This document shows positions 1-64,000 of a stretch of 64,000 nt of DNA, piece after piece. The position numbers and the translations under genes were made by a program. The stretch covers positions 2,979 through 66,978 of the forward strand of contig CP064975.1 in the NCBI GenBank assembly GCA_016699425.1, given 5' to 3'. Each line of letters starts with the position of its first letter. Position 1 is the first letter of the stretch. The notes beneath the pieces were generated by a model. The model was not told the origin of the DNA, ran no database searches, and saw nothing but the letters and a program-made list of their open reading frames with translations. The stretch is from Candidatus Moraniibacteriota bacterium. Its GTDB lineage: Bacteria > Patescibacteriota > Minisyncoccia > Moranbacterales > UBA1568.

Positions 1-150
1 AAAGTCAACCCCTACCACCAAAGCTTTTCAAGGATTGGCGATTCTGATATTGACCGGAAGCAAGGGCTTCCAAAGACTCGGCGGATAGGAGCTGGCGGCG
101 CTGTCTGTCTGCTGCCGGATGCTGCCCGAACTGGAGAGTGGATAAAAAAT

Positions 151-170
151 AGTGTACAATAGAATACACT
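151..170 (+). promoter_or_regulatory. Candidate extended -10 (TGTACAAT, 153-160) inside the palindrome AGTGTA-N8-TACACT; likely promoter/operator of the downstream cyclophilin gene
   Basis: TGnTACAAT is about 30 nt upstream of AAAGGAG (SD) and ATG at 188. The flanking 6-bp inverted repeat overlaps the hexamer. Confidence 0.35.
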
Positions 171-187
171 AAAGGAGACACATGCAT

Positions 188-957
188 ATGCAAAAACGGA
201 AACATCAACAACTGGCGATCTCGATCGCACTCCTCGGTGGAGCCATGCTCATCCTCGCGGGGTTGCTCTTGGGAGAGTGCCCCGGTTGCAAAGGACCCGA
301 AGCCGGCTGAGCTCCCGCTCGACAAACTGAAGCGGGCCGAGACCGACAAGACACTCGCCGAGGAAGCGAAAAAGAAAGAACAAGAAAAAGAAGTCGCTAA
401 ACCAGTAACCACCGCACCTGCTATGACAAGCAAACAATATCCGTCAGCGCCTGTGATGAGTATCGATCCAGCCAAGAAATATACAGCCGTACTCCCACAC
501 GGAGAAAGGCGACATCGAAATTGAGCTGGCCGCTGCCGCGACACCGATCACCGTGAACAATTTTGTTTTCCTCGCCCGCGAGAAGTTTTATGACGGTGTC
601 GTCTTCCATCGGACGATTCCCGGGTTCATGATCCAAGGAGGTGATCCGACGGGGACAGGGGCGGTGGCCCAGGTTATCGCTTCGATGACGAATCATTTTC
701 TGGGGAGTACAAGCGCGGGACAGTCGCGATGGCCAATGCTGGACCGGATACGAATGGAAGCCAGTTCTTCATCATGCATGCTGACTATGCCTTGCCACCA
801 AACTATGTTATTTTCGGCCAGGTCATGAAAGGCCTCGAGGTAGTGGACACGATTGTATCTGCGCCGACTCAGACTGGAGGTGAAGGATCGAAGCCGGTGA
901 CTCCGGTGAAGATCCCGCCATCCGGCATACTGTGTCTGGGGAATATGGTGCGGGTTG
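188..957 (+). CDS. Secreted/lipoprotein cyclophilin-type peptidyl-prolyl cis-trans isomerase, read across at least 3 frameshifts
   Basis: Signal peptide [29 protein letters not shown] in frame 2. The cyclophilin core [55 protein letters not shown] ... [32 protein letters not shown] is split over frames 3, 1 and 3. A terminator follows at 996-1017. Confidence 0.65.
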
Positions 958-995
958 ACCGAGGCCCTTTCGGGCTATACTGTGATTGCTCAAAT

Positions 996-1017
996 AAAAG
1001 GCGGAAACGCCTTTTTC
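996..1017 (+). terminator. Rho-independent terminator (AAAGGCG-GAAA-CGCCTTT + T-run)
   Basis: Perfect 7-bp stem followed by TTTTT, sitting between the cyclophilin and typA. Confidence 0.6.
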
Positions 1018-1044
1018 GATACATAACGTCTGGGATACACATAT

Positions 1045-2832
1045 ATGGAGACACGCAACGTCGCAATTATCGCGCACGTCGACCACGGCAAGACAACTCT
1101 GACTGACGCTCTCATGCGCCAGACGGGAGTCGCGATGGCCGTCGGTGCCTCGATGGATTCGAATGCGCTCGAACAGGAACGCGGCATCACTATCTACGCC
1201 AAGAACTGTTCATTGTTCTATAAGAACACCAAGATCAATATCGTCGATACGCCTGGTCACGCGGATTTCGGTTCGGAAGTAGAGCGCGTGCTTCGCTCCA
1301 TCGATGATGTCATCCTCGTCGTCGATGCTCAGGAGGGTCCGATGCCGCAGACCCGCTTTGTCTTGAAGAAATCACTCGAGCTGGGTCTCCGACCGATCGT
1401 CGTCATCAACAAGATCGATAAACCAGCCGCTCGTCCAGACGAGGTGAAGGAGATGGTCTATGAACTCTTCCTCGACCTCGGAGCGGACGATCATCAGCTT
1501 GATTTCCCGGTGGTCTATGCCATCGCCCGCGAAGCGGTTGCTATGAAGGAGCTGGCTGATCCGCGCACCGATCTCTCGCCGCTCCTCGATACCATCCTCG
1601 AGCGTGTTCTTCCTGCTAGCCACGATGTCGATAAGCCGCTCCGTGCTCAGCCGTTCAATCTCGGCTATGACAATTTCGTCGGTCGCCTGGCCATCGCTCG
1701 CGTCTATGATGGTCGTCTCGCAGTGAACGATTCGGTCATGCTCCGGAACGTCAATGGCAAACAGTCGTCCGGTCGCATTGTGAAACTCTTCACTTTTCGT
1801 GGAATGGAGCGCGTCGAGAGTCAGTCTGTCGAAGCGGGGGATATCGTCATGATTGCCGGATTGCCGGATGTCGAGATCGGCGACACGATCACGACCGATG
1901 CGAACGCCGAGCTTCTTCCAGCCATCGCGATCGATGAGCCAACCATTTCGCTTGACTTCATGGTAAATGACTCTCCTTTTGCTGGCCGCGAAGGAAAATT
2001 TGTTACGAATAAGCAGATTCGCGAACGTCTCGAAAAAGAGCTCGAGATCAATGTCGGTCTCCGGATCGAATTCGCTGATGACCACTACAAAGTCTACGGT
2101 CGCGGTGAGCTCCACATCTCTATTTTGCTCGAAAACATGCGCCGTGAGGGCTACGAAGTCCAGGTGTCACAGCCACAGGTCATCATCAGGATGTCGACGG
2201 CGTGAAGTCAGAACCGTTTGAGGAAGTGACCGTCGAGTGCCCGATGGAAGTGACTGGCCCTGTCATTGAAAAGATGGGCAAGCGCAAGGGTATCATGATG
2301 GATATGCGTGAAGGCTCGGGTGGGTACCAGCGACTGCTCTTCGAAATCCCAACGCGTGGCCTCCTCGGCTATCGTGGTGAGTTCATGGTGGATACACGCG
2401 GTGAGGGGACACTGTATACTCGTGTTCTCGGCTTTCGGCAGTACGCGGGCACGATTGATCACCGCGATGTCGGCGCCATGATTTCGATGGAGACGGGCAA
2501 GGCAGCTGCGTTCTCGCTCGACAATCTCCAGACGCGTGGTACGCTCTATATCGGCCATGCGGCTGAAGTATACGAGGGATGGTCATCGGCAACGCCACCA
2601 AGGGCGAAGATATGTCGGTGAATCCGACCAAAGGTAAAGCGATGAGCAATATGCGCTCATCGGGGCCGATGAAGCGATCAAGCTGACCCCGCCGTGGGAG
2701 CTGAATATCGAACGCGGCCTGGAAGTTATGAACGCGGACGAGTACCTTGAGATCACTCCGCTCTCGGTTCGGCTCCGCAAGCAATTTCTGAAAGAGACTG
2801 ACAGAATACGGGCGACTCGAAGTAAAAAATAA
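1045..2832 (+). CDS. typA: Translational GTPase TypA/BipA, with 3 single-nt frameshifts near 2200, 2585 and 2672
   Basis: AIIAHVDHGKTTL G1 motif and an EF-G-like domain order. The C-terminal part continues in shifted frames ([44 protein letters not shown]...LEITPLSVRLRKQFL). Each shift is a missing base in a G run. Confidence 0.85.
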
Positions 2833-2840
2833 GATAGGTG

Positions 2841-2868
2841 AAAGCCCCGAGAGCCGGGGCTTTTTTCT
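2841..2868. terminator. Bidirectional rho-independent terminator (GCCCCG-AGAGC-CGGGGC flanked by A and T runs)
   Basis: Hairpin with TTTTTT on plus and an A-run giving T-run on minus. It sits between the convergent typA and GT39 gene. Confidence 0.7.
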
Positions 2869-2896
2869 ATGTATTGAATGGAAAGAGGATGAAGAT

Positions 2897-4738
2897 CTAT
2901 TTCTCAACTCGGAAGACTTTCACATAGTTGCCCGGACGGTCATCGAGCTCGAGCGACCAGACGGGTGGGATAGCGGTTTGGCGGTAGTAGCGATGGGCGG
3001 TAAGTCCAGAGAGGCGTTCCCAGCGGTCGAAGCGTGACATATAGCGAGCCTCGCCGCGCCGAGTGAGGACATAGTAGTCGGGCTTAATCTGGGTGCCATC
3101 AAAGGTATAGGCGGTGAGGCAGCGCCCTACAAAGAATTCGCAGACACCGTAGTAGTCGCTCCAGACGGTGAGTGCGGAAGCGTTCGGGAGCGTGTTTAGG
3201 TATTGGGCGGCTTCATAACCACCATAGCCCCAGGCATCAGCGATGAGAGCGTTTTTCGGCAGGAGGGTATTGGCGTAGTTTGCATAGAACGGGTAGATGG
3301 CACAGAGCGAAACGGCCGAAGCGATGATCACACTGATCGCGACGATGTTGCGGAAGTAAGACCATTTCCTCTCGCCCCAGAGAGCGAATTCACGCAATCC
3401 GAAGGCGCCGAGGACAGCGAGAAGTGGGAAGAGGATAATGGCGTAGCGCGCGGTGGCGAGGATATTGGAGTGGATCAGGATGAACGTGAAACCGAGCATG
3501 AAGAGTGACAGTGTGAGAATAATAGATCCGTCAGTGATTGCTCGACGCCGGAGTGCGATAATCCCAAGTCCGAAGAGGCTCAGGAGAAGCACTGGCGGGA
3601 GCGAGAAGACAATGGCATTCCATTCGAGGAAGAAGGCTTCGAGAAAGTTCGGTACACTCGCATGGTAACGGGCGTCGGTCAGGTCTTTGATGTCGAAGGG
3701 GATCGCATAGATGTTCCAGCCGGGGAAGGCATACCGGCTGATGATGACAGCAGTGAAGAGGAAGAGGAAGAAGATCGGTACGAGTTTGACGCTTGGCGCA
3801 GCCTTTCGGAGAAGGTAGCGGAGCTTCAGAAGGCACCGGGACTTGAGGAGGAAGAGATCAATGAGAAAGAGCAGCACGACCGGAGCGAAGGAATAAAGAA
3901 GGACTTCTTTGTCAGGGACGGTCGCGAGATACTCGGCCAGATATTTTCGGTCAAGGAAGAAGGCGGGGACGGCAGCGAGGACAAGGACGACGGAGGCTGC
4001 AGCGATCATGACGAGACGGTAGAAACCGGTCGAGAGTTGCGTGCGGAGCGAATCAAGAGTCTCCTCTTCCGAAGCAGCGATGAAGTGGATGATGTACGCT
4101 AAGCCGAAAGCTGGGAATAGGATAAGCGCAGTGTATTTCGAAAGGAGTGCCAGCGTGGTGAACAGGAGAGTCGCGAAGAGGTCGCGCCGAGTGTCGAATC
4201 TGAGCAGCGCGAAATAGGAAAGAAAAGCGGCGGTCGAAGTTGACCAGAGAAGGGCATCGGGGTTTACGATTTGTGTCATGCCAAGAAGCACTGGCGAGAG
4301 CGCGGTGAGGCCCGAAGCGAAGAGTGCGGTCCACGGATCGAAGAGCCGGGCGAGGAGGAAAAAGATGTAGATGAGAATGAGGCCGTTCGCGAGGAGGAGC
4401 GGTAACCGGAAGGCGAGGAGGAGCGGCGCAGTTTCATCGACCTGGCACTGGTACAGCCGATTGTCTTGCTCCACGCAGTGTGTGGCCGTGTCAGGGAGGG
4501 CGAGGAGGGCTGGGCCAGTGATGAGGGCGAGCGAGACTCCGGGTTTGTCATTGATGAAGGTTTTTCGAAGCTCCCAGTCACCCCAGGCATTCCAATATTT
4601 CGGTACCCGCTCGTAAAGCCAGTAGTGTTCGTCCGCGGTCAGAAACTGAGTCAGGTGGAGCGAGCTGAAGAGCGCATAGAGCCCCATGACCAGGACGAAA
4701 AGCGGCTTGGGTTGGAGGAGGTTGGTGAGGAAGGACAT
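2897..4738 (-). CDS. Polytopic membrane glycosyltransferase, GT39 / ArnT / PMT-like (dolichyl-phosphate-mannose protein mannosyltransferase-like)
   Basis: 613 aa with more than 10 predicted TM helices. The N-terminal region is typical of GT39/ArnT-type glycosyltransferases. Confidence 0.65.
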   Translation of the reverse strand: MSFLTNLLQPKPLFVLVMGLYALFSSLHLTQFLTADEHYWLYERVPKYWNAWGDWELRKTFINDKPGVSLALITGPALLALPDTATHCVEQDNRLYQCQVDETAPLLLAFRLPLLLANGLILIYIFFLLARLFDPWTALFASGLTALSPVLLGMTQIVNPDALLWSTSTAAFLSYFALLRFDTRRDLFATLLFTTLALLSKYTALILFPAFGLAYIIHFIAASEEETLDSLRTQLSTGFYRLVMIAAASVVLVLAAVPAFFLDRKYLAEYLATVPDKEVLLYSFAPVVLLFLIDLFLLKSRCLLKLRYLLRKAAPSVKLVPIFFLFLFTAVIISRYAFPGWNIYAIPFDIKDLTDARYHASVPNFLEAFFLEWNAIVFSLPPVLLLSLFGLGIIALRRRAITDGSIILTLSLFMLGFTFILIHSNILATARYAIILFPLLAVLGAFGLREFALWGERKWSYFRNIVAISVIIASAVSLCAIYPFYANYANTLLPKNALIADAWGYGGYEAAQYLNTLPNASALTVWSDYYGVCEFFVGRCLTAYTFDGTQIKPDYYVLTRRGEARYMSRFDRWERLSGLTAHRYYRQTAIPPVWSLELDDRPGNYVKVFRVEK

Positions 4739-4824
4739 AGGTTGGGATCGGATGACAGTTGTATATGTAGCATAGCATCCACTTTCGAGCGAGACTCCTC
4801 GGGAGTAGGGTACAATAGGGATAT

Positions 4825-5403
4825 ATGCTCATCGAATGGATCATTCAATTCGGACCGATTACAAGCTTCTTCCTTGTTTTTGAAGCATCAGGATGGAATT
4901 TTTTTGCGGCGACTGCGGTACTCATGGCGACGGTCGTCCTCGCGACTGCTGCGAGCTGGTATCGGTCGAAGCAGGTGGCTTGGTTTCCGCTTTGGAGTGC
5001 TGGCTTCAGCCTCGTCTTCGGCGGCGCGACACTCTATTATGTGGACCCGCAGTGGCTCATCCTGAAGGACACACTCTATGATGGCCTCTTCGGGCTGATG
5101 TTGCTGTTCGGGCTGGCGTTTCGGAAAAACTTGCTTCGGAAATTCTTCATGCCACTCTTTGCGATTACCGATCGCGGGTGGCATATCCTCGCCGTTCGCT
5201 GGGCACTCTTTTTCCTCGTCTCGTCGGCGCTCAATGAAGTGGTCCGGCATTGGGTGACACCGGAAGTCTGGGTGCACTACAAGATTGCCAACACACTCGC
5301 TCTTATCAGCTTCGGGCTGTATCAGTTGAGGCTCACGGGGCGAGAGCGACTCACCACGGAAGCGAATCGGTTCGGTATGCGGCTCACTCGGGAGAAACGC
5401 TGA
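4825..5403 (+). CDS. yciB: Inner-membrane septation protein A family (YciB/IspA-like)
   Basis: 192 aa with 5 TM segments. Overall pattern is similar to the YciB family. Confidence 0.5.
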   Translation: MLIEWIIQFGPITSFFLVFEASGWNFFAATAVLMATVVLATAASWYRSKQVAWFPLWSAGFSLVFGGATLYYVDPQWLILKDTLYDGLFGLMLLFGLAFRKNLLRKFFMPLFAITDRGWHILAVRWALFFLVSSALNEVVRHWVTPEVWVHYKIANTLALISFGLYQLRLTGRERLTTEANRFGMRLTREKR

Positions 5404-5438
5404 TCCCGGTGATGGGTGATGGTAGGGAAGGAATATCT

Positions 5439-5607
5439 CTTAGTAACTATCTCAAATCTCCGTATTCTACTGCAAAAATATGGTTTTGGTTGCAAAACGC
5501 TCAGGTCTCGTCACGTTACTCTCCGAGTAACCTTCCTCACCCTTTACATTTTTCGCTCAAAACCATACTTCTTCGTAACGAAAGAGAGATTTGAGATAGT
5601 TACTGAG
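5439..5607. repeat. Structured inverted-repeat element: 22-bp near-perfect terminal IR (CTTAGTAACTATCTCAAATCTC / GAGATTTGAGATAGTTACTGAG) around a ~125-bp core with nested hairpins
   Basis: IR arms lie at 5439-5460 and 5586-5607. Internal GTTACTC-TCC-GAGTAAC and ATGGTTTTG/CAAAACCAT pairings are present. It sits between convergent genes. Confidence 0.5.
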
Positions 5608-5680
5608 GCATGGATAGAAAAGAAGAAACCGCGGACCGAATCATCGGCACCGCGGTTTTCTGTAGGGGATTGAAATGGGG

Positions 5681-6157
5681 CTACCGCCTCGCTTTAGCTT
5701 CAAGTTCCGTGAAAGTTCTTGAGATTTCGGTGGCGTGGCCCCTGACGAGATTCAGGAGGTTTTTCAGGAGAAGGTCAGCGAGATCTCGCATGCCCCTGAC
5801 AAACATGCTCTCAGAAACACCATCAGGGATATGGACTTGCCCGCCGAAATTGGTTTCTTCAAGAATGCTTCCTCGGATGACCCCAGCCAAGTTCTCGGCC
5901 CGGTACTGGTGCGCCAGGTACTCGTGCACCGAATGGGGAATAATCAACGCGTCGGGGATGAAACAGATTTTTCCCCGTATGGGCTCCCTAATACCAACGA
6001 AGACGGCAAACGTACCAGTTGTGCTGCTGCCGATAGTGGTCGACAGGAATGGTGGACCGGCATCGCGGCAATTATTCAAACAGGCCGTGTATGTTTTGAG
6101 CGTGCTCATAACAAGCTCTTTGCATAGCTCGAGATCTTCCTGCGTGAGACGTTCCAC
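5681..6157 (-). CDS. Hypothetical protein (158 aa)
   Basis: Intact ORF with no recognisable motif. Confidence 0.35.
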   Translation of the reverse strand: MERLTQEDLELCKELVMSTLKTYTACLNNCRDAGPPFLSTTIGSSTTGTFAVFVGIREPIRGKICFIPDALIIPHSVHEYLAHQYRAENLAGVIRGSILEETNFGGQVHIPDGVSESMFVRGMRDLADLLLKNLLNLVRGHATEISRTFTELEAKARR

Positions 6158-6228
6158 GTGACTCTCCTTGTGTGGTGTATGACGGGTGGGTGGACAAGTT
6201 GGGAAAGGACGGTAGAAGAGCGAGTGTA

Positions 6229-9200
6229 CTATGCCACGTTTGGTTTGTCAACGGTTGGCGGCTTTTCTCTCACATCAAACCACATCTCGTAGATGACCGG
6301 GATGAAGAAGAGCTTGGCGACACCGGAGAAACAGAGTCCAGCGATGATGGCACCGCCGAGTCCCTGCCAGATCGGGTCGGAGAGAGTGATCGGGATGAGG
6401 CCGACGATGGTCGTGAGCGCAGTGAGGAGGATCGGTTCGAGCCGGCTCGTGGCGCCCTCGACGACCGCTTCACGGACGGGGAGTCCGAGGTCGAGGTTCT
6501 TGTTGATCTTGTCGACCATGATGATAGAGTTGTTCACCACGATGCCGAAGAGTGCCAGGACGCCGATCAAGGCTGGGAAGGAAAGCGGGATCCCGAAGAG
6601 CGCAAAGATGACAAAGACACCGGAAACGGCGATTGGGATCACGAGAAGGACGATCAAAGCTTTCCGGAAGGAATTGAACTGAATCACCATAGTGCCGAAG
6701 ATAAGGACGGCCGAGAGGATCATCGCGTAGAGGATGGACTGGACGGACTTGTTGTTCTCTTCATTCACGCCCCCAGTTTTCCAGCTGTAATCGGCCGGGA
6801 GACCCAGCTCGGTATCGGCGAAGGTTTCAAGTCCTTTGTTGAGTTCAGTGACCGAATAGCCTTCGGCAACCGCGGCAGAGATAGAGATCGTTCTCTTTTC
6901 ATCCTCGCGGGTGATGAGAGTTGGATTTTTCTCAATGCTGACGGTGCCGAGTGAAAGGAGTGGTATCTGCTTTCCGGCAGGAGTCATCACGGACAGTCGT
7001 CCGAGGTCTTCGGGTGAGCTGAAATCCTCGCCGGTAAAGCGGATCACGATATCGCGCTTTTCGCCGTTGAAACGCACATCTTCCTTTACCGTATAGCCAC
7101 TCCCAAGAGTACGGATGAAGAGGGCGGTGTCAGCGGGACTGAGTCCGCTCGCTGCAAGCGCAGCTTCGTTCGGTGTGAAAGTGAGTTTCTTTCCGGCACT
7201 TGAAAGCGAGATAGAGACATTGCTCGTTCCTGGAACGCTCTGGAGATAGGTTTTCGTCTTTTCCGCGAGGTGTTGAAGGGTATCAAGGTCTTTGCCGAGC
7301 AGCTTGAGCTGGAGATCGGCACCTGCCGGCGGTCCACCAGAAAGCTGGGAAGCTGTCACAGTGCCGCCGTTCCAATCGGCGAATTCCCAGTCGAGCTCCT
7401 TTACGATTTCACCCGAGGATTTCAACCGTTCCTTGGCCTTGATGAGGTGAACCGTAAAGAGGATATGGTTGAAGTCTTTGCCGGTTGTACTCGTATTGCT
7501 GTCAGTCGGGGCGCCGGCACCGATTTCCGCAAGGACAAAATCAAGCTCGGCGAGCGAACGGAAGCGAGGAAGGAGTTCGTCGACGACTGCCCTCGCGCGG
7601 TCCTGGTTGGAACCGATAGGGAGTTCGGTACTGACGTAGACGGTATCGATATCGTCTTCCGGGAAAAATTCGTTCACGACGAAGCCGAGAGGTAGAAGGG
7701 CGTAGGAGGAAAGCATGAAGACGACGAGGAGAATGATGGTGAGTCGTCGCGCTCGCTTCGAAGAGAGAATGCGCTCGATCAGTGCCGAGTACCAGGTACT
7801 CAAGCGATCGAACGAGAGGAAACCGTGATCTTTGAAGCCGTCCCAGACTTTACCGGCTTGGGTCTGATGCCAGGCGGTGACGGACAAGAAGAAGGAATGT
7901 GCGAGACGGAATACGAGGAAGAGCATGACCACCCCGAGGAGGTAGAAAGCCCACTTGAACGGACCTCCGGGCATGAGGAAGTACAGCAGGGCGGCGACCA
8001 GAATGTAGGCAATCGTCTGGAGCAGGAGAACGACGCGACGGGGGAAGTTTCCTTCGAGAAACACTGCCATATACGGGATGACGAGGAGAAGCGCGGTTGC
8101 AGCCGAGAGGGCGAGTGCCGAGGAAACGACAATTGGAATCGGCCGGATGAATTCGCCGATGATGCCTGTTGCAAGGAGGAGCGGCACGAATGCCCAGACT
8201 GTCGTGATGGTCGTGGTTATGATGACACCACTGAAGTCGCGGTAAACCAGAAGCGCTGTTTCAATCGGGGTGAACTTGCCCGATCGGTGATAGCTCGCCA
8301 AGGCCGAGATGACGACGATCGCATTATCAACGATGATGCCGAGTGCGATGAGGAGAGAGAAGAGGGTAATGAAGTTAATGGAGATTCCCGCGGCCCCCAT
8401 TACGAGGAAAGTGACGAGGAAGGTGAAGGGAATGGCGAAGGCCGTGACAAGTGACTGGCGGATGCCGAAAAAGAGGAGGAGGACGACGAAGACGAGGCCA
8501 AAGGTTACGAGGAAGTCATGCTGCAATTGGCTGAAACTCCGATCGATTTCTTCCGCTCCATTGAAATAGTAGGCGGTTTCAAACGGAACTGACGAGGTTG
8601 AACGATAACTTTCGATCGCTCCTCGGACGCTATCGACGGTCTCGCGGGTATCGGAGCTTTCGGTCTGATAGACGGAAACGAAGATGGCGCGCGAACCGCT
8701 GACGGTGTGGCTCGCCATTGAGGCAGCGAGACTGCCGGGCTTCTCCGTCTCCTTGATGTTCGCTACCGATCCAAGCGGAACGATCTTACCATCGAGAGAG
8801 AGGGGAATATCGCGTAAATCTTGAACGGTTTCGGCTGATTTTGCCTGATCGAGAGAGAGGGCGGTGGCGCTTGAAGCGATAGTACCACCAGGAAAACTGT
8901 TGAGTGTGCTCGCGACCCGCTGGCCGATGCCGGCAATGTTGAGTCCGTACCCCTTAATGATCTCCGGTGAGAGCAAGATCGAGACTTCGGGATCGCGACG
9001 ATAGGAAAGACTTGCTTTTTCAACGGCGGGAAGTCGTTTGATCTCCTCGAGGAGGATGTCGGCAATTTCTGGGAGGGCACTTTCGTTACCGGGTGCCGAG
9101 AGTGCGAAGAGCATTACAGGCTGATTTGTAAAGTCTATCACCTCGACGGATGGATTCTGGGCGGCGTCGGGGAGCGTACTTACCTTGTCGATGGCATTCT

Positions 9201-9579
9201 GGACATCGGTCTTCGCTTTGTCCGGATCCATCGATGAAGCAAATTCGACGACAATCGTCGAGACGCTCTCCTGGGAATTCGAAGTGACCCGAGTCACATC
9301 AGAAAGACCGCTGACGGCATCTTCGAGCGGGACAGTGACCAGGTCTTCGATATCCTCGGGACCGGCGCCAGGGAAGGCTGTAGCGACGATCACGGTTGGA
9401 ATCTGAATATCCGGATTGAGCTCCTTCTTCAGAGTGGAATAGGTTGCGACACCAGCAAAGACGAGCGTCACGGTAATGAGCGTGATGGTCCGAATGCTCG
9501 CAAAATATCGCCCGATGAGGCTCGTTCGAAGCGATTCGTCGAAGTGAAGACGATCAAAGAAACCTTTGGTGTAGGACAT
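6229..9579 (-). CDS. RND efflux transporter permease (AcrB/HAE1-like, 12 TM helices, two large periplasmic loops)
   Basis: 1116 aa with typical RND topology and conserved TM4 region. It is operonic with the upstream membrane-fusion protein. Confidence 0.9.
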   Translation of the reverse strand: MSYTKGFFDRLHFDESLRTSLIGRYFASIRTITLITVTLVFAGVATYSTLKKELNPDIQIPTVIVATAFPGAGPEDIEDLVTVPLEDAVSGLSDVTRVTSNSQESVSTIVVEFASSMDPDKAKTDVQNAIDKVSTLPDAAQNPSVEVIDFTNQPVMLFALSAPGNESALPEIADILLEEIKRLPAVEKASLSYRRDPEVSILLSPEIIKGYGLNIAGIGQRVASTLNSFPGGTIASSATALSLDQAKSAETVQDLRDIPLSLDGKIVPLGSVANIKETEKPGSLAASMASHTVSGSRAIFVSVYQTESSDTRETVDSVRGAIESYRSTSSVPFETAYYFNGAEEIDRSFSQLQHDFLVTFGLVFVVLLLFFGIRQSLVTAFAIPFTFLVTFLVMGAAGISINFITLFSLLIALGIIVDNAIVVISALASYHRSGKFTPIETALLVYRDFSGVIITTTITTVWAFVPLLLATGIIGEFIRPIPIVVSSALALSAATALLLVIPYMAVFLEGNFPRRVVLLLQTIAYILVAALLYFLMPGGPFKWAFYLLGVVMLFLVFRLAHSFFLSVTAWHQTQAGKVWDGFKDHGFLSFDRLSTWYSALIERILSSKRARRLTIILLVVFMLSSYALLPLGFVVNEFFPEDDIDTVYVSTELPIGSNQDRARAVVDELLPRFRSLAELDFVLAEIGAGAPTDSNTSTTGKDFNHILFTVHLIKAKERLKSSGEIVKELDWEFADWNGGTVTASQLSGGPPAGADLQLKLLGKDLDTLQHLAEKTKTYLQSVPGTSNVSISLSSAGKKLTFTPNEAALAASGLSPADTALFIRTLGSGYTVKEDVRFNGEKRDIVIRFTGEDFSSPEDLGRLSVMTPAGKQIPLLSLGTVSIEKNPTLITREDEKRTISISAAVAEGYSVTELNKGLETFADTELGLPADYSWKTGGVNEENNKSVQSILYAMILSAVLIFGTMVIQFNSFRKALIVLLVIPIAVSGVFVIFALFGIPLSFPALIGVLALFGIVVNNSIIMVDKINKNLDLGLPVREAVVEGATSRLEPILLTALTTIVGLIPITLSDPIWQGLGGAIIAGLCFSGVAKLFFIPVIYEMWFDVREKPPTVDKPNVA

Positions 9580-9585
9580 AGTCGG

Positions 9586-10719
9586 TTAGCGAATGGGTTC
9601 AATAGTTTCGTCCGGCAGCACGGATGTTTCAAGCACAAGAGCGTTGCTTTTTTCGAGCCCACTTTTTACCACAACGGAAGCACCAATCGTTTCACCGAGC
9701 GTGACGTTTATCTCAGTGGTTTGATGGTTAGCATTCATGGTGACAACAGAGTTTCCGCTTGCGGCTGAACGGATAGCATCAATTGGAATGAGAAAGCCGC
9801 GCTCGGTTTCAGAGCGGAGTGGGAGCTCGAGCGTGACATAGCTGTTTTGAGCCACCGTATTGGCGACCGACGCGGGGAGTGGATAGGTGGCAACGACGAG
9901 ACCGTCGGCATTTTCGCTCCGACTAATATAACCTTGGGAAAGCGCGATCGAACCATCGACCGTTTGAATCAGGGCAATACCCGTATCAACGAGCGCATCG
10001 GCAGTCGCTTTGGGGAGCGTCGCTTCAATGGTCGTTGCCTGGGCCTGGCTGCGGATAGTCATCAGGACCGTTCCGGCCGAAACGAGTTCACCCGGACGGA
10101 CGGCGATGTATTCGACGGTACCTGAGATAAGGCTTTTCGGCTTGAGTGCAGCATCATTTCGTTCTGCGAGGGCGAGATCGAGTGCGGAGCTCGAGCGACT
10201 GAGTCGGAGACGTTCCAGTTCAAGCTTTAAGTTTTTCACACTTACTTTCTCTTCGCGGTCGGTCTTGGTATCGTCAGCGCGAGCGATGCGTCGTTCAAGC
10301 TCGATGATTTCCTTATCGAGGGCGAACGTCCGTTCGGTGAAGTCGGTTTGAAGACGCGCTTTCTCAACGGCAAGGGTCGCCGCACCGCTGTTCTAATCGC
10401 TGGTCAGCGTGGCGAGTGTTTGGCCAGGTGAAACGGTCTGCCCAGGACGAACGGCAATGGTTTTCACGACGCCCGGTGCGACAGCGACAATATCGGTAAT
10501 GCCAGATTTCTTAACCTGAGCTGAAACGGTCACTCGTCCCTGATCACTTCCAACGGTAAAGATCCGAGAAGTCTTGGTCATTTTTTCTGGGAGGGTCACT
10601 TCCGCTTTTGGGGCGCGAAGCCAGTGGGCGAAAGCAATCGTCGCAAACAGAATGACAACGACGGTCAAGAAACTGAGAATTGGCCGATTTTCGAGCCTGG
10701 TGAAAAGCGCTTTGAACAT
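9586..10719 (-). CDS. RND periplasmic adaptor / membrane-fusion protein (HlyD family), interrupted by an in-frame TAG at 10393-10395
   Basis: N-terminal TM anchor, coiled coil (KNLKLELERLRLS) and beta-barrel/MP domains. Both ORF halves share one reading frame, separated by a single amber codon. Confidence 0.75.
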
Positions 10720-10816
10720 AGAGTGGGTGAAAAAAAAGCGGATAAAGGTTTCGTTGGATAATAGCAGAAAAAAAGCCTTTAGTCAAGCCATTGTCATTCC
10801 GTGATACCATGGGAAT

Positions 10817-12568
10817 ATGCATCGATTCATCCAAGAAAATCCGGCTAGTCTGGCGCTTCTCGCCTTGCTGGTCCTCGGTCTGAGCTGGCAACAACCGTGG
10901 CCGTATATCTTGGCCATCGTGGCGGGGCTCATCATCCTCGGGACCCAGTCCTTCGAACGGATCAGGATCGGCAAATGGGACCTCGACTATATCGCGCTCC
11001 TGACCTTGGTCACGGCCTTGTTCCTCGGCGAGTGGCTGGCAGGGGCGATCATCGCGCTCATGATTTCGCTCTCGCGGGCCCTCGAGCAGTACGGGACGCG
11101 CCGGGCCGAAGCTTCACTCGAGGAGCTCTTTCGGCTGCTTCCGAAAAGCGCGCTCGTAGAACGTGAGGGCACCTTTGTCGAAGTACCGCTCCAGGCCATT
11201 CACATCGGTGAGACCCTCTCGGTCCGTCACCAAGAAATGGTCCCGCTGGACGGGACGCTCGTTTCCGCGGGCGGGCTGTTCAGTGAAGCGAATCTGACTG
11301 GTGAGATGGAACCGGTCGAATACCGCGCAGGCAAACGTCTACGGAGCGGTAGTGTGAATATGGGTGAAGCCGTGACGCTCACCGTGACCGGAGATTTCGA
11401 CCACTCAACGTATCAGAGCATGCTCGGCATCGTCATGGCTGGGAAACGCGAGCCGTCGCATCTGGTCCGACTGGCCGGACAGCTCAATTGGCCATTTACG
11501 GCCGTCACGCTCATCCTCTCCATCGGCACCTATCTTGTGACGGGCGACATGGAGCGCTTTCTCGCAGTGCTCGTCGTCGCGACACCGTGTCCGCTTCTCA
11601 TCGCTGCCCCGATCGCCTTCCTCGGTGGACTTTCCAAGGCGGCGCGCCGGCACATCATCATCAAGACACCCGAGACCCTCGAGCGACTCGCCAAGACAAC
11701 TACCATTTTCTTCGACAAGACCGGGACGCTCACCCTCGGCATCCCGGCGCTGCGAACGATCGTCCCCCTCGATGTCGCTGTCCCCGAGACCCAAGCCTTG
11801 GCCCTCGCTTCAGCGCTCGAAGAACACTCGCTGCACCCATTGGCCCGAGCGTTGGTCTCGGCCAATCGTGAACGACACGGTGAGGATCTCGATGCGACTG
11901 GTGTCACTGAGAATCTCGGCGAAGGCATCCGGGGTGAGGTGGGCAAAGAGCAGTACCGGATTGAAAAGAGTCTTTCGACCGAAGGGATGGCGGTGGAGCT
12001 GGTCGGGCCGGCGGGGCCGATCGCGCGCTTTGTCTTTGACGATGTCCCCAAGCCGGGTATCACTGTGACCTTTGACTATCTGAAGGCACGCGGGTTCACC
12101 TTGTCAGTCCTGACCGGGGACAAAGCAGCCAACGCTCATCGTGTCCTCGATCAGTATGGTTTACCGATCATCGCGGAGTGCGACCCCGAACGGAAAGTCG
12201 CCACCGTGAAAGCAGCTCAAGCGCGCGGAGAGGTGGTCGCCATGGTGGGCGATGGTGTGAATGATGCGCCGGCCCTCGCTCTCGCTGATGTCGGGGTCGT
12301 CTATTCGGGGACCGAGAACAGTCTCTCACTCGAAGCGGCGGATGCCGTTATCTTGAAGCGCGACATCGGACTCTTCCGTGAGCTCATCCATATCAGTCGC
12401 CGCTCATATCGGATCGCGCGAGAGAGTATGGTCATCGGTATCGGTCTATCCGTCATTGGTATGTTCGCTGGCGCGTTCGGCTATCTCCCCCCGGTCCAGG
12501 GCGCCATCCTCCAAGAGGTGATCGACGCGCTCGTCATCGTGAATGCTGTCCGCGCCGCGTACCGGTAG
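10817..12568 (+). CDS. P1B-type heavy-metal translocating P-type ATPase lacking an N-terminal metal-binding domain
   Basis: DKTGTLT phosphorylation motif, TM6 TPCPL (CPx-like) motif and GDGVNDAPAL hinge. 583 aa. Confidence 0.8.
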   Translation: MHRFIQENPASLALLALLVLGLSWQQPWPYILAIVAGLIILGTQSFERIRIGKWDLDYIALLTLVTALFLGEWLAGAIIALMISLSRALEQYGTRRAEASLEELFRLLPKSALVEREGTFVEVPLQAIHIGETLSVRHQEMVPLDGTLVSAGGLFSEANLTGEMEPVEYRAGKRLRSGSVNMGEAVTLTVTGDFDHSTYQSMLGIVMAGKREPSHLVRLAGQLNWPFTAVTLILSIGTYLVTGDMERFLAVLVVATPCPLLIAAPIAFLGGLSKAARRHIIIKTPETLERLAKTTTIFFDKTGTLTLGIPALRTIVPLDVAVPETQALALASALEEHSLHPLARALVSANRERHGEDLDATGVTENLGEGIRGEVGKEQYRIEKSLSTEGMAVELVGPAGPIARFVFDDVPKPGITVTFDYLKARGFTLSVLTGDKAANAHRVLDQYGLPIIAECDPERKVATVKAAQARGEVVAMVGDGVNDAPALALADVGVVYSGTENSLSLEAADAVILKRDIGLFRELIHISRRSYRIARESMVIGIGLSVIGMFAGAFGYLPPVQGAILQEVIDALVIVNAVRAAYR

Positions 12569-12620
12569 ACACAACTGTGAGCGATGGAGCGGCACTTCTG
12601 CACCGTTTAATCTGATGAGC

Positions 12621-12665
12621 GACACTACGCCTCCCGCCGCACCGACGGGATTGGGGATACAATAG
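12621..12665 (+). repeat. Cassette-boundary element copy a (intergenic; tiny ORF MSDTTPPAAPTGLGIQ*)
   Basis: GACACTACGCCTCCCGCCGCACCGACGGGATTGGGGATACAATAG. Confidence 0.8.
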
Positions 12666-12712
12666 GAGAAAATGGTATACTGACAAAAGAAGAGAGGATC
12701 TTTCTTGAATTT

Positions 12713-15676
12713 TTGAGTTTGTTTTCTCGTATGTCAGAAACGCGCGCTAGAGTCATCCAATATGTTTTTATTCTTACTGCACTCCTTGTTCTGGCGAGCG
12801 TCGGTTGGTGGTACTACCACCAGTCCCAAGCCTCGACCAAGCTGCAAAACTCGCAGGCAGGGAGTTTGACCAATGGCCTCCAGGGCTATTGGCCGCTCGA
12901 TGGTGACACAGTCGTCTGGACAGATACAACGACCGAGCTCAAGGACAAGTCTGGCAATAATCGGCACATGAATTCTTCTGGACTCGGTATCGACGAGTCA
13001 GTACCGGGCCGGATCGGGCAAGGGCTACTCTTCACGCCTGGCGGTGGTGCCTATGGCGTTACCACGAATTCTTTCAATGCCTATACGACGGGGACGATAT
13101 CGATGTGGTTCAAATACAGTGGTACGCCGGGGCAGGTGGGTACCTCTGGGACGCTTTGGGACCACGAGGACTGCGGCAACAACAAAGGCCAATTCCAGAT
13201 CGCCATGGACACAGATAACAGTGAGCTGTATTTGTGGATGACACAGTCCGGTGCCGGGTGTACCGCGGCCATTGGTGCATCCGTCAATCTGCCCAATCCG
13301 ACGGCCTGGCATCACTTTGTCTTTACGGATGATACGGGTGGGCACAAGCTCTATATCGACGGTATCTTGCAAACTCTGACGTATGCGAGTGGCAATGCAT
13401 CTATAGACTTTTTCCTCGACAATGTTGTCGGTTCGAGCAATACGCCTCAGATCGGTGAAGTAAATAATGAGAACTTCAGTGGCACACTCGACGAGGTTCG
13501 TATCTACAATCGGGCGCTGTCGGCGGACGAAGCCTGGTCGCTGTACCGCCTCGGCCAAGTGACCATCAACACCCGGCCCGGTGATGATGTGTTGGAAGAG
13601 GGTCTGGCCGGGTACTGGAAGGTGGATGAAGGAACAGGGACAAGCACGACCGCCGATGCAACGGGCAATGGGAACAGCGCGACTATGACAAACATGGAGT
13701 CGGGCGACTGGGTGGCGGGACAAGTTGGTCCGTATGCGCTTGATTTTGATGGCACGAACGAGTACCTGAGTGTGACAGATCCGGCGAGTGGAGTCCTCGA
13801 CTTCGCTGATAGTACGAACTTTGCGCTCACGGGCTGGTTCAATCGGGACACCTTTGCAGCTGATCACACCGTGATCGCGAAGAAAAACGATCAGACGACC
13901 AATCAGGGATATGTCGTTTGGGTAGACAACAATGGCAGCACCGATACGCTTATCTTCGAAGCATCCGATGGAACTGATACCTATCAGGTGCCCTCCAAGA
14001 CACAGTTCAATGCGACTGGCTGGCATCACTTCGCGGTCAACTGGAATGATACGGCAGGCGTCAGTCTCTACATCGATGGGCACCTCGACACAGGTACGCC
14101 GACGGGTACGTTTGCCAATGTGAACGTGCTCTCCAACGCCCTCGCCTTCCGAGTGGGCGCCGAATCGGATGCCGGCGTTCCCTTTGATGGGAAGCTGGAT
14201 GAGATCAGAGTCTACCGGCGGGCGCTTTCGGCGGGTGAAGTATCGCTCCTGTATCTCGAGACGCACCCCGATGATCCGAATACGAACTTGGTCGGGTACT
14301 GGACGTTCGATGGGATGGATGTGAGCGGTACGACCGCCATCGACCGCGGGCGCGGCGGGAATACCGGGACGCTCACGGGTGGTCCGACCGTCACCCCGGG
14401 TCGCATCGGCCAGGCGCTCAAGTTCGATGGGGTGGATGACTATGTGAATGCCGGAGTGTCAGCCGTCCTCGATGACATCGCCACGCTCTCCACCTGCGCC
14501 TGGATCAATCCGCGGAGCGCTGGTGAGATCTATAGCGGTTCTGACCGCTTCGGTGGCATCGTGACCGAGGGCATCCCTGGAGGATGGTTTTTCATGACGA
14601 CCAATGTTTACGGATCAGTCAGGTTACTCTTCTATGTCTACTTTTCCGGAACGGACGGGGCATGGTATCCAACTTCCGACACGATCCCACTGAACACATG
14701 GACGCATGTCTGCTTCACCTACAACAATACGTCCGCGAGCAACGACCCCGTGCTCTATATCAACGGAGCGTCGGTGTCTTTGACGGAGGACAGTACGCCG
14801 ACCGGCACGGTGGATTCCAATGCTGGGAGCGAGCTCCATATCGGCACCAATGACGTGACGGATCAGGTCTTCGACGGACTGATCGATGATGTTCGCGTCT
14901 ATGATACGGCCCTGACACAGACGCAGGTCACCGAGCTGTATCGCTCGACCGGGGGCAAGGCGATCACCGCGTCCTCGGGCAATGATACGCTGCGGAGCGG
15001 TCTGGTGGGTCTGTGGAGTATGGACGGGCAGGATGTAAATTGGGCTGACACGACGACCGAGGTGAAGGATGATACAGCCGGTGCCAATCACGGCGACGCG
15101 ACCAATATGTCGGCCGCCTCCGTCGCTCCCGGCCGTGTCGGTCAGGCCATCGACCTCGACGGCACCGACGACTACATTAGCGTCACCGACACCGCCACCC
15201 TCGACTTCACCGACACCGCCGACCTCACCCTCTCGGGCTGGTTCAACCGCGACACTGCCACGACTGACGATACTCTCATCGCCAAAAGCAACGGCATCAC
15301 CGCTGGTGACACCGGCTATCTCGTCTACCTCGACGATGCCACCGATCAGCTCATCTTTGAAGTTTCAGATGGGACCGATGAATACTCCCTGACATCGACC
15401 ACCACCTTTACCACGACTGGCTGGCATCACTACACCATCACCTGGGACCAGGACTCCGCTGCCAACTCTGAAATCTATATCGATGGGACTGCCAACAGTG
15501 CCACCGATACCGGGACCATCGGGAATATCGGTGACCTCTCCAATGCCCTCGCTTTCCGCGTGGGTGCGGAGAGTGATAATGGTAACCCCTCCGATGGGAA
15601 GATTGATGACGTCCGAGTGTATAGCCGGGTGCTCTCCGCCAGCGAAGTGACCCAGCTGTACAACATGGGGCGGTAG
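12713..15676 (+). CDS. Membrane-anchored protein with 4 tandem LamG / concanavalin A-like lectin domains
   Basis: N-terminal signal anchor. The DEVRIYNRALSxxE / DDVRVYxxALS motif repeats four times. The protein ends ...QLYNMGR. Confidence 0.75.
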   Translation: MSLFSRMSETRARVIQYVFILTALLVLASVGWWYYHQSQASTKLQNSQAGSLTNGLQGYWPLDGDTVVWTDTTTELKDKSGNNRHMNSSGLGIDESVPGRIGQGLLFTPGGGAYGVTTNSFNAYTTGTISMWFKYSGTPGQVGTSGTLWDHEDCGNNKGQFQIAMDTDNSELYLWMTQSGAGCTAAIGASVNLPNPTAWHHFVFTDDTGGHKLYIDGILQTLTYASGNASIDFFLDNVVGSSNTPQIGEVNNENFSGTLDEVRIYNRALSADEAWSLYRLGQVTINTRPGDDVLEEGLAGYWKVDEGTGTSTTADATGNGNSATMTNMESGDWVAGQVGPYALDFDGTNEYLSVTDPASGVLDFADSTNFALTGWFNRDTFAADHTVIAKKNDQTTNQGYVVWVDNNGSTDTLIFEASDGTDTYQVPSKTQFNATGWHHFAVNWNDTAGVSLYIDGHLDTGTPTGTFANVNVLSNALAFRVGAESDAGVPFDGKLDEIRVYRRALSAGEVSLLYLETHPDDPNTNLVGYWTFDGMDVSGTTAIDRGRGGNTGTLTGGPTVTPGRIGQALKFDGVDDYVNAGVSAVLDDIATLSTCAWINPRSAGEIYSGSDRFGGIVTEGIPGGWFFMTTNVYGSVRLLFYVYFSGTDGAWYPTSDTIPLNTWTHVCFTYNNTSASNDPVLYINGASVSLTEDSTPTGTVDSNAGSELHIGTNDVTDQVFDGLIDDVRVYDTALTQTQVTELYRSTGGKAITASSGNDTLRSGLVGLWSMDGQDVNWADTTTEVKDDTAGANHGDATNMSAASVAPGRVGQAIDLDGTDDYISVTDTATLDFTDTADLTLSGWFNRDTATTDDTLIAKSNGITAGDTGYLVYLDDATDQLIFEVSDGTDEYSLTSTTTFTTTGWHHYTITWDQDSAANSEIYIDGTANSATDTGTIGNIGDLSNALAFRVGAESDNGNPSDGKIDDVRVYSRVLSASEVTQLYNMGR

Positions 15677-15701
15677 GAAAACCTCAATACTATTTTTCAG
15701 T

Positions 15702-15746
15702 GACACCACCCCTCCCGCCGCTCCGACGGGCTTGGGGGTAGAATAG
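15702..15746 (+). repeat. Cassette-boundary element copy b (intergenic, after the LamG gene)
   Basis: GACACCACCCCTCCCGCCGCTCCGACGGGCTTGGGGGTAGAATAG. Confidence 0.8.
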
Positions 15747-15904
15747 GGAGGGGATGTCATCGCGAGCTCAACTTATTCCAGCGGACGAAGAATCGAGAAA
15801 GTTGATTCTAACCGGTAAAATGCCTGTAGTTTGCTTTATGTAAATTTTGTGTATAATGAATACGTAAATAGAGTATAATGTATGTATCAGAAATACATAA
15901 AATC

Positions 15905-17041
15905 ATGATTAAGCGGTTTTATAGCCCGTTAGAGCCATTTTTGAAGCCAAACAAGGTTCTGGTTCTCTATGGACCACGGCGGGTGGGGAAAACAACTTTA
16001 CTGAAGGAACTCCTGGATACGACGTCACTGAAATATCGCTTTGATTCTGGGGAAAATATCCGCGTCCAGGAAATATTGGGGTCGAATGATTTTCAGGCGA
16101 TCAAGGAATACTTGGCCGGATACGAACTGCTCGCGATTGACGAAGCGCAGCAGATTCCCAATATCGGTCGCGGGCTGAAAATCATCGTTGATAGCATTCC
16201 CGGTATCAAAGTCATCGTGACGGGATCATCGAGTTTTGACTTGTTCAATCAGGTCGGCGAGCCGCTCGTGGGCAGAAAGACGACACTGACGCTCTATCCG
16301 TTTGCGCAGTGTGAACTGGCGGAGAGTTTCAATACGTCTGATCTCAAGGAGCGACTGGAGGAATTTCTGCTCTTCGGTTCCTACCCAGATGTACTGGTAG
16401 CGTACACACGGGAGCAGAAGATCACGTTTCTCAACGACATCGTTGACGCGTATCTTCTGAAGGACGTCTTGGCACTCGATGGCGTGAAGAAATCGAGGAC
16501 GCTCGTCGATCTCGTCAAACTGCTCGCGCTGCAGGTGGGAAATGAGGTTTCTTTGAATGAGCTCTCCAATACTCTGGATACCAATATCCGGACGATTGAG
16601 AAATATCTAGACATTCTGGAAAAAGGCTTTGTGATCGTGTCGCTCGGCGCATTGAAGCGGAATCTCCGCAATGAGGTGCGGAGCAAGCGGAAGTACTATT
16701 TCTACGATACCGGCGTCCGGAACGCGCTTCTGTCCCAATTCAATCGTCTGTCGGAACGGAATGACGTCGGAGCACTGTGGGAGAACTTCCTCTTCATTGA
16801 ACGCTTGAAGAAAAGCACGTATCAGCAGCACTATGCAAACCGATATTATTGGCGGACCTACGAGCAGCAGGAGATTGACTATATCGAGGAGTATGGAGGA
16901 GCGCTCCACGCGTATGAGTTCAAGTGGAACAAAGAGAAAGCGCCGCTCCCAAAAAAGTTTTTGGACGCGTACGGACAGTCTTCTTTCGATGTGGTGACAA
17001 AAGAGAATTATTGGGATTTTTTGGTTCGGCTGAGTTCGTGA
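15905..17041 (+). CDS. AAA+ ATPase with C-terminal DUF4143-like domain (ATP-binding protein)
   Basis: Walker A GPRRVGKTT. The gene and its upstream region are markedly AT-richer than the flanks (TGTGTATAATG extended -10 at ~15850). It lies between two boundary-element copies. Confidence 0.7.
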   Translation: MIKRFYSPLEPFLKPNKVLVLYGPRRVGKTTLLKELLDTTSLKYRFDSGENIRVQEILGSNDFQAIKEYLAGYELLAIDEAQQIPNIGRGLKIIVDSIPGIKVIVTGSSSFDLFNQVGEPLVGRKTTLTLYPFAQCELAESFNTSDLKERLEEFLLFGSYPDVLVAYTREQKITFLNDIVDAYLLKDVLALDGVKKSRTLVDLVKLLALQVGNEVSLNELSNTLDTNIRTIEKYLDILEKGFVIVSLGALKRNLRNEVRSKRKYYFYDTGVRNALLSQFNRLSERNDVGALWENFLFIERLKKSTYQQHYANRYYWRTYEQQEIDYIEEYGGALHAYEFKWNKEKAPLPKKFLDAYGQSSFDVVTKENYWDFLVRLSS

Positions 17042-17109
17042 GCGAGTCCAGAGCGGAATATGCTGTGATCAATACTTCAAACTTTCGACAATTTCTCGCA
17101 CCGTTGTAA

Positions 17110-17255
17110 TCGCATGCAGTAAAGTTCGCCACCCGCCGCGCCGACGGGGCTTGCCGTCGAGTAATCGAAGGCGGGCAGGGTTATTTTTTTTGGGGGGGTA
17201 CAGTGAGTGTCGCAGTGTTATTTGGAGGTTCGACCTCCAAGTGGATTGGAGGCTG
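17110..17255 (+). repeat. Second repeat family, copy 1: degenerate boundary element (..PPAAPTGLAVE*) plus GCCGTCGAGTAATCGAAGGCGGGCAGGG...CAGTGTTATTTGGAGGTTCGACCTCCAA palindrome
   Basis: Shares about 80 nt, including the TTGGAGGTCGAACCTCCAA palindrome, with 34745-34860. Confidence 0.6.
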
Positions 17256-17330
17256 GTTGGATCCATAATCGTATCATTTTGATAAGAATTCCAGCTTGAT
17301 TGCCAGTCTATTTTTGGCTACAATAGTGGC

Positions 17331-17940
17331 ATGTCTACATATCCGGTCTCAGCGATAGTTTTTCGGCAGAGCCTTTTTTGGGATGCAGATCCCAAAAGAC
17401 TCGATACCGAGAAAAATGCCCGTTATATCATCGAGCGGGTGCTTGATTTCGGGAACGCTGAAGAGATACGCTGGCTCTTCCAGCGGTATCTCTCGGAACA
17501 GGGAAAGTGGGTGACGACGCTTTGGGAAAAGGGGACATTGTACGGACTCTTTCTGGGAGCCAAGGTGAGTTTCATTGCGTATCCTTCTTTTCGTCCCTTG
17601 GACGATCGCGTGCGGTATCAGTCTATACACCTTCTCTCGCCGAGGGATATTGCCGCGATGAAGATCGTGGCCGTGAGCCAACGTGGGAAGAAACGTGATT
17701 TCTTTGACCTGTACTGGCTGGCGCATCATGGTATCCCTCTGAAAGAGGCGATTCTTGGGGCTTTGGAGTAGTATAGGAATCAGCAACAGAGCCTGCCACA
17801 TTTCCTGAAGAGTCTCGTGTATTTCGCGGAGGCTGAAGACGATCCGATGCCTGAGATTTCTTTTCAGACTGATTGGCAAATGGTCAAAGAGTATTTCGAA
17901 ACGAACGTGCCTACCCTGACGAAGGAGTTGCTCCGGCTGG
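17331..17940 (+). CDS. Nucleotidyltransferase AbiEii/DUF1814-like C-terminal-domain protein, interrupted by an in-frame TAG at 17770-17772
   Basis: KIVAVSQRGKKRDFFDLYWL and, after the TAG, LVYFAEAEDDPMP, which are characteristic C-terminal motifs of that family. One frame runs through the stop. Confidence 0.4.
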
Positions 17941-18032
17941 AATAAACGCACGATTTCGGCGATTTTTCATGTCCGTTCATAGCACGGGTACCGTGAACAT
18001 GAGTGACTCCCAATCACCATTGGTGGTACTCC

Positions 18033-18077
18033 GACATCACCCCGCCGGCGGCGCCGACAGCGCTCGGGGTACAATAG
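18033..18077 (+). repeat. Cassette-boundary element copy c (intergenic remnant, directly upstream of the family A1 start)
   Basis: GACATCACCCCGCCGGCGGCGCCGACAGCGCTCGGGGTACAATAG, then AAAGGAAACAC ATG. Confidence 0.8.
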
Positions 18078-18089
18078 AAAGGAAACACA

Positions 18090-18925
18090 TGCACAAAACT
18101 CTTCTCCCAACACTCAAGGTCGTTTTCTTCCTCGGCCTCTTTCTCCTCTCGAGTCACTCGGTCTCAGCCGCCGGCCGGGTGTTTTCTGATGGGTTCGAGG
18201 ACGGCACTACAACTCAGTGGACAGATGGTACGACTGCTGGTGCAGAGGGGAAGTGTAACATCGTCACGTCAGCTCTCGACGGCGGTACGGGACCGAAATC
18301 CGGCACCAAGATGGCCCGGTGTAACTGGGATGGAACGCAAGGAGCGCTCTACGGACATTCGCATCAAGAGATGGATACGAGCTGGTCCATGGGGAATGAG
18401 GCGCTCATACGTTTTCATGTCAGAGTCGATAGCGACGTAGATGTAAAGGCGGGGTCAAAGTTATTCCGGTGGAACGGCTTCAACAGTTTTGGCGCGATCC
18501 AGTTCGAGTATGGTAACGGGGCCACACTGTACACGAGATCACACTCAGAAGATGGAACACAGCTTGGACCGACGAACTACGGGGGCGGAAACGCTTTCCG
18601 TAACGGTCAATGGCACCAGATCGAGCTGTATATCAAGAAGGGCAGCGGGGGCATCATCAGGGTATGGGTCGATGATGCATTGGTGTCTGAAGGACTAAAT
18701 ATCAACACGAACGATTCAACATGGAATCAGTTTCACATGATGTCGAATTGGTCGCTGAATGACGGCTGGGAGCATGATGCGAACAACCACATGTACTGGG
18801 ATGAGTTTGAGGTGTATTCGGACACCGGCACGAGCGGCACGGGTTCGCTGTCGGCTGGGACGGCAGCGCAGGGGTCAAGCGACACCACCGCTCCCGCCGC
18901 GCCGACCGGGCTTGGGGTACAATAG
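18090..18925 (+). CDS. Secreted ConA-like/beta-jellyroll protein, family A copy 1 (signal peptide ...SVSAAGRVFSDGFEDG), ending DTTAPAAPTGLGVQ
   Basis: Paralogs lie at 27613, 28499 and 30552. Conserved MARCNWDG, IRFxxRVDSDVD, WHQIE(L/I)Y and NWSL..HDANNHxYWD blocks. The last 45 nt are boundary element copy d (18881-18925). Confidence 0.7.
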
Positions 18926-18929
18926 AGAC

Positions 18930-20120
18930 ATGACGAACACGAACCAAAAACTTCTCACCCTTACCACATGCCTTACCTTAAGCTTTTTTAGCCTGGCTGG
19001 TTCTGCGTTGGCGGCACCGTCGATCAGTGGCACGTCCGGGACGTGGTCGCATGGTGGATCGGTGACGGTTAATGGTTCGGCTTTTGGGAGTAAGTCACCT
19101 GCGGCTCCGCTCGTGTGGGATCACGGGCAGTATGCCAATTTCACAGCAGCAGGATACGTCGGAGCTTGGCCGAATACTGGGCCAGGAGCGTCGAACATTG
19201 TGTATTCAACTGGCGTAAGTGGGGTCGTGATGCCACATGCGCGCACCACGACGTACGCAACAGGGTCACACCTTGGCGTGAACGACGAGACAGGCGGCAA
19301 CAACGTCCAACTCTGGACAACGTTCAACAAATCCAACGGTCAGCGGGTGTATGTGTCGTGGTACTCACGGCTAGACCCTGCGTGGCAGGGTGGGCTCGGC
19401 TCGCCATCAGACGGAAACTTTAAGACCTTTGGGTATTCCGGCGGCGGATACGGCCTGATCGTTTCGGGGGGAACAAATTGGTACCACGCGGGGTTCCTGA
19501 ACCCAGCGAGTTCCGATGCCCAGTATATAATCAACGACGATAACGGATCGACGCTTGATAACCCGGACGCAAACGGCGACAACTCATTTCATGAAAACAT
19601 GGTATCTCCCGGTAAGGGGTCGGCTAGTGACGCGTCGAAGTGGGTTAAAAATGAGGTCGAGATGCGGATTTACTCTACCAGCGGCCTGGGCGGCGGTTAC
19701 GTAAAGGCATGGGATAACGGCGTCCTAGGAATCAACTATGTGGGCAAGACGGACAACTGGTCCGGTACGTCGCGTAGCATCGGCGTAGGCGGATACGCTC
19801 GCGCGCAGGGCGCCACGACTCAGCGTCGCTACTTTGCCGATGTCTATATCGATACCAGCGCAGCTCGGGTGCTGCTGTGTCAGGGGTCTACTCTTGCGTC
19901 GCGCGGGGTGTGTGAGCCGCAGCCGCCGACGGCGTGGGGCGCATCGAGTGTAGCGGTTACGGTAAATGCCGGGAGATTCACGGACGGCTCGACAGCATAC
20001 TTGTACGTTTGTGACGATATTGGTTTATGCAATGCCAACGGCACAGCCATCACGATAGCCGGAAGTGGCGGGGGAGACACCACCCCACCCGCGGCTCCGA
20101 CGGGGCTGGGGGTACAATAA
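18930..20120 (+). CDS. Secreted protein, family B copy 1 (signal peptide then APSISGTSGTWSHGGSVTVNGSAFG), ending DTTPPAAPTGLGVQ
   Basis: Paralog at 29349-30544. The start lies 5 nt after the A1 stop. Boundary element copy e lies at 20076-20120. Confidence 0.7.
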   Translation: MTNTNQKLLTLTTCLTLSFFSLAGSALAAPSISGTSGTWSHGGSVTVNGSAFGSKSPAAPLVWDHGQYANFTAAGYVGAWPNTGPGASNIVYSTGVSGVVMPHARTTTYATGSHLGVNDETGGNNVQLWTTFNKSNGQRVYVSWYSRLDPAWQGGLGSPSDGNFKTFGYSGGGYGLIVSGGTNWYHAGFLNPASSDAQYIINDDNGSTLDNPDANGDNSFHENMVSPGKGSASDASKWVKNEVEMRIYSTSGLGGGYVKAWDNGVLGINYVGKTDNWSGTSRSIGVGGYARAQGATTQRRYFADVYIDTSAARVLLCQGSTLASRGVCEPQPPTAWGASSVAVTVNAGRFTDGSTAYLYVCDDIGLCNANGTAITIAGSGGGDTTPPAAPTGLGVQ

Positions 20121-20126
20121 AACCAT

Positions 20127-20917
20127 ATGCATAAAACACAGCGGCTTGCATCTCTCTCGGTCTTTGGCATCATCCTCGGCCTCTTTCTCCTCTGGAGTCA
20201 CTCGGTCTCAGCCGCCGGCCGGGGGGTTTCGGATGGGTTCGAGGGCGGCACTACAACTCTTGGGCAGCTGGTACGACTACTGGTTCTGACGGCAAGTGTG
20301 ATGTCGTCTCGAGTGGCCCTCGACGGCGGATACGGCAGACGGTGGATCCAAAATGGCGCGATGTAATTGGGACGGGACTCAAGGAACTCTACGGCCACCG
20401 CAGCCAGAGATGATCAAGCGCGCCTGGTCGAAGTCGCGCGCTTCATCCGGTTCTGGGCGCTCGACAGCGATGTGGATTAAAGCAGGGCAAAGCTTTTCCG
20501 GCCTGGGGCCGTTAGTTTTTCAGGATTCCAGTTTGAATACGGGAGGGGCTACCCTTCTTTCCACTATTTACAAGAGCGATTCAACCCAGCTTGGCACAAC
20601 GAATTGGGGCGGTCCGAGGTGAGGGACGGTCATGGCACCTATCGAAATCTACTTGTTGGAATCAACACGGTCAGAATAAGGGCATTGCACGAATATGGGT
20701 AGACGAGGCTTGTGTTGGGACAAGGGGCAGCTGGGCCGGTTTTCACATGATATCAATTGGTCACTGAATCAGGCTGGGATCACGACGCGAACAATCACAC
20801 GTACTGGGATGATTTTGAGTTTCCGACACGGGACGGCACTGGTTCGATGTCGGCAGGGACGATCCAGGGCAGCGACACCACCCCGCCAGCGCGCCGACAG
20901 GGTTGGTGGTACAATAA
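20127..20917 (+). pseudogene. Degraded chimeric family-A cassette (A1-like N-terminus, A4-like C-terminus, multiple indels), ending with element copy f (20874-20917)
   Basis: Aligns at DNA level to 30552-31415 with several deletions and frame breaks. Confidence 0.6.
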
Positions 20918-20935
20918 CGCAAAGAGATAATACCT

Positions 20936-21800
20936 ATGCATAAATCGATGAGAGTTCGACACCTCGCTTGTTTGGTGGTAGTTCTCGGTGTGGGCATGGC
21001 TTTCGTTCCGTCTACTCAGGCGGTTGATTACCTCGGATCGACCGGAGTAGGGGAAACCTGGGAGACTCCGACCACCATCCCGACGAACTAGCCCTATCAG
21101 CAGTCCGCTTCGAACAGCTGTTCGCAGGCGAGTTGGAACGGCTGGGCAGGACGTGGCCTGGGGTGATACCTCGACCGAAGTGAAGGACACTTCCAGCAAT
21201 GCCAATCACGGCGATGCAACCAATATGTCCGCTGCCTCCGTCACTCCGGGTCGTATCGGGCAGGCACTCTCTTTTGACGGGACGGATGACACTGTCCTCG
21301 TCACGGACCCGGGGAGCGGCGTACTCGACTTCGGTGACACGGCGGACCTTACTGTTTCTGGGTGGTTCTACCGTGGCACGGCGACGACAGACGATACGAT
21401 AGTCGCCAAGCGTAACGGCATCACAGCCGGTGATACCGGGTATCTGGTTTTTATTGATGATGCGACCGATAAGCTTATTTTTGAGACCTCAGACGGAACG
21501 GATGAGTATAGCCTCACTTCGAGTGCGGCCTTTACTGCGGCCGGCTGGTATCATTTCGTCGTCGTGTGGGATCAGGACTCGGCGGCCAATTCCGAAATCT
21601 ATATCGACGGTGCGGCAGATGGCGCGACCGATGCGGGTACCATAGGCAATATTGGCGATCTTTCCAATGCTTTGGCTCTGGCGATCGGAACGGAGTCTGA
21701 TGCCGCCAACCCCTTTGATGGCAAGATCGATGACATCCGTGTGTATAGTCGAGCCTTGTCGACTGCTGAAGTAACGGAACTCTATAACCTGGGACGATAA
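20936..21800 (+). pseudogene. Short secreted LamG-domain cassette, copy 1 (in-frame TAG at 21089 replacing TGG, plus 1 frameshift)
   Basis: The first ~250 nt are nearly identical to 31434-31680. The LamG domain resembles domain 4 of the 12713 protein. It ends LYNLGR. Confidence 0.6.
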
Positions 21801-21879
21801 AAGAAGGCTATGAAAACCTACAGAGTGAGGCTTAGACTATCACGGTAGTGTGCCCCTACTGCTTGCGTTAGTTCGAGAG

Positions 21880-22535
21880 GCGTGTAATAAACGCATCGTT
21901 TTGACGCGGTTTGACGGGCTATGTATACTAATAGCGAAGGGCTGGGTATTGACAAGGTCGACCCATAGCCATTTTTTTCTAAGGTCCCACTTTGGGGGGG
22001 GTGAGTTCCCTCGCCTTCAGGCGATAACTTCCAGTACGATATACTGAAAGTATGACCACTGAATATCGAAAGTCTTCCCACTCCGTCTTCAGTATCCAAC
22101 TCCACATCGCCTGGATTACCAAGTACCGCTACAAGGTCCTGAAGGGTGAGATTGGACAAAGAGCCAGAGACCTCATCCGGCGCATCTGTATCGAAGAGAA
22201 TGTCGAGATCATCTCTGGTGCGTTGCTCCTGATCATGTCCACATTCTCGTCTCAGTCGACCCCTCGACCGCTCGAGCACCCTGGTCAAATGGAAAGGCAA
22301 GACATCCCGACAACTCCAGATGGAATACCCTTCACTCAAGAAACAGTACTGGGGCAGCACCTGTGGGCGAGAGGCTACTTTGTCGTCAGTGCCGGCAATG
22401 TCACCAAAGATATGATTAGGAATATATCGAACACCATTTTGAATCGAAAGAGACCGAAGATAGTTTCCGGGTCGAGGAGACGAGTTCCTAGATTTCCAAT
22501 CTAATCCCAATCTGTGCACTTCCAGTGCACAGTGG
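21880..22535 (+). mobile_element. IS200/IS605-family insertion sequence (approximate bounds) with terminal hairpin CTGTGCACT-TCC-AGTGCACAG at 22511-22531
   Basis: Contains a Y1 HUH transposase gene and subterminal hairpins (GGGCTATG...CATAGCC on the left, a perfect 9-bp stem on the right). Confidence 0.5.
22052..22504 (+). CDS. tnpA: IS200-like Y1 (HUH) transposase TnpA, read across 2 frameshifts
   Basis: KYRYKVL, PDHVHILVS (HUH, in a shifted frame) and YWGQHLWARGYFVVSAG (catalytic Tyr region). Confidence 0.7.
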   Translation: MTTEYRKSSHSVFSIQLHIAWITKYRYKVLKGEIGQRARDLIRRICIEENVEIISGALLLIMSTFSSQSTPRPLEHPGQMERQDIPTTPDGIPFTQETVLGQHLWARGYFVVSAGNVTKDMIRNISNTILNRKRPKIVSGSRRRVPRFPI

Positions 22536-22669
22536 TTGAAATGTTCGGATTTTTTTAATAAACCATACCGTATGCAGTATCGAAACAGAGACGCCGTTTT
22601 GGAATCAGAGAAAGGATGTGGGATAGATCGATGTACTAGACAGCAGCGTGTTTCCGTCGGACTCACCTC

Positions 22670-25600
22670 TTGTTTGATATTCTTGGGTTTCGGTTTATTT
22701 TTTGTCCCAGGTGTTTCTCTGCGACGCCTGTTTTTGATGAGACGACCATCGACGTTACGACGAGCGGTGATGTGAAGGCGGCGGGCGATATCAACAACGA
22801 TGGCTTCCCTGATGTCATCATGGGTGGGGCAGAGATGAGCTGGTATGAATATCCCGCGTGGACGAAACATACGATCGCCACGGCAATTGAGGAATTTACT
22901 ACTGACATGCAGGTTGTCGATGTTGATCTCGACGGAGACCTCGACATTGTGACGGCCGAGTTCGTCGCGGGCTCCAATGTCATCTGGCTGGAGAATCCTC
23001 TTCCAAGTGCCAGTCCCGCCACCACGCCGTGGACACGACACGTGATCGGTTCGCATGGCACGTGGGCCCATGATATTGAAGTCGGCGATGTCGATCGCGA
23101 CGGAAAAGTTGACGTCATTGCACGCAAGGCGAACACCTCTATTATCTTCCAGGACACGCCAACCACGTGGACACAAAAAGATATCACGAGCGCAGTAGGA
23201 GGGGATGAAGGACTCGGCATCGGCGATGTCGACCGCGACGGCGATATCGATCTGGTGGCAGACGGAGCATGGATCGAGAATCCCACCCATACCCGTACCG
23301 GAACGTGGACAGTGCATGCTGTGGCGAGCGGTTTTCCGGCGGACACGACCGGCACGGTGGCTGATATCAATGGTGACACGCGTCCCGATATCGTGTTCAT
23401 CGGTCAGCACGCGCGGGGAAAATTCGCATGGTATGAAGGACCGGCAGATCCGTTCTCAGGAGCCTGGATCGAGCATGTCGTCGATACCGCCATGGGAAGT
23501 CACAAGCTGAGTATCGGTGATGTCGATCGTGACGGCCGGCTCGATATCGTTGCGGGACTTGAGTTGCTTGAACTCGCGGTGTATACACAGGCGCCCGACA
23601 CGACCTTCACGAAAACTATCGTCTCGACGGTTGGTACGCACAATCAGCGGCTCGTCGATATCGGGAGCGATGGCGACCTCGACATCTTTGGTGCGAACTG
23701 GATCGGAAACCCTCCGACGACGATCTGGGAAAACGTGACGAACTTCACCGCGTCGCTCGATCAGTGGACATACGTGGAAGTCACCGGCAGTCATTCGCAG
23801 ACATTCGGATTGAACTTTGGCGACATGGACAATGATGGAAAGCGCGACATTGTCTCGGGACAGCATTGGTACAAGAATCCGGGCGGCGATCTGACCGGTG
23901 CGTGGACACAGTCGGCAGCTTTGCCGAACGCGATCGAGGCGATGCTGGTCGGCGATGTCGACGGCGATGCCTTGGCCGATGTGATCGGACAAAAGACCGA
24001 AGGAAGCGTGCTCGCCCTCTACTGGCTCGAGGCGGCGAATACTTCAGGGACAAGCTGGAATGCCGTCCGCATGGGCGATGTGCCGGCCACAAGCCATGTC
24101 TTAGGCGCGCAGGGATACCGCTTTGCTGATCTGCGTTCAGGTGGGAGACCGGAGATCGTGACATCGAGCAGCGTGGGAATTTGGTATTTCACGATCCCGC
24201 TTAATCCCGCAGTCGATCCCTGGACCAAGGTGCAGGTGAACGCTAATCCCTCCGATGAAGGGTTCGGTGCGGCTGATATCGATCATGACGGCGACATCGA
24301 CATTGCCGCTGGGACGGGTGATACCAAGCTCGTCGAGTGGTACCGCAATCCCGGGACAGGTCTTGGCAATTGGCAGTCTTTCACGATCGGCAATATGAAC
24401 GAAGCGGTCTACCCCGATCGTTTCGCGGTGGCTGACTTGAACGGCGATAATCGTCCCGATATCATCGGCACGGAAGAAAACGGCGTGGCCTCGGGTGCGC
24501 AGACGTTTTGGTGGGAAGCGCCGGCTGATCCGACCACGGCTAACTGGGTGCGTCACGCGCTGGTCGCGCAGGGGAGTACCAACGCCATGGATATCGGCGA
24601 TATCGATCGCGACGGTGACATCGACATCGTGCTTGGTGAGCACAAGGGCTCGCTCAAGACGGCGGTCTGGCAGAATAGTGGTACGGGCGCGTTTACTGAA
24701 CATGTCGTGGGATCCGGTAAAGAGGCGCACCTCGGTGCACGCGTGGTCGATATCGACCAAGACGGCGACGACGATCTCGTGAGTATCGCTTATGACACGC
24801 CGCAGTTCATCCATCTCTACCGTAATGACGCGTCGGGAATCCCGACTCCTCCCGACACGACTTCCCCGGTGATTTCAGGTGTGAGTGCGACGAGCATTGC
24901 TAGTGCGAGTGCGAACATCGTGTGGACGACAGACGAAGCTGCGAATGGGCAAGTGGAATATGGCACGACGGCTGCCTATGGACAACTCTCCACGCTCCAG
25001 AGCGCTCTTACGCAGAACCACGATATCGCTCTCCCTAATCTGACGGCCAATACGCTCTACCACTATCGCGTGCACAGTGCCGATGGTTCCGGGAACACAT
25101 CCGTCTCCGGCGACTTCACCTTTACCACGACGAACCAGCCTGCCCTTCCGGGTCTGGTCGCTGCCTATAACTTTAATGCAGGGAGTGGCACGACGGCAGC
25201 CGATTTCTCGGGTAACAATATCACGGGCACATTGGTGAACGGTCCTTCATGGACAACGGCAGGGAAAAACGATGGCGCGCTCTCGTTTGATGGCGCGAAT
25301 GATTATGTGAACCTCGGCGCATCCAGCGCGCTGCAGCTTCCCGGAAGTTTTACGCTCTCTGCCTGGGTCTATCCGACAACGTTTTCCGGTGATCGTGACA
25401 TCATCACCAGGGTGAGCGCGGTTTCCTCCGAATATCACCTGCAGACTACCGGCACCCAGATTCAAGTCGGGTTTTCCAGCGGTGGGAGCTGGTACTATCA
25501 GAACGCTTCGACCGCCAGTATGCCACTCAATGCGTGGAGTCATGTGGTCAGCGTCTTTGATGATGCGAATAATACCTTCACGATGTATATCAACGGTGTC

Positions 25601-27544
25601 CTGCAAGGGACGCAGTCGGTCGCTGCATCGCCCGCTCCCAGTACCAATGAAACGCACATCGGCATGGGCTGGACCGGCCAGTCATGGAGCGGCAAGATCG
25701 ATGATGTCCGTGTCTACAACCGCGCACTCATAGCGAGTGAGATCGCGACGGATATGAATACGCCCGTAGGAGGCCCCGTCGTCGATACGACGCCGCCAGT
25801 ACGGACCAACGGCGCGCCGACAGGGACACTCCCGGAGACGACCACGCAGGCCACTCTGTCGCTTGTGACCGATGAAAACGCAACCTGCAAATACGGCACG
25901 ACGGCGAATACTGCCTATGCTGCTATGACCGCGGTGATGGGCACGACGGGCGGGGCGAATCATTCCACAGCGGTTACCGTTACTGCCGGAACTGCGTACA
26001 CCTACTTTGTGCGTTGCGAGGATACGGCCGGCAATCAGAACACGACAGACTACGACATCACCTTTGCTGTCGCGGCGCCGGATACGGTAGCGCCGACCGT
26101 TTCTATCACGTCTCCTGCAAATGGTGCGATCGTCGCCGGAACCGTGGCAGTCGCCGCCAACGCCTCTGATGACCGGGGAGTGGCTTCTGTTGAATTCAGT
26201 GTCGATGCCGTCTCGCATGCTACCGACACGACCACACCGTTCACGGCGAATGTTGACACGCTGCTTCTCTCGGAGGGGACGCATACGCTCTCCGCTCGCG
26301 CGCTCGATGCGGCCGGCAATGAAAATACCGCGACGGTCACAGTAACGGTGCAAAATACCGACACGGTCGTCCCAAGTATGCCGACGAATCTGCTCTCTAC
26401 GGCGGTTTCGACGACGCAGATCAATCTCGCTTGGAACGCGAGTACTGACAACGTCGGTGTCACCGGATACCGCATATGGAGGAATGGTGTTTCGGTCGCG
26501 ACGACGACCGTGCTCTCCTACCAAGATACCGGACTGACTCCGTCAACGGCGTACACGTATGCCGTGAGCGCCTTTGATGCGGCGGGGAATGAGTCGGCAC
26601 TGTCCGCGACTGCTTCTGCCACGACGCTCACTCCGGATACGACCGCCCCGGTGATCAGTGCCATCACTGCAGCCGCAATCACTACCACAGGAGCTACGAT
26701 AACTTGGACGACGAACGAAGCCGCGGATACTCAAGTGGAGTATGGGGCGACCACAAGTTATGGACAGTCGACGACACTCAATACGGCTATGCTCACGAGT
26801 CATAGTCAGAATCTTTCCGGACTCTCTCCCGGCACGCTCTATCACTATCGCGTGAAGTCGAGGGACGCGGCGGGGAATCTGGCCGTGTCAGGCGATATGA
26901 CATTGACGACCACATCGGCCCCGACCGGACTGATCGGACACTGGAAGTTTGATGAGGGGACTGGTACCACGACGAGCGACGCTTCATCGAACGGGTATAG
27001 TGGCACGCTCACCAATGGTCCGGCATGGACGACGGGGAAAGTCGGTAGCGCGCTCAATTTCGACGGTGCCAATGATTACGTCAACATGGGGTCGCAGACC
27101 GGGCTTCGGCTCCCAGGGAGCTTCACGCTTGCCGCCTGGGTCTATCCCACGACACTCTCCGGAGACCGCGACATCATCACCAAGGTGAATCCAAGCTCGT
27201 CGGAGTATCATTTTCAGGTGACGGACAACAAGCTGCAGCTCGGATTCTCGAACGGGAGCAATAACTGGTACTATTATGAAGTTCCCACTACCGGTATGTC
27301 GCTCAACGCCTGGAGTCATGTTGCCGGTGTCTTCGATGACGCGGGCAATGTCATGAGAATCTATATCAACGGCGTGGCACAGGGGTCTAAGGCAGTGACC
27401 GCCTCTCCGGTCGTGGGTACGAGCCAGGTGCGTGTCGGTATGGGTTGGAACGGCCAGTCATGGAAGGGGAAGATCGATGATGCGCGTATCTATAGCCGCG
27501 CCCTCTCCGCGAGTGAGATCACCGCGCTTGCCACAGGCAACTGA
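22670..27544 (+). CDS. Giant surface protein: FG-GAP/VCBS beta-propeller repeats, FN3 domains, two LamG domains and Ig-like domains (1624 aa). The true N-terminal signal peptide is probably in another frame at 22620-22700.
   Basis: More than 10 GDVDRDGxxDIV-type FG-GAP repeats. FN3 repeats (VWTTDEAANGQVEYGTT; ITWTTNEAADTQVEYG). LamG motif IDDVRVYNRAL twice. The hydrophobic GLTSCLIFLGFGLFFVPGVSL segment upstream is in a different frame. Confidence 0.8.
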   Translation: MFDILGFRFIFCPRCFSATPVFDETTIDVTTSGDVKAAGDINNDGFPDVIMGGAEMSWYEYPAWTKHTIATAIEEFTTDMQVVDVDLDGDLDIVTAEFVAGSNVIWLENPLPSASPATTPWTRHVIGSHGTWAHDIEVGDVDRDGKVDVIARKANTSIIFQDTPTTWTQKDITSAVGGDEGLGIGDVDRDGDIDLVADGAWIENPTHTRTGTWTVHAVASGFPADTTGTVADINGDTRPDIVFIGQHARGKFAWYEGPADPFSGAWIEHVVDTAMGSHKLSIGDVDRDGRLDIVAGLELLELAVYTQAPDTTFTKTIVSTVGTHNQRLVDIGSDGDLDIFGANWIGNPPTTIWENVTNFTASLDQWTYVEVTGSHSQTFGLNFGDMDNDGKRDIVSGQHWYKNPGGDLTGAWTQSAALPNAIEAMLVGDVDGDALADVIGQKTEGSVLALYWLEAANTSGTSWNAVRMGDVPATSHVLGAQGYRFADLRSGGRPEIVTSSSVGIWYFTIPLNPAVDPWTKVQVNANPSDEGFGAADIDHDGDIDIAAGTGDTKLVEWYRNPGTGLGNWQSFTIGNMNEAVYPDRFAVADLNGDNRPDIIGTEENGVASGAQTFWWEAPADPTTANWVRHALVAQGSTNAMDIGDIDRDGDIDIVLGEHKGSLKTAVWQNSGTGAFTEHVVGSGKEAHLGARVVDIDQDGDDDLVSIAYDTPQFIHLYRNDASGIPTPPDTTSPVISGVSATSIASASANIVWTTDEAANGQVEYGTTAAYGQLSTLQSALTQNHDIALPNLTANTLYHYRVHSADGSGNTSVSGDFTFTTTNQPALPGLVAAYNFNAGSGTTAADFSGNNITGTLVNGPSWTTAGKNDGALSFDGANDYVNLGASSALQLPGSFTLSAWVYPTTFSGDRDIITRVSAVSSEYHLQTTGTQIQVGFSSGGSWYYQNASTASMPLNAWSHVVSVFDDANNTFTMYINGVLQGTQSVAASPAPSTNETHIGMGWTGQSWSGKIDDVRVYNRALIASEIATDMNTPVGGPVVDTTPPVRTNGAPTGTLPETTTQATLSLVTDENATCKYGTTANTAYAAMTAVMGTTGGANHSTAVTVTAGTAYTYFVRCEDTAGNQNTTDYDITFAVAAPDTVAPTVSITSPANGAIVAGTVAVAANASDDRGVASVEFSVDAVSHATDTTTPFTANVDTLLLSEGTHTLSARALDAAGNENTATVTVTVQNTDTVVPSMPTNLLSTAVSTTQINLAWNASTDNVGVTGYRIWRNGVSVATTTVLSYQDTGLTPSTAYTYAVSAFDAAGNESALSATASATTLTPDTTAPVISAITAAAITTTGATITWTTNEAADTQVEYGATTSYGQSTTLNTAMLTSHSQNLSGLSPGTLYHYRVKSRDAAGNLAVSGDMTLTTTSAPTGLIGHWKFDEGTGTTTSDASSNGYSGTLTNGPAWTTGKVGSALNFDGANDYVNMGSQTGLRLPGSFTLAAWVYPTTLSGDRDIITKVNPSSSEYHFQVTDNKLQLGFSNGSNNWYYYEVPTTGMSLNAWSHVAGVFDDAGNVMRIYINGVAQGSKAVTASPVVGTSQVRVGMGWNGQSWKGKIDDARIYSRALSASEITALATGN

Positions 27545-27612
27545 GTCCATCTCTATCACATTTGGACTTTGACCGCTCGGAGACAATTCAAACAGTTCAA
27601 ACCAATGATGGC

Positions 27613-28493
27613 ATGAGACGATCGTTTCTCATCACCCTCTACTCTCTCCCTCTTTTCGTGGGCCTTTTCTTCGCGAGTGACGCCTCCGCCGCCGGGCGGG
27701 TGTTCTATGACGGCTGGGAGAGTGGGAATGCGAATGCGTGGGTGTCTGGAGGTACGGGGATATATGGCAAATGTGATGTCGTCACGTCGGCGCTGGACGG
27801 CGGGGTTGGCCCACTGTCCGGCACGAAGATGGCTCGATGTAACTGGGACGGCACGGCAGGACCCTTCGGGCACCAGAATCAGGCAATGGCAATTTCAGGG
27901 TGGTCAAAGAGCCGCGAGATGCTCATTCGGTTTTGGACGCGTGTCGATAGTGACGTGGACGTTGCAAAGGGAGCAAAGCTTTTTCGCGGGCCGGGGGGCA
28001 CGAGTTATTCAGGCTGGCAGTTTGAAGAAGGTGCGGTGGCAGCGCTTTTCTCGGCGCTCTTCAAATCAAATGCTCAGTCGATTGGGAGCGCCAATTATGG
28101 TTGCTCTGCGCAACCAGGGTATAACTACGACCCGCCGATCCGCAACGGCAACTGGCATCAGATCGAAATATATCTCAAGGAATCGACTTCTGGCAGTACC
28201 AACGGGGAGGCTCGGATCTGGGTAGACGATAAACTTTGTTGGGAGGCATTGAATCAGAATACGGATGATCCGCTCGGACCATCCTATTGGGCTGATTTCC
28301 ACGTGATGTCGAATTGGTCGCTGACCGAAGTCGACTGGGCGCACGATGCCAACAATCACATTTATTGGGACGACTTCGAGGTGTACTCCGACACCGGCAC
28401 CGGTGGCACTGGCACCCTGTCAGCTGGCACGATGACACAGGGGAGTACCGACACCACCCGCCGGCGGCTCCGACGGGACTGGGAGTACAATAG
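27613..28493 (+). CDS. Secreted family A copy 2 (frameshift inside the terminal element, 28447-28493 = copy g)
   Basis: MRRSFLITLYSLPLFVGLFFASDASAAGRVFYDGWESG... The element has lost one C (ACCACCCGCCGGCGGCT), so the ORF runs on. Confidence 0.65.
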
Positions 28494-28498
28494 AAAAT

Positions 28499-29341
28499 AT
28501 GAACAGGATATTTCTCGCACTTTTCGGTATCACCCTCGCTCTCGGATTCTTTTTCCTCTCTCCACATTCAGCCTTAGCCGCGGGGCGGGTGCTGACAGAC
28601 GGTTTTGAGTCCGGCAACAATAATCTCTGGTCGCAGAATCCGTTAGGCAAGAACAAATGCCCTGTCGTCATCCAATCGACGTCGGTCGGAAGTGTCGCAC
28701 CGCATACCGGTAGCTACGCGGCCCAGTGTAATTGGACGAACCTCGACTGGCAGGATCCCAACTTTTATAACGCCAATTTTTTTGAATCCAGTAACTACAC
28801 CTCAGATGTCTTTATTCGTTTTTGGGTCCGCTACGACAATGATGTGGACTTAAACACTGGTTCTAAACTACTACGTTTTGGTGATCTTGGTGGTTCGTTT
28901 TGTGACTTCCAATTGGAACAGGGAGTGAGTGCAGGAGTTATTTGTCAGATATATGCCGTCCGCGGAGGAAATGCCAATTGGCTCAGTCCCAACTGCTACT
29001 CAGCGGCGACAAACATCAGGCAGTGGAACAAATTTGAGATCTATATAAAAGAGGGCGTTAGTGGTCAGGCAAAAGTGTGGCTCAATGATAATTTATTCTG
29101 TGACCGAAGCGGCAACACGACCCAAGACGAGTCATGGGCGCGTGTGAACGCCGTTTCAAATTGGTCCAATGAAGTCGGTTGGGAACACGACATGAATAAT
29201 CATACGTACTTCGACGATTGGGAAATCTGGACCGACAATGCCAATGAAGCACACACGGGCACGATGGCAGGCGGTGACATCGCCGCCAACGGCACCGACA
29301 CCACCCCACCCGCCGCGCCGACGGGACTGGGGGTACAATAA
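28499..29341 (+). CDS. Secreted family A copy 3, ending DTTPPAAPTGLGVQ (element copy h, 29297-29341)
   Basis: Signal peptide ...SALAAGRVLTDGFESG. The start lies 5 nt after the previous stop. Confidence 0.7.
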   Translation: MNRIFLALFGITLALGFFFLSPHSALAAGRVLTDGFESGNNNLWSQNPLGKNKCPVVIQSTSVGSVAPHTGSYAAQCNWTNLDWQDPNFYNANFFESSNYTSDVFIRFWVRYDNDVDLNTGSKLLRFGDLGGSFCDFQLEQGVSAGVICQIYAVRGGNANWLSPNCYSAATNIRQWNKFEIYIKEGVSGQAKVWLNDNLFCDRSGNTTQDESWARVNAVSNWSNEVGWEHDMNNHTYFDDWEIWTDNANEAHTGTMAGGDIAANGTDTTPPAAPTGLGVQ

Positions 29342-29348
29342 ACTCATC

Positions 29349-30544
29349 ATGACCACTGCAAAATACAAATCAATCTTTCTGGCTGTTTTTTTACCCCTCC
29401 TCTTCTTCAGCTTGGCAAAAATTGCACTCGCTGCTCCCTCTATCAGTGGCACCAGTGGAACGTGGTCGCACGGCGGCAGCGTGACGGTCAACGGGTCGGC
29501 CTTTGGGACCAAGACCACGGCCGCGCCGCTTGTTTGGGATGATGCGACAGGGGGGACGCTGCTGGACAAGTGGGATGGCAAATACCCAAATTGCACAACC
29601 GACCATCGGTACGACCCAAACTACACGACCAGCATTCGGGGGATCTCGCTGCCGCATGCCCGTGCGACGAAATACATAGCTGGCGCGCATGCGAGTACAG
29701 GATCGGCGAATTCAGAATGCGGTTATGACGTAGGGTTTTGGAAGTTTCGGCCTACGATGCCTGGCTATCCGTCGTATACCTACTTTAGCTACTATTTTCG
29801 GGTCGATGACAACTTCCAGTTCGGCCTGAACGACGGGGACAACAACTTCAAAATGGCGTCCGTCGATCAGGGCCATGTCGCGGCGTTGGGTAGTCCGTAC
29901 ACCATGTCGGTCAACATCGGCGTGCCCTATTCACCCCCTGGATCCCCGCAGTACGTCATTTATTCGACCAACGAACGATTCGACATCCCTGATCTGAACG
30001 GGCACAGCGGATTCTGGAATTTCAACGGGAATGATTGGTGGTCAGGGGTATGGACGAAAATAGAATACGAATACAAACATTCCACGCCCGGCACGGACGG
30101 GTGGCTAAAAGTTTGGGAAGACGGCCGCGTGCTGGTCGATTACAGGGGGCGTTTCGGCCTGCCGCCGCCTGAGAATGACCTGACGCAAACGCATCTTATT
30201 GGGGGTTACTCGCGTAATTACCAGATCAACACCACAACTGGAACTAACTACCGGTATTACGCCGATGTGTACTACGACACGTCCGCGGCGCGTGTCCTTT
30301 TGTGCCAGAACAACACATACTCATCGAGAGGAATTTGCGAGAACCAGCGCGCGACCTCTTGGGCTAGCGGCTCGATTGCGACGACAGTCAATGCCGGCCG
30401 GTTCGCTAACGCGAGTACGGCTTATCTGTATGTGTGCGACGACGCCGGGGCATGCAACGCCAACGGAACGGCGATCGTCATTGCAGCTGGCGGCGGCGGG
30501 GACACCACTCCTCCTTCCGCGCCGACCGGACTGGGGTACAATAG
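29349..30544 (+). CDS. Secreted family B copy 2, ending DTTPPSAPTGLG (element copy i, 30501-30544). Its stop is out of frame because of a 1-nt loss in a G run, so the ORF track fuses it with the next gene.
   Basis: AAPSISGTSGTWSHGGSVTVNGSAFGTK... is the same N-terminus as 18930. Confidence 0.7.
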
Positions 30545-30551
30545 AGACATC

Positions 30552-31415
30552 ATGAAAAACTCATTTCAGAAATCATTTCTTATTCTTTTCACGCTCGCTT
30601 TAGGTTTGTCACTAGACTCAAGCAGCGCGTTCGCCGCCGGCCGGGTGTTTTCTGATGGCTTCGAGGACGGTACGACGAATGCTTGGGCACCCGGCGAGAG
30701 TAGTGGTTATTACGCCAAGTGTGATGTCGTCTCGAGTGCCCTCGATGGCGTGATAGGCCCGCACGGTGGCTCGAACATGGCACGCTGTAATTGGGACGGG
30801 ACTCAAGGAACTTATGGCCACCGCAGCCAGGAGATGATCAAGAGCGCTTGGTCGAAGTCGCGCGAAAGCTTCATCCGGTTCTGGGTGCGCATCGACAGTG
30901 ATGTGGATTACAAACAGGGAGCTAAGCTGTTTCGCGGTCCTGGGGCCGTTAGTTTTTCAGGATTCCAGTTTGAATACGGGACAGGGGCTACCCTTCTTTC
31001 CACTATTTACAAGAGCGATTCAACCCAGATTGGCACAACGAATTGGGGCTGTGGTCCTGAGGTGAGGGACGGTGCATGGCACTCTATCGAAATCTACTTG
31101 TTGGAATCAACACCTAGTCAGAATAATGGCATTGCACGAATATGGGTAGACGACGGCTTGTGTTGGGAAGCGACAAGTGTCAATACCGACGACCCGCTGG
31201 GGGCCGGGTACTGGGCCGATTTTCATATGATATCCAATTGGTCACTGAATCCAGGTTGGGATCACGACGCGAATAATCACACGTACTGGGATGATTTTGA
31301 GATTTTCTCTGACACGGGTACCGGCATGACTGGTTCGATGTCGGCAGGGACGATCACTCAGGGGGGCAGTGATACCACCCCGCCAGCTGCGCCGACAGGG
31401 TTGGTGGTACAATAA
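30552..31415 (+). CDS. Secreted family A copy 4, ending DTTPPAAPTGLVVQ (element copy j, 31371-31415)
   Basis: MKNSFQKSFLILFTLALGLSLDSSSAFAAGRVFSDGFEDG... Confidence 0.7.
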   Translation: MKNSFQKSFLILFTLALGLSLDSSSAFAAGRVFSDGFEDGTTNAWAPGESSGYYAKCDVVSSALDGVIGPHGGSNMARCNWDGTQGTYGHRSQEMIKSAWSKSRESFIRFWVRIDSDVDYKQGAKLFRGPGAVSFSGFQFEYGTGATLLSTIYKSDSTQIGTTNWGCGPEVRDGAWHSIEIYLLESTPSQNNGIARIWVDDGLCWEATSVNTDDPLGAGYWADFHMISNWSLNPGWDHDANNHTYWDDFEIFSDTGTGMTGSMSAGTITQGGSDTTPPAAPTGLVVQ

Positions 31416-31433
31416 CGCAAAGAGATAATACCT

Positions 31434-32280
31434 ATGCATAAATCGATGAGAGTTCGACACCTCGCTTGTTTGGTGGTAGTTCTCGGTGTGGGCATGGCTT
31501 TCGTTCCGTCTACTCAGGCGGTTGATTACCTCGGATCGACCGGAGTAGGGGAAACCTGGGAGACTCCGACCACCATCCCGACGAACTGGCCCTATCAGCA
31601 GTCCGCTTCGAACAGCTGTTCGCAGGCGAGTTGGAACGGCTGGGCAGGACGTGGCCTGGGGCGATACGACGACCGAAGTGAAGGACACCTCCGGCAACGG
31701 GGACCACGGCGACGCGACGAATATGTCGACTGCTTCCGCCACTCCGGGTCGTATCGGGCAGGCGCTGAACTTCGACGGAGTGAATGACTATATTGCATTG
31801 GGGTCACCTGCTGTACTGGACGATATCGTCAATCTGACAACATGCGCGTGGGTCAACCCGGACGGTACGGCTGATGGGAGTATCGTCACCAAGGATGATT
31901 CTACAACCGGCTGGAACGTGTACTACACTGAGGCGGATGGTCGCGCACGCTTCGTACGGGGGTGGTCGGGCGGTGACGCTTTTTGGCAGACGGGCAGTGG
32001 GGTAATTCCAGATAGTACATGGACGCATATTTGTCTCTCATACAACGATAGTTCAACCACCAATGATCCAGCGTTCTACATCAATGGCGCCCTGGTCTCG
32101 TCCACGGAAACGGTAGCTCCGTCCGGGACGCCCAATAGCGATGCGACCTTCGTAGGGGCGATTGGGTCATATGGCAATGGCTTGAATGATTTTTTCGACG
32201 GCAAGATCGACGAAGTCCGGGTGTACAACCGGGTGATCACGTCCGCCGAAGTGACTCAGCTGTATAATCTGGGGCGGTAG
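31434..32280 (+). CDS. Short secreted LamG-domain cassette, copy 2 (one frameshift at ~31655: ggcag versus ggccag)
   Basis: Signal peptide, then WPYQQSASNSCSQASWNGWAG, then a LamG domain like domain 3 of the 12713 protein. It ends LYNLGR. Confidence 0.65.
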
Positions 32281-32313
32281 CCTCTTATAAAAATGAATGA
32301 GCAGTACTGCAGC

Positions 32314-32358
32314 GACACCACAGCGCCTGCTGTGCCGAGGGGGCTCGGAGTACAGTGA
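32314..32358 (+). repeat. Cassette-boundary element copy k (intergenic, diverged: TTAPAVPRGLGVQ*)
   Basis: GACACCACAGCGCCTGCTGTGCCGAGGGGGCTCGGAGTACAGTGA. Confidence 0.7.
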
Positions 32359-32369
32359 TTTGAAATGGT

Positions 32370-33294
32370 ATGACTGGAAATTCCTTCGGAAGGAGACGAG
32401 CTTCAGTGGCAGTCGTGGTCATCAGTCTATTCGTTGCACCATCGGCGGCGGAAGCTACAGTCTACATTAACCAAAATGCTGAATCCCTCACGTGTGGAGC
32501 GAATATTCCGGAGTCAGTTTTTTGGCCGGGGGGCGATGGGAATCCAACGGCGGCCACGGGGCATGTGAATTGTGGAGGTGCTCCTCAAGGCAATAAGTAT
32601 TTTGAGTGGACCACGGTTGCCGGGCAGGGGGACGGCGGGAAATTCAACTCCCGTGGGACCCACGAGACCGACCCCGAATTTGCTCGGGACGACGATTTAC
32701 CTCGGCATGTATTTTAATTTCACTCGGATCAACGGGGTGGATATATGGTACAAGCCTGGAAATGATACCGGCGATAAAGGAACTGAATTATTTGGAAATG
32801 GTATTCGCTGGGATATCGGTCAAGGGTGGGGCACGTGGGGTGGTACGCAAGGATCAGTCGGACACTATACGATATGGGAAGCGAATCCGTCGTTTCACCT
32901 CAACCCTTCAATCGAATACTATGATGCGATTCCCAATAATCGAGGGGGGTATGGAGTAGGGCATTCCGTGCAGCTCGCGTATGACACCTGGCACTCACTC
33001 GTCCGAGTGATCAGGTTTTCGAATACCAATACGGGGTACGTTGCATTGTATGCTGATGGTGTCCTTATTTCAGAATATGACAATATAATCACTGCAGCGA
33101 ACAATACTCCAGACATCGACATCATCGGACTCGGTGGAACGATGTGTCAGCCAGCGTATGATTGCCCGCCCCATCACCGAAGATATGATGCATTCTTACT
33201 CACCGACAGCTGGCAAGATATCGTAAACGGTGGTTATCTCGGTGGGAGTGACACCACCCCTCCTGCGGCGCCGACAGCGCTCGGGGTGCAGTGA
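32370..33294 (+). CDS. Secreted protein, family C (one frameshift ~32700), ending DTTPPAAPTALGVQ (element copy l, 33250-33294)
   Basis: Signal peptide AVVVISLFVAPSAAEA. The C-terminal body resembles the fragment at 34804-35157. Confidence 0.6.
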
Positions 33295-33329
33295 TTGCGC
33301 GAGACACGATGTCATGTTAATCTGTACGT

Positions 33330-33908
33330 ATGAGTACAGAAAAAATGGACGGTAAAAACGAGCGATTCACGTACTTGGCTCGCTCCGGCGAGACGGTGTT
33401 CCATGCGCGTGACCTGGCTAACTTGTGGGGAATCACCAGCGCGAATACGCTCTATACGACGCTCAAACGATATGCTCAAACCGGGGTACTGTTTCGTATC
33501 TACAAGGGTTTCTACTCTCTCCACCCACCATCAGAGATCAATCCGTATCTCCTGGGTGTTAAAGCACTGCATCAATACGCCTACGTCAGTACCGAAACAA
33601 TCCTGAGCCGCGAGGGCATCATCAATCAGCCGATGCGACACATCACTCTGGTGAGCGCACAATCGAAACATCTGACCATCGGGCAACGACAGTATCTTTC
33701 CAGAAGATTGCGGGCCGCTTTCTTGTTTAATAATGCCGGTGTCGTTGAGAAGGACGGAGTGTACTTTGCAAGTGTCGAGCGGGCGGTTGCCGATATGCTC
33801 TATTTCAACCCACGTTTTCATTTCGATGCAGAGGCACTTATTGACTGGAAAAAGGTCAGGCGAGTGCAACAGCAAGTGGGGTATTTGCCAATAACGAGAA
33901 ATATATGA
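33330..33908 (+). CDS. AbiEi-family antitoxin / transcriptional regulator (type IV TA)
   Basis: 192 aa N-terminal wHTH protein. It overlaps the downstream AbiEii gene by 4 nt (ATGA). Confidence 0.65.
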   Translation: MSTEKMDGKNERFTYLARSGETVFHARDLANLWGITSANTLYTTLKRYAQTGVLFRIYKGFYSLHPPSEINPYLLGVKALHQYAYVSTETILSREGIINQPMRHITLVSAQSKHLTIGQRQYLSRRLRAAFLFNNAGVVEKDGVYFASVERAVADMLYFNPRFHFDAEALIDWKKVRRVQQQVGYLPITRNI

Positions 33909-34654
33909 TATTACCCCACCCCGAAGATGCCATTCATAAGGCCTGGCTGTACCGGCTCCTCTCCGCATTGGTCGACGATATGATGCTCGCTTCCGTCTTG
34001 CGTTTCAAGGGCGGGACATGTGCCGCTATGCTCGGCTATCTGGACCGATTTTCCGTTGATCTGGATTTCGATCTTGTCGTAGCGACCGCAGAAGCACTTC
34101 CATCTATCCGAGAGAAGATGGAAGCGGTATTTACTGGCCTCGGATTGGAGATCAAGGATGCGAGCAAAAATACCGCACAATATTTCTTGCGGTACCCTGT
34201 CGTGGGAAACAAGAGAAACTCGCTGAAGGTGGACGTCACCTTTCCGCCGGTATCCGCGAACAAATACCAGACGGTGCGTTTGCCAGAAATTGACCGACTG
34301 GTCGCGTGTCAGAGCGTCGAGACGATGTTTGCGAACAAGCTCGTGGCCCTGATTGACCGTTACGAAAAGAACGAGTCGTTGGCCGGAAGGGACGTGTATG
34401 ACATCCATCATTTCTTTTTGCGCGGTTTTCGGTACACCGATGAGGTGATTCGAGAGAGGCGCGGGACGGATTTGGAGACATTTTTTCGACAGCTTTTTAA
34501 TTTTGTGGAAAAGCATGTCACCGAGAAAGTGCTTACGGAAGATCTGAATTCGCTTCTCCCATATGCGGAGTTTTCTAAACTGCGCAAAGTATTAAAACAA
34601 GAGACGCTGATGTTTTTGCATGATGAGCGGACGCGGGTGTGCGGGAAGAAATAG
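33905..34654 (+). CDS. Nucleotidyltransferase AbiEii/AbiGii toxin family protein (DUF1814)
   Basis: RFKGGTCAAMLGY...DRFSVDLDFD NTase motif and C-terminal domain. Confidence 0.8.
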   Translation: MILPHPEDAIHKAWLYRLLSALVDDMMLASVLRFKGGTCAAMLGYLDRFSVDLDFDLVVATAEALPSIREKMEAVFTGLGLEIKDASKNTAQYFLRYPVVGNKRNSLKVDVTFPPVSANKYQTVRLPEIDRLVACQSVETMFANKLVALIDRYEKNESLAGRDVYDIHHFFLRGFRYTDEVIRERRGTDLETFFRQLFNFVEKHVTEKVLTEDLNSLLPYAEFSKLRKVLKQETLMFLHDERTRVCGKK

Positions 34655-34744
34655 TCCGCGGTGCCTACCTCTTGAGAAACAGCAGCAACATTGCAGTTGT
34701 CAGCGTTCAATTTAAGTTCGATGGTACCAACCTCTCCGTCGAAG

Positions 34745-34860
34745 ACACCACCCCTTCCGACACCACTCCTCCCACCTCACCGACGAGTCTCGCCGTCGAG
34801 TAATTGGAGGCGGTCGGGGGGTATGATTGGCAGTGTTATTTGGAGGTCGAACCTCCAAAT
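34745..34860 (+). repeat. Second repeat family, copy 2 (..DTTPPTSPTSLAVE* + GCCGTCGAGTAATTGGAGGCGGTCGGGG...CAGTGTTATTTGGAGGTCGAACCTCCAA)
   Basis: Matches 17110-17255. Confidence 0.6.
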
Positions 34861-35157
34861 GAAAATGTGCAGTTCAAGTTCCAGTATAATTCAGGCAGCG
34901 GATCACCCGGGACTGGGAACACGGCAATCTGGATCGACGATACCCAGATTTATACGGCGACGGATGACTGGGTCGATGGGAACAAGGGCTTTAACTATAT
35001 CCTCCTCTCGGACTTCTTCTCGGATCGGGATGGATCGAGCTTCACCGCTCAGATCGATTTTGATGACTTGCGTGTGACTGACACTCGCCCTGCGATGCCG
35101 AGCGGCGGTGGCGACACCACCCCGCCAGCTGCGCCGACGGGGCTCGCCAGAGAGTAA
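34804..35157 (+). pseudogene. C-terminal remnant of a family C-like cassette, ending DTTPPAAPTGLARE (element copy m, 35113-35157)
   Basis: No credible N-terminus. The frame continues through the upstream TAA of repeat copy 2. Confidence 0.5.
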
Positions 35158-35187
35158 CCCTCGGAGGCCGACTGGGTTGGGGGTACA

Positions 35188-36741
35188 ATGAAAACTATGC
35201 GTTTGAAGAGTTCGGGTCTATTGTTTCAGCTGCCACATAAGTCTGTCATATGCGGAGTGTTTCTCTTCGCCTTGGTCGGACTGTTTGCATTCTCAGGAAT
35301 GATCGCGCAGGCCGCGACATACTATGTCGGCAAATCCGGTTCAAACAGCAACACGTGCGGGACGGCGACGAGTAGCACGGCAGCTAACCGGAAATTGACG
35401 GTATCGGCCGGACTGGGCTGCTTGTCTGCCGGCGATACCCTTACGATTGGCGATGGCACGTACAGCGAAACGCTGCAATCGATTCCCAATGGCACGTCCG
35501 GCAACTACATTGTCGTTCGCGCCGAGAATAATCACAGCGTTGTGATGACCGGGTTGTCGATGATCAACACCGATGCCTATATCAATGTCATTGGCATCAA
35601 TTTTCGCAGCGGCAACAACGGTAAAGAAATCCTCGGCAATCATCTGAAGTTCCAGAAGTGCGAATTCCGTGGCGGGGCGTCGAGCGGTAACCAAGTCAAT
35701 TTGCTCATTGGCTCAAACGACTTCAACGACACTGCCGACATTCTGCTTGAAGACATCGTGGTGCACGGAGTGGCAAACGGGCGCTACAACGTCCTCGTCT
35801 ACAACGCTGATCGCGTGGTGCTGCGACGTGCCGTGATCCGCCACGACGGCGGTTGGACCGGGCCGAGCAACCCGTCAAGCGGAATCAATTTCTACGTCAG
35901 CAGCGACTCATGGTGCCTCAACTGCGTCGTGCTGGACTCGCTCGCCTCGCTCGACTGGTCAGGCGCGTTCTACATGGTCAAAAACTCGTCGGTGGCGCAT
36001 GCCAACAATGGTAACGGCATCGTCGGATCAATCATCCTCAATAATCCCGACCTGGGCCTGCGGATGGATGCATCGGCCTCGGGGAATGACATCAGCAACG
36101 TGACGTTGACGGACAATGTGCTGTGGGACAACGCCAACGGTGGCATTGCAATGTGTTGTGCCGGCAGTGTCACATCGACCTCGACGCGGCTCACCATTGG
36201 ACGCAGTACCGTGACGTTGTCCGGTGATTGGAAGGGCGGTATCGGCGATTTTTCAGCTGGGTCGAACACAGCAATCAGCTCGATCTTCCACGATATAGAT
36301 GCGGATGTCAGCGGCATGACTGCCACTTACTGCGACACGTTTTCCAACCTATCGACCAACTGTTCGACAACTGGCCGACAGACCTACGATCCACTGAGTA
36401 ATGGCTTGCTCTACCTGCCGCGCATCGAAGCAGCGTCGAACCTCAAGACAGCGGGCAGTGGTGGCGGGCAGCTCGGGGCGCAGATCGTCAACAAGATTGG
36501 TACTGACGGCACGCTGCAGGGCGAGAGCGGCTGGAATACGGACACGGGAAATGTGCTGTGGCCGTGGCCCGACGAATCGTGGGTTAAACAGGTGATGTGC
36601 ACAGATGTGAGCATCACGCGCGGATTTTGTGGCAGTGCGTCGCTCACTCAGTACATCATGAACTACCTCGGTAACGGTAACCCGTATAGTGGCACCGACA
36701 CTACTCCTCCCGCTGCGCCGACGGGGTTGGGAGTGAATTGA
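35188..36741 (+). CDS. Secreted right-handed parallel beta-helix (pectate-lyase-fold) protein, ending DTTPPAAPTGLGVN (element copy n, 36697-36741)
   Basis: Signal anchor, then TYYVGKSGSNSNTCGT and repeated G/N-rich beta-helix rungs. The ATG overlaps the TACAATG of a partial element copy at 35165-35190. Confidence 0.7.
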   Translation: MKTMRLKSSGLLFQLPHKSVICGVFLFALVGLFAFSGMIAQAATYYVGKSGSNSNTCGTATSSTAANRKLTVSAGLGCLSAGDTLTIGDGTYSETLQSIPNGTSGNYIVVRAENNHSVVMTGLSMINTDAYINVIGINFRSGNNGKEILGNHLKFQKCEFRGGASSGNQVNLLIGSNDFNDTADILLEDIVVHGVANGRYNVLVYNADRVVLRRAVIRHDGGWTGPSNPSSGINFYVSSDSWCLNCVVLDSLASLDWSGAFYMVKNSSVAHANNGNGIVGSIILNNPDLGLRMDASASGNDISNVTLTDNVLWDNANGGIAMCCAGSVTSTSTRLTIGRSTVTLSGDWKGGIGDFSAGSNTAISSIFHDIDADVSGMTATYCDTFSNLSTNCSTTGRQTYDPLSNGLLYLPRIEAASNLKTAGSGGGQLGAQIVNKIGTDGTLQGESGWNTDTGNVLWPWPDESWVKQVMCTDVSITRGFCGSASLTQYIMNYLGNGNPYSGTDTTPPAAPTGLGVN

Positions 36742-36885
36742 GGAGAGAGGGTTTTTCAATGCCCGATTCACAGTTTTCAATGAAGACGAATTGAACCGAT
36801 AGTTCAATCATGTGCCTTGCTCCTCGGCTAATTCCGTGTCATACTGCTTTCGCCGTATTTGGCGTTTTCTTTTTTTCTCCACCCC

Positions 36886-38344
36886 AATGGCTCGCGACAG
36901 CGTCGTTCTCCGATTCGACAAGGTGTCCTTCGAACACGGACACAAGAAACCCATCCTCGATGAGGTGAGTTTTGCGGTGCGGCGGGGAGCGAAGCTGACG
37001 CTCATGGGGCAGAACGGCGCGGGTAAAAGCTCGCTCTTTGGACTCATCACGGGCGAGTCAAAGCCGCAGAGTGGCCGCATCTCGATTGATCGCGATGAGA
37101 CGGTCGCCATCGGCCGGCAGACAATTCCTCGACACCAACTCGATCTCACAGTCCTGGACTATTTCCAGCAGTTCTTCCACGAGAAACAGTGGGATCTGCC
37201 AAAACATATCGAAAACGTGCTCGAGGTGGTCCATCTCCCCATGCCACCCTTGGATCGGACCATCCGAGAGTTCAGCGGCGGCCAGCAGGCGCGGCTCCTC
37301 CTCGCTTCGGCCCTCATTCAGAATCCAGACATTCTCCTCCTTGACGAGCCGACGAACAATCTCGATGCCGAGGGGATCGCTCATCTGACCCAGTTCCTCA
37401 TTGATTATGACAAGACGGCGATCGTCATCTCGCACGACGCGGACTTTTTGAACTCTTTCACTCACGGCGTGCTGTACCTCGATATCTTCACGCACACCAT
37501 CGAGCAGTACACGGGCGACTACTACGATGTCATCGAGGAAATCGCGAAGCGCATCGCCAAGGCCGAGAGTGAAAACGTCCGCCTGGAGCGCACGATCAAG
37601 GAGAAGAAGGACCAGGCGAATGTCTTTGCCAACAAGGGTGGTAAGCTCCGTGCCGTGGCCAAGCGCATGCGGACGCTCGCCGAAGACCTGGAAGAAAATA
37701 AGGTGGATGTTCGGAAAGAGGACAAGACACTGCCAGCGTTTGAGATCCCAACGCACGGTGTTGTTGGACCGATCGTTGATATCAAGACGGTGTCCCTCAT
37801 TGCACCCTTGGGGCCCGCCGTGAAGCGGGTTGACCTCGTCCTGAAGAAAAACATGCACCTCCTTGTGACGGGGCCGAACGGCATCGGCAAGAGTACCTTC
37901 CTCGAAGCGCTCGCGACCGGGGACACGGACCGGGCGATCATCACCTCGGGGGTGAAAGTCGGCTACTACCGGCAGGATTTCTCGACGCTGGACTTCAATG
38001 AGACCGTCGCCAACACGCTCCTCGCCGCGATGGATGAGAAGAATATCCAGCTCGCCTATGCTATCGCTGCGAAATTCCTTATCCCCGCGGAACTCCTCCA
38101 GAACAAAGTCGATAGTCTGTCCGAAGGTCAGAAGGGACTCCTTATGTTTGCCTGTCTCTATGCTGAGCGGCCGGACCTCCTCATCCTCGACGAGCCGACC
38201 AATCACATCAATTTCCGCCACTTGCCGGTGATCGCCGCTGCCCTCGACCAGTACCAGGGCGCGATGATCCTGGTCTCCCACGTGCCCGATTTCGTTGCTC
38301 AGATCAGGATCGATGAGGTGCTTGATCTCGAGAAGCTGATCTAG
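36886..38344 (+). CDS. ABC-F family ATPase (two ABC domains, no TMD)
   Basis: Two Walker A motifs (GQNGAGKSS; GPNGIGKST) and two signature motifs (LSGGQQ; LSEGQK). Confidence 0.85.
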
Positions 38345-38423
38345 ATCGTCTCTATACTCTCTGTCGATGAGATATAAGAAATGGCTTAGATAAAGCAATC
38401 TTTGGTTTATCGGGTGTGCTACT

Positions 38424-39320
38424 ATGGAGGTGATTCAATCAGTTACTATGCCCGGGGACACCCAACAGGAAAAGCAGCGTTTGGTGGCCAGAGGGATAGC
38501 CGTCTCGGTCATTCTTATCTCGGCAGTGTTCGTGATTTTTTTTCTCCAGCCCTCGCCTCGTTCCAAACCCGCTACGAGTGGATCGGACGGGGAAAAAAGT
38601 CGAAGCCTGCACGGGTCTTTCATCGACACCATCGTCGAAGAGACACGGATAATTGGAGAAGAGGTCGTAGAAGCGATCATTCATCCCGGATCAAATAAAG
38701 ACACTACGGATGGATCGGGTGAGTCGGACTATTATCTCCATGAACAGATCTCGGCGACACTATTCTGGGTCGGAGAAAAGGCAAATGACGACAATCAAGA
38801 CATCCCCAATAGTCGGAGCGCTTGGGATGACGCTTGGCAAGACCACTATGGTGGATTTGATGATCCTGTTAAGCGAGACACTGATTATTTCCCCAGCGAC
38901 TTCACGCCAAGAGAGAACCCGTATTACTTTGCTCTGCCCTTCAATGACTTCGATGAAGATGGTGAGCGGAAGCCGGAAGTCCAAACCCTCGTTCCATGGA
39001 GCGGGGAGCGAACCTGGGGGACGAGGGAATCCATGCTGAAGAATCGCTGGATCAAGATCATCAGTGGAGAGAAGACAGCCTATGCCCAGTGGGAAGACGT
39101 CGGCCCATTTGATGAGGATGATGCCACGTATGTGTTTGGAGAGGCTGAGCCAAAGAGTCAGGAGAATAAGCATGCGGGTCTCGATCTCTCACCGGCCGTG
39201 AACGGATACCTCGGTTTGGATGGTGAGGACGCAGTCGATTGGCAATTCATTGAAGAGCAAGATGTGCCGGATGGTCCCTGGAAGGAAATAATCACTCGTT
39301 CCCAGATCACCTGGAAATAA
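38424..39320 (+). CDS. Hypothetical membrane-anchored protein (298 aa)
   Basis: N-terminal TM helix and an acidic, W-rich ectodomain. No recognised motif. Confidence 0.4.
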   Translation: MEVIQSVTMPGDTQQEKQRLVARGIAVSVILISAVFVIFFLQPSPRSKPATSGSDGEKSRSLHGSFIDTIVEETRIIGEEVVEAIIHPGSNKDTTDGSGESDYYLHEQISATLFWVGEKANDDNQDIPNSRSAWDDAWQDHYGGFDDPVKRDTDYFPSDFTPRENPYYFALPFNDFDEDGERKPEVQTLVPWSGERTWGTRESMLKNRWIKIISGEKTAYAQWEDVGPFDEDDATYVFGEAEPKSQENKHAGLDLSPAVNGYLGLDGEDAVDWQFIEEQDVPDGPWKEIITRSQITWK

Positions 39321-39361
39321 AAGTGCCATCCGCTACGGCGCTCAAGAACAAGAAGTAGAAA

Positions 39362-42300
39362 GTGAGATGGCCGACTGATCCTCTACTGTCACGCCCGAGA
39401 ACCCTATCCGAATCGAGAGAAAAGAGTATGAACAAGAACGAAGGGAAGAGAATATTTCATGATCAGCATGGAGCTCGGGGACGCTATGTCGTTTCAGGGA
39501 CAGTCCTGCTTGGTCTATTGACCTTTTGTGTTTTCAGCGTGACAGCCGTGAGTGTATTGGTGACACCGCCGCTCCTCTCCTCTCTGGATCCAGGGGCATC
39601 TTCACTGAATCATCTCCCGGATACGGCTCCCGCCGATACGGTCTTGACGACTCCACTAGGAGTGACCCCGTGGCAGACCCTGTTCACGGCGCCTTCCCCG
39701 AAAGAGGGCGTAGCTGTGCCGTCGGAAGTGCTCGGCTTCTTCGTCAACTGGGATGACAATAGTTTGTATTCGCTGAAAGCCCACGCGGATTCACTGGATG
39801 GTCTCATCCCGGAATGGCTCCATCTCACGAGCGGGACCGGGGATTTCGCTCTCGACAATCCGGATCGGACGCAAGAGACTCGAGAGTTTCTCGATACCGA
39901 ACACGCTACATTACCGATTTACCCTCTCATAAATAACTACAATCCTCAGACGGACGGATGGGACAGTGAGAGTCTGGCCGGAGTTCTCGCTACCCCCGAG
40001 ACGCGCCAAGCCCTCATCAGCCATCTCCTCGACTATGCTGTGAGCCAGCGGACGGCCGGTATCACCATCGACTTCGAAGCGGTCCCCGATACTAGCCAAG
40101 CCTCTCTCGTGATCTTTATGGGAGAATTGTCACGCCAATTCCATGGGCAGGGGCTGCGAGTCATGCAGTGCATCCCGCTTACTGATGATTCTTTCGATAT
40201 CGCTGCACTCGGGAGAGCGAGCGATCAGATCATCCTCATGGCCTATGATGAACACGTGCCGAGTGAGCCGACGGCCGGGCCGATTGCTTCCATGGGTTGG
40301 TATGCAACCGGTATCGCGGAACGTTTCCGTGCACTTTCTCCGGATCGGTATATCGTGGCGCTCGGGAACTACGGCTATGTTTGGCCGCAAGACGAATCAG
40401 AGGATAGCTCACTGACTTTCCAGGAGGCCATGCGGAAGGCGGAGATGGCCCAAAGCCGGATCGGGCTTGAGTCGATTTCGCTCAATCCTACTTTCTCATA
40501 CACGGATAAGCAGCAGGTCTCTCACCGGGTTTGGTTTCTGGATGCCGTCTCAGTCTTCAATCAGATGGTAGGAGCCCAGAAGCTCGGCGGTGCTGGTCGG
40601 TATGCATTGTGGCGACTGGGCTCAGAGGATCCAGCGATCTGGAGTCTCTTCCAACGTCCGCGGTCGCTCGATCGTGCGGCTGCTGAAAAGCTCGAAGAAT
40701 TGCGCTTCACCTACGAACTCAGCTACGAAGGAACAGGAGAAATTCTCCAGCTGGCTGAGACCCCACAAAACGGTCATCGGGACCTCGAGTACGACGAAGC
40801 GACTGGGCTGATTCGGGCAGAGACGATTACGGATTTCCCGACGCCTTTTGTCCTGAGACGGTGGGGGGGAAGTGATGAGAAGAAAATCGCGCTCACATTT
40901 GATGACGGACCAGATGCCACCTATACGCCCGAGGTCTTGGCAGTTCTGAAGCGATACGATGTCGCCGCGACGTTCTTCGTCACGGGGCTGAATGCGAACT
41001 TGTATCCCGAAATATTAAGAGACATCTTTCGTCAGGGCAGTGAAATCGGCAATCACACCTATACACATCCGGATATCACGGCGATTTCTCGTCGGCAGTT
41101 TCGTCTCGAGCTCGATAGTACGGAGCGCATTATCGAAGGGATACTCGGGAGGAAGACACTGCTCTTCCGACCTCCGTATGCCGAAGACACTGAGCCGGCG
41201 AATGTGGAAGAAGTTACCCCACTCGTTCTGACTCGTGATCTCGGCTATTACACCGTCGGTATGCATATCGACCCGAGCGATTGGAAGCAACCGTCAGCAC
41301 AACATATCGCCGACGAAGTGTTGGCCCAAGCCAAAGCTGGGGCGGGTAATGTCGTGCTCTTGCATGACGCGGGTGGCCGTCGCGAAGAGACCGTCGCAGC
41401 GCTCCCGATCATCATCGGACGACTGAAGGCCGAGGGTTATGAGATCGTTACGCTATCGCAGCTGATGGGACTCACGCCGGAGACGGTTATGCCACCGGTC
41501 ACAGCTGGCGACAGACTCCTCTCTCATATCAATGGCCTCACGGTGCTCTCTATGAGTTTCTTCAATGCCTTCATGCGAGCGATGTTTGGCATCGGCATCA
41601 TTCTCGGCATCGGACGGTTTGTCGTGCTCGGGACACTGGGACTCGGGAACACGATGAAGGCACGCTTCGCAAAGAAAGGGCTGGAGCGAAGAGAACAATC
41701 CTACCGTCCGACGGTGAGTGCTATCATCCCGGCGCATGACGAGGAACGCGTGATCGTTCGGACCGTGCGCTCGATCCTTGATTCAGACTATCCGCTTTCG
41801 AGTATCATCGTCATCGACGACGGATCAGTGGATCGGACGGTAGCGGTGTTACAACAGTCCTTTCCGAACTGCCCGAACCTGCGGATCATTTCCCAGACGC
41901 ATACTGGCAAGGCCGCCGCGCTGAATCGAGGCATCCGAGAGTCAGACGCCGACATCATCGTGAGTTTGGATGCGGACACACTGTTCCTCCCACAGACGAT
42001 TCGGAAAATAGTCCGGCATTTCTCTGACCCGAGAATCGCGGGCGTATCTGGCAATACGAAAGTCGGCAATCGGCTCAATCTCCTGACGCGTTGGCAGGCA
42101 CTTGAGTATGTCACGAGTCAGAACCTGGATCGGCGCGCGTTCGAGGTGCTGAACTGCATCCCGGTGATCTCTGGTGCCGTGGGAGGCTGGCGCCGCTCGG
42201 CTCTGGTGGAAGTTGGGGGATTTTCCGACGCGACTCTGGCGGAGGATGCCGATGCGACGTGGAGTTTACTGCGGTCAGGGTACGAGATTGTCTATGAGGA

Positions 42301-42823
42301 GGAAGCTATCGCTTTCACCGAAGCGCCCGCGACGGTCAGGAATTTCGTCAAACAGCGTTTCCGCTGGGCCTATGGTACGTTTCAGACGGCTTGGAAGCAC
42401 AAAGGTGCGTTTGTTCTCGGACCACCAAGCGTGGGTTGGGTGGCCGTCCCAAATGTCTTCATATTCCAAATATTGTTCCCTCTCGTCGCCCCGCTGATGG
42501 ATCTGCTCCTCGTTTCTTCGCTCGCGTGGTACGGTTGGCAAAAGTGGCAGCATCCACTCGCCTTTTCTGGATTCCAAGGTGTACCTGAGGTTCTCGGTTA
42601 CTATCTACTCTTCCTGGCACTGGACTTCTTCACCGCCCTCATTCCCTTCCTCTGGGAGCGACATGAGCGACTCAGTCTCCTCCTGTGGCTTCCCTTGCAG
42701 CGGTTCTTCTACCGACAACTTCTCTACTACGTGACCTTCCGGGCGCTGTGGACAGCCGCCAAGGGGACACTGGCCCACTGGCGAAAAGTCGAACGCAAAG
42801 CGACTGCGGAGATACTCACCTAA
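39362..42823 (+). CDS. Fused exopolysaccharide enzyme: GH18-like domain, CE4 polysaccharide deacetylase (NodB) domain and C-terminal GT2 glycosyltransferase (PgaB/PgaC- or IcaB/IcaA-like fusion). Start may be at 39427.
   Basis: NodB motifs TFDDGP and HTYTHP. GT2 motifs DDGSVD, DADT and QRFRW with C-terminal TM helices. Confidence 0.8.
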   Translation: MRWPTDPLLSRPRTLSESREKSMNKNEGKRIFHDQHGARGRYVVSGTVLLGLLTFCVFSVTAVSVLVTPPLLSSLDPGASSLNHLPDTAPADTVLTTPLGVTPWQTLFTAPSPKEGVAVPSEVLGFFVNWDDNSLYSLKAHADSLDGLIPEWLHLTSGTGDFALDNPDRTQETREFLDTEHATLPIYPLINNYNPQTDGWDSESLAGVLATPETRQALISHLLDYAVSQRTAGITIDFEAVPDTSQASLVIFMGELSRQFHGQGLRVMQCIPLTDDSFDIAALGRASDQIILMAYDEHVPSEPTAGPIASMGWYATGIAERFRALSPDRYIVALGNYGYVWPQDESEDSSLTFQEAMRKAEMAQSRIGLESISLNPTFSYTDKQQVSHRVWFLDAVSVFNQMVGAQKLGGAGRYALWRLGSEDPAIWSLFQRPRSLDRAAAEKLEELRFTYELSYEGTGEILQLAETPQNGHRDLEYDEATGLIRAETITDFPTPFVLRRWGGSDEKKIALTFDDGPDATYTPEVLAVLKRYDVAATFFVTGLNANLYPEILRDIFRQGSEIGNHTYTHPDITAISRRQFRLELDSTERIIEGILGRKTLLFRPPYAEDTEPANVEEVTPLVLTRDLGYYTVGMHIDPSDWKQPSAQHIADEVLAQAKAGAGNVVLLHDAGGRREETVAALPIIIGRLKAEGYEIVTLSQLMGLTPETVMPPVTAGDRLLSHINGLTVLSMSFFNAFMRAMFGIGIILGIGRFVVLGTLGLGNTMKARFAKKGLERREQSYRPTVSAIIPAHDEERVIVRTVRSILDSDYPLSSIIVIDDGSVDRTVAVLQQSFPNCPNLRIISQTHTGKAAALNRGIRESDADIIVSLDADTLFLPQTIRKIVRHFSDPRIAGVSGNTKVGNRLNLLTRWQALEYVTSQNLDRRAFEVLNCIPVISGAVGGWRRSALVEVGGFSDATLAEDADATWSLLRSGYEIVYEEEAIAFTEAPATVRNFVKQRFRWAYGTFQTAWKHKGAFVLGPPSVGWVAVPNVFIFQILFPLVAPLMDLLLVSSLAWYGWQKWQHPLAFSGFQGVPEVLGYYLLFLALDFFTALIPFLWERHERLSLLLWLPLQRFFYRQLLYYVTFRALWTAAKGTLAHWRKVERKATAEILT

Positions 42824-42960
42824 AAATTTTTCGAGTACTCGTTGAATAGTGTATTTTCTTCCAGAAGGACAACCTGAATGCAGTGTTTCTATTTGTACCG
42901 CAGGGCGTCGACCAGCCGGCAAGAGCTACGCCCTAGCGTTGCTGGCGGGGGCGTAAGAAC

Positions 42961-44148
42961 TTATTTGTATCGTAATGCATCCAGTGCATCAATTCTACTC
43001 GCTGAGCGAGCCGGGAAGACCCCGGTGAGGAAGCCGACGAAAGCACCGAAGCCGATGACGGTCATCACAAACCAAAGCGGGGAGTAGAAGAGCGAGACGG
43101 CCTCGCCACCGAAGCGCGTCGCCACGGCATTGATGAGGACATTGATGATAAATCCACCGACATAACCAATACCGACACCGCCGACGGAACCCAGAAAGCC
43201 CATGAGAGTGGACTCCATCACAAACATGAGCGAGATATCAGATTTGGATGCGCCGATAGCCTTCATGATACCGATCTCCTCGGTCCGCTCGAGGAGGGTG
43301 ATGGTCATCGTGTTAAACATACCGATGGCTGAAACGACGAGCGCGATCGTACCGAAAACCATGAGGACGATTTGGATGGCGCGGAAAACTTTATTGGCCT
43401 GATCGATCGTCTCCGAGATAGAGGAGGCCGTGAGACCGAGGGCATCGATCGCAGTGCGGACGGGCTCGATGACATTCGTCGATCGGCACTTCACTTTGAG
43501 CTTGGTGTACTGGTCGATAGTGAGCGAGCCGAGAGAATCGAGTGGTACATAGACGATGTTTTCAGCTCCTTCGCCGATGCCGACGATAGTGTAGGCTTGC
43601 CCGAGATCGACCGAGGTACCCCGGCCGGCCGCGTCGGGGTTGATGAAGAGGGTGATGGCCATAGTTTTCCCGAGCATTTCTTCGGGTGTGACACCATAGA
43701 CCTGGGCGACGGCTTTGGTGATGACAATTTCGTGCACATTGCCCTTGTCAAAGAGGCGACCGTCCTCAATCTTCAATCCTTCACTTTTCAGATAGGCGGG
43801 TCCGGTCGAGACGGTCGAAACGTCGAGTGTGATGTTGTTGAAGCGACCCTGGCCGGCGAGCTCGAGCGCGGGGATGACATCGATGACATCGGGGATCGTG
43901 CCGAGCTTTTCGATGGTCGTTTGGTTTAGTTTGGCTGCTTTGTCTTCTCCGAGAGTGACATCGAGTGAAACAAGTGCGTCGGACGTGGTGATCTTCTGGA
44001 GGAGGGTACGTTGGAGTCCATAACCAAAAGAGACGAGGAACATAATGGCCGAGATGCCGACTGACATGCCGAGGATGGTCAAGAGGGTACGCATCGTGCG
44101 CGCCTTGAACATGCGGAGCGAGAGTTTGAGGACATCGAAAAATCGCAT
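42961..44148 (-). CDS. ABC transporter permease, FtsX/MacB family
   Basis: 395 aa with 4 TM helices and a large periplasmic loop. Confidence 0.85.
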   Translation of the reverse strand: MRFFDVLKLSLRMFKARTMRTLLTILGMSVGISAIMFLVSFGYGLQRTLLQKITTSDALVSLDVTLGEDKAAKLNQTTIEKLGTIPDVIDVIPALELAGQGRFNNITLDVSTVSTGPAYLKSEGLKIEDGRLFDKGNVHEIVITKAVAQVYGVTPEEMLGKTMAITLFINPDAAGRGTSVDLGQAYTIVGIGEGAENIVYVPLDSLGSLTIDQYTKLKVKCRSTNVIEPVRTAIDALGLTASSISETIDQANKVFRAIQIVLMVFGTIALVVSAIGMFNTMTITLLERTEEIGIMKAIGASKSDISLMFVMESTLMGFLGSVGGVGIGYVGGFIINVLINAVATRFGGEAVSLFYSPLWFVMTVIGFGAFVGFLTGVFPARSASRIDALDALRYK

Positions 44149-44151
44149 AGA

Positions 44152-45498
44152 CTAGCTGTATTTGAGAAGCATGATGATTTCGATCTCGCGAGTCATCTTC
44201 TCGACCGTGTCGCGACGGAGGCCGACGCCGCCTTGGATGATGGACTTATCAAGTTTTCTGGATAGCTCGATTTGGCCGATCGCGCTCTCGAGTCGGAGCT
44301 TCAGTGCTGCCTGGAGCCGCAGTCGGGCTTCATCGGAGAGTTTCAGATGGAATTCTTTTTCGAGATAGAGCGCGAGAGCGACGGCACCCTCGTCGGTCGT
44401 GGTGCGGAGTGCCTGGGTCATATTCAAGATATTTTCGACCCGTTTGGCAAATTTGATAGCACGCAGTTTATTCCAGCCAGCGCCACCCTGATCGAGTTCG
44501 AGATCGAGCCGATTGGTGAAGAGCGGTACGTCGATGTTCTTGAAAAGGAGCTCTTTCAGGAAGGCTTCGGCCATCGAGACCTGTTCATCAGAAAGTTCGG
44601 AGAGGAGATGGGCGAGGAGTTGTTTGGCTTTGAACGGGATGAGGAGCATGTCGACTTGCTGTGGCAAAAGGTTTTTGAAAGAGTTCATGAGAATCTTCAG
44701 CTCGCTGTTCTCCTCCTTTTCTTCCATGAGGAAGTCTTCCATCTTCTTCTCCTTCAGGATTGGCCGCTTTTCCTTGAAGACCTGTTCTTTGATAACACGA
44801 CCATCCTTCATGTGAATGACACGATCAGCGTAGACGAGGTGGTCCGGATTGTGTGTCACCATGATGACGGTCTTCTTGTCGACGTCGTTGAGCTCCTTCA
44901 GAATATCGAGCACATTTTGGGCGGACTCGGAGTCGAGGTTACCGACCGGTTCATCGGCCAGGATGATATCGGGATTATTCACGAGAGAGCGGGCGATGGC
45001 GACACGCTGCTTTTGACCGCCCGAGAGCTGATTCGGCATCTTATCGCCCTGTTCGGCGATACCGAAACGGCGCAGGAGTGAAAAGCCGTCTTTCTTCCTC
45101 TCGGCCGGCGTTTCACCGCGGAAGACGCGTGGGAGGCAGACATTGTCGAGGATATCGAGTGACGGGATGAGGTAGAACGCCTGAAAAACCATCCCGAGCG
45201 TGCTCTGATGGAGGTCAAGCGTTTCGCGTTCTGTCATTTTGGAAATCGGTTTGCCCTTGATGAAGACATCGCCGTAGGTGGCAGACTGGAGGCCGGAAAT
45301 CGAATAGAGCAAGGTCGACTTGCCGCAGCCGGATGGCCCAAAAATGATCACGTACTCCTGAGGGTAGATCGAGATATTTGTCTCCTCGAGTGCGCGCATC
45401 TCATTCGGTTTGCCGCGATTGTAGATAATGCGAAGCTTGTCGATCACAATCAATGGATCGACCGACTGTTTGGTGGGAGCGAGAGCGGGTTCAGGCAT
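44152..45498 (-). CDS. ABC transporter ATP-binding protein (MacB-like) with a ~220-aa C-terminal extension of unknown function
   Basis: Walker A GPSGCGKST, LSGGQKQR signature, Walker B ILADEP. Start MPEPALAP is preceded by AGGAAAAAG. Confidence 0.8.
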   Translation of the reverse strand: MPEPALAPTKQSVDPLIVIDKLRIIYNRGKPNEMRALEETNISIYPQEYVIIFGPSGCGKSTLLYSISGLQSATYGDVFIKGKPISKMTERETLDLHQSTLGMVFQAFYLIPSLDILDNVCLPRVFRGETPAERKKDGFSLLRRFGIAEQGDKMPNQLSGGQKQRVAIARSLVNNPDIILADEPVGNLDSESAQNVLDILKELNDVDKKTVIMVTHNPDHLVYADRVIHMKDGRVIKEQVFKEKRPILKEKKMEDFLMEEKEENSELKILMNSFKNLLPQQVDMLLIPFKAKQLLAHLLSELSDEQVSMAEAFLKELLFKNIDVPLFTNRLDLELDQGGAGWNKLRAIKFAKRVENILNMTQALRTTTDEGAVALALYLEKEFHLKLSDEARLRLQAALKLRLESAIGQIELSRKLDKSIIQGGVGLRRDTVEKMTREIEIIMLLKYS

Positions 45499-45761
45499 GT
45501 TCTTTTTCCTGTAGGATAGCATATCTTCGCTTAGTTTGGGCATGATTCGCTGTACGGCCGAGAGTGCTTTCGGTATGATGAGGATGCCTGTATGAAACTT
45601 TCGACTCAAACCATTCTCATCCTTGGTCTCGTCCAGTGCATCATCCTGACGCTTGTGCTCGTGCTTTTCTTCCGTTATCAGCACTCACTCGAGTCAGCCA
45701 AACCGGCCGCGGTCCCAGGAACCAACCCCGAAGTCAGGAAGTAAATAGTCTCAATGTTGTT

Positions 45762-46505
45762 ATGGAAAACCTTCTCAAATCCCTACAGCCGATCCTTCAT
45801 TGGGGCTATCAGTTGCATGACTGGGTGAGCGATTTCCTGGTGAAGCATATCTTCGCCGTGAAGCGAACCCTCTTGGTCTTGGCGCATCTTTCACTCTTCG
45901 GCTTTCTTTTCCCTGAGATGCGCAAGGATTTCGGCGAGCTCGCAGCCAATCTCCTCATCGTCATTCTCTTCATTAGCCCCTTGTCGAAGATCTTCCGGAT
46001 GCGGCTCCTTATTCAGCTCATGATGCTGCGGCGCGAGCTCGGCATCATGATGGGGTATCTCGCGACGGTGCACGGTGTCGGTTATCTCATCGATCCCGAC
46101 TGGGCGGATTTCATCATCCAGCCGATGCTGGCCGGGAATTTTTGGGGAGATGATCCGCGGTATACGTTCGGGATTCTTGCTTATGCTCTGACCTTACCGC
46201 TTCTCCTAACCTCGAATGCGCTCTCTCAGCGGTTCCTGGGGACGAAGTGGAAGTTGCTCCATCGGTCGGTCTATCTTATGTTCGCCTTCGCTATTATTCA
46301 CCGCTTCCTCGTCAAGGGTGCACCGGTATTTGTCATTGTTGAAATCATTGTTCTTCTCGGTTCGTATGGGTTACTGAAGGCACTCGCTTGGAAGAACTTC
46401 CTTCCACCCCTTGCCACGGCAATTCGTTTCGTGGCCGAGGACTATCGCCGTTTCAAACAACTGGGCCCTCCGGTGGCGGCGGCCCCACCGTCAGCTACGA
46501 TTTGA
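45762..46505 (+). CDS. Ferric-reductase-like transmembrane protein (MsrQ/YedZ family-like)
   Basis: 6 TM helices with conserved His in TM3 and TM5 positions. Confidence 0.45.
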   Translation: MENLLKSLQPILHWGYQLHDWVSDFLVKHIFAVKRTLLVLAHLSLFGFLFPEMRKDFGELAANLLIVILFISPLSKIFRMRLLIQLMMLRRELGIMMGYLATVHGVGYLIDPDWADFIIQPMLAGNFWGDDPRYTFGILAYALTLPLLLTSNALSQRFLGTKWKLLHRSVYLMFAFAIIHRFLVKGAPVFVIVEIIVLLGSYGLLKALAWKNFLPPLATAIRFVAEDYRRFKQLGPPVAAAPPSATI

Positions 46506-46639
46506 ATGGGTTTTCGACCATGCTGCGGCCGCAAGTATGGTATAAACCCTGCTAATAGCCCTGCAGAAGGGTGATATATAGTGACGTATTTGGTGTGATG
46601 GTATACTGGGAAGGCTAATTCTTTAGACTGTCGAGGCGT

Positions 46640-47524
46640 ATGGATGAGATGCAACCGATCCCTGAGAGAGAGGATGTGCAGGGAGAAAAGTCCTGTTGTG
46701 GTGGCAAGGCCGCCGGCCAGTGTCGTCACGGGGGTGACCGAGAAGAGAAAGGGGCCTGGATCGTTGCGGGCGCGGTGCTTCTTTCGGGCCTCATGGTCGC
46801 GGCGAGTCTCCTCGTCTCCGTGAAACCAGGGAAGTTAGTCGAAGCTGGGACACCAGCTGCGCAACAGGCGGCGGCCCAACCAGCGGCCCAGCCCACTGTG
46901 ACGCTCGATCAGGTGAAGACCCTCTTTACTTCGAAGAACCTGGCCTTTGGAAACAAGGATAGCAAGGTGCTGTTCGTCGAATTCAGCGATCCGAGTTGTC
47001 CGTTCTGTCATGTCGCTGCCGGAAAAAACCCGAGCCTCAATAAGCAAGTCGGGGGTCAGTTTGTCATGGTGAAGGAAGGTGGGACCTATATCGCACCAGT
47101 GCCTGAAATGAAAAAGCTCGTTGATGCCGGTAAGGCCGGTTTCGTCTGGCTCTATGCCAATGGGCACGGCAATGGTGAGATGGCGACCAAAGCCCTATAC
47201 TGCGCTCACGAGAAAGGGAAGTTCTGGGAGGTTCATGATCTTCTCATGAATGAGACGGGGTATGGTCTCCTGAACAATGATGTGAAGAATGATGTCGCAA
47301 AGGCTGGCACGCTCGCTACCTTTTTGAAGGGTGCGGTGAGCGCGAGTGAGATGCAAGCCTGTCTCGAGAGTGGCAAATACGACAGTCGAATCTCTGACGA
47401 TATGGCCGTGGCTCAGCAATTTGGCTTCCGTGGGACACCAAGCTTCTTCATCAACCAGACCAATTTTGCTGGCGCGGTTAGCTTCAAGGACATGCAGTCT
47501 ACGGTGGACGCGTTGCTCAAGTAA
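46640..47524 (+). CDS. DsbA-like thioredoxin-fold thiol:disulfide oxidoreductase with N-terminal TM anchor
   Basis: CPFC active-site motif in a thioredoxin context. Confidence 0.7.
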   Translation: MDEMQPIPEREDVQGEKSCCGGKAAGQCRHGGDREEKGAWIVAGAVLLSGLMVAASLLVSVKPGKLVEAGTPAAQQAAAQPAAQPTVTLDQVKTLFTSKNLAFGNKDSKVLFVEFSDPSCPFCHVAAGKNPSLNKQVGGQFVMVKEGGTYIAPVPEMKKLVDAGKAGFVWLYANGHGNGEMATKALYCAHEKGKFWEVHDLLMNETGYGLLNNDVKNDVAKAGTLATFLKGAVSASEMQACLESGKYDSRISDDMAVAQQFGFRGTPSFFINQTNFAGAVSFKDMQSTVDALLK

Positions 47525-47557
47525 TCGTCGCTAGGACTGGAGACTGATCGTGACAAT

Positions 47558-47590
47558 GAAAAAACCCGCGTGAGCGGGTTTTTTCATCAA
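47558..47590. terminator. Bidirectional rho-independent terminator (AAAAAACCCGC-GTGA-GCGGGTTTTTT)
   Basis: Perfect hairpin with A and T runs on both sides, between convergent genes. Confidence 0.7.
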
Positions 47591-47610
47591 TCTTGAAAGT
47601 ATCTTGGTGC

Positions 47611-47961
47611 TTACTTTGCCAGCACGCTTTTGACCAGGGTGGCAAACACGGTGGGGTTCTCGACCGCCATCTCAGAGAGGACTTTCCGATCGAGAGCGAT
47701 GGTCTTGGTCTTCAGGAGGGCGATGAATTTGGCATAGGTCGTACCGTTTTCCCGGAGGGCATTGTTGAGCCGGACGATCCACAGGGCGCGGAAGGTACGC
47801 TTCTTGGCACGGCGGTCACGGCGGGCATATTTTCCGGCTTTGATGACGGCTTCCTTTGCCTTGGTGAAGAGCTTCTTGCGGCCCCAACGGTAGCCCTTGG
47901 CTTTCTTCAGGATGTTCTTGTGGCGCTTCTTGGTCATCACGCCGCGCTTGACTCGGGACAT
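47611..47961 (-). CDS. rplT: 50S ribosomal protein L20
   Basis: MSRVKRGVMTKKRHKNILKKAKGYRWGRKKLF... Confidence 0.95.
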   Translation of the reverse strand: MSRVKRGVMTKKRHKNILKKAKGYRWGRKKLFTKAKEAVIKAGKYARRDRRAKKRTFRALWIVRLNNALRENGTTYAKFIALLKTKTIALDRKVLSEMAVENPTVFATLVKSVLAK

Positions 47962-48044
47962 ACGGTGGAAAAATCGATATTAGGAATGCTCTATTCTGTC
48001 TCAAAAGGGCGGAGAAGTCAAATCCCTTCCCTCTTCTGTTGTGG

Positions 48045-48242
48045 CTAGGCGTGTCGGAGGGCCCGTTTGACGTTCTTCACATCGACAGCCAAGACGACAT
48101 GGTCGGCACGCTTGGCTCGAGTGGCCTTGCCAGTGTCCCGGGTATTGTAGTGGTTCTGGCCGGTCGAGCGGCGCTTCAATTTCCCGGTCCCGGTGACTTT
48201 GAATTTCTTCGAGACATTCTTCTTCGTCTTCATCTTGGGCAT
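48045..48242 (-). CDS. rpmI: 50S ribosomal protein L35
   Basis: MPKMKTKKNVSKKFKVTGTGKLKRR... Confidence 0.9.
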   Translation of the reverse strand: MPKMKTKKNVSKKFKVTGTGKLKRRSTGQNHYNTRDTGKATRAKRADHVVLAVDVKNVKRALRHA

Positions 48243-48347
48243 AGGGTTAACTGACAACCAACCACTGACAACCGACAACAAATACAGAAGACGATTGTCG
48301 GGGATGCGAGTGGTGGGTCGTGGGTGGTTAGTGGTGGGTTATTATAA

Positions 48348-48896
48348 TTATTCCGGAGCGATGAGAATGCTGAAACCGCGTGGTCCGCGAGTCACATTCT
48401 CCTCGATCTTGTGGGGGACGGTGATCGTTTTCACAAAAGCGAGGAGATTCTCTTTGGCTTTGTCACCCATCGCTTTCTCGCGGCCGCGGAGCATTAGGTC
48501 GATCTTGATCTTGTTACCCTTCAGCATAAACTTTTCTGCCTGGGTCTTCTTGAAGAACAAGTCATGCTTTTCGGTCCGGTAGCCAAGACGGACGCCCTTG
48601 GTCTCGACCTTCTTCTGCTTCACCTTGGCCGCCTGTGCCTGCTTGGCCTGCTGATATTGCATCTTGCCGTAGTCGGTGACACGACAGACTGGCGGGATGG
48701 CTTGCGGCGAGACTTCGACGAGGTCGAGCCCCTTCTCCTTGGCGAGGATGATCGCAGCGGCCGGCGCCATCGTACCCAGGTTCTCGCCTTCCTCAGTGAT
48801 CACGACAACCTCCGCGACGAGGATTTGCTCGTTCACGCGGTACCGTTGCTTGATGACGACTTTCGGTTTTGGCCTGTGGTGCCTGCGGCGTCTCAT
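48348..48896 (-). CDS. infC: Translation initiation factor IF-3 (start codon uncertain)
   Basis: Conserved IF3 N- and C-domains. The leader is C/A-rich (GCTACCC x3) with no SD. Confidence 0.85.
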   Translation of the reverse strand: MRRRRHHRPKPKVVIKQRYRVNEQILVAEVVVITEEGENLGTMAPAAAIILAKEKGLDLVEVSPQAIPPVCRVTDYGKMQYQQAKQAQAAKVKQKKVETKGVRLGYRTEKHDLFFKKTQAEKFMLKGNKIKIDLMLRGREKAMGDKAKENLLAFVKTITVPHKIEENVTRGPRGFSILIAPE

Positions 48897-48997
48897 GGGT
48901 AGCGGGTAGCGGGTAGTTGGTAGTGGTTAGCTTTTCGGGTTCGGCGAACCGTCGTCCGTACAAGCTTTATTACTACAACCTACAAGCTAAGTTTAAT

Positions 48998-49442
48998 TGG
49001 TGGAGTTGATGGGAATTGCACCCATGTCCAGTAACGAGTATCTAAAATAGTCTACAAGCGTAGTCGGCTTTGGGTACGATCAGAAGGTAGAAAGCTGACA
49101 AAATCCTTCCGAACGCTGCTCCTTTGCAATACAACTTGAGAATGAAGGAGTAGGAAATATCCTCGCGTCGCCTCGATGATATGGCACCGGAGAAATCCTT
49201 ATCGAGAATGAGGAGTCCGATGCCCGCCAGCAACGCTGGAGCGTAGCCCTTGCGGGCTGGGCTCTCTCACCTAACTTTAGGCGAGAGCAGGAGCGAAAGA
49301 CGGAGCAAATGCTTGCGCGATTGCGTTCTTTGCTTTGGTGATGAAGTTTGCATTTATCATCGTGAGAGCGAGTTTTACGACCATGCCCTCAAGGTCGGCT
49401 TGCCTATTTTAAAAGTACGCCCTGTCGAGTCTAGACAACCCC
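48998..49442 (-). ncRNA. ssrA: tmRNA (ssrA)
   Basis: 5' GGGGTTG...CUAGACUCGACAGGG (cf. consensus GGAUUCGACGGG), with a G3:U70 acceptor pair. 3' T-arm GGGTGCAATTCCCAT + CAACTCC-A-CCA. Candidate tag ORF ANFITKAKNAIAQAFAPSFAPALA-TAA. It lies immediately next to smpB on the same strand. Confidence 0.6.
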
Positions 49443-49482
49443 CGTCCGCAATACTCTGAAGAGGATTCCGGGCGGCAGCAGT

Positions 49483-49938
49483 CTAGTAATTTTTCATCTC
49501 GCGGCGGATGCGGCGGTCACTCTCACGACGGCCGATGTCGGCGCGCTTGTCGAACTGCTTTTTCCCCTTACCGACGGCGAATTCAAGCTTCACGAGTCGC
49601 CTCTTAATATACAGACGAATCGGGATCAAAGTCAAGCCTTCGGTGCGGGATTTCCCGATGAGTGAGCGGATTTCTGATCGGCGGAGGAGGAGGGTACGCG
49701 GCCGGCGATCCTCATGGTGGATCTTCACGCTTGCCCTCGCATAGCGAGGGATGAGGGCATTGGTCAGGACGAGTTCGGTACCATGGACGGTGACAAAGGC
49801 ACCCTTCAGGCTCGCATGGCCGGTTTTCACGCTCTTTACTTCGCCGCCGGTCAAGACCAAACCCGCCTCGTACCGGTCCTGGAGGGCGTAATCAAAGGTC
49901 GCGCGGCGATTGTAGGCGATTTCCTTGGTCGGCTTCAT
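49483..49938 (-). CDS. smpB: SsrA-binding protein SmpB
   Basis: 151 aa (...TGGEVKS...) with a basic C-terminal tail. Confidence 0.9.
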   Translation of the reverse strand: MKPTKEIAYNRRATFDYALQDRYEAGLVLTGGEVKSVKTGHASLKGAFVTVHGTELVLTNALIPRYARASVKIHHEDRRPRTLLLRRSEIRSLIGKSRTEGLTLIPIRLYIKRRLVKLEFAVGKGKKQFDKRADIGRRESDRRIRREMKNY

Positions 49939-50111
49939 ACCATTTCGTCAACTTCTGTATACCAGATATGGCCCTATAAAGCCATTCTTCAATAATTCCT
50001 GGTAGTTGACAGAATATACGAGATATGCTAATATGTCAAGTCGAAGATTTTTCGGCTCTTCTTTACCAATTCAACCTGGCCTTTACTGGTCACAACCAAC
50101 CGGAGTTCACC

Positions 50112-50678
50112 ATGAACGCTACTACCCTGACCCCGTCCGTTGAAACCACACGGAAGCTTTTCCACTTTGGCATGCTTCTTGCGGGCATCGTCATCGGGCT
50201 TGTCGCTGCCACTTCCTCCGCATTCGGTCAGACGAAGACAAGCGAAGCGGAAGTCCTCGACATTTCCGTTCTTCGCACCGAGAGACTCTCGACGGACCTG
50301 AGGCGCCCCGACGGTGCCCAAATAGCGGTTGCAGCGATATGCTTGATCTTCAATGGCCAACCGATGGAAGGCTGCGAAGAAGTGAAGGGACACTATCGGA
50401 TGGCGGTGCAAGTTCTCACCGCTCGAAAGTACGCATCGGTCGTACCGCTCAAAGAAGGAAAGATTCGGCACGATGTCGCATTTTCGGTAGAGTCAAGTAC
50501 GGCCCACAAGGCGTTTTTCGTTCGTGCTTTCAAGCCAAAGGAGGGGCTCGAATTCCAAATTGCGATTCCGCTTTTGAACAGGGATGCGGATAAGCTCCCT
50601 CAGAAGATCGATGAAGCCTACCGAATCATCAAGAGGATGGCAAATGCCTCTGGCGATCCTGGCTCAAGAATCAAATAA
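50112..50678 (+). CDS. Hypothetical secreted protein
   Basis: Signal peptide. No motif recognised. Confidence 0.35.
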   Translation: MNATTLTPSVETTRKLFHFGMLLAGIVIGLVAATSSAFGQTKTSEAEVLDISVLRTERLSTDLRRPDGAQIAVAAICLIFNGQPMEGCEEVKGHYRMAVQVLTARKYASVVPLKEGKIRHDVAFSVESSTAHKAFFVRAFKPKEGLEFQIAIPLLNRDADKLPQKIDEAYRIIKRMANASGDPGSRIK

Positions 50679-50773
50679 GCCGCCCGATCCATCACTGCTG
50701 CATGTCCCAACCGGGGTATGCGGCAGTTTTCTTTTTGTTTGCAATATGAAAAAGCTTCACTTTTTGGCTTTTT

Positions 50774-52453
50774 TTGGCTACGATAGGGAGCATGAAAGCA
50801 AAAATTGCCCTTTTACTAAGTGAGGTCTTGAGCGAACTTTCTTCAGAGTTTCCATATCATGGAAACCAGGAGGTAAAGGTTGAACGGCCCACAGAAGAGA
50901 AATTTGGAGACTATACGAGCAACGTAGCGCTAACAGCCTACGCCGGTTTTACGCACGTGCTTGATGGTCACGCGGACGAAGGTATTGTAGTAGCTCGGGG
51001 AGCAATGAAAGTGAATAGTCCCAGAGCCTTGGCGGAAATTATACAGGAGAGAATTGTTTCGAAGAATATTGATTTCCTGAGAAGTGTTGAAATCGCTGGA
51101 CCGGGGCATATCAATTTCTATCTGAGTGATGCGGCGTATGCTGAAACGGTTGCGTACATATTGAAAGAAGGTGGCCGTTATGGGAACTCGATGCAGGGTG
51201 CTGGGGAGCGAGTCAACAATGAATTTATCTCGGCCAATCCGACTGGACCGCTGCACCTCGGCAATGGCCGCGGCGGCTTCTATGCTGATAGTCTCGCGCG
51301 CGTCATGAAGAAGGCCGGCTACGATGTGACGAACGAATACTATGTGAATGATGCCGGGGAGCAAGTGATGAAGCTCGGTCACAGTGTCTTGAAAGACAGC
51401 GAGGCGGTCTATGGTGGGGAGTACATTGATGAGATAATTTCGAAATTAGAAATTAGAAATTCGAAACTTTCGGTTCGGGAGGTGGGAGAACGAGCAGCCA
51501 AACACATACTTGAACATTTGATTCAACCGATCGTGCAGGACACGATGCGGGTACATTTCGATGTCTGGACTTCGGAAAAGGAACTGATCGAAGACGGGTA
51601 TGTCGATAAAGCTCTCGGCATTCTTTCCGAAAAGAAACTTACTTTCGAATCAGAGGGAGCGTTGTGGCTGCGTACCACTGAGTTCGGCGATGACAAGGAC
51701 CGGGTGCTGGTGAAGAGCGACGGCTCGAAGACCTACTTCGCCTCGGATGCCGGGTACATCCTGAACAAGATGGAACGGGGATTCACGACTTTCATCGAAA
51801 CGTGGGGGGCGGACCATCATGGCTATATCAACCGGTTCAAAGCCGTGGCTCGAGCGCTCGGATTCACGGGCGAGATCCATTTTCTCATCGTGCAGCTCGT
51901 GAAGTTGGTGAAAGACGGCGTCGAGGTCCGCATGTCGAAGCGGGCCGGAAATGTTGTCGGGATCGATGAACTCATCGAGAAAGTAGGGCATGATGTCGCC
52001 CGTTTCTTCTTCCTCATGTATTCGCCTGATACGCACATGAATTTCGATTTGGGGCTCGCCGAAGAGCGGAGTGAAAAGAATCCGGTGTACTATGTGCAGT
52101 ACGCGTTCGCTCGTCTCTCGAGTGTTGAGCGGAAAGCAGTTGAGGCGAGCCTCGTGGCTTCATCAGAGCATCTCGAACTCCTCGTTCATCCGAAGGAGCG
52201 CCTACTCATCCGCGAACTCTTGGCCTTCCCGGAGATCGTTGAACGCATGGCGAGTGAAAAGACTGTGCACCAGTTGCCGCAGTATGCGGTCCGGCTCGCT
52301 GATAGGCTGCATTCGTTCTATGCTGATTGTAAAGTGATCGATGAGACGAATCCCGAACTCTCGAGCGCACGGTTGGTACTTATCGGTGCGACGAAAACGG
52401 TGCTCGCTGAAGCGCTCCGGCTGATGGGCGTGAGTGCGCCGGAAAAAATGTAA
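50774..52453 (+). CDS. argS: Arginine--tRNA ligase
   Basis: HIGH-region variant (NPTGPLHLGNGRG), class I fold and C-terminal DALR anticodon-binding domain. Confidence 0.9.
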   Translation: MATIGSMKAKIALLLSEVLSELSSEFPYHGNQEVKVERPTEEKFGDYTSNVALTAYAGFTHVLDGHADEGIVVARGAMKVNSPRALAEIIQERIVSKNIDFLRSVEIAGPGHINFYLSDAAYAETVAYILKEGGRYGNSMQGAGERVNNEFISANPTGPLHLGNGRGGFYADSLARVMKKAGYDVTNEYYVNDAGEQVMKLGHSVLKDSEAVYGGEYIDEIISKLEIRNSKLSVREVGERAAKHILEHLIQPIVQDTMRVHFDVWTSEKELIEDGYVDKALGILSEKKLTFESEGALWLRTTEFGDDKDRVLVKSDGSKTYFASDAGYILNKMERGFTTFIETWGADHHGYINRFKAVARALGFTGEIHFLIVQLVKLVKDGVEVRMSKRAGNVVGIDELIEKVGHDVARFFFLMYSPDTHMNFDLGLAEERSEKNPVYYVQYAFARLSSVERKAVEASLVASSEHLELLVHPKERLLIRELLAFPEIVERMASEKTVHQLPQYAVRLADRLHSFYADCKVIDETNPELSSARLVLIGATKTVLAEALRLMGVSAPEKM

Positions 52454-52477
52454 TTTTGCCTTTGAGATGTAAAAAAT

Positions 52478-53425
52478 ATGGAAAAGTATTCACTTCAAGC
52501 GGCCGAAGATGAAGCACTTGAAATTAAAAAAAATGCGACAGCAATAAGTGTAAGTCCTGACAGGGGGAATGCGAAAAAGCTTTTGTCATCTCCTCGCCAC
52601 GAGGATTATCAATCGGCGGATGAAGCGTTTGAGGATTCTCGCGAATTGCGTAGATTCCAACTCCCTGAAATCTATAAGATGCCTGAGAGTGGCCGTGATG
52701 TGTATCTCACCCTGTATGATGGCACCGCATTGCTTTCTGAGCTAAAGCGGCAACGAGAATCTTTGGGTGGAGAGGCCCGAACACCACTGGCAATGAGTAT
52801 TTTTAAGAGTTCTTATATAGGTAGCGCCGGCAAGAAGACGCTTTTGATGAAGTCAGCCACAGCGGATTATATTCCTGCTGATAATAATACGGAGCTCGTT
52901 GTTTTTTCATCGGATAATGCCCGATTGGCGGAGGATATCATGGCCTTTTTCTCAGATAAACTTGTGAGAATAGCAACGAGAGCAGATGGCATTAGGACAT
53001 TAAAACCAAATATGACGGATGCATTGAAGGAAGGTGTTTTAAGGAATCTGAAGACTGCCGAGTATGAGAAGTCAACCGTTGACCCGGAATTAAGGGGCTA
53101 TGATGAATGGTCTATGGACGTTCAATTCAGTGTGTATCCGGGATTGGCCCACAGTGTGAGATTTGGAAGTACATGTAACTCTCAGTCGTCCCTAGAGAGG
53201 TATCCTTTTATCGATGTAAAGAATTTACCATATGCAAAGCAACTTTGGTTTAGTGGTGGTTCGGATGCGCAAGGTTATAAGAATGAGGTCTGTGATGTTG
53301 CGACATTATTGGAGCTCAATGTATTCTTGAAGCAGCGGGGACATGCGCCGGTCTTGAGGTTAAATGAGAATCCCGGAATGAGTGCTGACCTCCCAGATAA
53401 AAAACATTATATGTATGTAGTATAA
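52478..53425 (+). CDS. Hypothetical protein in a distinctly AT-richer gene (possibly horizontally acquired)
   Basis: 315 aa with no motif recognised. Composition contrasts with its neighbours. Confidence 0.35.
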   Translation: MEKYSLQAAEDEALEIKKNATAISVSPDRGNAKKLLSSPRHEDYQSADEAFEDSRELRRFQLPEIYKMPESGRDVYLTLYDGTALLSELKRQRESLGGEARTPLAMSIFKSSYIGSAGKKTLLMKSATADYIPADNNTELVVFSSDNARLAEDIMAFFSDKLVRIATRADGIRTLKPNMTDALKEGVLRNLKTAEYEKSTVDPELRGYDEWSMDVQFSVYPGLAHSVRFGSTCNSQSSLERYPFIDVKNLPYAKQLWFSGGSDAQGYKNEVCDVATLLELNVFLKQRGHAPVLRLNENPGMSADLPDKKHYMYVV

Positions 53426-53611
53426 CCACGGGCAATAAGTCTTTATAGATTTCTTGAAACAAAAAGACAAACGCTATGTCGAAAAAACCAGTCCGTGAGG
53501 ATGTGTACATGCTCTTCTTTGCTGCCAAACTCTATGTCATAGTTGTCGGGGCGTTCATCTTTGCAGTCGGTCTCGATATCTATCACACGGTCGAAGCAAT
53601 CGAAAAAATGT

Positions 53612-54643
53612 ATGGTAGCTAAGTACGAAGCGAACGTTTACTACCTCGTCCGCCACGGTGAGGCGGAAACCAATGTCCTTGGTATCGTGAGTTCGGTCGG
53701 TGGCAAACGCGAGTATTCACTGACACGGCGTGGCAGACGGGCGGTCAGTGAGACAGCGGTGTTTCTCGAGCACGAACAGCCGGATTTTATCATCAGCTCG
53801 CCGGTCTTGCGCACTCAGCAGACCGCCGAGATTCTCCGTGACGCTCTCAGTATCCCACTGACAATTGATGAGCGACTCTGTGAGGTGCGCTTCGGCAATT
53901 TCGAAGAGACTGACTATCGGGCATTTCTCGACTTTATGGCTGAACATGGTGGACGCATAGCGGGAGCGCCCGAACTCGGCGTCGAAGGATATGTGGATGT
54001 ACGGGAGCGAGTGACGTCCTTCCTAGCGGATGTGGCCGGAACCTTTTCCGGGAAGAAAATTGTTATTGTCTCACACGGTGACACGCTGCAGGAGATACAC
54101 GGGGAACTATTGGGGACGCCAGTCGGGCCTTCGCAGGACGGCTGGTATCCGGCCAAGGGATCGTGTCTCTCGGTTTCCCGTAATGGGAAAGCGGAATATA
54201 TCCCGCCCCTTTATTTCTACAGCGGGCACGACGAACTATCCAACTTCTTCCCTGCGTCGTTTTCTTGGCGTGACCGGGTGTGGCCGACCGCGGAGCATGC
54301 GTACCAAGCCGCGAAATATTTCGAAACAGACAAGGAACGGAGCGAAGCGATCCGGAATGCCTCCAGTCCTGATGCTGCAAAGGTGCTATCGAAAGCTGCG
54401 AGAGCGCGGCGTGATCCAGATTGGCCAGCGAAGAAGCTGGCTGTCATGGAGGAGATACTGCGCGCAAAACTCGAGCGATACCCCGGCATTCAGCGATTGT
54501 TGCTTTCTTGGGGAGAACGGGAACTGGTCGAGGACTCACCAGAGGATGGTTTCTGGGGCCGGGGACCAGATGGTCGAGGAGAGAATCATCTTGGCCGACT
54601 CTGGATGAAGCTTCGATCGGAACTCATAAATCCGGCTGTGTAG
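53612..54643 (+). CDS. Fusion of a histidine phosphatase (phosphoglycerate-mutase family) domain and a NADAR/YbiA-like (DUF1768) domain
   Basis: LVRHGE catalytic motif at the N-terminus. C-terminal ...EHAYQAAKY...GFWG... matches NADAR-domain proteins. Confidence 0.55.
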   Translation: MVAKYEANVYYLVRHGEAETNVLGIVSSVGGKREYSLTRRGRRAVSETAVFLEHEQPDFIISSPVLRTQQTAEILRDALSIPLTIDERLCEVRFGNFEETDYRAFLDFMAEHGGRIAGAPELGVEGYVDVRERVTSFLADVAGTFSGKKIVIVSHGDTLQEIHGELLGTPVGPSQDGWYPAKGSCLSVSRNGKAEYIPPLYFYSGHDELSNFFPASFSWRDRVWPTAEHAYQAAKYFETDKERSEAIRNASSPDAAKVLSKAARARRDPDWPAKKLAVMEEILRAKLERYPGIQRLLLSWGERELVEDSPEDGFWGRGPDGRGENHLGRLWMKLRSELINPAV

Positions 54644-54701
54644 AAACCGCGAGGAAAGGGTGATAGACTAGTGAATAATTTCCAGTAAGTCGAACATCAC
54701 C

Positions 54702-55385
54702 ATGGACAAGGCCCGACATGAAGCGCTGTTGAAAACACTGGAAACACCGGAGGCACTTGCTGCGTACAAAGAGTCATACGACAACTACCAAGTCGGTCTC
54801 ATCCCCAAAATCCTCGGAACTATTCTCGTCACTTGCGGCAATCTGGTCTATGGTCAGGATCCGTCATATGGGAAATTCAAAGCCGTCGAAGTGATCGCCC
54901 GCATCCCATACCAGTCCTGGGAGGTGGCGAGTTATACGCTCCTCACCATGTTCTACTCGAACGAGCAAAAGGCGATTGATCTCTCCAAAGTCTCACGTTT
55001 CAGCCGAATCTCGCAGGACAATGAAACGATGCATGTCGTCGTGCTTTCGCAGCTCGCGAAGAAGTATGGCGAGAACGGCCTCATCCGCCACACCCTCATC
55101 CCGCTCCTGTTCTCCTTTGGCTATGCGGCCGCGTCATTCGTCCTCTATCTCTTCAGTCCCAAAAGCGCGCTTCAGTTGAACTACTTGTTCGAAGACCACG
55201 CCTTTTTGCAGTACTCACTCTTTGTCGAAAAGTACGCCGAGGAACTGAAACAGAAACCGGTCATGATCGACTTTCTCGAGTTCTACGGCCGGCACGTGAA
55301 GAGCGAGTACGAGCTCTTCGTCTCGATCAAGAATGACGAGATTATTCACCGCAATATGTCGGCCCATCGCGCCGACGAGCTCTAA
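54702..55385 (+). CDS. Alternative oxidase-like di-iron carboxylate protein (AOX/PTOX family)
   Basis: NETMH (cf. NERMHL), ExxH-type ligands (FEDHAF) and C-terminal HRADE (cf. RADEAHH). Confidence 0.5.
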   Translation: MDKARHEALLKTLETPEALAAYKESYDNYQVGLIPKILGTILVTCGNLVYGQDPSYGKFKAVEVIARIPYQSWEVASYTLLTMFYSNEQKAIDLSKVSRFSRISQDNETMHVVVLSQLAKKYGENGLIRHTLIPLLFSFGYAAASFVLYLFSPKSALQLNYLFEDHAFLQYSLFVEKYAEELKQKPVMIDFLEFYGRHVKSEYELFVSIKNDEIIHRNMSAHRADEL

Positions 55386-55554
55386 CGAGCTAGCCGCTTA
55401 CTTCGCGGGCACTTGACAGACGTGAAATATTTCGGTATGGTCATGCGGTACCAAGAACTTTACAGAAGGTTCTTTTCTTTTGCCTTGGTATGAGGAAACA
55501 GACTGTTTTTTACAAACCTATATCGTGAGCGCGCTCATGATACACTATGAGGAT

Positions 55555-56451
55555 ATGATCATGTCTTTGCGGCAGAACACATGGCGGCTACTCCTTCTCG
55601 GGGCCTTCCTAGGACTTTTCGGAATCGGGGCTTGGGCCGCGACTCCACATCTGGCCTGGATACCCGATCGTCTCGCACCCGATAGCTTCGTGCCAGGAAC
55701 GAATACCTCTTACCTGGTGACGCTCCAGAATCTCGGTCCGAAGCCGCTATCCGAAGCACCACATCTCACCGTCCTGGTCCGGGGCGATATCGCTCCCTAT
55801 GTCACGGTGCAAGACCCGAAGTTTCCGGGGGCGATCCGTTCCGGCGGAACGATCGGAATCACACTGCGGGTCATGGTGCCGGCTGATGTCCCGCTCAGCG
55901 TCAAACGAGGGGAATTGGTGCTCTTGAAGCGCCTGCCTGATGGAACAGTGAAGGAGGAATTCTCGCCGTCTCTACCAGTAGAGTTCACTTTCTCGACTAT
56001 ACCCATGCCGGGGGACCCTGGCGAAGCGGGGAAGCGGGACCTCCTCGGAATCGATGTCAATGGAAACGGCGTCCGAGATGACATCGAGCGTTATATCGTC
56101 TTCGCCTATCCGGATTCCACGAAGAAGCGTGAAGCCTTGATGCAGAATGCGCGAACACTCAATGACTATCTGCGCGATCATGAAGACAAGACGAAGACGC
56201 GCGAGAATGGCAAAACGGGAGATAGGGCAATCGACTGCCTGGCCCATGTCTTCAATGATGATCTCGAGGCGAGCAATAAGGCCGGAGAAGAGCTAGATGC
56301 GAAGTTCCTCAACACTAAGGAGCGCAGTCGGGCGTATCGGAAGGCCGATGTCCAAATGAGCGGCTGTGTGTCGGATACCGGCCTGGCAGTCCATCGTCTG
56401 AACCGGCAGAAAGCGGCTTGCCTCTTCAATGCTGATGCTTTGCCCAACTGA
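55555..56451 (+). CDS. Hypothetical secreted protein
   Basis: Signal peptide RLLLLGAFLGLFGIGAWAATP. Confidence 0.35.
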   Translation: MIMSLRQNTWRLLLLGAFLGLFGIGAWAATPHLAWIPDRLAPDSFVPGTNTSYLVTLQNLGPKPLSEAPHLTVLVRGDIAPYVTVQDPKFPGAIRSGGTIGITLRVMVPADVPLSVKRGELVLLKRLPDGTVKEEFSPSLPVEFTFSTIPMPGDPGEAGKRDLLGIDVNGNGVRDDIERYIVFAYPDSTKKREALMQNARTLNDYLRDHEDKTKTRENGKTGDRAIDCLAHVFNDDLEASNKAGEELDAKFLNTKERSRAYRKADVQMSGCVSDTGLAVHRLNRQKAACLFNADALPN

Positions 56452-56476
56452 AACGACTACGAAAGGAGAGTGTGAC

Positions 56477-57538
56477 ATGTCATGCTATTGGAAAGTACTT
56501 CTCATCGCGCTGACGTTTGTCTGGCCGATGTATTCCCGGGCGGCCTGTCCAACCCAAGAGACCGCGATTCTCTACATCAATGGGGTGGATAGTTCCAGGG
56601 GAGGCGTCGAGAGATCAAGGAAGGAGTTGGAAAAAGAAGTCCTTGCGAAGACTTCGGACAATTCGAAGGATTGCCTCATCTTCGACGACGTCTACAACAC
56701 CAACGAGCCGCTTTACCTTGATTTCCTCGAAGCCGGGCTGCAGAAGGCTGAGGAGGAGGGGGAGGCCCCAGAGACATTCTGGCGACTTGTCTTCCGTCTC
56801 GCGAGTAGCAATGCCTTCCCGTGGTTCAGTCCCTTTGTGGACGATCTCTACGGAAAGGTAGCGCGCGAAGCGACGCTCTATGTGCTGGGCGACCAGACGG
56901 ATGAGCATCTCGTCAAGTATCGAGAGCATCTCGCACTCGGCCGGCGCATCGTTCTCGTCCCGCATTCGCAGGGCAGCCTCTACGCCAACGAAGAGTGGCA
57001 GATGCTCTCGACTAGCGAGCGGTCTCGAGTGAAGACGGTCGCGGTCGCGACGCCGAGCGATCGGGTAGCGAGTGGCGGATCGTACACGACGCTCTTCGAG
57101 GATAACTTCGCCCGATACCTCTTCATCCTGGCGTTGCCGGCGAATGCGGCCAACACGGAGCCCTGCGAAGACGACTACCTCTGTCACGGCTTCCGGGAGT
57201 CCTATCTCCGTGGGACGAACAGCCGGACGCGGATCGTCAACGATATTCTCGCGCTGCTCCCAGTGCCCGTGACTGGCGGCACGATCGAGGGCGTTGTGGA
57301 CGACGGGTTCGGAGGCGTTCTCCCGGGCTGGGATGTGCGACTCTACCGTAGCGTCACGACATCGGCGATTGCTGCGACGGTGAGTGATGCGCAGGGCCGC
57401 TATCGACTGGCCGGTATCACAGCGGGAACGTATCTCATCCGAGCGACGACCAATGGGGATGCCTATGGCTTCCAGCAGGTGACGGTGACGAATGACCAGA
57501 CAATAATCGTCAATTTCCCGCCGCCTGTCCCGTTGTAA
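56477..57538 (+). CDS. Secreted putative alpha/beta-hydrolase (HSQGS nucleophile elbow) with C-terminal carboxypeptidase-regulatory-like beta-sandwich domain
   Basis: SD AAAGGAG, signal peptide, GxSxG-like motif, and a C-terminal GRYRLAGITAGTYLIRAT pattern. Confidence 0.4.
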   Translation: MSCYWKVLLIALTFVWPMYSRAACPTQETAILYINGVDSSRGGVERSRKELEKEVLAKTSDNSKDCLIFDDVYNTNEPLYLDFLEAGLQKAEEEGEAPETFWRLVFRLASSNAFPWFSPFVDDLYGKVAREATLYVLGDQTDEHLVKYREHLALGRRIVLVPHSQGSLYANEEWQMLSTSERSRVKTVAVATPSDRVASGGSYTTLFEDNFARYLFILALPANAANTEPCEDDYLCHGFRESYLRGTNSRTRIVNDILALLPVPVTGGTIEGVVDDGFGGVLPGWDVRLYRSVTTSAIAATVSDAQGRYRLAGITAGTYLIRATTNGDAYGFQQVTVTNDQTIIVNFPPPVPL

Positions 57539-57561
57539 TCCATTTGTACCGCGATTTGATC

Positions 57562-57597
57562 CGGTCTTCCTCGCGAGGAAGACCGGTTTTTTCTTGA
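57562..57597 (+). terminator. Rho-independent terminator (CCGGTCTTCCTCG-CGAGGAAGACCGG + TTTTTT)
   Basis: Perfect 12-bp stem followed by a T-run. Confidence 0.75.
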
Positions 57598-57627
57598 TTT
57601 CTCGGGGCAGGAATGATAGGCTCGAGA

Positions 57628-57825
57628 TACAATTTCGAAAGGCATCGAAGGGGTAATCACCCCTGAGCCGTGAGCAGAACGCTTGTAAAAGTTAGTAGAT
57701 CTCACCGGGTTAGCCCGTGATAGCTATGTAATGAGTCCGCCTCGGGCGGAGAAGCAAGGTGGTACCACGGTGAGCTAGTCGAACCGTCCTTAGCACAAGC
57801 GTGTTAAGGCTTTTTGTTTTTTTAG
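57628..57825 (+). promoter_or_regulatory. T-box riboswitch leader (Ile, specifier AUC) with TACAAT -10 at 57628-57633 and a terminator/sequestering hairpin at 57788-57823
   Basis: T-box sequence AAGGTGGTACCACGG at 57756-57770 (cf. AGGGTGGNACCGCG). Specifier-loop candidate GGGG-UAAUCAC-CCCU contains AUC+A. Terminator CCTTAGCAC-AAGC-GTGTTAAGG + TTTTTGTTTTTTT. It lies upstream of the small ORF plus ileS. Confidence 0.65.
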
Positions 57826-57829
57826 GACC

Positions 57830-58108
57830 ATGCAACACATCGCATTTTCATTGGATGACTTTGACCTCGGCATTGGGCTGTTGGTCTTTGTCGCGTACAT
57901 GCTCATCGACGGATTGTATGTCGCCTACACGTACTCTATCGTGAAGAAAGAACCGGCCATAGCAGCGACGATGGGTGCGACGATGTACCTCCTTATCGCT
58001 TTCGGTGTCATAAACTTTGTCGACAATTTCCTCTACGTGGTCCCGCTCGTACTGGGTTCTTGGCTCGGGACATACCTTGTCGTCAGGCGCGAGAGAGATA
58101 AGAAGTAA
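57830..58108 (+). CDS. Small 3-TM membrane protein (92 aa) between the T-box leader and ileS
   Basis: AGGA SD 5 nt upstream. Strongly hydrophobic. Confidence 0.4.
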   Translation: MQHIAFSLDDFDLGIGLLVFVAYMLIDGLYVAYTYSIVKKEPAIAATMGATMYLLIAFGVINFVDNFLYVVPLVLGSWLGTYLVVRRERDKK

Positions 58109-58127
58109 CCAACAATTTCAATAACCT

Positions 58128-61106
58128 ATGCCATTCAAAAAAGTTGATGCTAAAGTAAGTTTCCCGAAGCTCGAAGAGGAGATTGTCGAGTACTGGGAAG
58201 ACAATAAGATTTTCGAGAAGTCGGTGAAGAAGGATTCACCGGCAGGGGACTTCATATTTTACGAGGGTCCGCCGACTGCCAACGGGAAGCCGGGATTGCA
58301 CCATGTCCTAGCGCGCTCGTTCAAGGATATTATCCACCGTTACAAAACGATGAAAGGGTATCGTGTGGCGAGGAAAGCTGGCTGGGATACCCATGGGCTC
58401 CCGGTCGAACTTCAGGTTGAGAAAGCACTGGGACTCAGGAGCAAGCAGGACATCGAGAACATCGTGCCGGGTGATGTGCGGGCGAGCGTGATCGAATTCA
58501 ACAAGCGGTGCAAAGAGTCAGTCTGGGAATATCGCGACCTCTGGGAAAAGATGACGAAGCGGATGGGGTACTGGGTGGATATGGAGCATCCGTATGTGAC
58601 GTACGAGAACGAGTACATCGAGTCGGTGTGGTGGCAGCTCGCGCAGATCGCGGAGCTGAAAAATGAAGCGGGCGAATCGTTTGTTTACAAAGGACACAAG
58701 GTCGTTCCGTATTGCTATCGTTGCGGCACTGCGTTGTCGTCACACGAAGTGGCGCAAGGGTACAAAGTGGTCAAAGATCTTTCCGTGACGGTCGAATTTG
58801 AATTGGTTGGTGAATCAGCGAAGACCTCGGTGCTGGCGTGGACGACGACCCCGTGGACGCTCCCGGGCAACGTCGCCTTGGCGGTGAACAAGGATATCGA
58901 TTACGTTACGGTCGAAAAGAAAGACGAAGGCGGCAGTGAGACGGTTCGCTTTGTCGTGGCCAAGGATCGTTTGAAAACTATTTTTGGCGATGATGGCTAC
59001 GCTGTGGTGGGTGAATACAAAGGCTCTGAGCTCGTCGGTAAAGCGTATAAGCCGCTGTTTGATTACTATTCGAAGGATGAAACGCTCAAACATCGCGAGA
59101 ACGGTTGGAAGATCTATCACGCCGATTTCGTGACGACTGAGATGGGTACGGGTATCGCTCACGAGGCGCCCGCCTTTGGCGAGGACGATATGGATCTGGC
59201 GCGAGCCGAAAAGCTCCCGATCATCCATCATGTGAAGTTGGACGGGATGTTCGAGAGCGTAGTGACCGACTTTGCCTCGCTCCTCGCGAAACCGAAGGAC
59301 GAACCGCAAGCAACCGATGTCGAGTTGATCAAATATCTGGCGCATGCCGGACTCCTGTTTTCGAAAGAGAAATACGAGCATGAGTACCCATTCTGTTGGC
59401 GCTGCGATACACCGCTCATTTACTATGCTAAGCCGTCATGGTTCATTCGGATGAGCGAGCTCGCCACGGCTCTCGTCGCGAATAACGAAAAAATTGTCTG
59501 GGTACCGGAGAATATCAAGGAAGGGCGTTTCGGTGAATGGCTGCGTGGCGTGAAGGACTGGGCGATCTCTCGCGAGCGGTACTGGGGGACACCATTGCCC
59601 ATCTGGGAATGTGAGCAATGCGATGCCCGGAAGATCCTTTCATCGGCCCAGGAATTGAGCGGATTGGAGGATCTGCATAAGCCCTACATCGATGATGTGA
59701 CCCTTGTGTGTGCATGTGGCGGAACGATGAAGCGGACGCCTGAGGTGATGGATGTCTGGTTTGACTCCGGCGCGATGCCCTTGGCACAGTTCGACTATCC
59801 AAATGCGGTCACGGAAGATGACAAGCGAAACATCGAATCGGGGAAGTATTTCCCTGCGGACTATATCTGCGAAGCCATCGATCAGACGCGCGGCTGGTTC
59901 TATACGCTCCATGCTATCGCGACGCTCCTTAACAAGTCAGGAAAGGTGCCGGCGGGTAATGCGTATAAGAACGTCATTTGTCTCGGGCATGTCCTCGATG
60001 GTAAAGGGAAAAAGATGTCCAAGTCCAAGGGCAATGTGATCGACCCGTTTGAGATGTTCGATCAATTTGGCGCCGATCAGTTGCGCTGGTTTTTCTTCGC
60101 TATCAATCAGCCGGGACTGCCGAAACGATTCGACCTGAAGGGGATGCGCGATGTGCAGAATCGGGTTTTCCGCATGCTCTGGAATTCGTATTCGTTTTTC
60201 ACCATGTACGCGACGATTGATAAATGGGAACCGAGTGAAAAGAGTGAACTGTCCAAGAATCTCCTCGATCGCTGGATTCTCTCAGAGCTCGCAGTTCTTG
60301 TCCGAGAAGTGGATCAAGATCTCGAGAAATACGATGTCTATTCGCCAACTCAAAAGATCGAAAGCTTTATCGACAATCTCTCCAATTGGTATATCCGCCG
60401 AAGTCGTAAGCGCTTCTGGAAGTCCGAGGATGACGGCGACAAGGAACAGGCGTATCAGACGCTCTATACTGTCCTCGTCACGCTCGCGAAACTGATGGCA
60501 CCATTCACGCCATTCATCGCCGAGGAAATCTATCGCAATCTCACTGATGAAGAATCTGTCCATCTCGCTGAGTATCCGGTTGCGGATGATTCACTCATTG
60601 ATGAGAAGTTGGCAATAGAGATGGAAGTGGCTCGATTCATAGTATCAGCAGGCCTTCAAGAGCGAGCAGTACAGAAAATACAGGTTAGGCAGCCTTTGAA
60701 GTATGTAAGTGCGACAGATTTACCAGAATTTCTGCAAGAAATAATCAAAGATGAATTGAATGTAAAGGAGTATAAAGTTTACGACAACATACAGGATAAA
60801 GACTTTGTTGGATTTCACGGACTCGATGTAGAAATCACCCCCGAACTGAAACTCGAGGGGGAGGCGCGGGAAATCATCCGGGCGATTCAGGAGGGGCGCA
60901 AGAAGGCGGGGTTCAATGTGGAGGATCGCATTGCCCTTGGCTTTACCGGCAAAGATGCTGTCTTTGCGGATGCAGAATTGAATGAGCTCATCGCCCATGA
61001 AGTCCTCGCGACATCCGTAACGTCGGGCGCACTTGCTGATGCTGATTACTCTGAGACAGTCGATATCGAAGGGGAATCGTTTACTCTCTTACTAAAACGA
61101 AATTAA
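58128..61106 (+). CDS. ileS: Isoleucine--tRNA ligase (type 2-like, no C-terminal zinc-finger extension)
   Basis: HIGH-like PPTANGKPGLHH and KMSKSKGN motifs with the CP1 editing domain. 992 aa. Confidence 0.9.
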   Translation: MPFKKVDAKVSFPKLEEEIVEYWEDNKIFEKSVKKDSPAGDFIFYEGPPTANGKPGLHHVLARSFKDIIHRYKTMKGYRVARKAGWDTHGLPVELQVEKALGLRSKQDIENIVPGDVRASVIEFNKRCKESVWEYRDLWEKMTKRMGYWVDMEHPYVTYENEYIESVWWQLAQIAELKNEAGESFVYKGHKVVPYCYRCGTALSSHEVAQGYKVVKDLSVTVEFELVGESAKTSVLAWTTTPWTLPGNVALAVNKDIDYVTVEKKDEGGSETVRFVVAKDRLKTIFGDDGYAVVGEYKGSELVGKAYKPLFDYYSKDETLKHRENGWKIYHADFVTTEMGTGIAHEAPAFGEDDMDLARAEKLPIIHHVKLDGMFESVVTDFASLLAKPKDEPQATDVELIKYLAHAGLLFSKEKYEHEYPFCWRCDTPLIYYAKPSWFIRMSELATALVANNEKIVWVPENIKEGRFGEWLRGVKDWAISRERYWGTPLPIWECEQCDARKILSSAQELSGLEDLHKPYIDDVTLVCACGGTMKRTPEVMDVWFDSGAMPLAQFDYPNAVTEDDKRNIESGKYFPADYICEAIDQTRGWFYTLHAIATLLNKSGKVPAGNAYKNVICLGHVLDGKGKKMSKSKGNVIDPFEMFDQFGADQLRWFFFAINQPGLPKRFDLKGMRDVQNRVFRMLWNSYSFFTMYATIDKWEPSEKSELSKNLLDRWILSELAVLVREVDQDLEKYDVYSPTQKIESFIDNLSNWYIRRSRKRFWKSEDDGDKEQAYQTLYTVLVTLAKLMAPFTPFIAEEIYRNLTDEESVHLAEYPVADDSLIDEKLAIEMEVARFIVSAGLQERAVQKIQVRQPLKYVSATDLPEFLQEIIKDELNVKEYKVYDNIQDKDFVGFHGLDVEITPELKLEGEAREIIRAIQEGRKKAGFNVEDRIALGFTGKDAVFADAELNELIAHEVLATSVTSGALADADYSETVDIEGESFTLLLKRN

Positions 61107-61645
61107 TGGAAACAAAAATCAATAACTGGGAGGAGTTATCCCGCGAGGTAGTCTTTCAGAAATATGGCCGAGGCGTAGAGAAGCGTGTGTTCCGATTACC
61201 AGACGGCAAGGAGGCCGATTTCTTTCTCTCAACGGGACATTCGAGTATCGCCTGTCTCGCATTGACCAAGGATTGGCAGGTTATCCTCGTTCGAGAATTC
61301 CGTCCGGGTCCGGCTGAAGTGTTAATTGAACTGCCAGGGGGTGGGGTGAGTCCGGGAGAAAATGTCGAATCCGCCATCGCTCGTGAACTTCTCGAGGAGA
61401 CGGGGTATCGAGGGAACGTGACATTCATCACAAGCGTACTGCCGAGCGCCTATGCCACCTACAGGAAGAATGCCGCTGTTGTAATCGATTGTGAAAAAGT
61501 GGCCGAACCGAAACTTGAGGATAATGGCGAGGAAGTCGAGGCCTTGCTTATGTCTCTCGATGAATTTCGGGCGCATATCCGTACCGGCCATATGACGGAT
61601 GTCGAGATTGCCTATCTCGGTCTTGATTACTTGGGATTGCTATAG
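61106..61645 (+). CDS. NUDIX hydrolase
   Basis: Nudix box GGGVSPGENVESAIARELLEETGY. The ATG overlaps the ileS TAA. Confidence 0.8.
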   Translation: METKINNWEELSREVVFQKYGRGVEKRVFRLPDGKEADFFLSTGHSSIACLALTKDWQVILVREFRPGPAEVLIELPGGGVSPGENVESAIARELLEETGYRGNVTFITSVLPSAYATYRKNAAVVIDCEKVAEPKLEDNGEEVEALLMSLDEFRAHIRTGHMTDVEIAYLGLDYLGLL

Positions 61646-61654
61646 AATAGAATT

Positions 61655-63448
61655 ATGCCTGAGAAATCCGAACCATCTATGTTGGGGTCGTCGCCGAGCA
61701 CACCGCCCGAACCGCTAGAAGCGCATACGGGGCCGTCTGTTTCTGAACGTTTGCCCGAGGCCGGTATTGATTCTGATCGGTTGCCGGAAGCACTGCTCGT
61801 GGACAAAGACATAACATCTTTCGAGATGCGGGCCACGGCTTTTCGTAAAGCGCTTGATGACATTCGGTGGTCCGGGCGTGGCAGTGAAAAACGTGAGATG
61901 TTGGCAGCCGCTTTCGAGGAGTTTTTCCGTCCATATCAGGATAGCGATGGAGCATTGTCGGATATTCTGTCTGATGACAAATTGACAGGAGACGCTCTCC
62001 AAACCTTGCGAGAGGCGTATCTCATGTATCGGGACAGGGTTGATGGGAGAAGTTGGCAAGAGCGCGGTCCGGCGCCAGAGGCATTGCCCGAATTTCTCTC
62101 TCAGGAAATAGTCGGTTCATTGGACGCCCTCGATAAGCTGGATTGGAGTTTGGATTCTACCTCCACGGGTAATCAGAGGGAATTATATAATTCATTATTT
62201 CTCGTGAGCGAGGCACTCGATACGGCAGTCGGAGAGAATCGCAAGAAACTCGAAGTGTGGCTTGCCAAACATGCGGGGGATATTGGGAAGTTGAAGTTCG
62301 AGTATGAGTATAAGGAGGGGTCATATGATACATCTCTCTATCTCGCATTGGAGAACATACTCGCGCGAGTCGAAGATCAGAATCTCGCCAGGGAGATATT
62401 GAAAATAGGGGCAGAGAAAGCGGTTCAGGACAATGAAGGGACTACCGTGAGTGAGTTTTTCGAGCGAGTTGAGGAGCCGCTTTTGAAACAAGTCAGGCCA
62501 GATGATTCGAGTTTGGTTCGGAGACAGGAAATGACGGCCCGTGTTGCCGCTGAGATGTTGGGTCTGGATCCTGATACCGTAGACAAATGGAGAGAGGCGA
62601 AAAAAAAGATGAAATCAGAAGCGGGTGATGAACAATACGTTCCAAACTATGTGGGTAACTTGAGATCAGCCATTGACCTGGAGACAGAACGCCCTGGCGT
62701 AGCCAAGACGCTCAACGAACAGTTTGGTATCGCAGATTTTGCCCGGTACGATAAACAAATGCTGCTGAGGCAGGCAGAGAAAATCGATGCTGATGTCCCA
62801 TACGGCATCGTGGCGTATCCCGAAAGTGATTATAATGGTGCGTTTTACCAGGATTCGACATCGCTCGCGGAAATGGCTTTGAAACTACGGATGGGAGGAC
62901 TGGAAACCCGGGTCATCGAGGCAGGCTCGCAGAGAGAGCTGGCACGTCAGCTGGTTGCCTTGCATAGGAAATATTCTCCTGCTGGGAATAAGATCGCGTT
63001 CGCAGTTGTTGGCGGGCACGGGGCAAGATCATCAGTATCTCTCGGGTCGAAGGGAGAGTATTCATCGCCACCCCCGCTGTCAGAGGAGGAAGAAAATTAT
63101 CTTGCTGAGGTCGAGAAGTGGAAGAAGCGAAATCTCACAACGGACAGTGGGCGATTTACAACAGGCGATATCATAAATGGACCAGGTATAAGAAAGGCTG
63201 CGGAGAAGTTCTTTGATTCTGACGCTCCGGTCGTGTTGGTCTCCTGCAGGACAGGCGAGGAAGGTGGGATTGCCGAGACAGCTTCGGGGAAGCTCGGATT
63301 CGAGATGACCGCCCCAGATAAGCCAACCAGCCTCAAACGCATCGACGTTTCGTTCAATGAATCCGGAAAGTTGAAACTTGATGTTAAGTATGATGATGAG
63401 GGGAGTACGAAACAGTATCATCGGGGGAAATCGAAAACAGACAGTTGA
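61655..63448 (+). CDS. Large hypothetical protein (597 aa)
   Basis: Intact ORF with no recognised motif. The C-terminal region is rich in GG and K. Confidence 0.45.
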   Translation: MPEKSEPSMLGSSPSTPPEPLEAHTGPSVSERLPEAGIDSDRLPEALLVDKDITSFEMRATAFRKALDDIRWSGRGSEKREMLAAAFEEFFRPYQDSDGALSDILSDDKLTGDALQTLREAYLMYRDRVDGRSWQERGPAPEALPEFLSQEIVGSLDALDKLDWSLDSTSTGNQRELYNSLFLVSEALDTAVGENRKKLEVWLAKHAGDIGKLKFEYEYKEGSYDTSLYLALENILARVEDQNLAREILKIGAEKAVQDNEGTTVSEFFERVEEPLLKQVRPDDSSLVRRQEMTARVAAEMLGLDPDTVDKWREAKKKMKSEAGDEQYVPNYVGNLRSAIDLETERPGVAKTLNEQFGIADFARYDKQMLLRQAEKIDADVPYGIVAYPESDYNGAFYQDSTSLAEMALKLRMGGLETRVIEAGSQRELARQLVALHRKYSPAGNKIAFAVVGGHGARSSVSLGSKGEYSSPPPLSEEEENYLAEVEKWKKRNLTTDSGRFTTGDIINGPGIRKAAEKFFDSDAPVVLVSCRTGEEGGIAETASGKLGFEMTAPDKPTSLKRIDVSFNESGKLKLDVKYDDEGSTKQYHRGKSKTDS

Positions 63449-63612
63449 GAATTTACGGGGTGTGGTCTTCGGAAAGCGGACACAAAGTGGGGTTTGCTGC
63501 ATGGCTTTTTTCGGTTGACTCATCCCGTGCCGCGTGGTACGCTGACACTCCAGTTTCTTCACAACCGATCCATCTACACTCGGTATCCGAGTTCTTTCGC
63601 AGGAGGCAAATC

Positions 63613-64000
63613 ATGCCATCTTACAGCTCTGTAATTGGGCGCTGGCTCGCGGGGCTTGTCCTCGCCGTTCTCGCACTCATCGGTGTCGTGTCAGACGCCT
63701 CGGCACAAGCTGTGACACCATCGGTTTCATCCGATGAAATCGAGTACCATGTCCGCCAGGGTGACACGCTCTCGGACATCGCTCGCCGTTTCTGTAGCGA
63801 CTATCGGGTTATCGCCCGAGACAACCGCATCGCGAATCCGAATCGGATTTATGCAGGACGCACCGTCCTGAAGTTCAAAAATGGTTGTTCCCTCAACGCT
63901 CCCTCGGTTTTAGAGAAACAGTCTGTTTCCCTGAGGGAGCTTGCTGGTAACAGTGAGGCTTCTTCAGGAAAACAATCTTTTCCCACTGAAGCCGAACCGC
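63613..64000 (+). CDS. Secreted LysM-domain protein (3' partial, runs off the window)
   Basis: AGGAGG SD, signal peptide and LysM motif YHVRQGDTLSDIARRF...IANPNRIYAGRTVLKF. Confidence 0.65.
   Translation, partial: MPSYSSVIGRWLAGLVLAVLALIGVVSDASAQAVTPSVSSDEIEYHVRQGDTLSDIARRFCSDYRVIARDNRIANPNRIYAGRTVLKFKNGCSLNAPSVLEKQSVSLRELAGNSEASSGKQSFPTEAEP

Follow-up and report, generated by a model that had tools for sequence, protein, structure and literature searches.

Why do secreted proteins of different families in one bacterial genome end in the same 14 residues, and why does the DNA that encodes this ending lie directly in front of the next gene? We examined these questions in a 64,000-nucleotide stretch of DNA (here called the window) from a Candidatus Moraniibacteriota MAG (CPR/Patescibacteria). 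The array of elements described in an earlier sequence-only reading is real: the 14 copies and two degenerate copies listed there were all recovered, on the + strand only, with the copy given at 28447 truly starting at 28450. Each element consists of the last 14 codons and the stop codon of an array gene and, when read in frame, gives DTTPPAAPTGLGVQ followed by a stop, or a close variant of it. The consensus as first written was a few bases too short and thus had no matches; the true consensus is GACACCACCCCNCCNGCNGCGCCGACGGGGCTGGGGGTACAATAG. Its 3' half, CCGACNGGNYTNGGRGTACAAT, occurred 13 times with three or fewer mismatches, always on the + strand (13/13), compared with 0.02 occurrences expected from shuffled sequences. 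Frame-breaking 1-nt deletions were found in the copies at 20874, 28450, and 30501, two of them within C or G homopolymers, and the deletion at 30501 fuses two genes into a single 688-amino-acid ORF. Instead of the three relics that had been claimed, four copies (12621, 15702, 18033, and 32314) have no long upstream ORF.

The region from 18 to 37 kb contains tandem duplicates of genes for Sec-exported, polysaccharide-lyase-like proteins, and self-comparison of the window revealed two copies of a basic repeat, A-B-A-small LamG. Interspersed with these repeats are genes for a PL14-like protein, a beta-helix protein, and giant LamG surface proteins, together with inserted selfish genes; the array genes other than lyases encode LamG, beta-helix, toxin-antitoxin, AAA ATPase, and IS200 proteins. 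All features are on the + strand. The first relic copy (DTTPPAAPTGLGIQ and stop, 12621..12665) lies downstream of a P-type ATPase gene, with no long ORF ending there, and is followed by the gene for a membrane-anchored, tail-less protein containing four LamG domains (12731..15676). The second relic (ending GLGVE, 15702..15746) starts 25 nt past the LamG stop codon in a different frame. Next come an inserted gene for a nonsecreted AAA ATPase (AAA_14 plus DUF4143, 15878..17041), a degenerate variant tail relic (ending PTGLAVE, 17127..17213) that runs into a noncoding G-run plus TACAGT (17194-17213), and a DUF6922/AbiEii fragment gene (17331..17771) with a full promoter, TTGATT-17-TACAAT-6-ATG, at 17296-17333. 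A third relic (DITPPAAPTALGVQ and stop, 18033..18077) places its TACAAT 13 nt upstream of the start of A1.

The first repeat comprises A1 (18089..18925, tail 18881-18925), with a signal peptide and a PL20-like jelly roll (PF14099); B1 (18930..20120, tail 20076-20120), with a signal peptide followed by Ig-like, PL-like, and Ig-like domains; A2 (20127..20917), with several frame changes and the 1-nt deletion in its tail copy (20874-20917); and the tail-less small secreted LamG gene 1 (20936..21800), which needs one frame change. A1 and B1 are both 100% identical to proteins of a Moraniibacteriota MAG, IPJ68_00095 and IPJ68_00100, respectively. Between the two repeats lie an IS200-like Y1 transposase (22052..22504), a tail-less giant FG-GAP/Big_7/fn3/LamG surface protein (22820..27544), and the PL14-like secreted gene (27613..28493), whose tail copy (28450-28493) is out of frame through the deletion in a C run. 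The second repeat consists of A3 (28499..29341, tail 29297-29341); B2 (29349..30544, tail 30501-30544), whose ORF continues into A4 through the deletion in a G run; A4 (30552..31415, tail 31371-31415, ending GLVVQ), where TGGTACAAT forms an extended -10 sequence; and the small secreted LamG gene 2 (31434..32280), again requiring one frame change.

The fourth relic (DTTAPAVPRGLGVQ and stop, 32314..32358) has three amino acid changes and continues the frame of LamG gene 2 past a single TAG. Readthrough or frameshifting from LamG genes into relic tails was considered as a general mechanism and rejected, the relic at 32314 being in frame and the one at 15702 out of frame. Downstream are family A-like gene 5 (32370..33294, tail 33250-33294, one frame change needed) and a gene pair read as an AbiEi/AbiEii toxin-antitoxin module (33330..34654). 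Only the second gene of this pair (33905-34654) matched AbiEii in Pfam; the first (33330-33908) had no Pfam match and was assigned to AbiEi from gene position alone. A variant tail relic (DTTPPTSPTSLAVE and stop, 34759..34832) then leads into a noncoding G-run plus TATGAT (34817-34832). The copy at 35113 turned out to be composite (35113..35189): a variant tail of a gene fragment (ending GLARE) plus a detached, noncoding copy of the 3' half (CCGACTGGGTTGGGGGTACAAT, 35168-35189), 7 nt upstream of the ATG at 35197. The last cassette encodes a secreted, chondroitinase-B-like right-handed beta-helix protein (35188..36741), whose tail (36697-36741, ending GLGVN and encoded by GTG AAT TGA) contains no TACAAT and has no close downstream gene. 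Five or six GTG AAT TGA tails may derive from one origin. A terminator-like hairpin with a T run (36851..36874) follows, and it is the sole terminator-like site behind a cassette, with none between cassettes. Several cassettes contain frame changes, so that the array may be partly decaying or may carry long-read errors in the assembly. An Rfam scan gave no match within the array, and no tRNA gene was found as a possible integration mark.

The families that share the tail had been described as structurally unrelated. This holds for the beta-helix protein, which differs from the rest, but not for families A and B and the PL14-like protein, all of which have ConA-like polysaccharide-lyase folds; family A was nearest to PL20 glucuronan lyase in Pfam, AlphaFold2, and Foldseek comparisons. 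In other genomes, too, the tail terminates unrelated proteins. Between unrelated proteins, the sequence in common is limited to the last 14 to 20 residues, and none of approximately 240 other ORFs of at least 200 amino acids had this ending. Homologs of families A and B that are encoded in exopolysaccharide loci of Gram-negative bacteria or in phages end in looser, lineage-specific tails; for family A, these bacterial loci resemble exosortase-type loci. Some of these variants are common to the two families: ..LLPGPTNYRRVPQ occurs with ..LLPGPANYRRVPQ, and ..RLPAPAVLERRPR with ..RLPAPATLERRPAH. The tails LQVIGVQ and LQVIEVK of L014 use different codons, and P0002 carries the motif in four tandem copies on helical spacers.

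The proposal that selection acts on the peptide is supported by the variation at third codon positions and by conservation of the tail in further genomes and on the gene that closes an array. In 33 tails, the minor-allele fractions at codon positions 1, 2, and 3 were 0.076, 0.039, and 0.405, a contrast that is inflated by the collection of tails partly by peptide pattern and that was computed over paralogs and orthologs rather than independent events. A pattern scan of genomes identified the exact form, with different codons, in only two other MAGs. Back-translated PPAAPTGLGVQ had no match in the metagenome and viral contigs scanned; thus, the exact tail has a narrow distribution. Tails were also present at the conserved SLT-rpsF locus, even on a last gene with nothing downstream. 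No partner of the tail was found, and among the genes adjoining tail-bearing genes, none was consistently linked to them. The arrays in other MAGs have no LamG neighbors, and LamG proteins as a dedicated receptor for the tail are therefore not supported. Our literature search returned no relevant match for DTTPP and nothing on the motif under Patescibacteria sortase or surface proteins.

The tail is not unrelated to everything known, since it can be recognized as an Fn3 linker plus A strand. Judged from its sequence, DTTPPAAPTGLGVQ is homologous to the Thr/Pro linker and strand A that open Fn3 domains, and it ends three residues past the Leu. A profile built from the tail matched the C-termini of small secreted proteins as well as internal DTTPPAAPTGLTATAVSSSQINLDW linkers of giant proteins; in P0046, an identical DTTAPAAPTGLGVT runs on into a Pfam fn3 match that begins at profile position 2. 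The P-x-x-P-x-x-L-x-V motif of Fn3 strand A (PF00041) is present in the tail, and the complete seven-strand sandwich of about 84 positions is absent from it. No cassette protein had an fn3 match in Pfam, and the sole fn3 match in the window, in the giant LamG protein, is complete (profile positions 2 to 79). In AlphaFold2 models of families A and B, the last 17 to 19 residues had pLDDT values of approximately 44 to 55, which predicts a flexible extension on the folds of two different families.

Our preferred explanation, in which we have modest but positive confidence, is that these proteins share the tail as a C-terminal recognition tag and that the DNA of its last codons serves as the promoter of the next gene. 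For the peptide, the most likely role is that of a common docking or recognition tag for a putative partner. The tail variants common to families A and B, the differently encoded tails of L014, and the tandem motif copies of P0002 speak for one partner in common. The tail probably offers a short Leu-x-Val-x strand on a Pro/Thr stalk that may be O-glycosylated, and this strand would join one shared partner by beta-strand addition, a step proposed by analogy. Possible partners are surface receptors, scaffolds, and processing enzymes, and the contact would retain the enzymes at the cell surface or assemble them there. A bolder version, which we consider rather unlikely in its full form, sees in the tail a natural split-domain tag, with an orphan Fn3 A strand that sits on a glycosylated stalk and plugs into a cell-surface acceptor. 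It would be a minimal 14-residue docking device for glycan-degrading enzymes in CPR bacteria, some exopolysaccharide-producing Gram-negatives, and their phages, with the same codons acting as a leaderless promoter in Moraniibacteriota.

Other roles for the peptide have to be weighed against a docking tag. It might have no function at all, being a vestigial Fn3 stub that is homogenized by gene conversion and kept only as promoter DNA for the next gene. The identity among element copies (83 to 93%, compared with 65 to 77% for gene bodies in the self-comparison), the DNA-level constraint at the 3' end, the survival of relic copies that have no ORF, and the use of CCG for Pro8 in 32 of 33 copies are all consistent with such a stub. 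However, most of the variation sits at third codon positions, last-in-array tails keep residues 1 to 13 with nothing behind them, and amino acid changes pile up in relics and not in genuine tails. Additionally, similar tail peptides are encoded by different codons in a genome with 63% GC, and family A and B homologs at 30 to 40% identity still keep looser tails, which together make a functionless peptide quite improbable. The possibility that the tail serves mainly as an O-glycosylation acceptor and protease-resistant C-terminal cap, modified by PMT/GT39-type enzymes during Sec export, appears unlikely as a sufficient account. It would explain the conservation of Thr2, Thr3, and Thr9 within a disordered region rich in Pro and Ala; a PMT_2 family gene is present at 2897-4738, and comparable Pro/Thr linkers carry glycans in actinobacterial and clostridial secreted enzymes. 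It leaves unexplained the Leu-x-Val-x pattern, the stop three residues past the Leu, and the variants shared by families A and B that have no Thr clusters (such as ..NYRRVPQ), and it is in any case compatible with docking.

We consider it very unlikely that the tail is a processing signal at which a sortase-like transpeptidase or protease cuts AAPT|G and links the protein to the wall or to another protein. The tail proteins do have signal peptides, the bacterium is assumed to possess only one membrane, the predicted structures show an exposed and flexible tail, and the AAPTG of the Moraniibacteriota tails resembles the class E sortase motif, LAXTG. Against this reading, just four residues (LGVQ) follow the motif, with neither a hydrophobic segment nor a basic tail; the T-G pair is lost from distant family A and B tails (which have TN, QN, MD, or KD); the identical sequence occurs as an ordinary internal Fn3 linker; and there was no NCBIfam sorting-domain match and no sortase among the tested ORFs of the window. 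That the tail fits no classical sorting signal was thus borne out, with no match in Pfam or NCBIfam. In NCBIfam, the five tail proteins searched had no match at an E value of 0.1 or lower, including to PEP-CTERM, GlyGly-CTERM, and related exosortase/rhombosortase signals.

The second part of the preferred explanation concerns the junction with the next gene. The codons for Gly-Val-Gln-stop, GGG GTA CAA TAR, would form a G-rich extended -10 box (GGGGGTACAAT), from which RNA polymerase would start a leaderless or near-leaderless mRNA of the next cassette, with the end of the hexamer 6 to 9 nt before the ATG. This spacing is the predominant one, shorter than the 8 to 15 nt first reported; the exceptions are 13 nt at 18033 and 32314 and 20 nt at 20874 and 31371. 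In the leaderless promoters mapped in Mycobacterium and Deinococcus, a TAnnnT -10 box precedes the start codon by about 7 nt. The suggestion that the 3' end acts as a -10 box for short-leader or leaderless mRNAs gained support from the rare codon GTA, which appears mostly where a gene follows closely. Val13 was encoded by GTA or ATA in 14 of 16 junction tails and in 5 of 22 others (Fisher P = 2e-4), and the difference persisted when the window was left out (9/11 versus 3/17; P = 0.0015), although these tails too are paralogs and orthologs rather than independent events. In the genome as a whole, GTA accounts for 8% of Val codons and CAA for 33% of Gln codons, and the choice of GTA over GTG supports selection for the TA of the hexamer. 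The same geometry at housekeeping genes also backs the -10 reading: TAnnnT lies 6 to 9 nt before the ATG in 5 of 27 noncassette genes of the window (compared with 3.6% of all ATGs) and in 12 of 41 genes in related loci, among them ftsK and SLT, which have TGnTATAAT. Shine-Dalgarno sequences are nearly absent across genes, and no -35 hexamer was found in the element. In L011, a noncoding relic tail has turned into GGGGTATAAT, 7 nt upstream of the first cassette, and we propose that relic copies persist because they are still active as promoters. Overall, the layout of the 3' end fits promoters for leaderless mRNAs.

Two alternatives would give the junction DNA a different role. Translational coupling, in which the ribosome restarts at an ATG 4 to 9 nt past the tail stop and the G-run serves as a weak upstream Shine-Dalgarno sequence, would suit the very short gaps, the missing Shine-Dalgarno sequences, and the lack of terminators between cassettes, and GGGGGU might pair with the anti-Shine-Dalgarno through one G-U pair. 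However, coupling gives no reason to expect the rare GTA in place of GTG at junctions; the 11 to 14 nt from the end of the G-run to the ATG is long for a Shine-Dalgarno sequence, and TAnnnT-6/8-ATG is also found at first genes behind long intergenic regions. As the sole mechanism, coupling seems doubtful, and the two mechanisms may act together. The other alternative, an integron-like or other site-specific recombination site for the capture and shuffling of cassettes, had been raised from the outset and is most improbable. The layout does look like a cassette array: toxin-antitoxin, AAA ATPase, and IS200 genes lie among the cassettes, and inserted genes are flanked by relic copies both in the window and in L001. 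However, the element forms part of a reading frame, the 40 scanned ORFs of the 64-kb window included no recombinase or integrase, and the boundaries of duplications lie off the element: an 87%-identical duplication (20211-21268 and 30633-31766 in the self-comparison) passes straight across one copy. Nor was there a conserved hairpin. Pairing of the C-rich Pro codons with the G-rich Gly codons involved 65.3% paired cells versus 64.6% in shuffles; such a hairpin folded with a z score of -2 in one copy but had no covariation across 39 copies and was rejected. The AAA ATPase genes beside relic tails in the window and L001 have no DNA-level similarity and thus give no evidence for a common mobile unit.

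A common recognition tag with a promoter in its last codons would matter for several reasons. CPR bacteria spend their lives attached to other microbes, and little has been established about how they display the enzymes that they use on host surfaces. An anchor-free 14-residue tag on lyase-like, beta-helix, and other secreted proteins would point to a route of assembly or recognition that current sorting-signal models miss, and in bacteria and phages alike the forms of the tag covary between two protein families. This gives a handle for a partner search, with the tail peptide as bait and the tail variants as input for phylogenetic profiling. The junction is also a clear case of putative dual coding, where the synonymous choice of GTA or GTG tracks the presence of a following gene. 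By implication, leaderless transcription would be the rule in this lineage; our literature search found no Patescibacteria paper on such a junction or on leaderless transcription as the rule. For annotation, the tail offers an easy way to recognize a set of secreted enzymes that are now labeled hypothetical protein.

Several known systems resemble parts of this arrangement. Like the attC sites of integrons, the element ends the cassettes of a one-directional array of short cassettes that includes toxin-antitoxin genes, but it is translated, has no conserved inverted repeat, and is accompanied by no integrase in the tested ORFs of the window. With leaderless promoters it shares a -10-like hexamer 6 to 9 nt from the ATG, the lack of a Shine-Dalgarno sequence, and a geometry that recurs at unrelated genes. 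It differs from them in that its candidate -10 box is contained in the final codons and the stop of the gene upstream and recurs as a module at every junction, with no -35 hexamer. As in the LPXTG/sortase, PEP-CTERM/exosortase, GlyGly-CTERM, and T9SS C-terminal domain systems, a short or compact C-terminal module is found on unrelated secreted proteins of one genome. The tail, however, has no transmembrane helix and no basic end, and at 14 disordered residues in the models it is unlike the T9SS beta-sandwich of approximately 80 amino acids.

The proposed docking is closest by analogy to dockerin-cohesin pairs, where many glycan-active enzymes carry one C-terminal tag for a common scaffold. Dockerins have about 70 residues rather than 14 and contain two calcium-binding repeats of about 22 amino acids (PF00404), which had no Pfam match in the cassette proteins, and a cohesin-like partner of the tail is hypothetical. 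Similarly, an orphan strand of an Ig-like fold, held out by a flexible stalk, might complete a sheet of another protein or extend it, as in chaperone-usher and type V pili, TasA fibers, and SpyTag/SpyCatcher, but the tail implies no polymer, no acceptor with a strand missing was found, and the one fn3 match of the window is complete. Fn3 domains themselves (PF00041) share DTTPPAAPTGL-x-V with the tail, and their internal starts are found by the tail profile; unlike them, the tail comprises only about 9 of the 84 domain positions and sits at the very end of enzymes that are complete in other respects.

All copies of the 45-nt element that the sequence-only reading had located in the window were confirmed; the consensus written there was a few bases too short and for that reason matched nothing in the window. 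Translated in frame, the element gives DTTPPAAPTGLGVQ or a close variant, followed immediately by a stop codon. Its 3' half, CCGACNGGNYTNGGRGTACAAT, occurred 13 times with at most three mismatches, always on the plus strand, against 0.02 occurrences expected from shuffles. Three copies (20874, 28450, and 30501) carried 1-nt deletions, two of them within C or G runs, and one of the three joined two genes into a single 688-amino-acid ORF. Four copies (12621, 15702, 18033, and 32314) were relics with no long ORF upstream, and amino acid changes were more common in relics than in genuine tails. Three variant sites (17116, 34759, and 35113) ended in ..LAVE or ..LARE plus a stop codon, each followed by a separate noncoding G run and a -10-like hexamer. 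About 7 nt downstream of such a G run and -10 box, right after a variant relic tail, lay both copies of a 29-nt repeat, GCAGTGTTATTTGGAGGT(N4)CCTCCAA (17212-17240 and 34830-34858, plus strand). This repeat forms a 12-bp hairpin with GGAGG pairing CCTCC, was absent from the 17 loci compared, and may represent either a small RNA or a 5' untranslated region element.

The finding is genuine, and it shows more structure than the earlier reading could discern. The array is flanked by a P-type ATPase gene on one side and an ABC-F gene on the other, and A1 and B1 were 100% identical to IPJ68_00095 and IPJ68_00100 from a Candidatus Moraniibacteriota MAG (1.22-Mb contig). All tail-bearing genes of the window had signal-peptide-like N termini. 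Family A (about 280 amino acids) matched Pfam Polysacc_lyase (PF14099), and its AlphaFold2 model was a confident jelly roll (pLDDT 85) with a PL20 glucuronan lyase as the closest solved structure. Family B (about 396 amino acids) has the domain order Ig-like, PL-like, Ig-like, and one of its homologs carries the NCBI name "heparin lyase I family." The other array genes encode a PL14-like protein, a chondroitinase-B-like beta-helix protein, and four LamG proteins, two of them small and two giant. Inserted among these are genes for an AAA ATPase that carries DUF4143 and for an IS200 transposase, together with AbiE-type genes, for which Pfam AbiEii was matched at 17331-17771 and 33905-34654. Self-comparison of the window showed two occurrences of a four-gene unit, A-B-A-small LamG (18089-21800 and 28499-32280), with identities of 65 to 87% for gene bodies and 83 to 93% for the element. 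Each of the small LamG genes (20936-21800 and 31434-32280) can be read through only with a frame change, which falls in the same N-terminal part of both. Frame changes also occur in several further cassettes, some of them in homopolymers, and either assembly errors or real pseudogenes may account for them. The relic tail at 32314 (region 32281-32358) is in frame with the second small LamG gene, with a single TAG between them, and LamG proteins elsewhere end in such a tail (for example, P0129, a homology search protein ending ..AAPPRPPTNLHIVP); thus, the LamG genes of the window may have lost their tails recently. Outside the array, a tmRNA gene (48998-49442, minus strand) was matched by Rfam at 101 bits and missed by ARAGORN.

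The C-terminal tail is firmly shown to be under selection as a peptide and to be common to different secreted glycan-active proteins of Moraniibacteriota. Minor-allele fractions at codon positions 1, 2, and 3 were 0.076, 0.039, and 0.405 among 33 genuine tails, a contrast to be read with the caveat that the tails were gathered partly by peptide pattern. When one genome per species was scanned with back-translated PPAAPTGLGVQ, six loci were found in two other MAGs, all with a stop codon right after the tail and with the genes in similar head-to-tail arrays. Both the proposed peptide selection and the expected occurrence in related genomes were thereby borne out. Loci reached via homologs had tailed A and B genes at a conserved SLT-rpsF position amid housekeeping genes, where the tail was also found on the last gene of the group, with no gene behind it. 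Similarity among unrelated tailed proteins was limited to the last 14 to 20 residues, and 44 of 286 ORFs of at least 200 amino acids (window plus loci) ended in P..P..[LVIF].[VI], all 44 in the secreted set. The CAYLPD01 MAG (L001, L003, L005, and L006), labeled "uncultured Bdellovibrionales," shared its tail-bearing gene families and arrays with the Moraniibacteriota MAGs, so its label may be wrong.

When 1.84 billion representative proteins were searched with a profile built from the last 30 residues, 69 matches were obtained at an E value of ≤1e-3, and they fell into two classes. In one class, the match lay at the exact C terminus of about 45 proteins of small or medium size (beta-helix, PL-like, GH-like, or unannotated); the other consisted of giant multidomain proteins with many internal copies of DTTPPAAPTGLTATAVSSSQINLDW, corresponding to an Fn3 linker plus first strand. 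In P0046, DTTAPAAPTGLGVT continues directly into a Pfam fn3 match starting at profile position 2. At the level of sequence, these matches firmly place the tail as a derivative of the start of an Fn3 domain, namely, the linker and strand A, cut three residues past the Leu; the tail is not itself an Fn3 domain. The last 17 to 19 residues of families A and B were modeled by AlphaFold2 as coil at a pLDDT of about 44 to 55, which points to a free appendage outside the predicted fold of each. P0002, a membrane-anchored vWA protein, has four tandem DTTPPAAPTGLR motifs with helical spacers of about 17 residues between them and the final motif at the C terminus, and this tandem arrangement suggests that the motif acts as an independent linear motif.

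Looser relatives of the tail are firmly shown in exopolysaccharide loci and phages. Distant A and B homologs (30 to 45% identity), located in Gram-negative Wzy-type exopolysaccharide loci and phage structural modules, have C termini in which Pro-rich sequence is followed by x-L-x-V-x, in forms that differ by lineage (for example, ..APAAPTNLRVVQ, ..PPNPPQNLQVQ, and ..SPEPPMDVTVE). Two variants were common to both families: ..LLPGPTNYRRVPQ (A) with ..LLPGPANYRRVPQ (B) and ..RLPAPAVLERRPR (A) with ..RLPAPATLERRPAH (B). Additionally, two different secreted proteins at one locus (L014) end in ..GLQVIEVK and ..TLQVIGVQ with differing codons. Together with the tandem motifs of P0002, this covariation would be expected from a common recognition partner but not from DNA homogenization alone; no candidate partner was found in this analysis. 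The tail may dock the enzymes on a putative shared partner by strand addition, possibly carried on a glycosylated stalk. The Wzy-type loci enclosing family A homologs (L014 to L019) further include genes for Asn synthase, a CapK-like ligase, a DUF3473 deacetylase, and a FemAB-like acetyltransferase, a gene content by which they would resemble exosortase/PEP-CTERM-type loci. Phage genomes (L020 to L023, also L024 to L029) encode A and B homologs that have signal peptides, in some cases from a position flanked by the portal and major capsid genes, and phage-encoded homologs have Arg-rich tails (..NYRRVPQ and ..LERRPAH).

The sequence-only reading had also raised a promoter or reinitiation role. 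Of 16 tails followed within 20 nt by an ATG opening a long ORF, 14 carry GTA or ATA at Val13, the penultimate codon, which creates TACAAT or TACAGT across Val-Gln-stop, with 6 to 9 nt from the hexamer to the ATG. Tails without a close downstream gene have GTA in only 5 of 22 cases and vary in their last residue (N, E, or Q); the codon contrast was significant (Fisher P = 2e-4), also with the window excluded (9/11 versus 3/17; P = 0.0015). Housekeeping genes of the window use GTA for 8% of Val, CAA for 33% of Gln, and GGG for 22% of Gly. The most economical reading, well supported by this comparative codon evidence, is that the last tail codons would double as a -10 box from which the next gene would be transcribed as a leaderless mRNA; the putative box has a G at -14, a feature of the extended type. 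Translational reinitiation may also operate at the junctions, but the Val13 codon switch does not follow from it. The CCG preference at Pro8 (32 of 33 tails versus 45% genome-wide) is accounted for by neither the peptide nor the -10 model. No terminator-like sites were found between cassettes, and one follows the last. The gene at 17331 has a complete promoter in front (TTGATT-17-TACAAT-6-ATG), and at L011 a noncoding relic tail before the first cassette now reads GGGGTATAAT, 7 nt from the ATG. TAnnnT stands 6 to 9 nt before 3.6% of all ATGs, versus 5 of 27 noncassette window genes, and before 12 of 41 genes in related Moraniibacteriota loci, where ftsK and SLT have TGnTATAAT upstream of the ATG. 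At L007, L011, and L013 and in the window, (TGn)TAnnnT stands 6 to 8 nt before the ATG of many first genes, ftsK and SLT among them. Since Shine-Dalgarno sequences were nearly absent from genes of the window and related loci and such hexamers stand close before ATGs, leaderless mRNAs are suggested to be the norm in this lineage; a literature search found no paper describing this for Patescibacteria.

A role of the element in cassette recombination, the other option raised, did not hold, because no recombinase was found among the scanned window ORFs and an 87%-identical duplication runs across an element; an attC-like hairpin was set aside for lack of covariation. Readthrough from LamG genes into relic tails was discarded because the frames are inconsistent. 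As the earlier reading had judged, the tail is no classical sorting signal, having no transmembrane segment, basic tail, or model match, and sortase cleavage between T and G of AAPTG was rejected because T-G is lost in distant tails. Model and literature searches found no description of the tail. The nearest known kinds are C-terminal tags for the tail peptide and promoters inside coding sequence for the putative embedded -10 box.

Follow-up and report, generated by a model that had tools for sequence, protein, structure and literature searches.

A probable 1.5-kb accessory segment carrying a PDC-S01-type ATPase gene in a secreted-protein gene array of a Candidatus Moraniibacteriota MAG

In the 64,000-nt stretch of a Candidatus Moraniibacteriota MAG (Patescibacteria/CPR) analysed here, which we call the window, an ATPase gene and its immediate surroundings probably form a 1.5-kb accessory segment within a recombination-prone array of paralogous secreted-protein genes, a reading to which we assign a probability of about 70%. 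The segment is present in one and absent from the other of genomes that are 90–97% identical, its breakpoints are legible to the base, and it provides a clean CPR example of defence-type gene turnover; accessory genes at variable loci often differ between close relatives. The organization of the array is itself unusual, with non-homologous secreted proteins ending in a common C-terminal tail, which is also the apparent promoter of the next, apparently leaderless, gene. According to the explanation that we favour, the tails would serve as substrates for homologous and microhomology-mediated recombination; between them, gene bodies would have been duplicated, truncated, fused, and replaced, and non-array genes (the PDC-S01 ATPase, an AbiEi/AbiEii pair, and an IS200) would have become fixed. 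The features around the ATPase gene are as follows:

12713–15676, + strand: LamG_a, a secreted protein with four Laminin_G_3 repeats, the array gene 5' of the ATPase segment, ending ..LYNMGR* without a tail (Pfam Laminin_G_3, 3.7e-91; ortholog at L013 649–3567)
15677–15701, + strand: 3' spacer of the LamG gene, ending TTTCAGT, with the left breakpoint after 15701 (the L013 spacer ends ..TCTTCAGT and is followed directly by hairpin B)
15702–15746, + strand: orphan tail t15702, DTTPPAAPTGLGVE*, with TAGAAT replacing TACAAT; its first base is that of the indel segment, and L013/L016 have no tail here
15747–15829, + strand: unique spacer 5' of the ATPase promoter region (blastn/tblastx: no homolog in the window or the compared loci)
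15830–15904, + strand: promoter/operator region apparently moving with the ATPase gene (DNA homology to L001 from 15844 and to L002 from 15830)
15905–17041, + strand: intact AAA_14 + wHTH + DUF4143 (PD-(D/E)XK) ATPase gene, 378 aa (Pfam, PADLOC; protein 100% identical to NCBI MAG protein P0001)
17042–17128, + strand: unique spacer 3' of the ATPase gene (no homolog found)
17129–17165, + strand: 5'-shortened tail variant (SS)PPAAPTGLAVE*, which opens copy 1 of the second repeat (tail alignment)
17149–17176, + strand: hairpin A of copy 1, GCUUGCC-G-UCGA[GUAA]UCGA-A-GGCGGGC (fold, pair counts)
17191–17217, + strand: G-run, TACAGT (apparent relic of the tail's -10 half), and GAGTGTCGCAGTG; the right indel breakpoint lies within about 17213–17218
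17218–17244, + strand: hairpin B of copy 1, UUAUUUGGAGGU-UCG-ACCUCCAAGUGG (orthologous to L013 3598–3622, paralogous to 34836–34862)
17331–17950, + strand: DUF6922::AbiEii pseudogene (Pfam; L013 3598–3869 corresponds to window 17219–17490 and L013 4174–4727 to window 17484–18036, each at 97%)
18033–18077, + strand: orphan tail t18033, DITPPAAPTALGVQ*, whose TACAAT precedes the PL1 ATG (18089) by 13 nt; L013 synteny stops at 18036

Presence and absence of the segment in related arrays

The relatives that have a syntenic array (L013, L014, L015, and L016) represent one arrangement and count as one independent "empty" lineage; the window backbone is 90.5% identical to them over 8.9 kb, and local blocks reach 95–97%. 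The window is collinear with L013 to 15701 and resumes from 17219, and the order in L013/L016 is the LamG stop codon, 31 nt ending in TTCAGT, hairpin B, DUF6922, and AbiEii, with neither an ATPase nor a tail. The original prediction had named an ancestral presence of the ATPase and AbiE genes in related genomes as a result that would count against it; from the syntenic array of L013–L016 both the ATPase segment (about 15702–17215, 1.5 kb) and the AbiEi/AbiEii segment (about 33273–34754), together with the IS200, are absent. Comparison of the loci shows the indel status and the breakpoint positions, and at the level of sequence we conclude that the ATPase and AbiE segments are accessory indels in what appears to be a recombination-prone array. 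Each of the two indel segments has boundary elements at its limits, and the IS200 remnant adjoins another such element. Most ends of synteny blocks likewise fall at boundary elements; those at 18036, 32312, 33272, 35141, and 36696 lie in tails or at most 2 nt off.

In a third lineage, L017, an ortholog of the DUF6922-AbiEii module occurs with an orphan tail and, next to it, another PDC-S01 ATPase (26% identity); as an outgroup, L017 has no ATPase upstream of this module, and the gene that does lie upstream differs. The suggestion that the region is a hotspot for foreign defence or selfish genes is borne out in that the locus gathers such genes, as seen from the indels, the IS200, and L017; its other half, a foreign origin, is not. 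Defence islands and hotspots resemble this locus in that PDC-S01, AbiE, and DUF6922-AbiEii genes and an IS sit together at one place that varies between close relatives. They differ in that the window locus has no integrase, tRNA, or mobile-element backbone; here, paralogous secreted-protein genes in an array make up the hotspot, with most mapped breakpoints in the repeated coding tail.

As to polarity, gain in the window lineage is somewhat favoured over loss in the relative (about 60:40). The somewhat unlikely alternative is that there was no insertion, the ATPase gene (perhaps also the AbiE pair) being ancestral and lost from L013/L016 by a microhomology-mediated deletion (CAGT...CAGT). CAGT(G) does occur at both edges of the segment (15697–15701 and 17213–17217), with a single CAGT at the L013 junction, where it resembles the Ser codon that precedes tails, and a segment led by a tail may have been deleted. 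Elsewhere (32281–32358) the LamG 3' spacer runs straight into a tail, which makes a tail after LamG look older, and the composition of the ATPase gene at synonymous sites is native. A clean deletion would, however, have left CAGT|GTTATTTGG, whereas the L013 junction reads CAGT|ATTTGG, and the outgroup has no ATPase gene upstream of the module. Close homologs at unrelated CPR loci come with their own promoter/operator, which fits a relocating gene. The first half of copy 1 of the second repeat differs from the junction of L013 genes 6 and 7 at 5/52 positions (about 90% identity, by eye), and its hairpin B is of the LamG-AbiE type, which together suggest a recombinant join. Neither of the two spacers on the sides of the ATPase module contains a detectable trace of an array gene that the module might have replaced.

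The ATPase gene, its promoter region, and its composition

The cargo of the accessory segment would be one self-contained PDC-S01 ATPase gene that keeps its own promoter and palindrome pair wherever it is present. The open reading frame spans 15878–17041, with 15905 as the likely true start (MIKRFYSPLEPF..., matching the homologs), and Pfam places AAA_14 (2e-26) at residues 25–147 and DUF4143 (1.8e-36) at residues 195–351 of the 387-aa frame; Walker A (GPRRVGKTT) and Walker B (LLAIDEAQ) are legible in the translation. Against the PADLOC profile of PDC-S01 (PDLC04789) the match has an E-value of 5e-144 and aligns residues 1–373 with profile positions 1–373/375. On profile and domain order, the gene is a full-length member of the PDC-S01/COG1373-type AAA_14-DUF4143 family. 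PDC-S01 is a widespread, unvalidated defence candidate in which an ATPase is fused to PD-(D/E)XK (PMC12988326), a superfamily that includes DUF4143 (PMC3424549), and a defence role of the window ATPase is accordingly putative. It agrees with the family in its full-length HMM match, identical two-domain architecture, and single-gene unit, as well as in having other defence and TA genes around it, which is what a "guilt-by-embedding" candidate should show. No trait sets it apart from the family, and the TA module beside it is a pseudogene. Genes of this type rank among the commonest candidate defence genes, which makes the ATPase at this locus an ordinary one.

Homologs at 83% and 74% identity stand in unrelated contexts, between DprA and Lcl_C (L001) and between MurD and a DGR (L002). 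DNA homology among these loci starts 60–75 nt before the start codon and stops at the stop codon. The original prediction of an AT-rich region with its own promoter upstream of the gene agrees with what we find there, 15747–15904 having 35% GC and TATAAT hexamers occurring at 15852–15857 and 15874–15879. Palindromes of the form TGTAT-N5-ATACA at 15850–15864 and 15882–15898 are kept in the alignment of the homologous loci and may represent an autoregulatory operator for the wHTH domain of the ATPase.

The ATPase gene had also been described as a low-GC gene contrasting with a high-GC array and, by composition, as foreign. Its total GC is indeed lower (49.3%, against a window gene mean of 54.0% with sd 3.2 across genes, and 55–58% in the neighbouring array genes), and the region upstream has 35–41%. 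Synonymous sites show no such anomaly: the gene has a GC3 of 62.8%, the window a mean of 62.5%, and the deficit lies at codon position 2 (31.7%), where other cytoplasmic genes of the window are similar (ABC-F 34.6%, g44152 30.9%). The low total GC is due to amino-acid composition, and foreign origin does not follow from it. A recent horizontal acquisition from a distant low-GC donor, for which the total and upstream GC values might speak, we regard as very improbable and already largely refuted: GC at synonymous sites is average, the AT-rich upstream stretch is a conserved regulatory region and no compositional relic, and the best homologs that carry a source name (60–83% identity) come almost all from Moraniibacteriota, Parcubacteria, and Paceibacterota, that is, Patescibacteria/CPR.

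The boundary element and comparable arrays

The boundary element that recurs through the array, here called the tail, is a 45-nt sequence coding for a conserved C-terminal peptide (DTTPPAAPTGLGVQ*, -COOH) common to non-homologous secreted proteins; a stretch of 24 kb contains at least 16 direct copies. At codon position 3 the column entropy is 1.12 bits, versus 0.17–0.26 at positions 1 and 2, and homologs from other metagenomes (38–57% identity) end in the same peptide; this comparison shows constraint at the protein level and points to a coding role. Three tails, at 20874, 28457, and 30501, show 1-nt homopolymer differences, which may be real or due to assembly errors. The copy that had been predicted upstream of the ATPase gene is present as t15702, which begins 25 nt past the LamG stop codon in another frame and is in frame with no gene. 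A search of JGI metagenomes with the tail pattern gave two loci, the viral contigs searched contained none, and GTDB representative genomes searched with an alignment of four PL-family paralogs yielded no related loci.

The tail would not be a recombination site as such; it codes for a peptide and, with its last codons (GGG GTA CAA TAR), appears to provide a -10 box for the gene that follows, the ATG of which comes 6–9 nt downstream of the box in most junctions of the window and of L003, L005, L010, and L013. Wherever an array gene comes next, GGGGTACAATA is invariant at synonymous sites, and TACAAT is missing from the tail of an array's last gene. In the non-coding orphan tail that opens the L005 array, TACAAT is upgraded to TATAAT. 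TACAAT at the end of the tail may thus be the -10 box of the next gene at leaderless-type spacing. This putative box is recognized by conservation and spacing; the tails have no -35-like hexamer, and a consensus promoter scan lists none of them. A literature search on leaderless transcription in CPR and on concanavalin-type arrays of Moranbacteria found nothing directly relevant. Going further, the tail could be a module with two purposes, found in these CPR arrays and not elsewhere, that supplies both a C-terminal peptide and the -10 box of a leaderless next gene. Every gene would then have one and the same sequence at its start and its end, and for this reason the array would behave as a recombinase-free cassette system; we hold this extended proposal to be rather improbable. 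If true, such a system would shuffle surface-protein genes, and tail arrays could capture and lose stand-alone defence genes (PDC-S01, AbiE) between tails. A dual-coded promoter, if confirmed, would be relevant to how Patescibacteria express their genes and diversify their surface proteins.

An analogy with integron cassette arrays had been drawn from the TA-type cargo, with the remark that neither intI nor attC is present. In integrons, an IntI tyrosine recombinase is encoded next to the array, and promoterless cassettes are expressed from Pc. The attC sites have a GTTRRRY core and are built of imperfect inverted repeats (R''-L''...L'-R'); their structure is conserved and their sequence is not. 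The window array shares with integrons its single orientation, a short repeat wherever one gene meets the next, and TA- or defence-type cargo. These likenesses could be taken to mean that a dedicated site-specific recombinase, perhaps one encoded outside the window, recognizes the tails, the second repeat, or both, and excises and inserts cassettes, defence genes among them, at the boundaries of the array. Both indel segments are bounded tail to tail, hairpin B lies at, or within 6–10 nt of, two rearrangement junctions, and its stems are conserved and its loop variable.

Yet Pfam scans of about 45 of the largest ORFs across the window, including all those named here, show no integrase, the sole recombinase-type match being a decayed IS200 Y1 transposase (21.8–22.6 kb) with unrelated end hairpins, and the absence of attC architecture is likewise as remarked: hairpin B has GTTATTT in place of GTTRRRY and no partner of the R''/L'' kind, and of about 16 boundaries only 2 have it. 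The tail is a translated peptide that varies at third codon positions, as coding sequence under protein-level selection does, and is no structured attC. Breakpoints within tails (at 3, 22, and 28 nt) are not fixed, as expected of homologous exchange rather than of a fixed crossover point. The cargo genes (ATPase, DUF6922-AbiEii, AbiEi) each have their own -10/-35-like sequences, and the array genes each have TACAAT 6–9 nt before the ATG, unlike promoterless cassettes. In a relative, moreover, the genes on either side of the second repeat are ordinary and intact. The analogy is not supported, and capture of this kind is highly unlikely.

A further comparison is with contingency-type loci, that is, arrays of paralogous surface-protein genes with conserved, recombining ends. 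By analogy, the window array would share with them tandem paralogs, conserved termini as breakpoints, chimeric and truncated genes, and segmental duplications. It differs in that the tail is common to non-homologous families and seems to contain a promoter for the gene after it, and in that no silent-cassette or expression-site logic is evident.

The second repeat and the AbiE-type genes

Downstream of the ATPase gene, a degenerate boundary element and a distinct repeat that recurs at the AbiE pair were correctly anticipated, at 17129–17244 (copy 1) and 34768–34862 (copy 2). The second region contains the following features:

33250–33294, + strand: chimeric tail of PL6, syntenic with L013 as far as 33272 and matching t18033 at 92% identity in its 3' half
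33330–34654, + strand: AbiEi (33330–33908) and AbiEii (33905–34654), type IV TA/abortive-infection pair (PADLOC AbiEi 3e-27, AbiEii 3.3e-26; Pfam)
34687–34803, + strand: Ig-like domain remnant (NIAVVSVQFKFDGTNLSVE) and tail t34759 (DTTPPTSPTSLAVE*) (sequence comparison)
34768–34862, + strand: second-repeat copy 2, consisting of a tail 3' part, hairpin A (34791–34812), a TATGAT box, and hairpin B (34836–34862) (alignment)
34865–35157, + strand: secreted-protein gene of "family C", of which the 3' third is left (codon 240 or thereabouts to the end, DTTPPAAPTGLARE*) (intact orthologs P0160/P0167)

The cores of the two copies (17129–17240 and 34768–34858) align with z = 20 against shuffles; a gapped alignment had suggested that the similarity reaches the stop codons of the ATPase and AbiEii genes, an extension we rejected at a flank z of 0.6. 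Each half of the repeat has exactly 2 matches in the window where 0 are expected, and a complete copy also exists in L013 (7928–8044) and L016 (5129–5257). In these relatives, the complete repeat joins two intact array genes (6885–7976, ending ..GLAVE*, and 8051–9046), and copy 2 is 85.7% identical to this junction of L013 genes 6 and 7. Hairpin B alone lies between LamG and the DUF6922-AbiEii module of L013/L016, with no foreign gene nearby. The comparison thus shows the second repeat in its native context, an ordinary type of junction between intact array genes, and not the insertion scar it had been thought to mark; a repeat beside an insert need not be such a scar.

As a native junction variant, the repeat would comprise the tail ..GLAVE*, a hairpin formed by the last codons and their inverted copy, a degenerate duplicate of the tail's -10 half, and, within the 5' region of the gene after it, a hairpin of 12 bp. 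Both window copies would have lost the preceding gene body and would be remnants beside newcomers, with no signature of an insertion mechanism. Near the left edges of the two segments, neither inverted nor direct copies of the repeat termini were found. The palindrome described as perfect is interrupted by 3 nt that form the loop of a stem: copy 1 reads GGAGGT-TCG-ACCTCC, copy 2 reads GGAGGT-CGA-ACCTCC, and GGAGG-N-CCTCC within the window is confined to these 2 copies. The exact pattern of hairpin B with its flank was absent from genome, metagenome, and viral contig collections, which do not include the source genome. An origin of hairpin B as an IS200/IS605 or PATE-type end was rejected, the hairpins of the IS200 remnant being unrelated (e.g., CTGTGCAC..GTGCACAG).

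It is possible, if on balance doubtful, that the second repeat is a functional RNA element, with hairpin A as terminator or insulator, hairpin B in a 5'-UTR or regulatory role, and its closeness to the newcomers incidental. Both copies fold into the same two hairpins (hairpin B alone at z -3.0 and -4.4), 93% of cells are paired over five copies versus 33–54% in slid controls, and every stem difference is compatible with pairing, the loop differing at 3 positions. All stem changes are one-sided, however, with no double-sided compensatory pairs in a covariation test of the five hairpin copies. The 5' arm of hairpin A is under coding constraint regardless, and an equal pattern would result if the palindrome acted as DNA, as the binding site of a protein dimer. 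Nor does Rfam 15 offer a family: copy 1 has no match at E <= 10, and copy 2 has only a chance miRNA match (E 0.19, 20 vs 79 bits). The L013 copy does lie between a stop codon and the ATG of the following gene. An intrinsic terminator is a GC-rich stem with a U-tract directly after it. In copy 1, the loop of hairpin A is of GNRA type and contains the stop codon UAA, and a T8 run (17183–17190), found in this window copy only, follows 6 nt later; copy 2 and the L013 copy lack the U-tract. A consensus terminator scan lists neither hairpin A nor B, and a terminator or insulator role is putative.

As regards the AbiE-type genes, the gene at 17331 derives from a two-gene DUF6922 + AbiEii module that is intact in relatives. 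Being common to the window and these relatives, it is, on sequence grounds, ancestral at the locus. Compared with L013, it has lost 304 nt internally, which joins the DUF6922 ORF to the last two-thirds of AbiEii, and a nonsense codon has arisen at 17769–17771 (CAG->TAG). The gene matches AbiEii profile positions 121–177 only and does not qualify as an intact toxin; a promoter scan finds TTGATT-17-TACAAT at 17296–17324. As AbiE-type type IV TA systems, both loci have their counterpart in the known pair: AbiEi and AbiEii at 33330–34654 are adjacent and overlap by 4 nt, the NCBIfam match of AbiEi (57 bits) lying below the curated cut-off of 150 bits, whereas the 17331 copy is inactivated and has DUF6922 in place of a canonical AbiEi partner. 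That the two AbiEii-type genes are duplicates, with the repeat carried in a duplicated block, was rejected, as they have no significant mutual similarity.

Copy 2 of the second repeat starts 114 nt past the AbiEii stop codon and reads across a TAA into the family C remnant, in line with the predicted in-frame fusion to a gene remnant. Copy 2 as ancestral coding sequence of that remnant was considered and rejected, since homology to the intact orthologs starts only at 34865, past the repeat. L013 10719–10992 corresponds to window 34865–35141 at 91% identity, and the 5' 73 codons of the family C gene are found at 31459–31645 (duplicated at 20961–21147), fused to a LamG fragment.

A PDC-S01 gene that carries its own leader

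The feature is a PDC-S01 gene at a variable, defence-collecting locus, which is a known type. The open reading frame at 15878–17041 encodes an intact ATPase with AAA_14 and DUF4143 domains (Pfam) and matches PDC-S01, a candidate-defence family of PADLOC, over its whole length (E 5e-144); its true start is probably at 15905, since homologs begin with MIKRF. PDC-S01 is among the commonest candidate systems, an unvalidated class in which the ATPase is fused to a PD-(D/E)XK domain (PMC12988326; PMC3424549).

All the sequence features originally described are present. The original prediction regarded the gene as a foreign insertion of low GC content. Its total GC is indeed low (49.3%, in a window averaging 54%), but its GC3 is average (62.8% versus a window mean of 62.5%, sd 6.6), and it is codon position 2 that is GC-poor (31.7%), a pattern also seen in the window's other cytoplasmic proteins; GC2 is about 50% in the neighbouring secreted proteins, with their abundant Gly, Thr, Ala, and Pro. 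The closest homologs with a source name (60–83% identity) come almost exclusively from CPR bacteria, namely Moraniibacteriota, Parcubacteria, and Paceibacterota. Neither composition nor phylogeny points to a distant donor, and the foreign, low-GC reading is not supported.

The AT-rich region upstream of the gene is present as described, with 35% GC over 15747–15904. Two homologs lie in unrelated neighbourhoods: one (L001, 83% identity) between DprA and an Lcl_C protein, the other (L002, CP065011.1, 74% identity) between MurD and a diversity-generating retroelement directly downstream (11375–14326; Fib_succ_major-type target, bAvd, and RVT_1). DNA similarity to the window starts at 15844 in the former and at 15830 in the latter, which is 60–75 nt 5′ of the start codon, and extends in the former to ~17020, near the ATPase stop, the weaker match of the latter ending inside the gene. 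This shared upstream stretch contains two TGTAT-N5-ATACA palindromes (15850–15864 and 15882–15898), which overlap or follow TATAAT hexamers and are kept upstream of PDC-S01 genes in all three unrelated contexts (the window, L001 ~9895–9945, and L002 ~9945–9995). They probably constitute an autoregulatory operator for the wHTH domain of the ATPase itself, a prediction made from sequence. The conservation of stretch and palindromes across unrelated loci indicates that the gene belongs together with its AT-rich leader in a single unit, whose regulation goes with it wherever it lies.

A presence/absence segment within the secreted-protein array

The module sits in a same-strand array of secreted-protein genes (12.6–36.8 kb of the window), which comprises Laminin_G_3 (LamG), Polysacc_lyase-like, and chondroitinase-B-like families together with two families that have no Pfam match. 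A search with the gene remnant 34804–35157 recovered intact 335-aa orthologs of its family (family C, also secreted) on contigs including L013, a syntenic array of a close relative, with L014–L016 from other samples. The backbone 3′ of the array (ABC-F; a 298-aa protein; a GH18/deacetylase/GT2 protein; MacB; an ABC ATPase) is collinear with L013 and 90.5% identical over 8.9 kb, and local blocks within the array reach 95–97%.

Features of the window discussed in this section
15702–~17215: presence/absence segment, consisting of an orphan tail (a copy of the 45-nt boundary element without its gene), spacer, ATPase module, second spacer, ..GLAVE* tail, hairpin A, and T8/G-run
17331–17950: gene annotated as an AbiEii/AbiGii toxin family protein
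21810–22640: decayed IS200/IS605-family Y1 transposase (ORF 22052–22504), directly 3′ of the LamG_b stop
33273–34754: half a tail, AbiEi, AbiEii, and an Ig-like remnant; no counterpart in L013, where an intact family-C gene comes directly after the PL6-like gene

In L013 and L016, the order is LamG, a 31-nt spacer ending in TTCAGT, hairpin B, a promoter, and an intact two-gene DUF6922 + AbiEii module, with no ATPase, tail, or hairpin A between LamG and that module. Collinearity of the window with this arrangement reaches 15701 (..TTTCAGT) and resumes at 17219, which defines the intervening stretch as a presence/absence segment. It opens, as had been noted, with a boundary-element copy (15702–15746), out of frame and 25 nt after the LamG stop.

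The 17331 gene is common to the window, L013/L016, and the more distant lineage L017, and is thus old at this locus. Measured against the intact L013 module it is a pseudogene, in which the loss of 304 nt has fused the DUF6922 ORF in frame to the C-terminal part of AbiEii and a CAG codon has become a TAG stop. In L017 (1127–3210) the DUF6922 + AbiEii module is intact (85% aa identity); downstream of it come an orphan tail and a different PDC-S01 ATPase (PADLOC 1.9e-43), only 26% identical to that of the window. Two unrelated PDC-S01 members thus stand beside the same toxin–antitoxin module in two lineages, and none in the third; this recurrent, independent pairing indicates that the locus collects such genes. 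Of the proposed boundary hotspot for foreign defence genes, the comparative evidence upholds the accumulation of accessory defence genes at array boundaries: the ATPase and AbiE segments are both absent from L013.

We consider it somewhat probable (roughly 60%) that the ATPase segment was gained in the window lineage, given that the ATPase is missing on that side of the module in the outgroup, that the ATPase module occurs at unrelated loci elsewhere, and that copy 1 of the second repeat, described below, looks recombinant. The argued alternative, that the segment was lost in L013, draws on the CAGT(G) present at both edges of the segment and on the LamG spacer, which ends in an apparent codon that normally precedes a tail. 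Under gain or loss alike, the change would have proceeded by recombination among tail repeats and microhomology joins. Among the further synteny-block ends, five of eight (18036, 32312, 33272, 35141, and 36696) fall in or within 2 nt of tails, and the remaining three (17219, 31645, and 34865) at hairpin B or gene-fusion junctions. Crossover points within tails vary (3, 22, and 28 nt in), which fits homologous exchange between repeats rather than a fixed site. Pfam scans of some 45 of the window's largest ORFs, among them every one named here, found no recombinase other than the decayed IS200 transposase, and nothing attC-like was found; the integron-like reading, with a tail that codes for a peptide, is not supported. 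The C-terminal half of that transposase no longer fits the family profile; its remnant, which has an end hairpin of its own (CTGTGCAC..GTGCACAG at ~22508–22530), is missing from L013.

The second repeat as a native junction

The degenerate element downstream of the ATPase begins at 17129 and leads, as described, into a distinct repeat with a hairpin (copy 1, 17129–17244), which recurs after the AbiEi/AbiEii pair (copy 2, 34768–34862); the cores resemble each other well beyond chance (z = 20) and the flanks do not (z = 0.6). These copies had been taken for insertion scars. The complete repeat, however, lies between two intact array genes in L013 (7928–8044) and L016 (5129–5257). There it is built of a ..GLAVE* tail, which closes a 363-aa Polysacc_lyase-like protein; hairpin A, in which the final codons pair with an inverted copy around a GUAA loop that contains the UAA stop; a duplicated, degenerate −10 half of a tail (GGGGAGGGATATGAT); and hairpin B, ~15 nt 5′ of the next gene's ATG. 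The array also has a sister junction type (..GLARE*, spacer, and a duplicated GGGGGTACAAT), with examples in the window (35113) and in L013 (5721 and 6800). Together these identify the second repeat as a native junction variant of the array, and the scar reading is not supported.

Both window copies have lost the preceding gene body. Copy 2 reads in frame across a TAA into the gene remnant, as described; a microhomology of a few bases connects its right edge to the family-C gene at codon ~240, in a fusion that leaves 34865–35157 as the surviving 3′ part; the first 73 codons of the truncated gene lie 3.2 kb upstream, fused to a LamG fragment. Copy 1 has the look of a recombinant. Of the 52 positions in its tail–hairpin A half, 5 are different in the L013 gene-6/7 junction (~90% identity, an eye count on the alignment), against 80% identity to copy 2, and its hairpin B has the loop TCG, as at the LamG–AbiE site. 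Across five copies, 93% of hairpin cells are paired versus 33–54% in slid controls; the loop varies, all stem changes among these copies are one-sided, with no compensatory pair, and Rfam holds nothing similar. Candidate roles are a terminator or insulator, a 5′-UTR element, or a protein-binding palindrome. Only copy 1 has a T8 run after hairpin A (17183–17190); copy 2 and the copies of L013/L016 lack it. With this run the 3′ end of the ATPase gene resembles a terminator, which may be a secondary adaptation.

An apparently dual-coded tail

The by-product of greatest interest is how the array is organised: tail and promoter appear to be dual-coded. The window holds 16 tail copies (12621–36741), and others occur in L005 (4779, 5903, 6727, and 7913), L013 (5721–11915), and L010 (474 and 2507); 12 ungapped copies translate as DTTPPAAPTGLGVQ* or near variants. 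Column entropy is concentrated at third codon positions (1.12 bits versus 0.17–0.26 at positions 1–2), so the tail is under selection as a peptide, which is also C-terminal in Polysacc_lyase-like homologs of only 38–57% identity from other metagenomes, more distant ones having the related ends ..P.DV.VE or ..L.V.Q. The tail closes with the codons GGG GTA CAA TAR, which do not vary, synonymous sites included, if an array gene comes next, and TACAAT lies 6–9 nt from the next ATG in most junctions (window, L003, L005, L010, and L013). The final array gene keeps the peptide and loses TACAAT (GTGAATTGA at window 36697; ATCCAGTAG at L005 7913), and at the head of the L005 array a non-coding orphan tail shows a perfect TATAAT 7 nt 5′ of the ATG. 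The tail thus appears to serve both as C-terminal peptide of the upstream protein and as a putative −10 box for a leaderless downstream mRNA, which would explain why orphan tails persist ahead of genes. No −35-like hexamer was found at the tails, and a consensus promoter scan does not call these sites.

One-base differences in G or C runs within the tails at 20874, 28457, and 30501 shift the frame, the last joining two genes into a 725-aa ORF (29238–31415); they could be assembly errors or real slipped-strand variation. There is also a 300-nt duplication (20891–21190 and 31389–31688; 99% identical, 10,498 nt apart). In each copy (20961–21147; 31459–31645) the first ~73 family-C codons run out of frame into the last LamG repeat (of LamG_b and LamG_c); segmental duplication left these chimeric gene fragments behind. 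Elsewhere in the window, a tmRNA gene missing from the ARAGORN output is detected by Rfam (101 bits) beside smpB (48998–49442 and 49483–49938, both on the minus strand). A homolog of the array's Polysacc_lyase-like proteins, 56% identical, is encoded ahead of fn3 and CBM_4_9 proteins on a phage-like contig (L007 1–20846, and L008; terminase, portal, and capsid), which hints that the family is common to CPR hosts and their phages.

Follow-up and report, generated by a model that had tools for sequence, protein, structure and literature searches.

In a Candidatus Moraniibacteriota genome, two different LamG domains are preceded by one and the same 5' block. We regard this recurrence as collateral of ectopic conversion among tandem paralogues and not as adaptive shuffling. 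The reading that best accounts for the two loci, and one that we consider probable, is ectopic gene conversion within a fast-turnover array of secreted-protein genes. What the loci offer is a well-resolved view of a known process; no new mechanism is involved.

The window (the whole 64,000-nucleotide stretch of DNA that was analysed) belongs to a Candidatus Moraniibacteriota metagenome-assembled genome, to which the exact matches of proteins P0004 and P0005 to A2 and A1 trace it, and contains a same-strand array of secreted-protein genes from approximately 12.6 to 36.7 kb. Array members include the putative polysaccharide-lyase-like jelly rolls of family A, families B, D and F, the beta-helix, chondroitinase-B-like family E, and LamG lectin-like proteins. 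Judging from profile scores and structural models, family A may adopt a polysaccharide-lyase-like jelly roll (PF14099; PL14, PL20 and PL36 folds): A1 scores exactly at the PF14099 cutoff of 29.9 bits, and the AlphaFold model of A4 (pLDDT 80) finds its best PDB folds in the PL20 lyase 2zzj and in PL36 and PL14 lyases, with TM of 0.5-0.63. Most proteins of the array end in the C-terminal peptide DTTPPAAPTGLGVQ, and most array genes are flanked by conserved blocks, the tail on one side and the start on the other. This coding tail is the 45-nt element that recurs through the array, and its positional entropy (0.19, 0.15 and 0.97) places the variation mainly at codon position 3, indicating that conservation acts on the peptide and not on a DNA site. 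A role for the element as promoter or terminator was rejected, as scans did not exceed shuffled expectation; an Rfam search gave no matches, and a scan of viral contigs for the DTTPPAAPTGLGVQ tail pattern gave none. A genome scan found only one syntenic relative, L010, and its array content differs from that of this genome. Exact-protein look-ups for A3, A1, a 117-aa ORF, C1, a psiA ORF and B1 found no match. The features that the following sections draw on are these, all on the + strand:

15026..15676, +, domain 4 (LamG4 domain 4) of the 987-aa four-LamG protein at 12731-15676
18089..18925, +, A1 (QQR78678), a paralogue in family A that psiA matches at the 5' end
20127..20917, +, psiA, a pseudogene of family A in decay, its ORF split into pieces of 79, 89 and 82 aa
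20878..21165, +, near-identical tract, copy 1: psiA tail end, spacer, F 5' stump and first ~20 nt of LamG
20936..21147, +, C1 F 5' stump: signal peptide and ~45 mature residues, GGGC junction at 21144-21147
21144..21800, +, C1 LamG fragment (Laminin_G_3; Pfam PF13385, 8.5e-27; QQR78683, 215 aa)
22052..22504, +, IS200-like Y1 transposase gene (Pfam PF01797, 2.8e-15), directly downstream of C1
30552..31415, +, A4, the intact family-A CDS and source-like copy, which carries the duplicated segment
31375..31663, +, near-identical tract, copy 2
31434..31645, +, C2 F 5' stump, GGGC junction at 31642-31645
31642..32280, +, C2 LamG fragment, offset from the stump to frame +1 (QQR78689, 185 aa in the NCBI annotation)
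34867..35157, +, F 3' remnant, corresponding to P0045 residues 241-332

Self-BLAST aligned 20211-21268 (copy 1, at locus 1) with 30633-31766 (copy 2, at locus 2) at 87% identity, with 80 gap columns and an E-value of 0. The high-identity core extends over 20352-21165 and 30776-31663, and 20 of the 22 indels in the duplicated span are deletions in copy 1, ranging from 1 to 32 nt, which bears out the preliminary description of the region as a deletion-riddled copy of the later one. As that description also stated, copy 2 carries the A4 3' end, the conserved tail element and a 5' block, the latter beginning after an 18-nt spacer at start codon 31434 (MHKSMRVRHL...). The tail element also follows C2 and LamG4, but not C1. 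The divergence claimed beyond the shared block is confirmed: mismatch between the copies is 0.7% as far as 21165, 19.6% from there to 21277, and 52% further on. Past 21165 the two copies are old paralogues: between 21166 and 21277 the synonymous differences are alike in all three pairs (pS of 0.50 for C1 and C2, 0.53 for C1 and domain 4, and 0.54 for C2 and domain 4), and homology here is old and maintained by constraint. A recent breakpoint at 21277/31775 ("PGRIGQAL.FDG") was rejected because of this equal synonymous divergence and because N-terminal strand and body are combined in the same way in P0025, a natural protein.

Within this span lies a 288-nt tract that is 99.3% identical between the copies (2 mismatches in 282 comparable columns and one 1-nt indel), with flanks that are 7.3% diverged on the left and 19.6% on the right (binomial P ~1e-12 for the excess identity). 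Breakpoint analysis of the repeated loci, as had been proposed, finds the breakpoints where the paralogues have their longest exact matches. The left-hand matches measure 26-29 nt and fall in the AAGRVFSDGFEDG-coding part of the family-A 5' region (18151-18179 = 20195-20223, 29 nt; 18167-18192 = 30633-30658, 26 nt), and on the right they are exact matches of 19 and 24 nt in the LamG N-terminal region. A near-identical tract within divergent paralogous flanks, with its ends in prior shared homology, matches ectopic gene conversion.

The psiA pseudogene is itself mosaic. Sliding identity against A1-A4 shows that its 5' part, to ~20259, is A1-like (85-93% identity to A1 over ~20171-20260), and that the remainder is A4-like, at 81-100% identity with 17-19 deletions, so that the suspected A1/A4 chimera is real. 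Its mismatches, 11 synonymous and 20 non-synonymous, are close to neutral expectation. Together with the 288-nt tract and the position of its breakpoints, the chimera upholds the proposal that recombination between conserved blocks made mosaics. One count works against our preferred explanation: 17 deletion events accompany 31 substitutions in 20352-20877, a ratio that is high for ordinary pseudogene decay.

The shared block had been taken for a portable signal-peptide module. We find instead that it is the stump, ~70 codons counted from the start, of a gene from another protein family, here named F. Across the 20 homologue clusters of F, the block runs on into the remainder of the protein in nearly all cases; 18 of 20 representative matches run well beyond the N-terminal block. 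A scan of metagenomes for the F block returned one unrelated contig. By tblastn, the C1 stump has 73-79% aa identity to P0045 and P0035, and it carries a premature stop at 21089-21091 (TGG>TAG) upstream of the junction; the C2 stump matches the N-terminus of P0035 at 81% aa identity and P0045 at 75%. The F 5' match (tblastn) in locus 2 lies at 31470-31655, and the 3' end of the gene is found ~3.2 kb downstream, at 34867, where 93 residues match at 93.5% aa identity (tblastn, 34867-35145). The F gene in locus 2 is therefore split by inserted DNA, with a LamG fragment, a gene of family D and AbiEi/AbiEii (the latter by an AbiEii Pfam match) lying between its halves. The 3' remnant is present only in locus 2, which points to locus 2 as the source and so suggests the direction of copying.

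Stump and LamG meet at GGGC, a microhomology of 4 nt, with a frame offset of one base (+1), and three-frame translation shows that in both copies the 5' block and LamG are read in different frames. Dissection against the P0045 gene and LamG4 DNA shows that on either side of GGGC the sequence continues one parent. The offset is set by the phase of the parental codons at GGGC, and sequencing error is not required to account for it. A single missing G at the junction was judged unlikely, since both parents continue exactly around GGGC, and our first reading of the frameshift, a 2-nt deletion in the LamG "LVGLW" motif, was rejected because the upstream frame is that of F up to the junction. Because the stump joins LamG out of frame, such a module swap yields dead genes.

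Both LamG fragments are clear members of Laminin_G_3 (PF13385), with the 3' parts of C1 and C2 scoring 94.6 and 94.0 bits where the gathering cutoff is 27.6. Both retain intact ORFs of 209-215 codons, a point against our preferred explanation: either inactivation was very recent, or the fragments are still used somehow. The similarity of the copy 1 LamG to domain 4 (15026-15627) was put earlier at about 85% of nucleotides; it measures 71%, with 73% aa identity, saturated dS (pS 0.72) and a dN/dS of 0.07. The likeness of the copy 2 LamG to domain 3 applies to its body, and there distantly (45% aa identity), but not to its first 42 residues, which are domain-4-like (64%). The longest exact match of LamG4 to either copy is 14-15 nt, and that of C1 or C2 to a 1624-aa LamG protein is at most 14 nt. 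Saturated dS and exact matches of no more than 15 nt indicate that no recent transfer took place between LamG4 and C1. C1 is an ancient paralogue of domain 4, and the 987-aa protein, which had been suggested as donor or archive, is no recent donor.

These observations suggest the following course of events. It would have begun with the breakage seen in locus 2, where the first ~70 codons of the F gene downstream of A4 are attached at GGGC to an internal part of a LamG gene. Non-allelic homologous recombination would then have copied the 3' part of A4 with its tail, the spacer, the F stump and the initial ~20 nt of LamG from locus 2 into locus 1, a paralogous B1-A-LamG cluster. The left crossover would lie in the conserved family-A 5' region and the right in the conserved LamG N-terminal strand, and the conversion would have overwritten the beginning of another LamG gene, one that had diverged long before. 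The divergence layers suggest at least two exchanges, an older one that is now 7% diverged and riddled with deletions, and a very recent one represented by the 288-nt layer (0.7%). The psiA 5' end was probably exchanged separately with neighbouring A1. Direction and number of conversion events are what we infer from a single genome. The copied ~1 kb carries a broken, out-of-frame junction, which marks it as recombination debris and not as programmed surface variation.

Three other explanations have to be weighed against ectopic conversion. That the duplicate, the deletions or the identical core come from mis-assembly or from cross-polishing of repeats is very unlikely. Frameshifts do cluster in the repeated array, two of them as 1-nt shortfalls in the C4 and G5 runs of the multi-copy tail element, A4 is fused to the upstream B2 in this assembly through a 1-nt shortfall in a G-run, and short reads are not uniquely placeable in a 288-nt repeat. 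Homopolymer-run frameshifts in the tail element make local sequence quality uncertain, and the identity of the tract may have been inflated by cross-polishing. The assembly may be the product of a project that combined Nanopore assembly with Illumina polishing, possibly by way of Racon, Medaka and Illumina-Racon. Nanopore assembly with Racon, Medaka and Illumina-Racon polishing is the procedure given in the methods of PMC8012365. However, copy 1 has its own multi-base deletions (4, 5, 6 and 32 nt), substitutions and unique flanks (an A1-like 5' end and a domain-4-like LamG), the duplicate of ~1.1 kb is far below typical long-read length, the window is free of N runs, an independent Logan contig from run SRR11674038 is 100% identical to 17365-19067, adjoining locus 1, and the two parents account for every base at the GGGC junction.

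We give slightly less credence still to functional chimeras, in which the F signal peptide and N-terminus would be expressed fused to LamG, through a +1 frameshift or truly in frame, as two secreted single-LamG lectins. The F-stump and LamG frames overlap openly over 31549-31787, both LamG ORFs are intact and NCBI annotates the LamG parts as proteins, but the parental codon phase already accounts for the frame offset, reading the overlap by eye, as opposed to a formal scan, revealed no obvious slippery or RF2-like motif, copy 1 has its additional in-frame TAG upstream of the junction, and the stump represents only part of a fold that elsewhere nearly always occurs at full length. Programmed cassette variation, with promoterless LamG fragments and conserved blocks acting as a reservoir for expressed lectins such as the 987-aa protein, is just as improbable as expressed chimeras. 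Fragments with long open LamG frames that have neither signal peptide nor start of their own would suit such a reservoir, as would the conserved blocks around most array genes and the repeated exchange genuinely evidenced around one junction, and silent cassettes elsewhere are also pseudogene-like. Nevertheless, there are just two fragments, their exact matches to the two LamG proteins are short, dS between C1 and domain 4 is saturated, the exchanged tract brings an out-of-frame junction and the stump of an unrelated family, the tail element is conserved as peptide, and neither a recombinase or reverse transcriptase nor inverted repeats were found in the window. The cassette system proposed in the preliminary description is accordingly not supported by the layout, in which two copies and an out-of-frame junction are visible and an expression site with silent cassettes is not.

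Among window ORFs of at least 150 aa, no recombinase, invertase, integrase or reverse transcriptase was found besides the IS200-like transposase. An inverted-repeat scan of the window gave short, chance-like matches only, with no long inverted repeats and no attC-like repeats reported, and all copies of the repeated block are on the + strand. A diversity-generating retroelement was rejected, there being no reverse transcriptase and mismatches being spread over all four bases with no adenine bias. An integron cassette array was rejected since there is no integrase and the 45-nt element is a coding tail without attC-like repeats, and an invertase shufflon because all copies are on the + strand, with no recombinase and no flanking inverted repeats. 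A silent-cassette archive was rejected within the window, where self-BLAST finds two block copies and no further fragments, and a silent-cassette system because LamG4 shares neither long near-identical flanks nor identical segments with C1 or C2.

Ectopic conversion between adhesin or surface paralogues is known from the babA/babB chimeras of H. pylori and the opa genes of Neisseria. The present loci resemble these in having conserved 5' and 3' segments around divergent middles, copying, here probably non-reciprocal, that produces chimeras, and tracts that end in short shared identities with no dedicated recombinase required. They differ in the dead out-of-frame junction, a decaying recipient with no functional switch evident, the families involved (PL-like jelly roll, F and LamG) and the host (CPR/Patescibacteria). 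In silent-cassette antigenic variation, as at Neisseria pilE/pilS, Borrelia vlsE and Anaplasma msp2, promoterless fragments likewise lie near full-length paralogues with evidence of gene conversion; the present loci, in contrast, lack both a single expression site between long identical flanks and an archive of many copies, the full-length LamG protein has received no recent transfer, and the junction is out of frame. The rhs and cdiA genes have orphan or displaced C-terminal modules downstream, and as in those modules the 3' fragments start at a conserved motif of the parent family, here the LamG strand DGQDV.W.DTTTEVKD, but there are no toxin/immunity pairs, homology to the putative parent is 71% with saturated dS, and the fragments are fused to an unrelated gene stump. 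Reduced bacterial genomes show deletion-biased pseudogene decay, which is paralleled by the almost exclusive deletions in copy 1 relative to copy 2 (20/22) and near-neutral substitutions, whereas the 17:31 ratio of indels to substitutions is unusually high.

A broader role for the array is a long shot: its 24 kb may form a recombination hotspot through which an episymbiotic CPR bacterium varies its secreted glycan-binding and glycan-cleaving proteins, with the tail-coding block and the start/signal-peptide block next to it serving as portable homology by which entire mature-domain modules, including phage-borne relatives of family A, would be swapped or overwritten from cluster to cluster. The dead junction would then be a failed outcome of a process that yields working variants too, and DTTPPAAPTGLGVQ a lineage-specific sorting or anchoring tag common to the modules. 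With ectopic conversion as the preferred reading, the "LamG domain-containing proteins" QQR78683 and QQR78689 of the public annotation are probably gene fragments behind a dead junction. The conserved C-terminal tail common to unrelated secreted families is the more interesting lead. The case shows a reduced, uncultured CPR genome reshaping a cluster of lectin-like and lyase-like secreted proteins, probably directed at host or environmental glycans, through duplication, ectopic conversion, microhomology joins, mobile-element insertion and rapid deletion.

Secreted-protein genes are packed tightly on the + strand at ~12.6-36.7 kb, between P-type ATPase and ABC-F genes. A1 (18089-18925) and A2 (27613-28608) match, residue for residue, proteins that NCBI lists for a 1.217-Mb contig of a Candidatus Moraniibacteriota MAG, and the NCBI accessions of A1 and of the LamG parts of the two chimeras C1 and C2, each a family-F 5' stump joined to a LamG fragment, are QQR78678, QQR78683 and QQR78689, respectively. 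In Pfam, A1 scores at the PF14099 threshold, and the structural model of A4 (pLDDT 80) has the PL20, PL36 and PL14 lyases as its best PDB fold matches.

Members of the array and genes that interrupt it
LamG4: array member, 987 aa, four Laminin_G_3 domains
A1-A4: family A, array members
B1, B2: family B, array members, 45% identical to each other
FG-GAP/FN3/LamG protein: array member, 1624 aa
D: array member
E: array member, chondroitinase-B-like protein
31434-35157: split F gene, 5' 70 codons at 31434-31645, last ~92 codons at 34867-35145
Two toxin-antitoxin-type insertions breaking up the array: DUF4143 ATPase; AbiEi/AbiEii
22052-22504: IS200-like Y1 transposase gene, also interrupting the array, directly 3' of C1

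A perfect hairpin, CTGTGCAC..GTGCACAG, lies 3' of the transposase gene at about 22513-22533 (region 21900-22560). Gene D (32370-33294) has its signal peptide in one frame and its body and tail in another, with the frameshift placed within 32572-32717, a stretch that holds a G5 run.

A 45-nt element recurs in about 15 copies in the array, all on the + strand, and encodes a C-terminal (S/G)DTTPPAAPTGLGVQ followed by a stop codon, with the start of the next gene lying 5-25 nt 3' of the element.

Copies of the 45-nt element, all on the + strand
Copies 1-7: 12618-12665, 15699-15746, 18033-18077, 18881-18925, 20076-20120, 20870-20917, 28447-28495
Copies 8-14: 29297-29341, 30501-30556, 31371-31415, 32306-32358, 33250-33294, 35105-35188, 36697-36741

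The encoded tail forms the C-terminus of proteins in five or more unrelated secreted families (A, B, D, E and F), is also present as orphan remnants with no gene attached, and is carried by homologues from other metagenomes. In another Moraniibacteriota MAG (L012), a family-A domain heads a 1104-aa protein in which "SSDTTPPTSPTNLAATS..." begins an FN3 domain; the tail thus resembles an FN3 linker plus first strand that has been cut short. It could represent such a truncated FN3 strand, or else a sorting or anchoring tag specific to the lineage. The element is missing 3' of C1, where the transposase gene lies, and is present after C2 and LamG4. The tail of gene D (..PTALGVQ) shares 90% DNA identity with the orphan tail 5' of A1 (18033-18073).

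In a self-BLAST of the window, 20211-21268 and 30633-31766 are 87% identical, and their alignment has 80 gap columns. The preliminary description had placed a deletion-riddled copy of 30780-31660 at 20352-21160, and these coordinates of the high-identity core are accurate. Aligned pairwise, the duplicated span shows 22 indels, of which 20 are deletions of 1-32 nt in copy 1. The decayed family-A pseudogene psiA (20127-20917) is chimeric, as proposed, being 85-93% identical to A1 over about 20171-20260 and 81-100% identical to A4 3' of about 20260. Divergence between the copies falls into layers.

Divergence between the two copies (positions in copy 1)
S1, 20141-20259: 42% mismatch; A1-like, hence outside the duplicate
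S2a, 20260-20351: 21.5% mismatch
S2b, 20352-20877: 7.3% mismatch, 17 deletion events
S3, 20878-21165: 0.7% mismatch (2 of 282 columns; P = 1e-12 against the flanks)
S4, 21166-21277: 19.6% mismatch
S5, 21278-21800: 52% mismatch

Substitutions in S2b are close to neutral (11 synonymous, 20 non-synonymous). In 21 of the 31 mismatches between 20352-20877 and 30776-31374, G/C in psiA stands opposite A or T in A4. For a decaying pseudogene, psiA has unusually many deletions relative to substitutions (17:31). Synonymous divergence in S4 is alike in all pairs (C1-C2 0.50; C1 and domain 4 of LamG4, 0.53; C2 and domain 4, 0.54) with a dN/dS of about 0.12. This segment is not a recent duplicate; it is an N-terminal strand conserved in this LamG subtype, so that the recent tract actually ends, on its right side, near 21165.

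The shared 5' block encodes MHKSMRVRHL...DYLGSTGVGETWETPTTIPTNWPYQQSASNSCSQASWNGWA and matches the N-termini of two homologues, P0035 (81%) and P0045 (75%), the latter an intact 335-aa protein that ends in the tail peptide. P0045 belongs to a separate small family, named F here, for which a full HMMER search against 1.84 billion representatives gave 20 clusters. Because the match runs well beyond the N-terminal block in 18 of these, the block is integral to the F fold. Thus the view of it as a portable leader fails. The accompanying claim, that the copies diverge after the block, holds. By tblastn, F residues 15-76 map to 31470-31655 and to 20972-21157, and residues 241-332 map to the 3' piece of the split gene with 93.5% identity to P0045. 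Therefore an F gene that once lay 3' of A4 was split, and the ~3.2 kb between the halves contains a LamG fragment, a tail remnant, the frameshifted gene D and the AbiEi/AbiEii toxin-antitoxin pair.

Directly abutting the F 3' remnant is 34768-34861, which is homologous to 17129-17243 (81 of 116 aligned columns identical). In each of the two segments, a remnant resembling the tail (..PTGLAVE* / ..PTSLAVE*) is accompanied by a G-run and by a perfect hairpin (TTGGAGGT(T)CGA(A)CCTCCAA), and each segment lies beside an AbiE-type module; they possibly represent a mobile-cassette end. At the P0045 locus (L003 9281-11641, WBZP01005273.1), the neighbours on both sides have weak cohesin-domain matches, and a fuller copy of the downstream neighbour (L004) has a C-terminal end that looks dockerin-like by eye, a hint of surface assembly of the cohesin/dockerin type in the vicinity of proteins with the tail.

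Read base by base, the left junction is accounted for by two parents. The F parent reads ...GGAACGGCTGGGC|CAACGAAGG, the LamG parent ...ATGGACGGGC|AGGATGTA and the chimera ...GGAACGGCTGGGC|AGGACGTG, with a parental overlap of GGGC at 31642-31645 in copy 2 and 21144-21147 in copy 1. GGGC lies in different codon phases of the two parents, and the fusion is therefore one base out of frame; sequencing error need not be invoked. Copy 1 additionally carries TGG>TAG at 21089-21091.

The identical dead junction is present in both loci, inside a 99.3%-identical tract, but the F 3' remnant is found only in locus 2 (the A4 and C2 side); the simplest reading is that the junction originated there and was copied to locus 1 (psiA and C1). 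A microhomology-mediated gene break would first have formed the junction in locus 2, and non-allelic homologous recombination or gene conversion would then have copied it into locus 1. Flanking homology is supplied by the gene order B-A-(stump::LamG), common to both loci. Both ends of the exchanged region fall on the longest exact matches between paralogues, in agreement with the earlier proposal that recombination between conserved blocks made the mosaics: 18167-18192 with 30633-30658 (26 nt) and 18151-18179 with 20195-20223 (29 nt) at the left, where family A encodes AAGRVFSDGFEDG, and 21172-21190 with 31670-31688 (19 nt) and 21242-21265 with 31740-31763 (24 nt) at the right, in the LamG N-terminal region. 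The 7% mismatch and many deletions of S2b, against 0.7% in S3, require at least two exchange events, and a third, with the neighbouring A1, is needed to account for the A1-like start of psiA.

The C1 LamG body is 71% identical to domain 4 in nucleotides and 73% in amino acids, not about 85% in nucleotides as first described; with a dN/dS of 0.07 and saturated dS, it is an ancient paralogue of that domain. Its ORF is still intact, so a working LamG gene probably lost its 5' end to conversion only recently. C2 had been likened to domain 3, but its body is only 45% identical to that domain and its first 42 residues are domain-4-like.

A cassette-based system for surface variation, with LamG4 as possible donor or archive, was also proposed, and is unsupported. 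The longest exact match of LamG4 with C1 or C2 is 15 nt, and that of the 1624-aa protein is at most 14 nt; self-BLAST finds only two copies of the 5' block in the window, and the exchanged piece is non-functional. Variation in the 45-nt element is concentrated at the third position of codons (entropy 0.19/0.15/0.97), so what is conserved is the peptide and not a site for recombination. Among window ORFs of at least 150 aa there is no invertase, integrase or reverse transcriptase, the IS200-like Y1 transposase being the sole mobile-element gene found in the window. A window scan gave no meaningful inverted repeats, an Rfam search returned zero matches, adenine-biased mismatches between the copies were not seen, and promoter- or terminator-like sites were not in excess.

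That the duplication is an artefact is unlikely, although cross-polishing could inflate the S3 identity. The locus-tag style is presumably that of a Nanopore plus Illumina activated-sludge MAG project. The pipeline of that candidate source is described in PMC8012365. Two homopolymers inside the multi-copy element are 1 nt short, at 28456 (C-run, A2 tail), giving A2 a 331-aa read-through tail, and at 30533 (G-run, B2 tail), fusing B2 to A4 in a 725-aa ORF; the two shortfalls may reflect long-read errors left uncorrected in a repeat beyond short-read polishing, or real slippage. Against an artefact in the duplication itself, copy 1 carries multi-base deletions of its own and unique flanks, the window is free of Ns, and the junction is accounted for by its two parents. 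Furthermore, a 1703-nt contig (L020) in an independent public assembly, Logan SRR11674038, is 100% identical to window 17365-19067, so the same population was sequenced there.

Family A is rare: 5.8 billion proteins yielded 23 clusters. A4 has its closest relative (L001 10001-10846, Logan DRR438492; 72% aa identity, closer than any paralogue in the window) on a phage-like contig, where it is flanked by portal and capsid genes and is without the tail peptide, and four IMG/VR contigs (L016-L019) carry relatives of about 35% identity; this distribution suggests that the lyase-like family A is exchanged between phages and hosts. Contig L010 is syntenic over 1-8000 with window 36.8-47.5 kb (ABC-F, MacB/FtsX, ABC, ferric-reductase-like, DsbA) and has only one A-like and one B-like gene, both tailed, directly before ABC-F, indicating that array content turns over quickly. 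This contig is labelled uncultured Bdellovibrionales, and the taxonomic label of the bin may be wrong. A gene with several tandem LamG domains lies 5' of a family-A gene in Candidatus Taylorbacteria (L015 467-8035), so that a further Parcubacteria lineage also has LamG and family A as neighbours.

The mosaic is real and well resolved, and arose from ectopic recombination among tandem paralogues, in which one microhomology-mediated break spread to a second locus; it is a fresh instance of an already known process.
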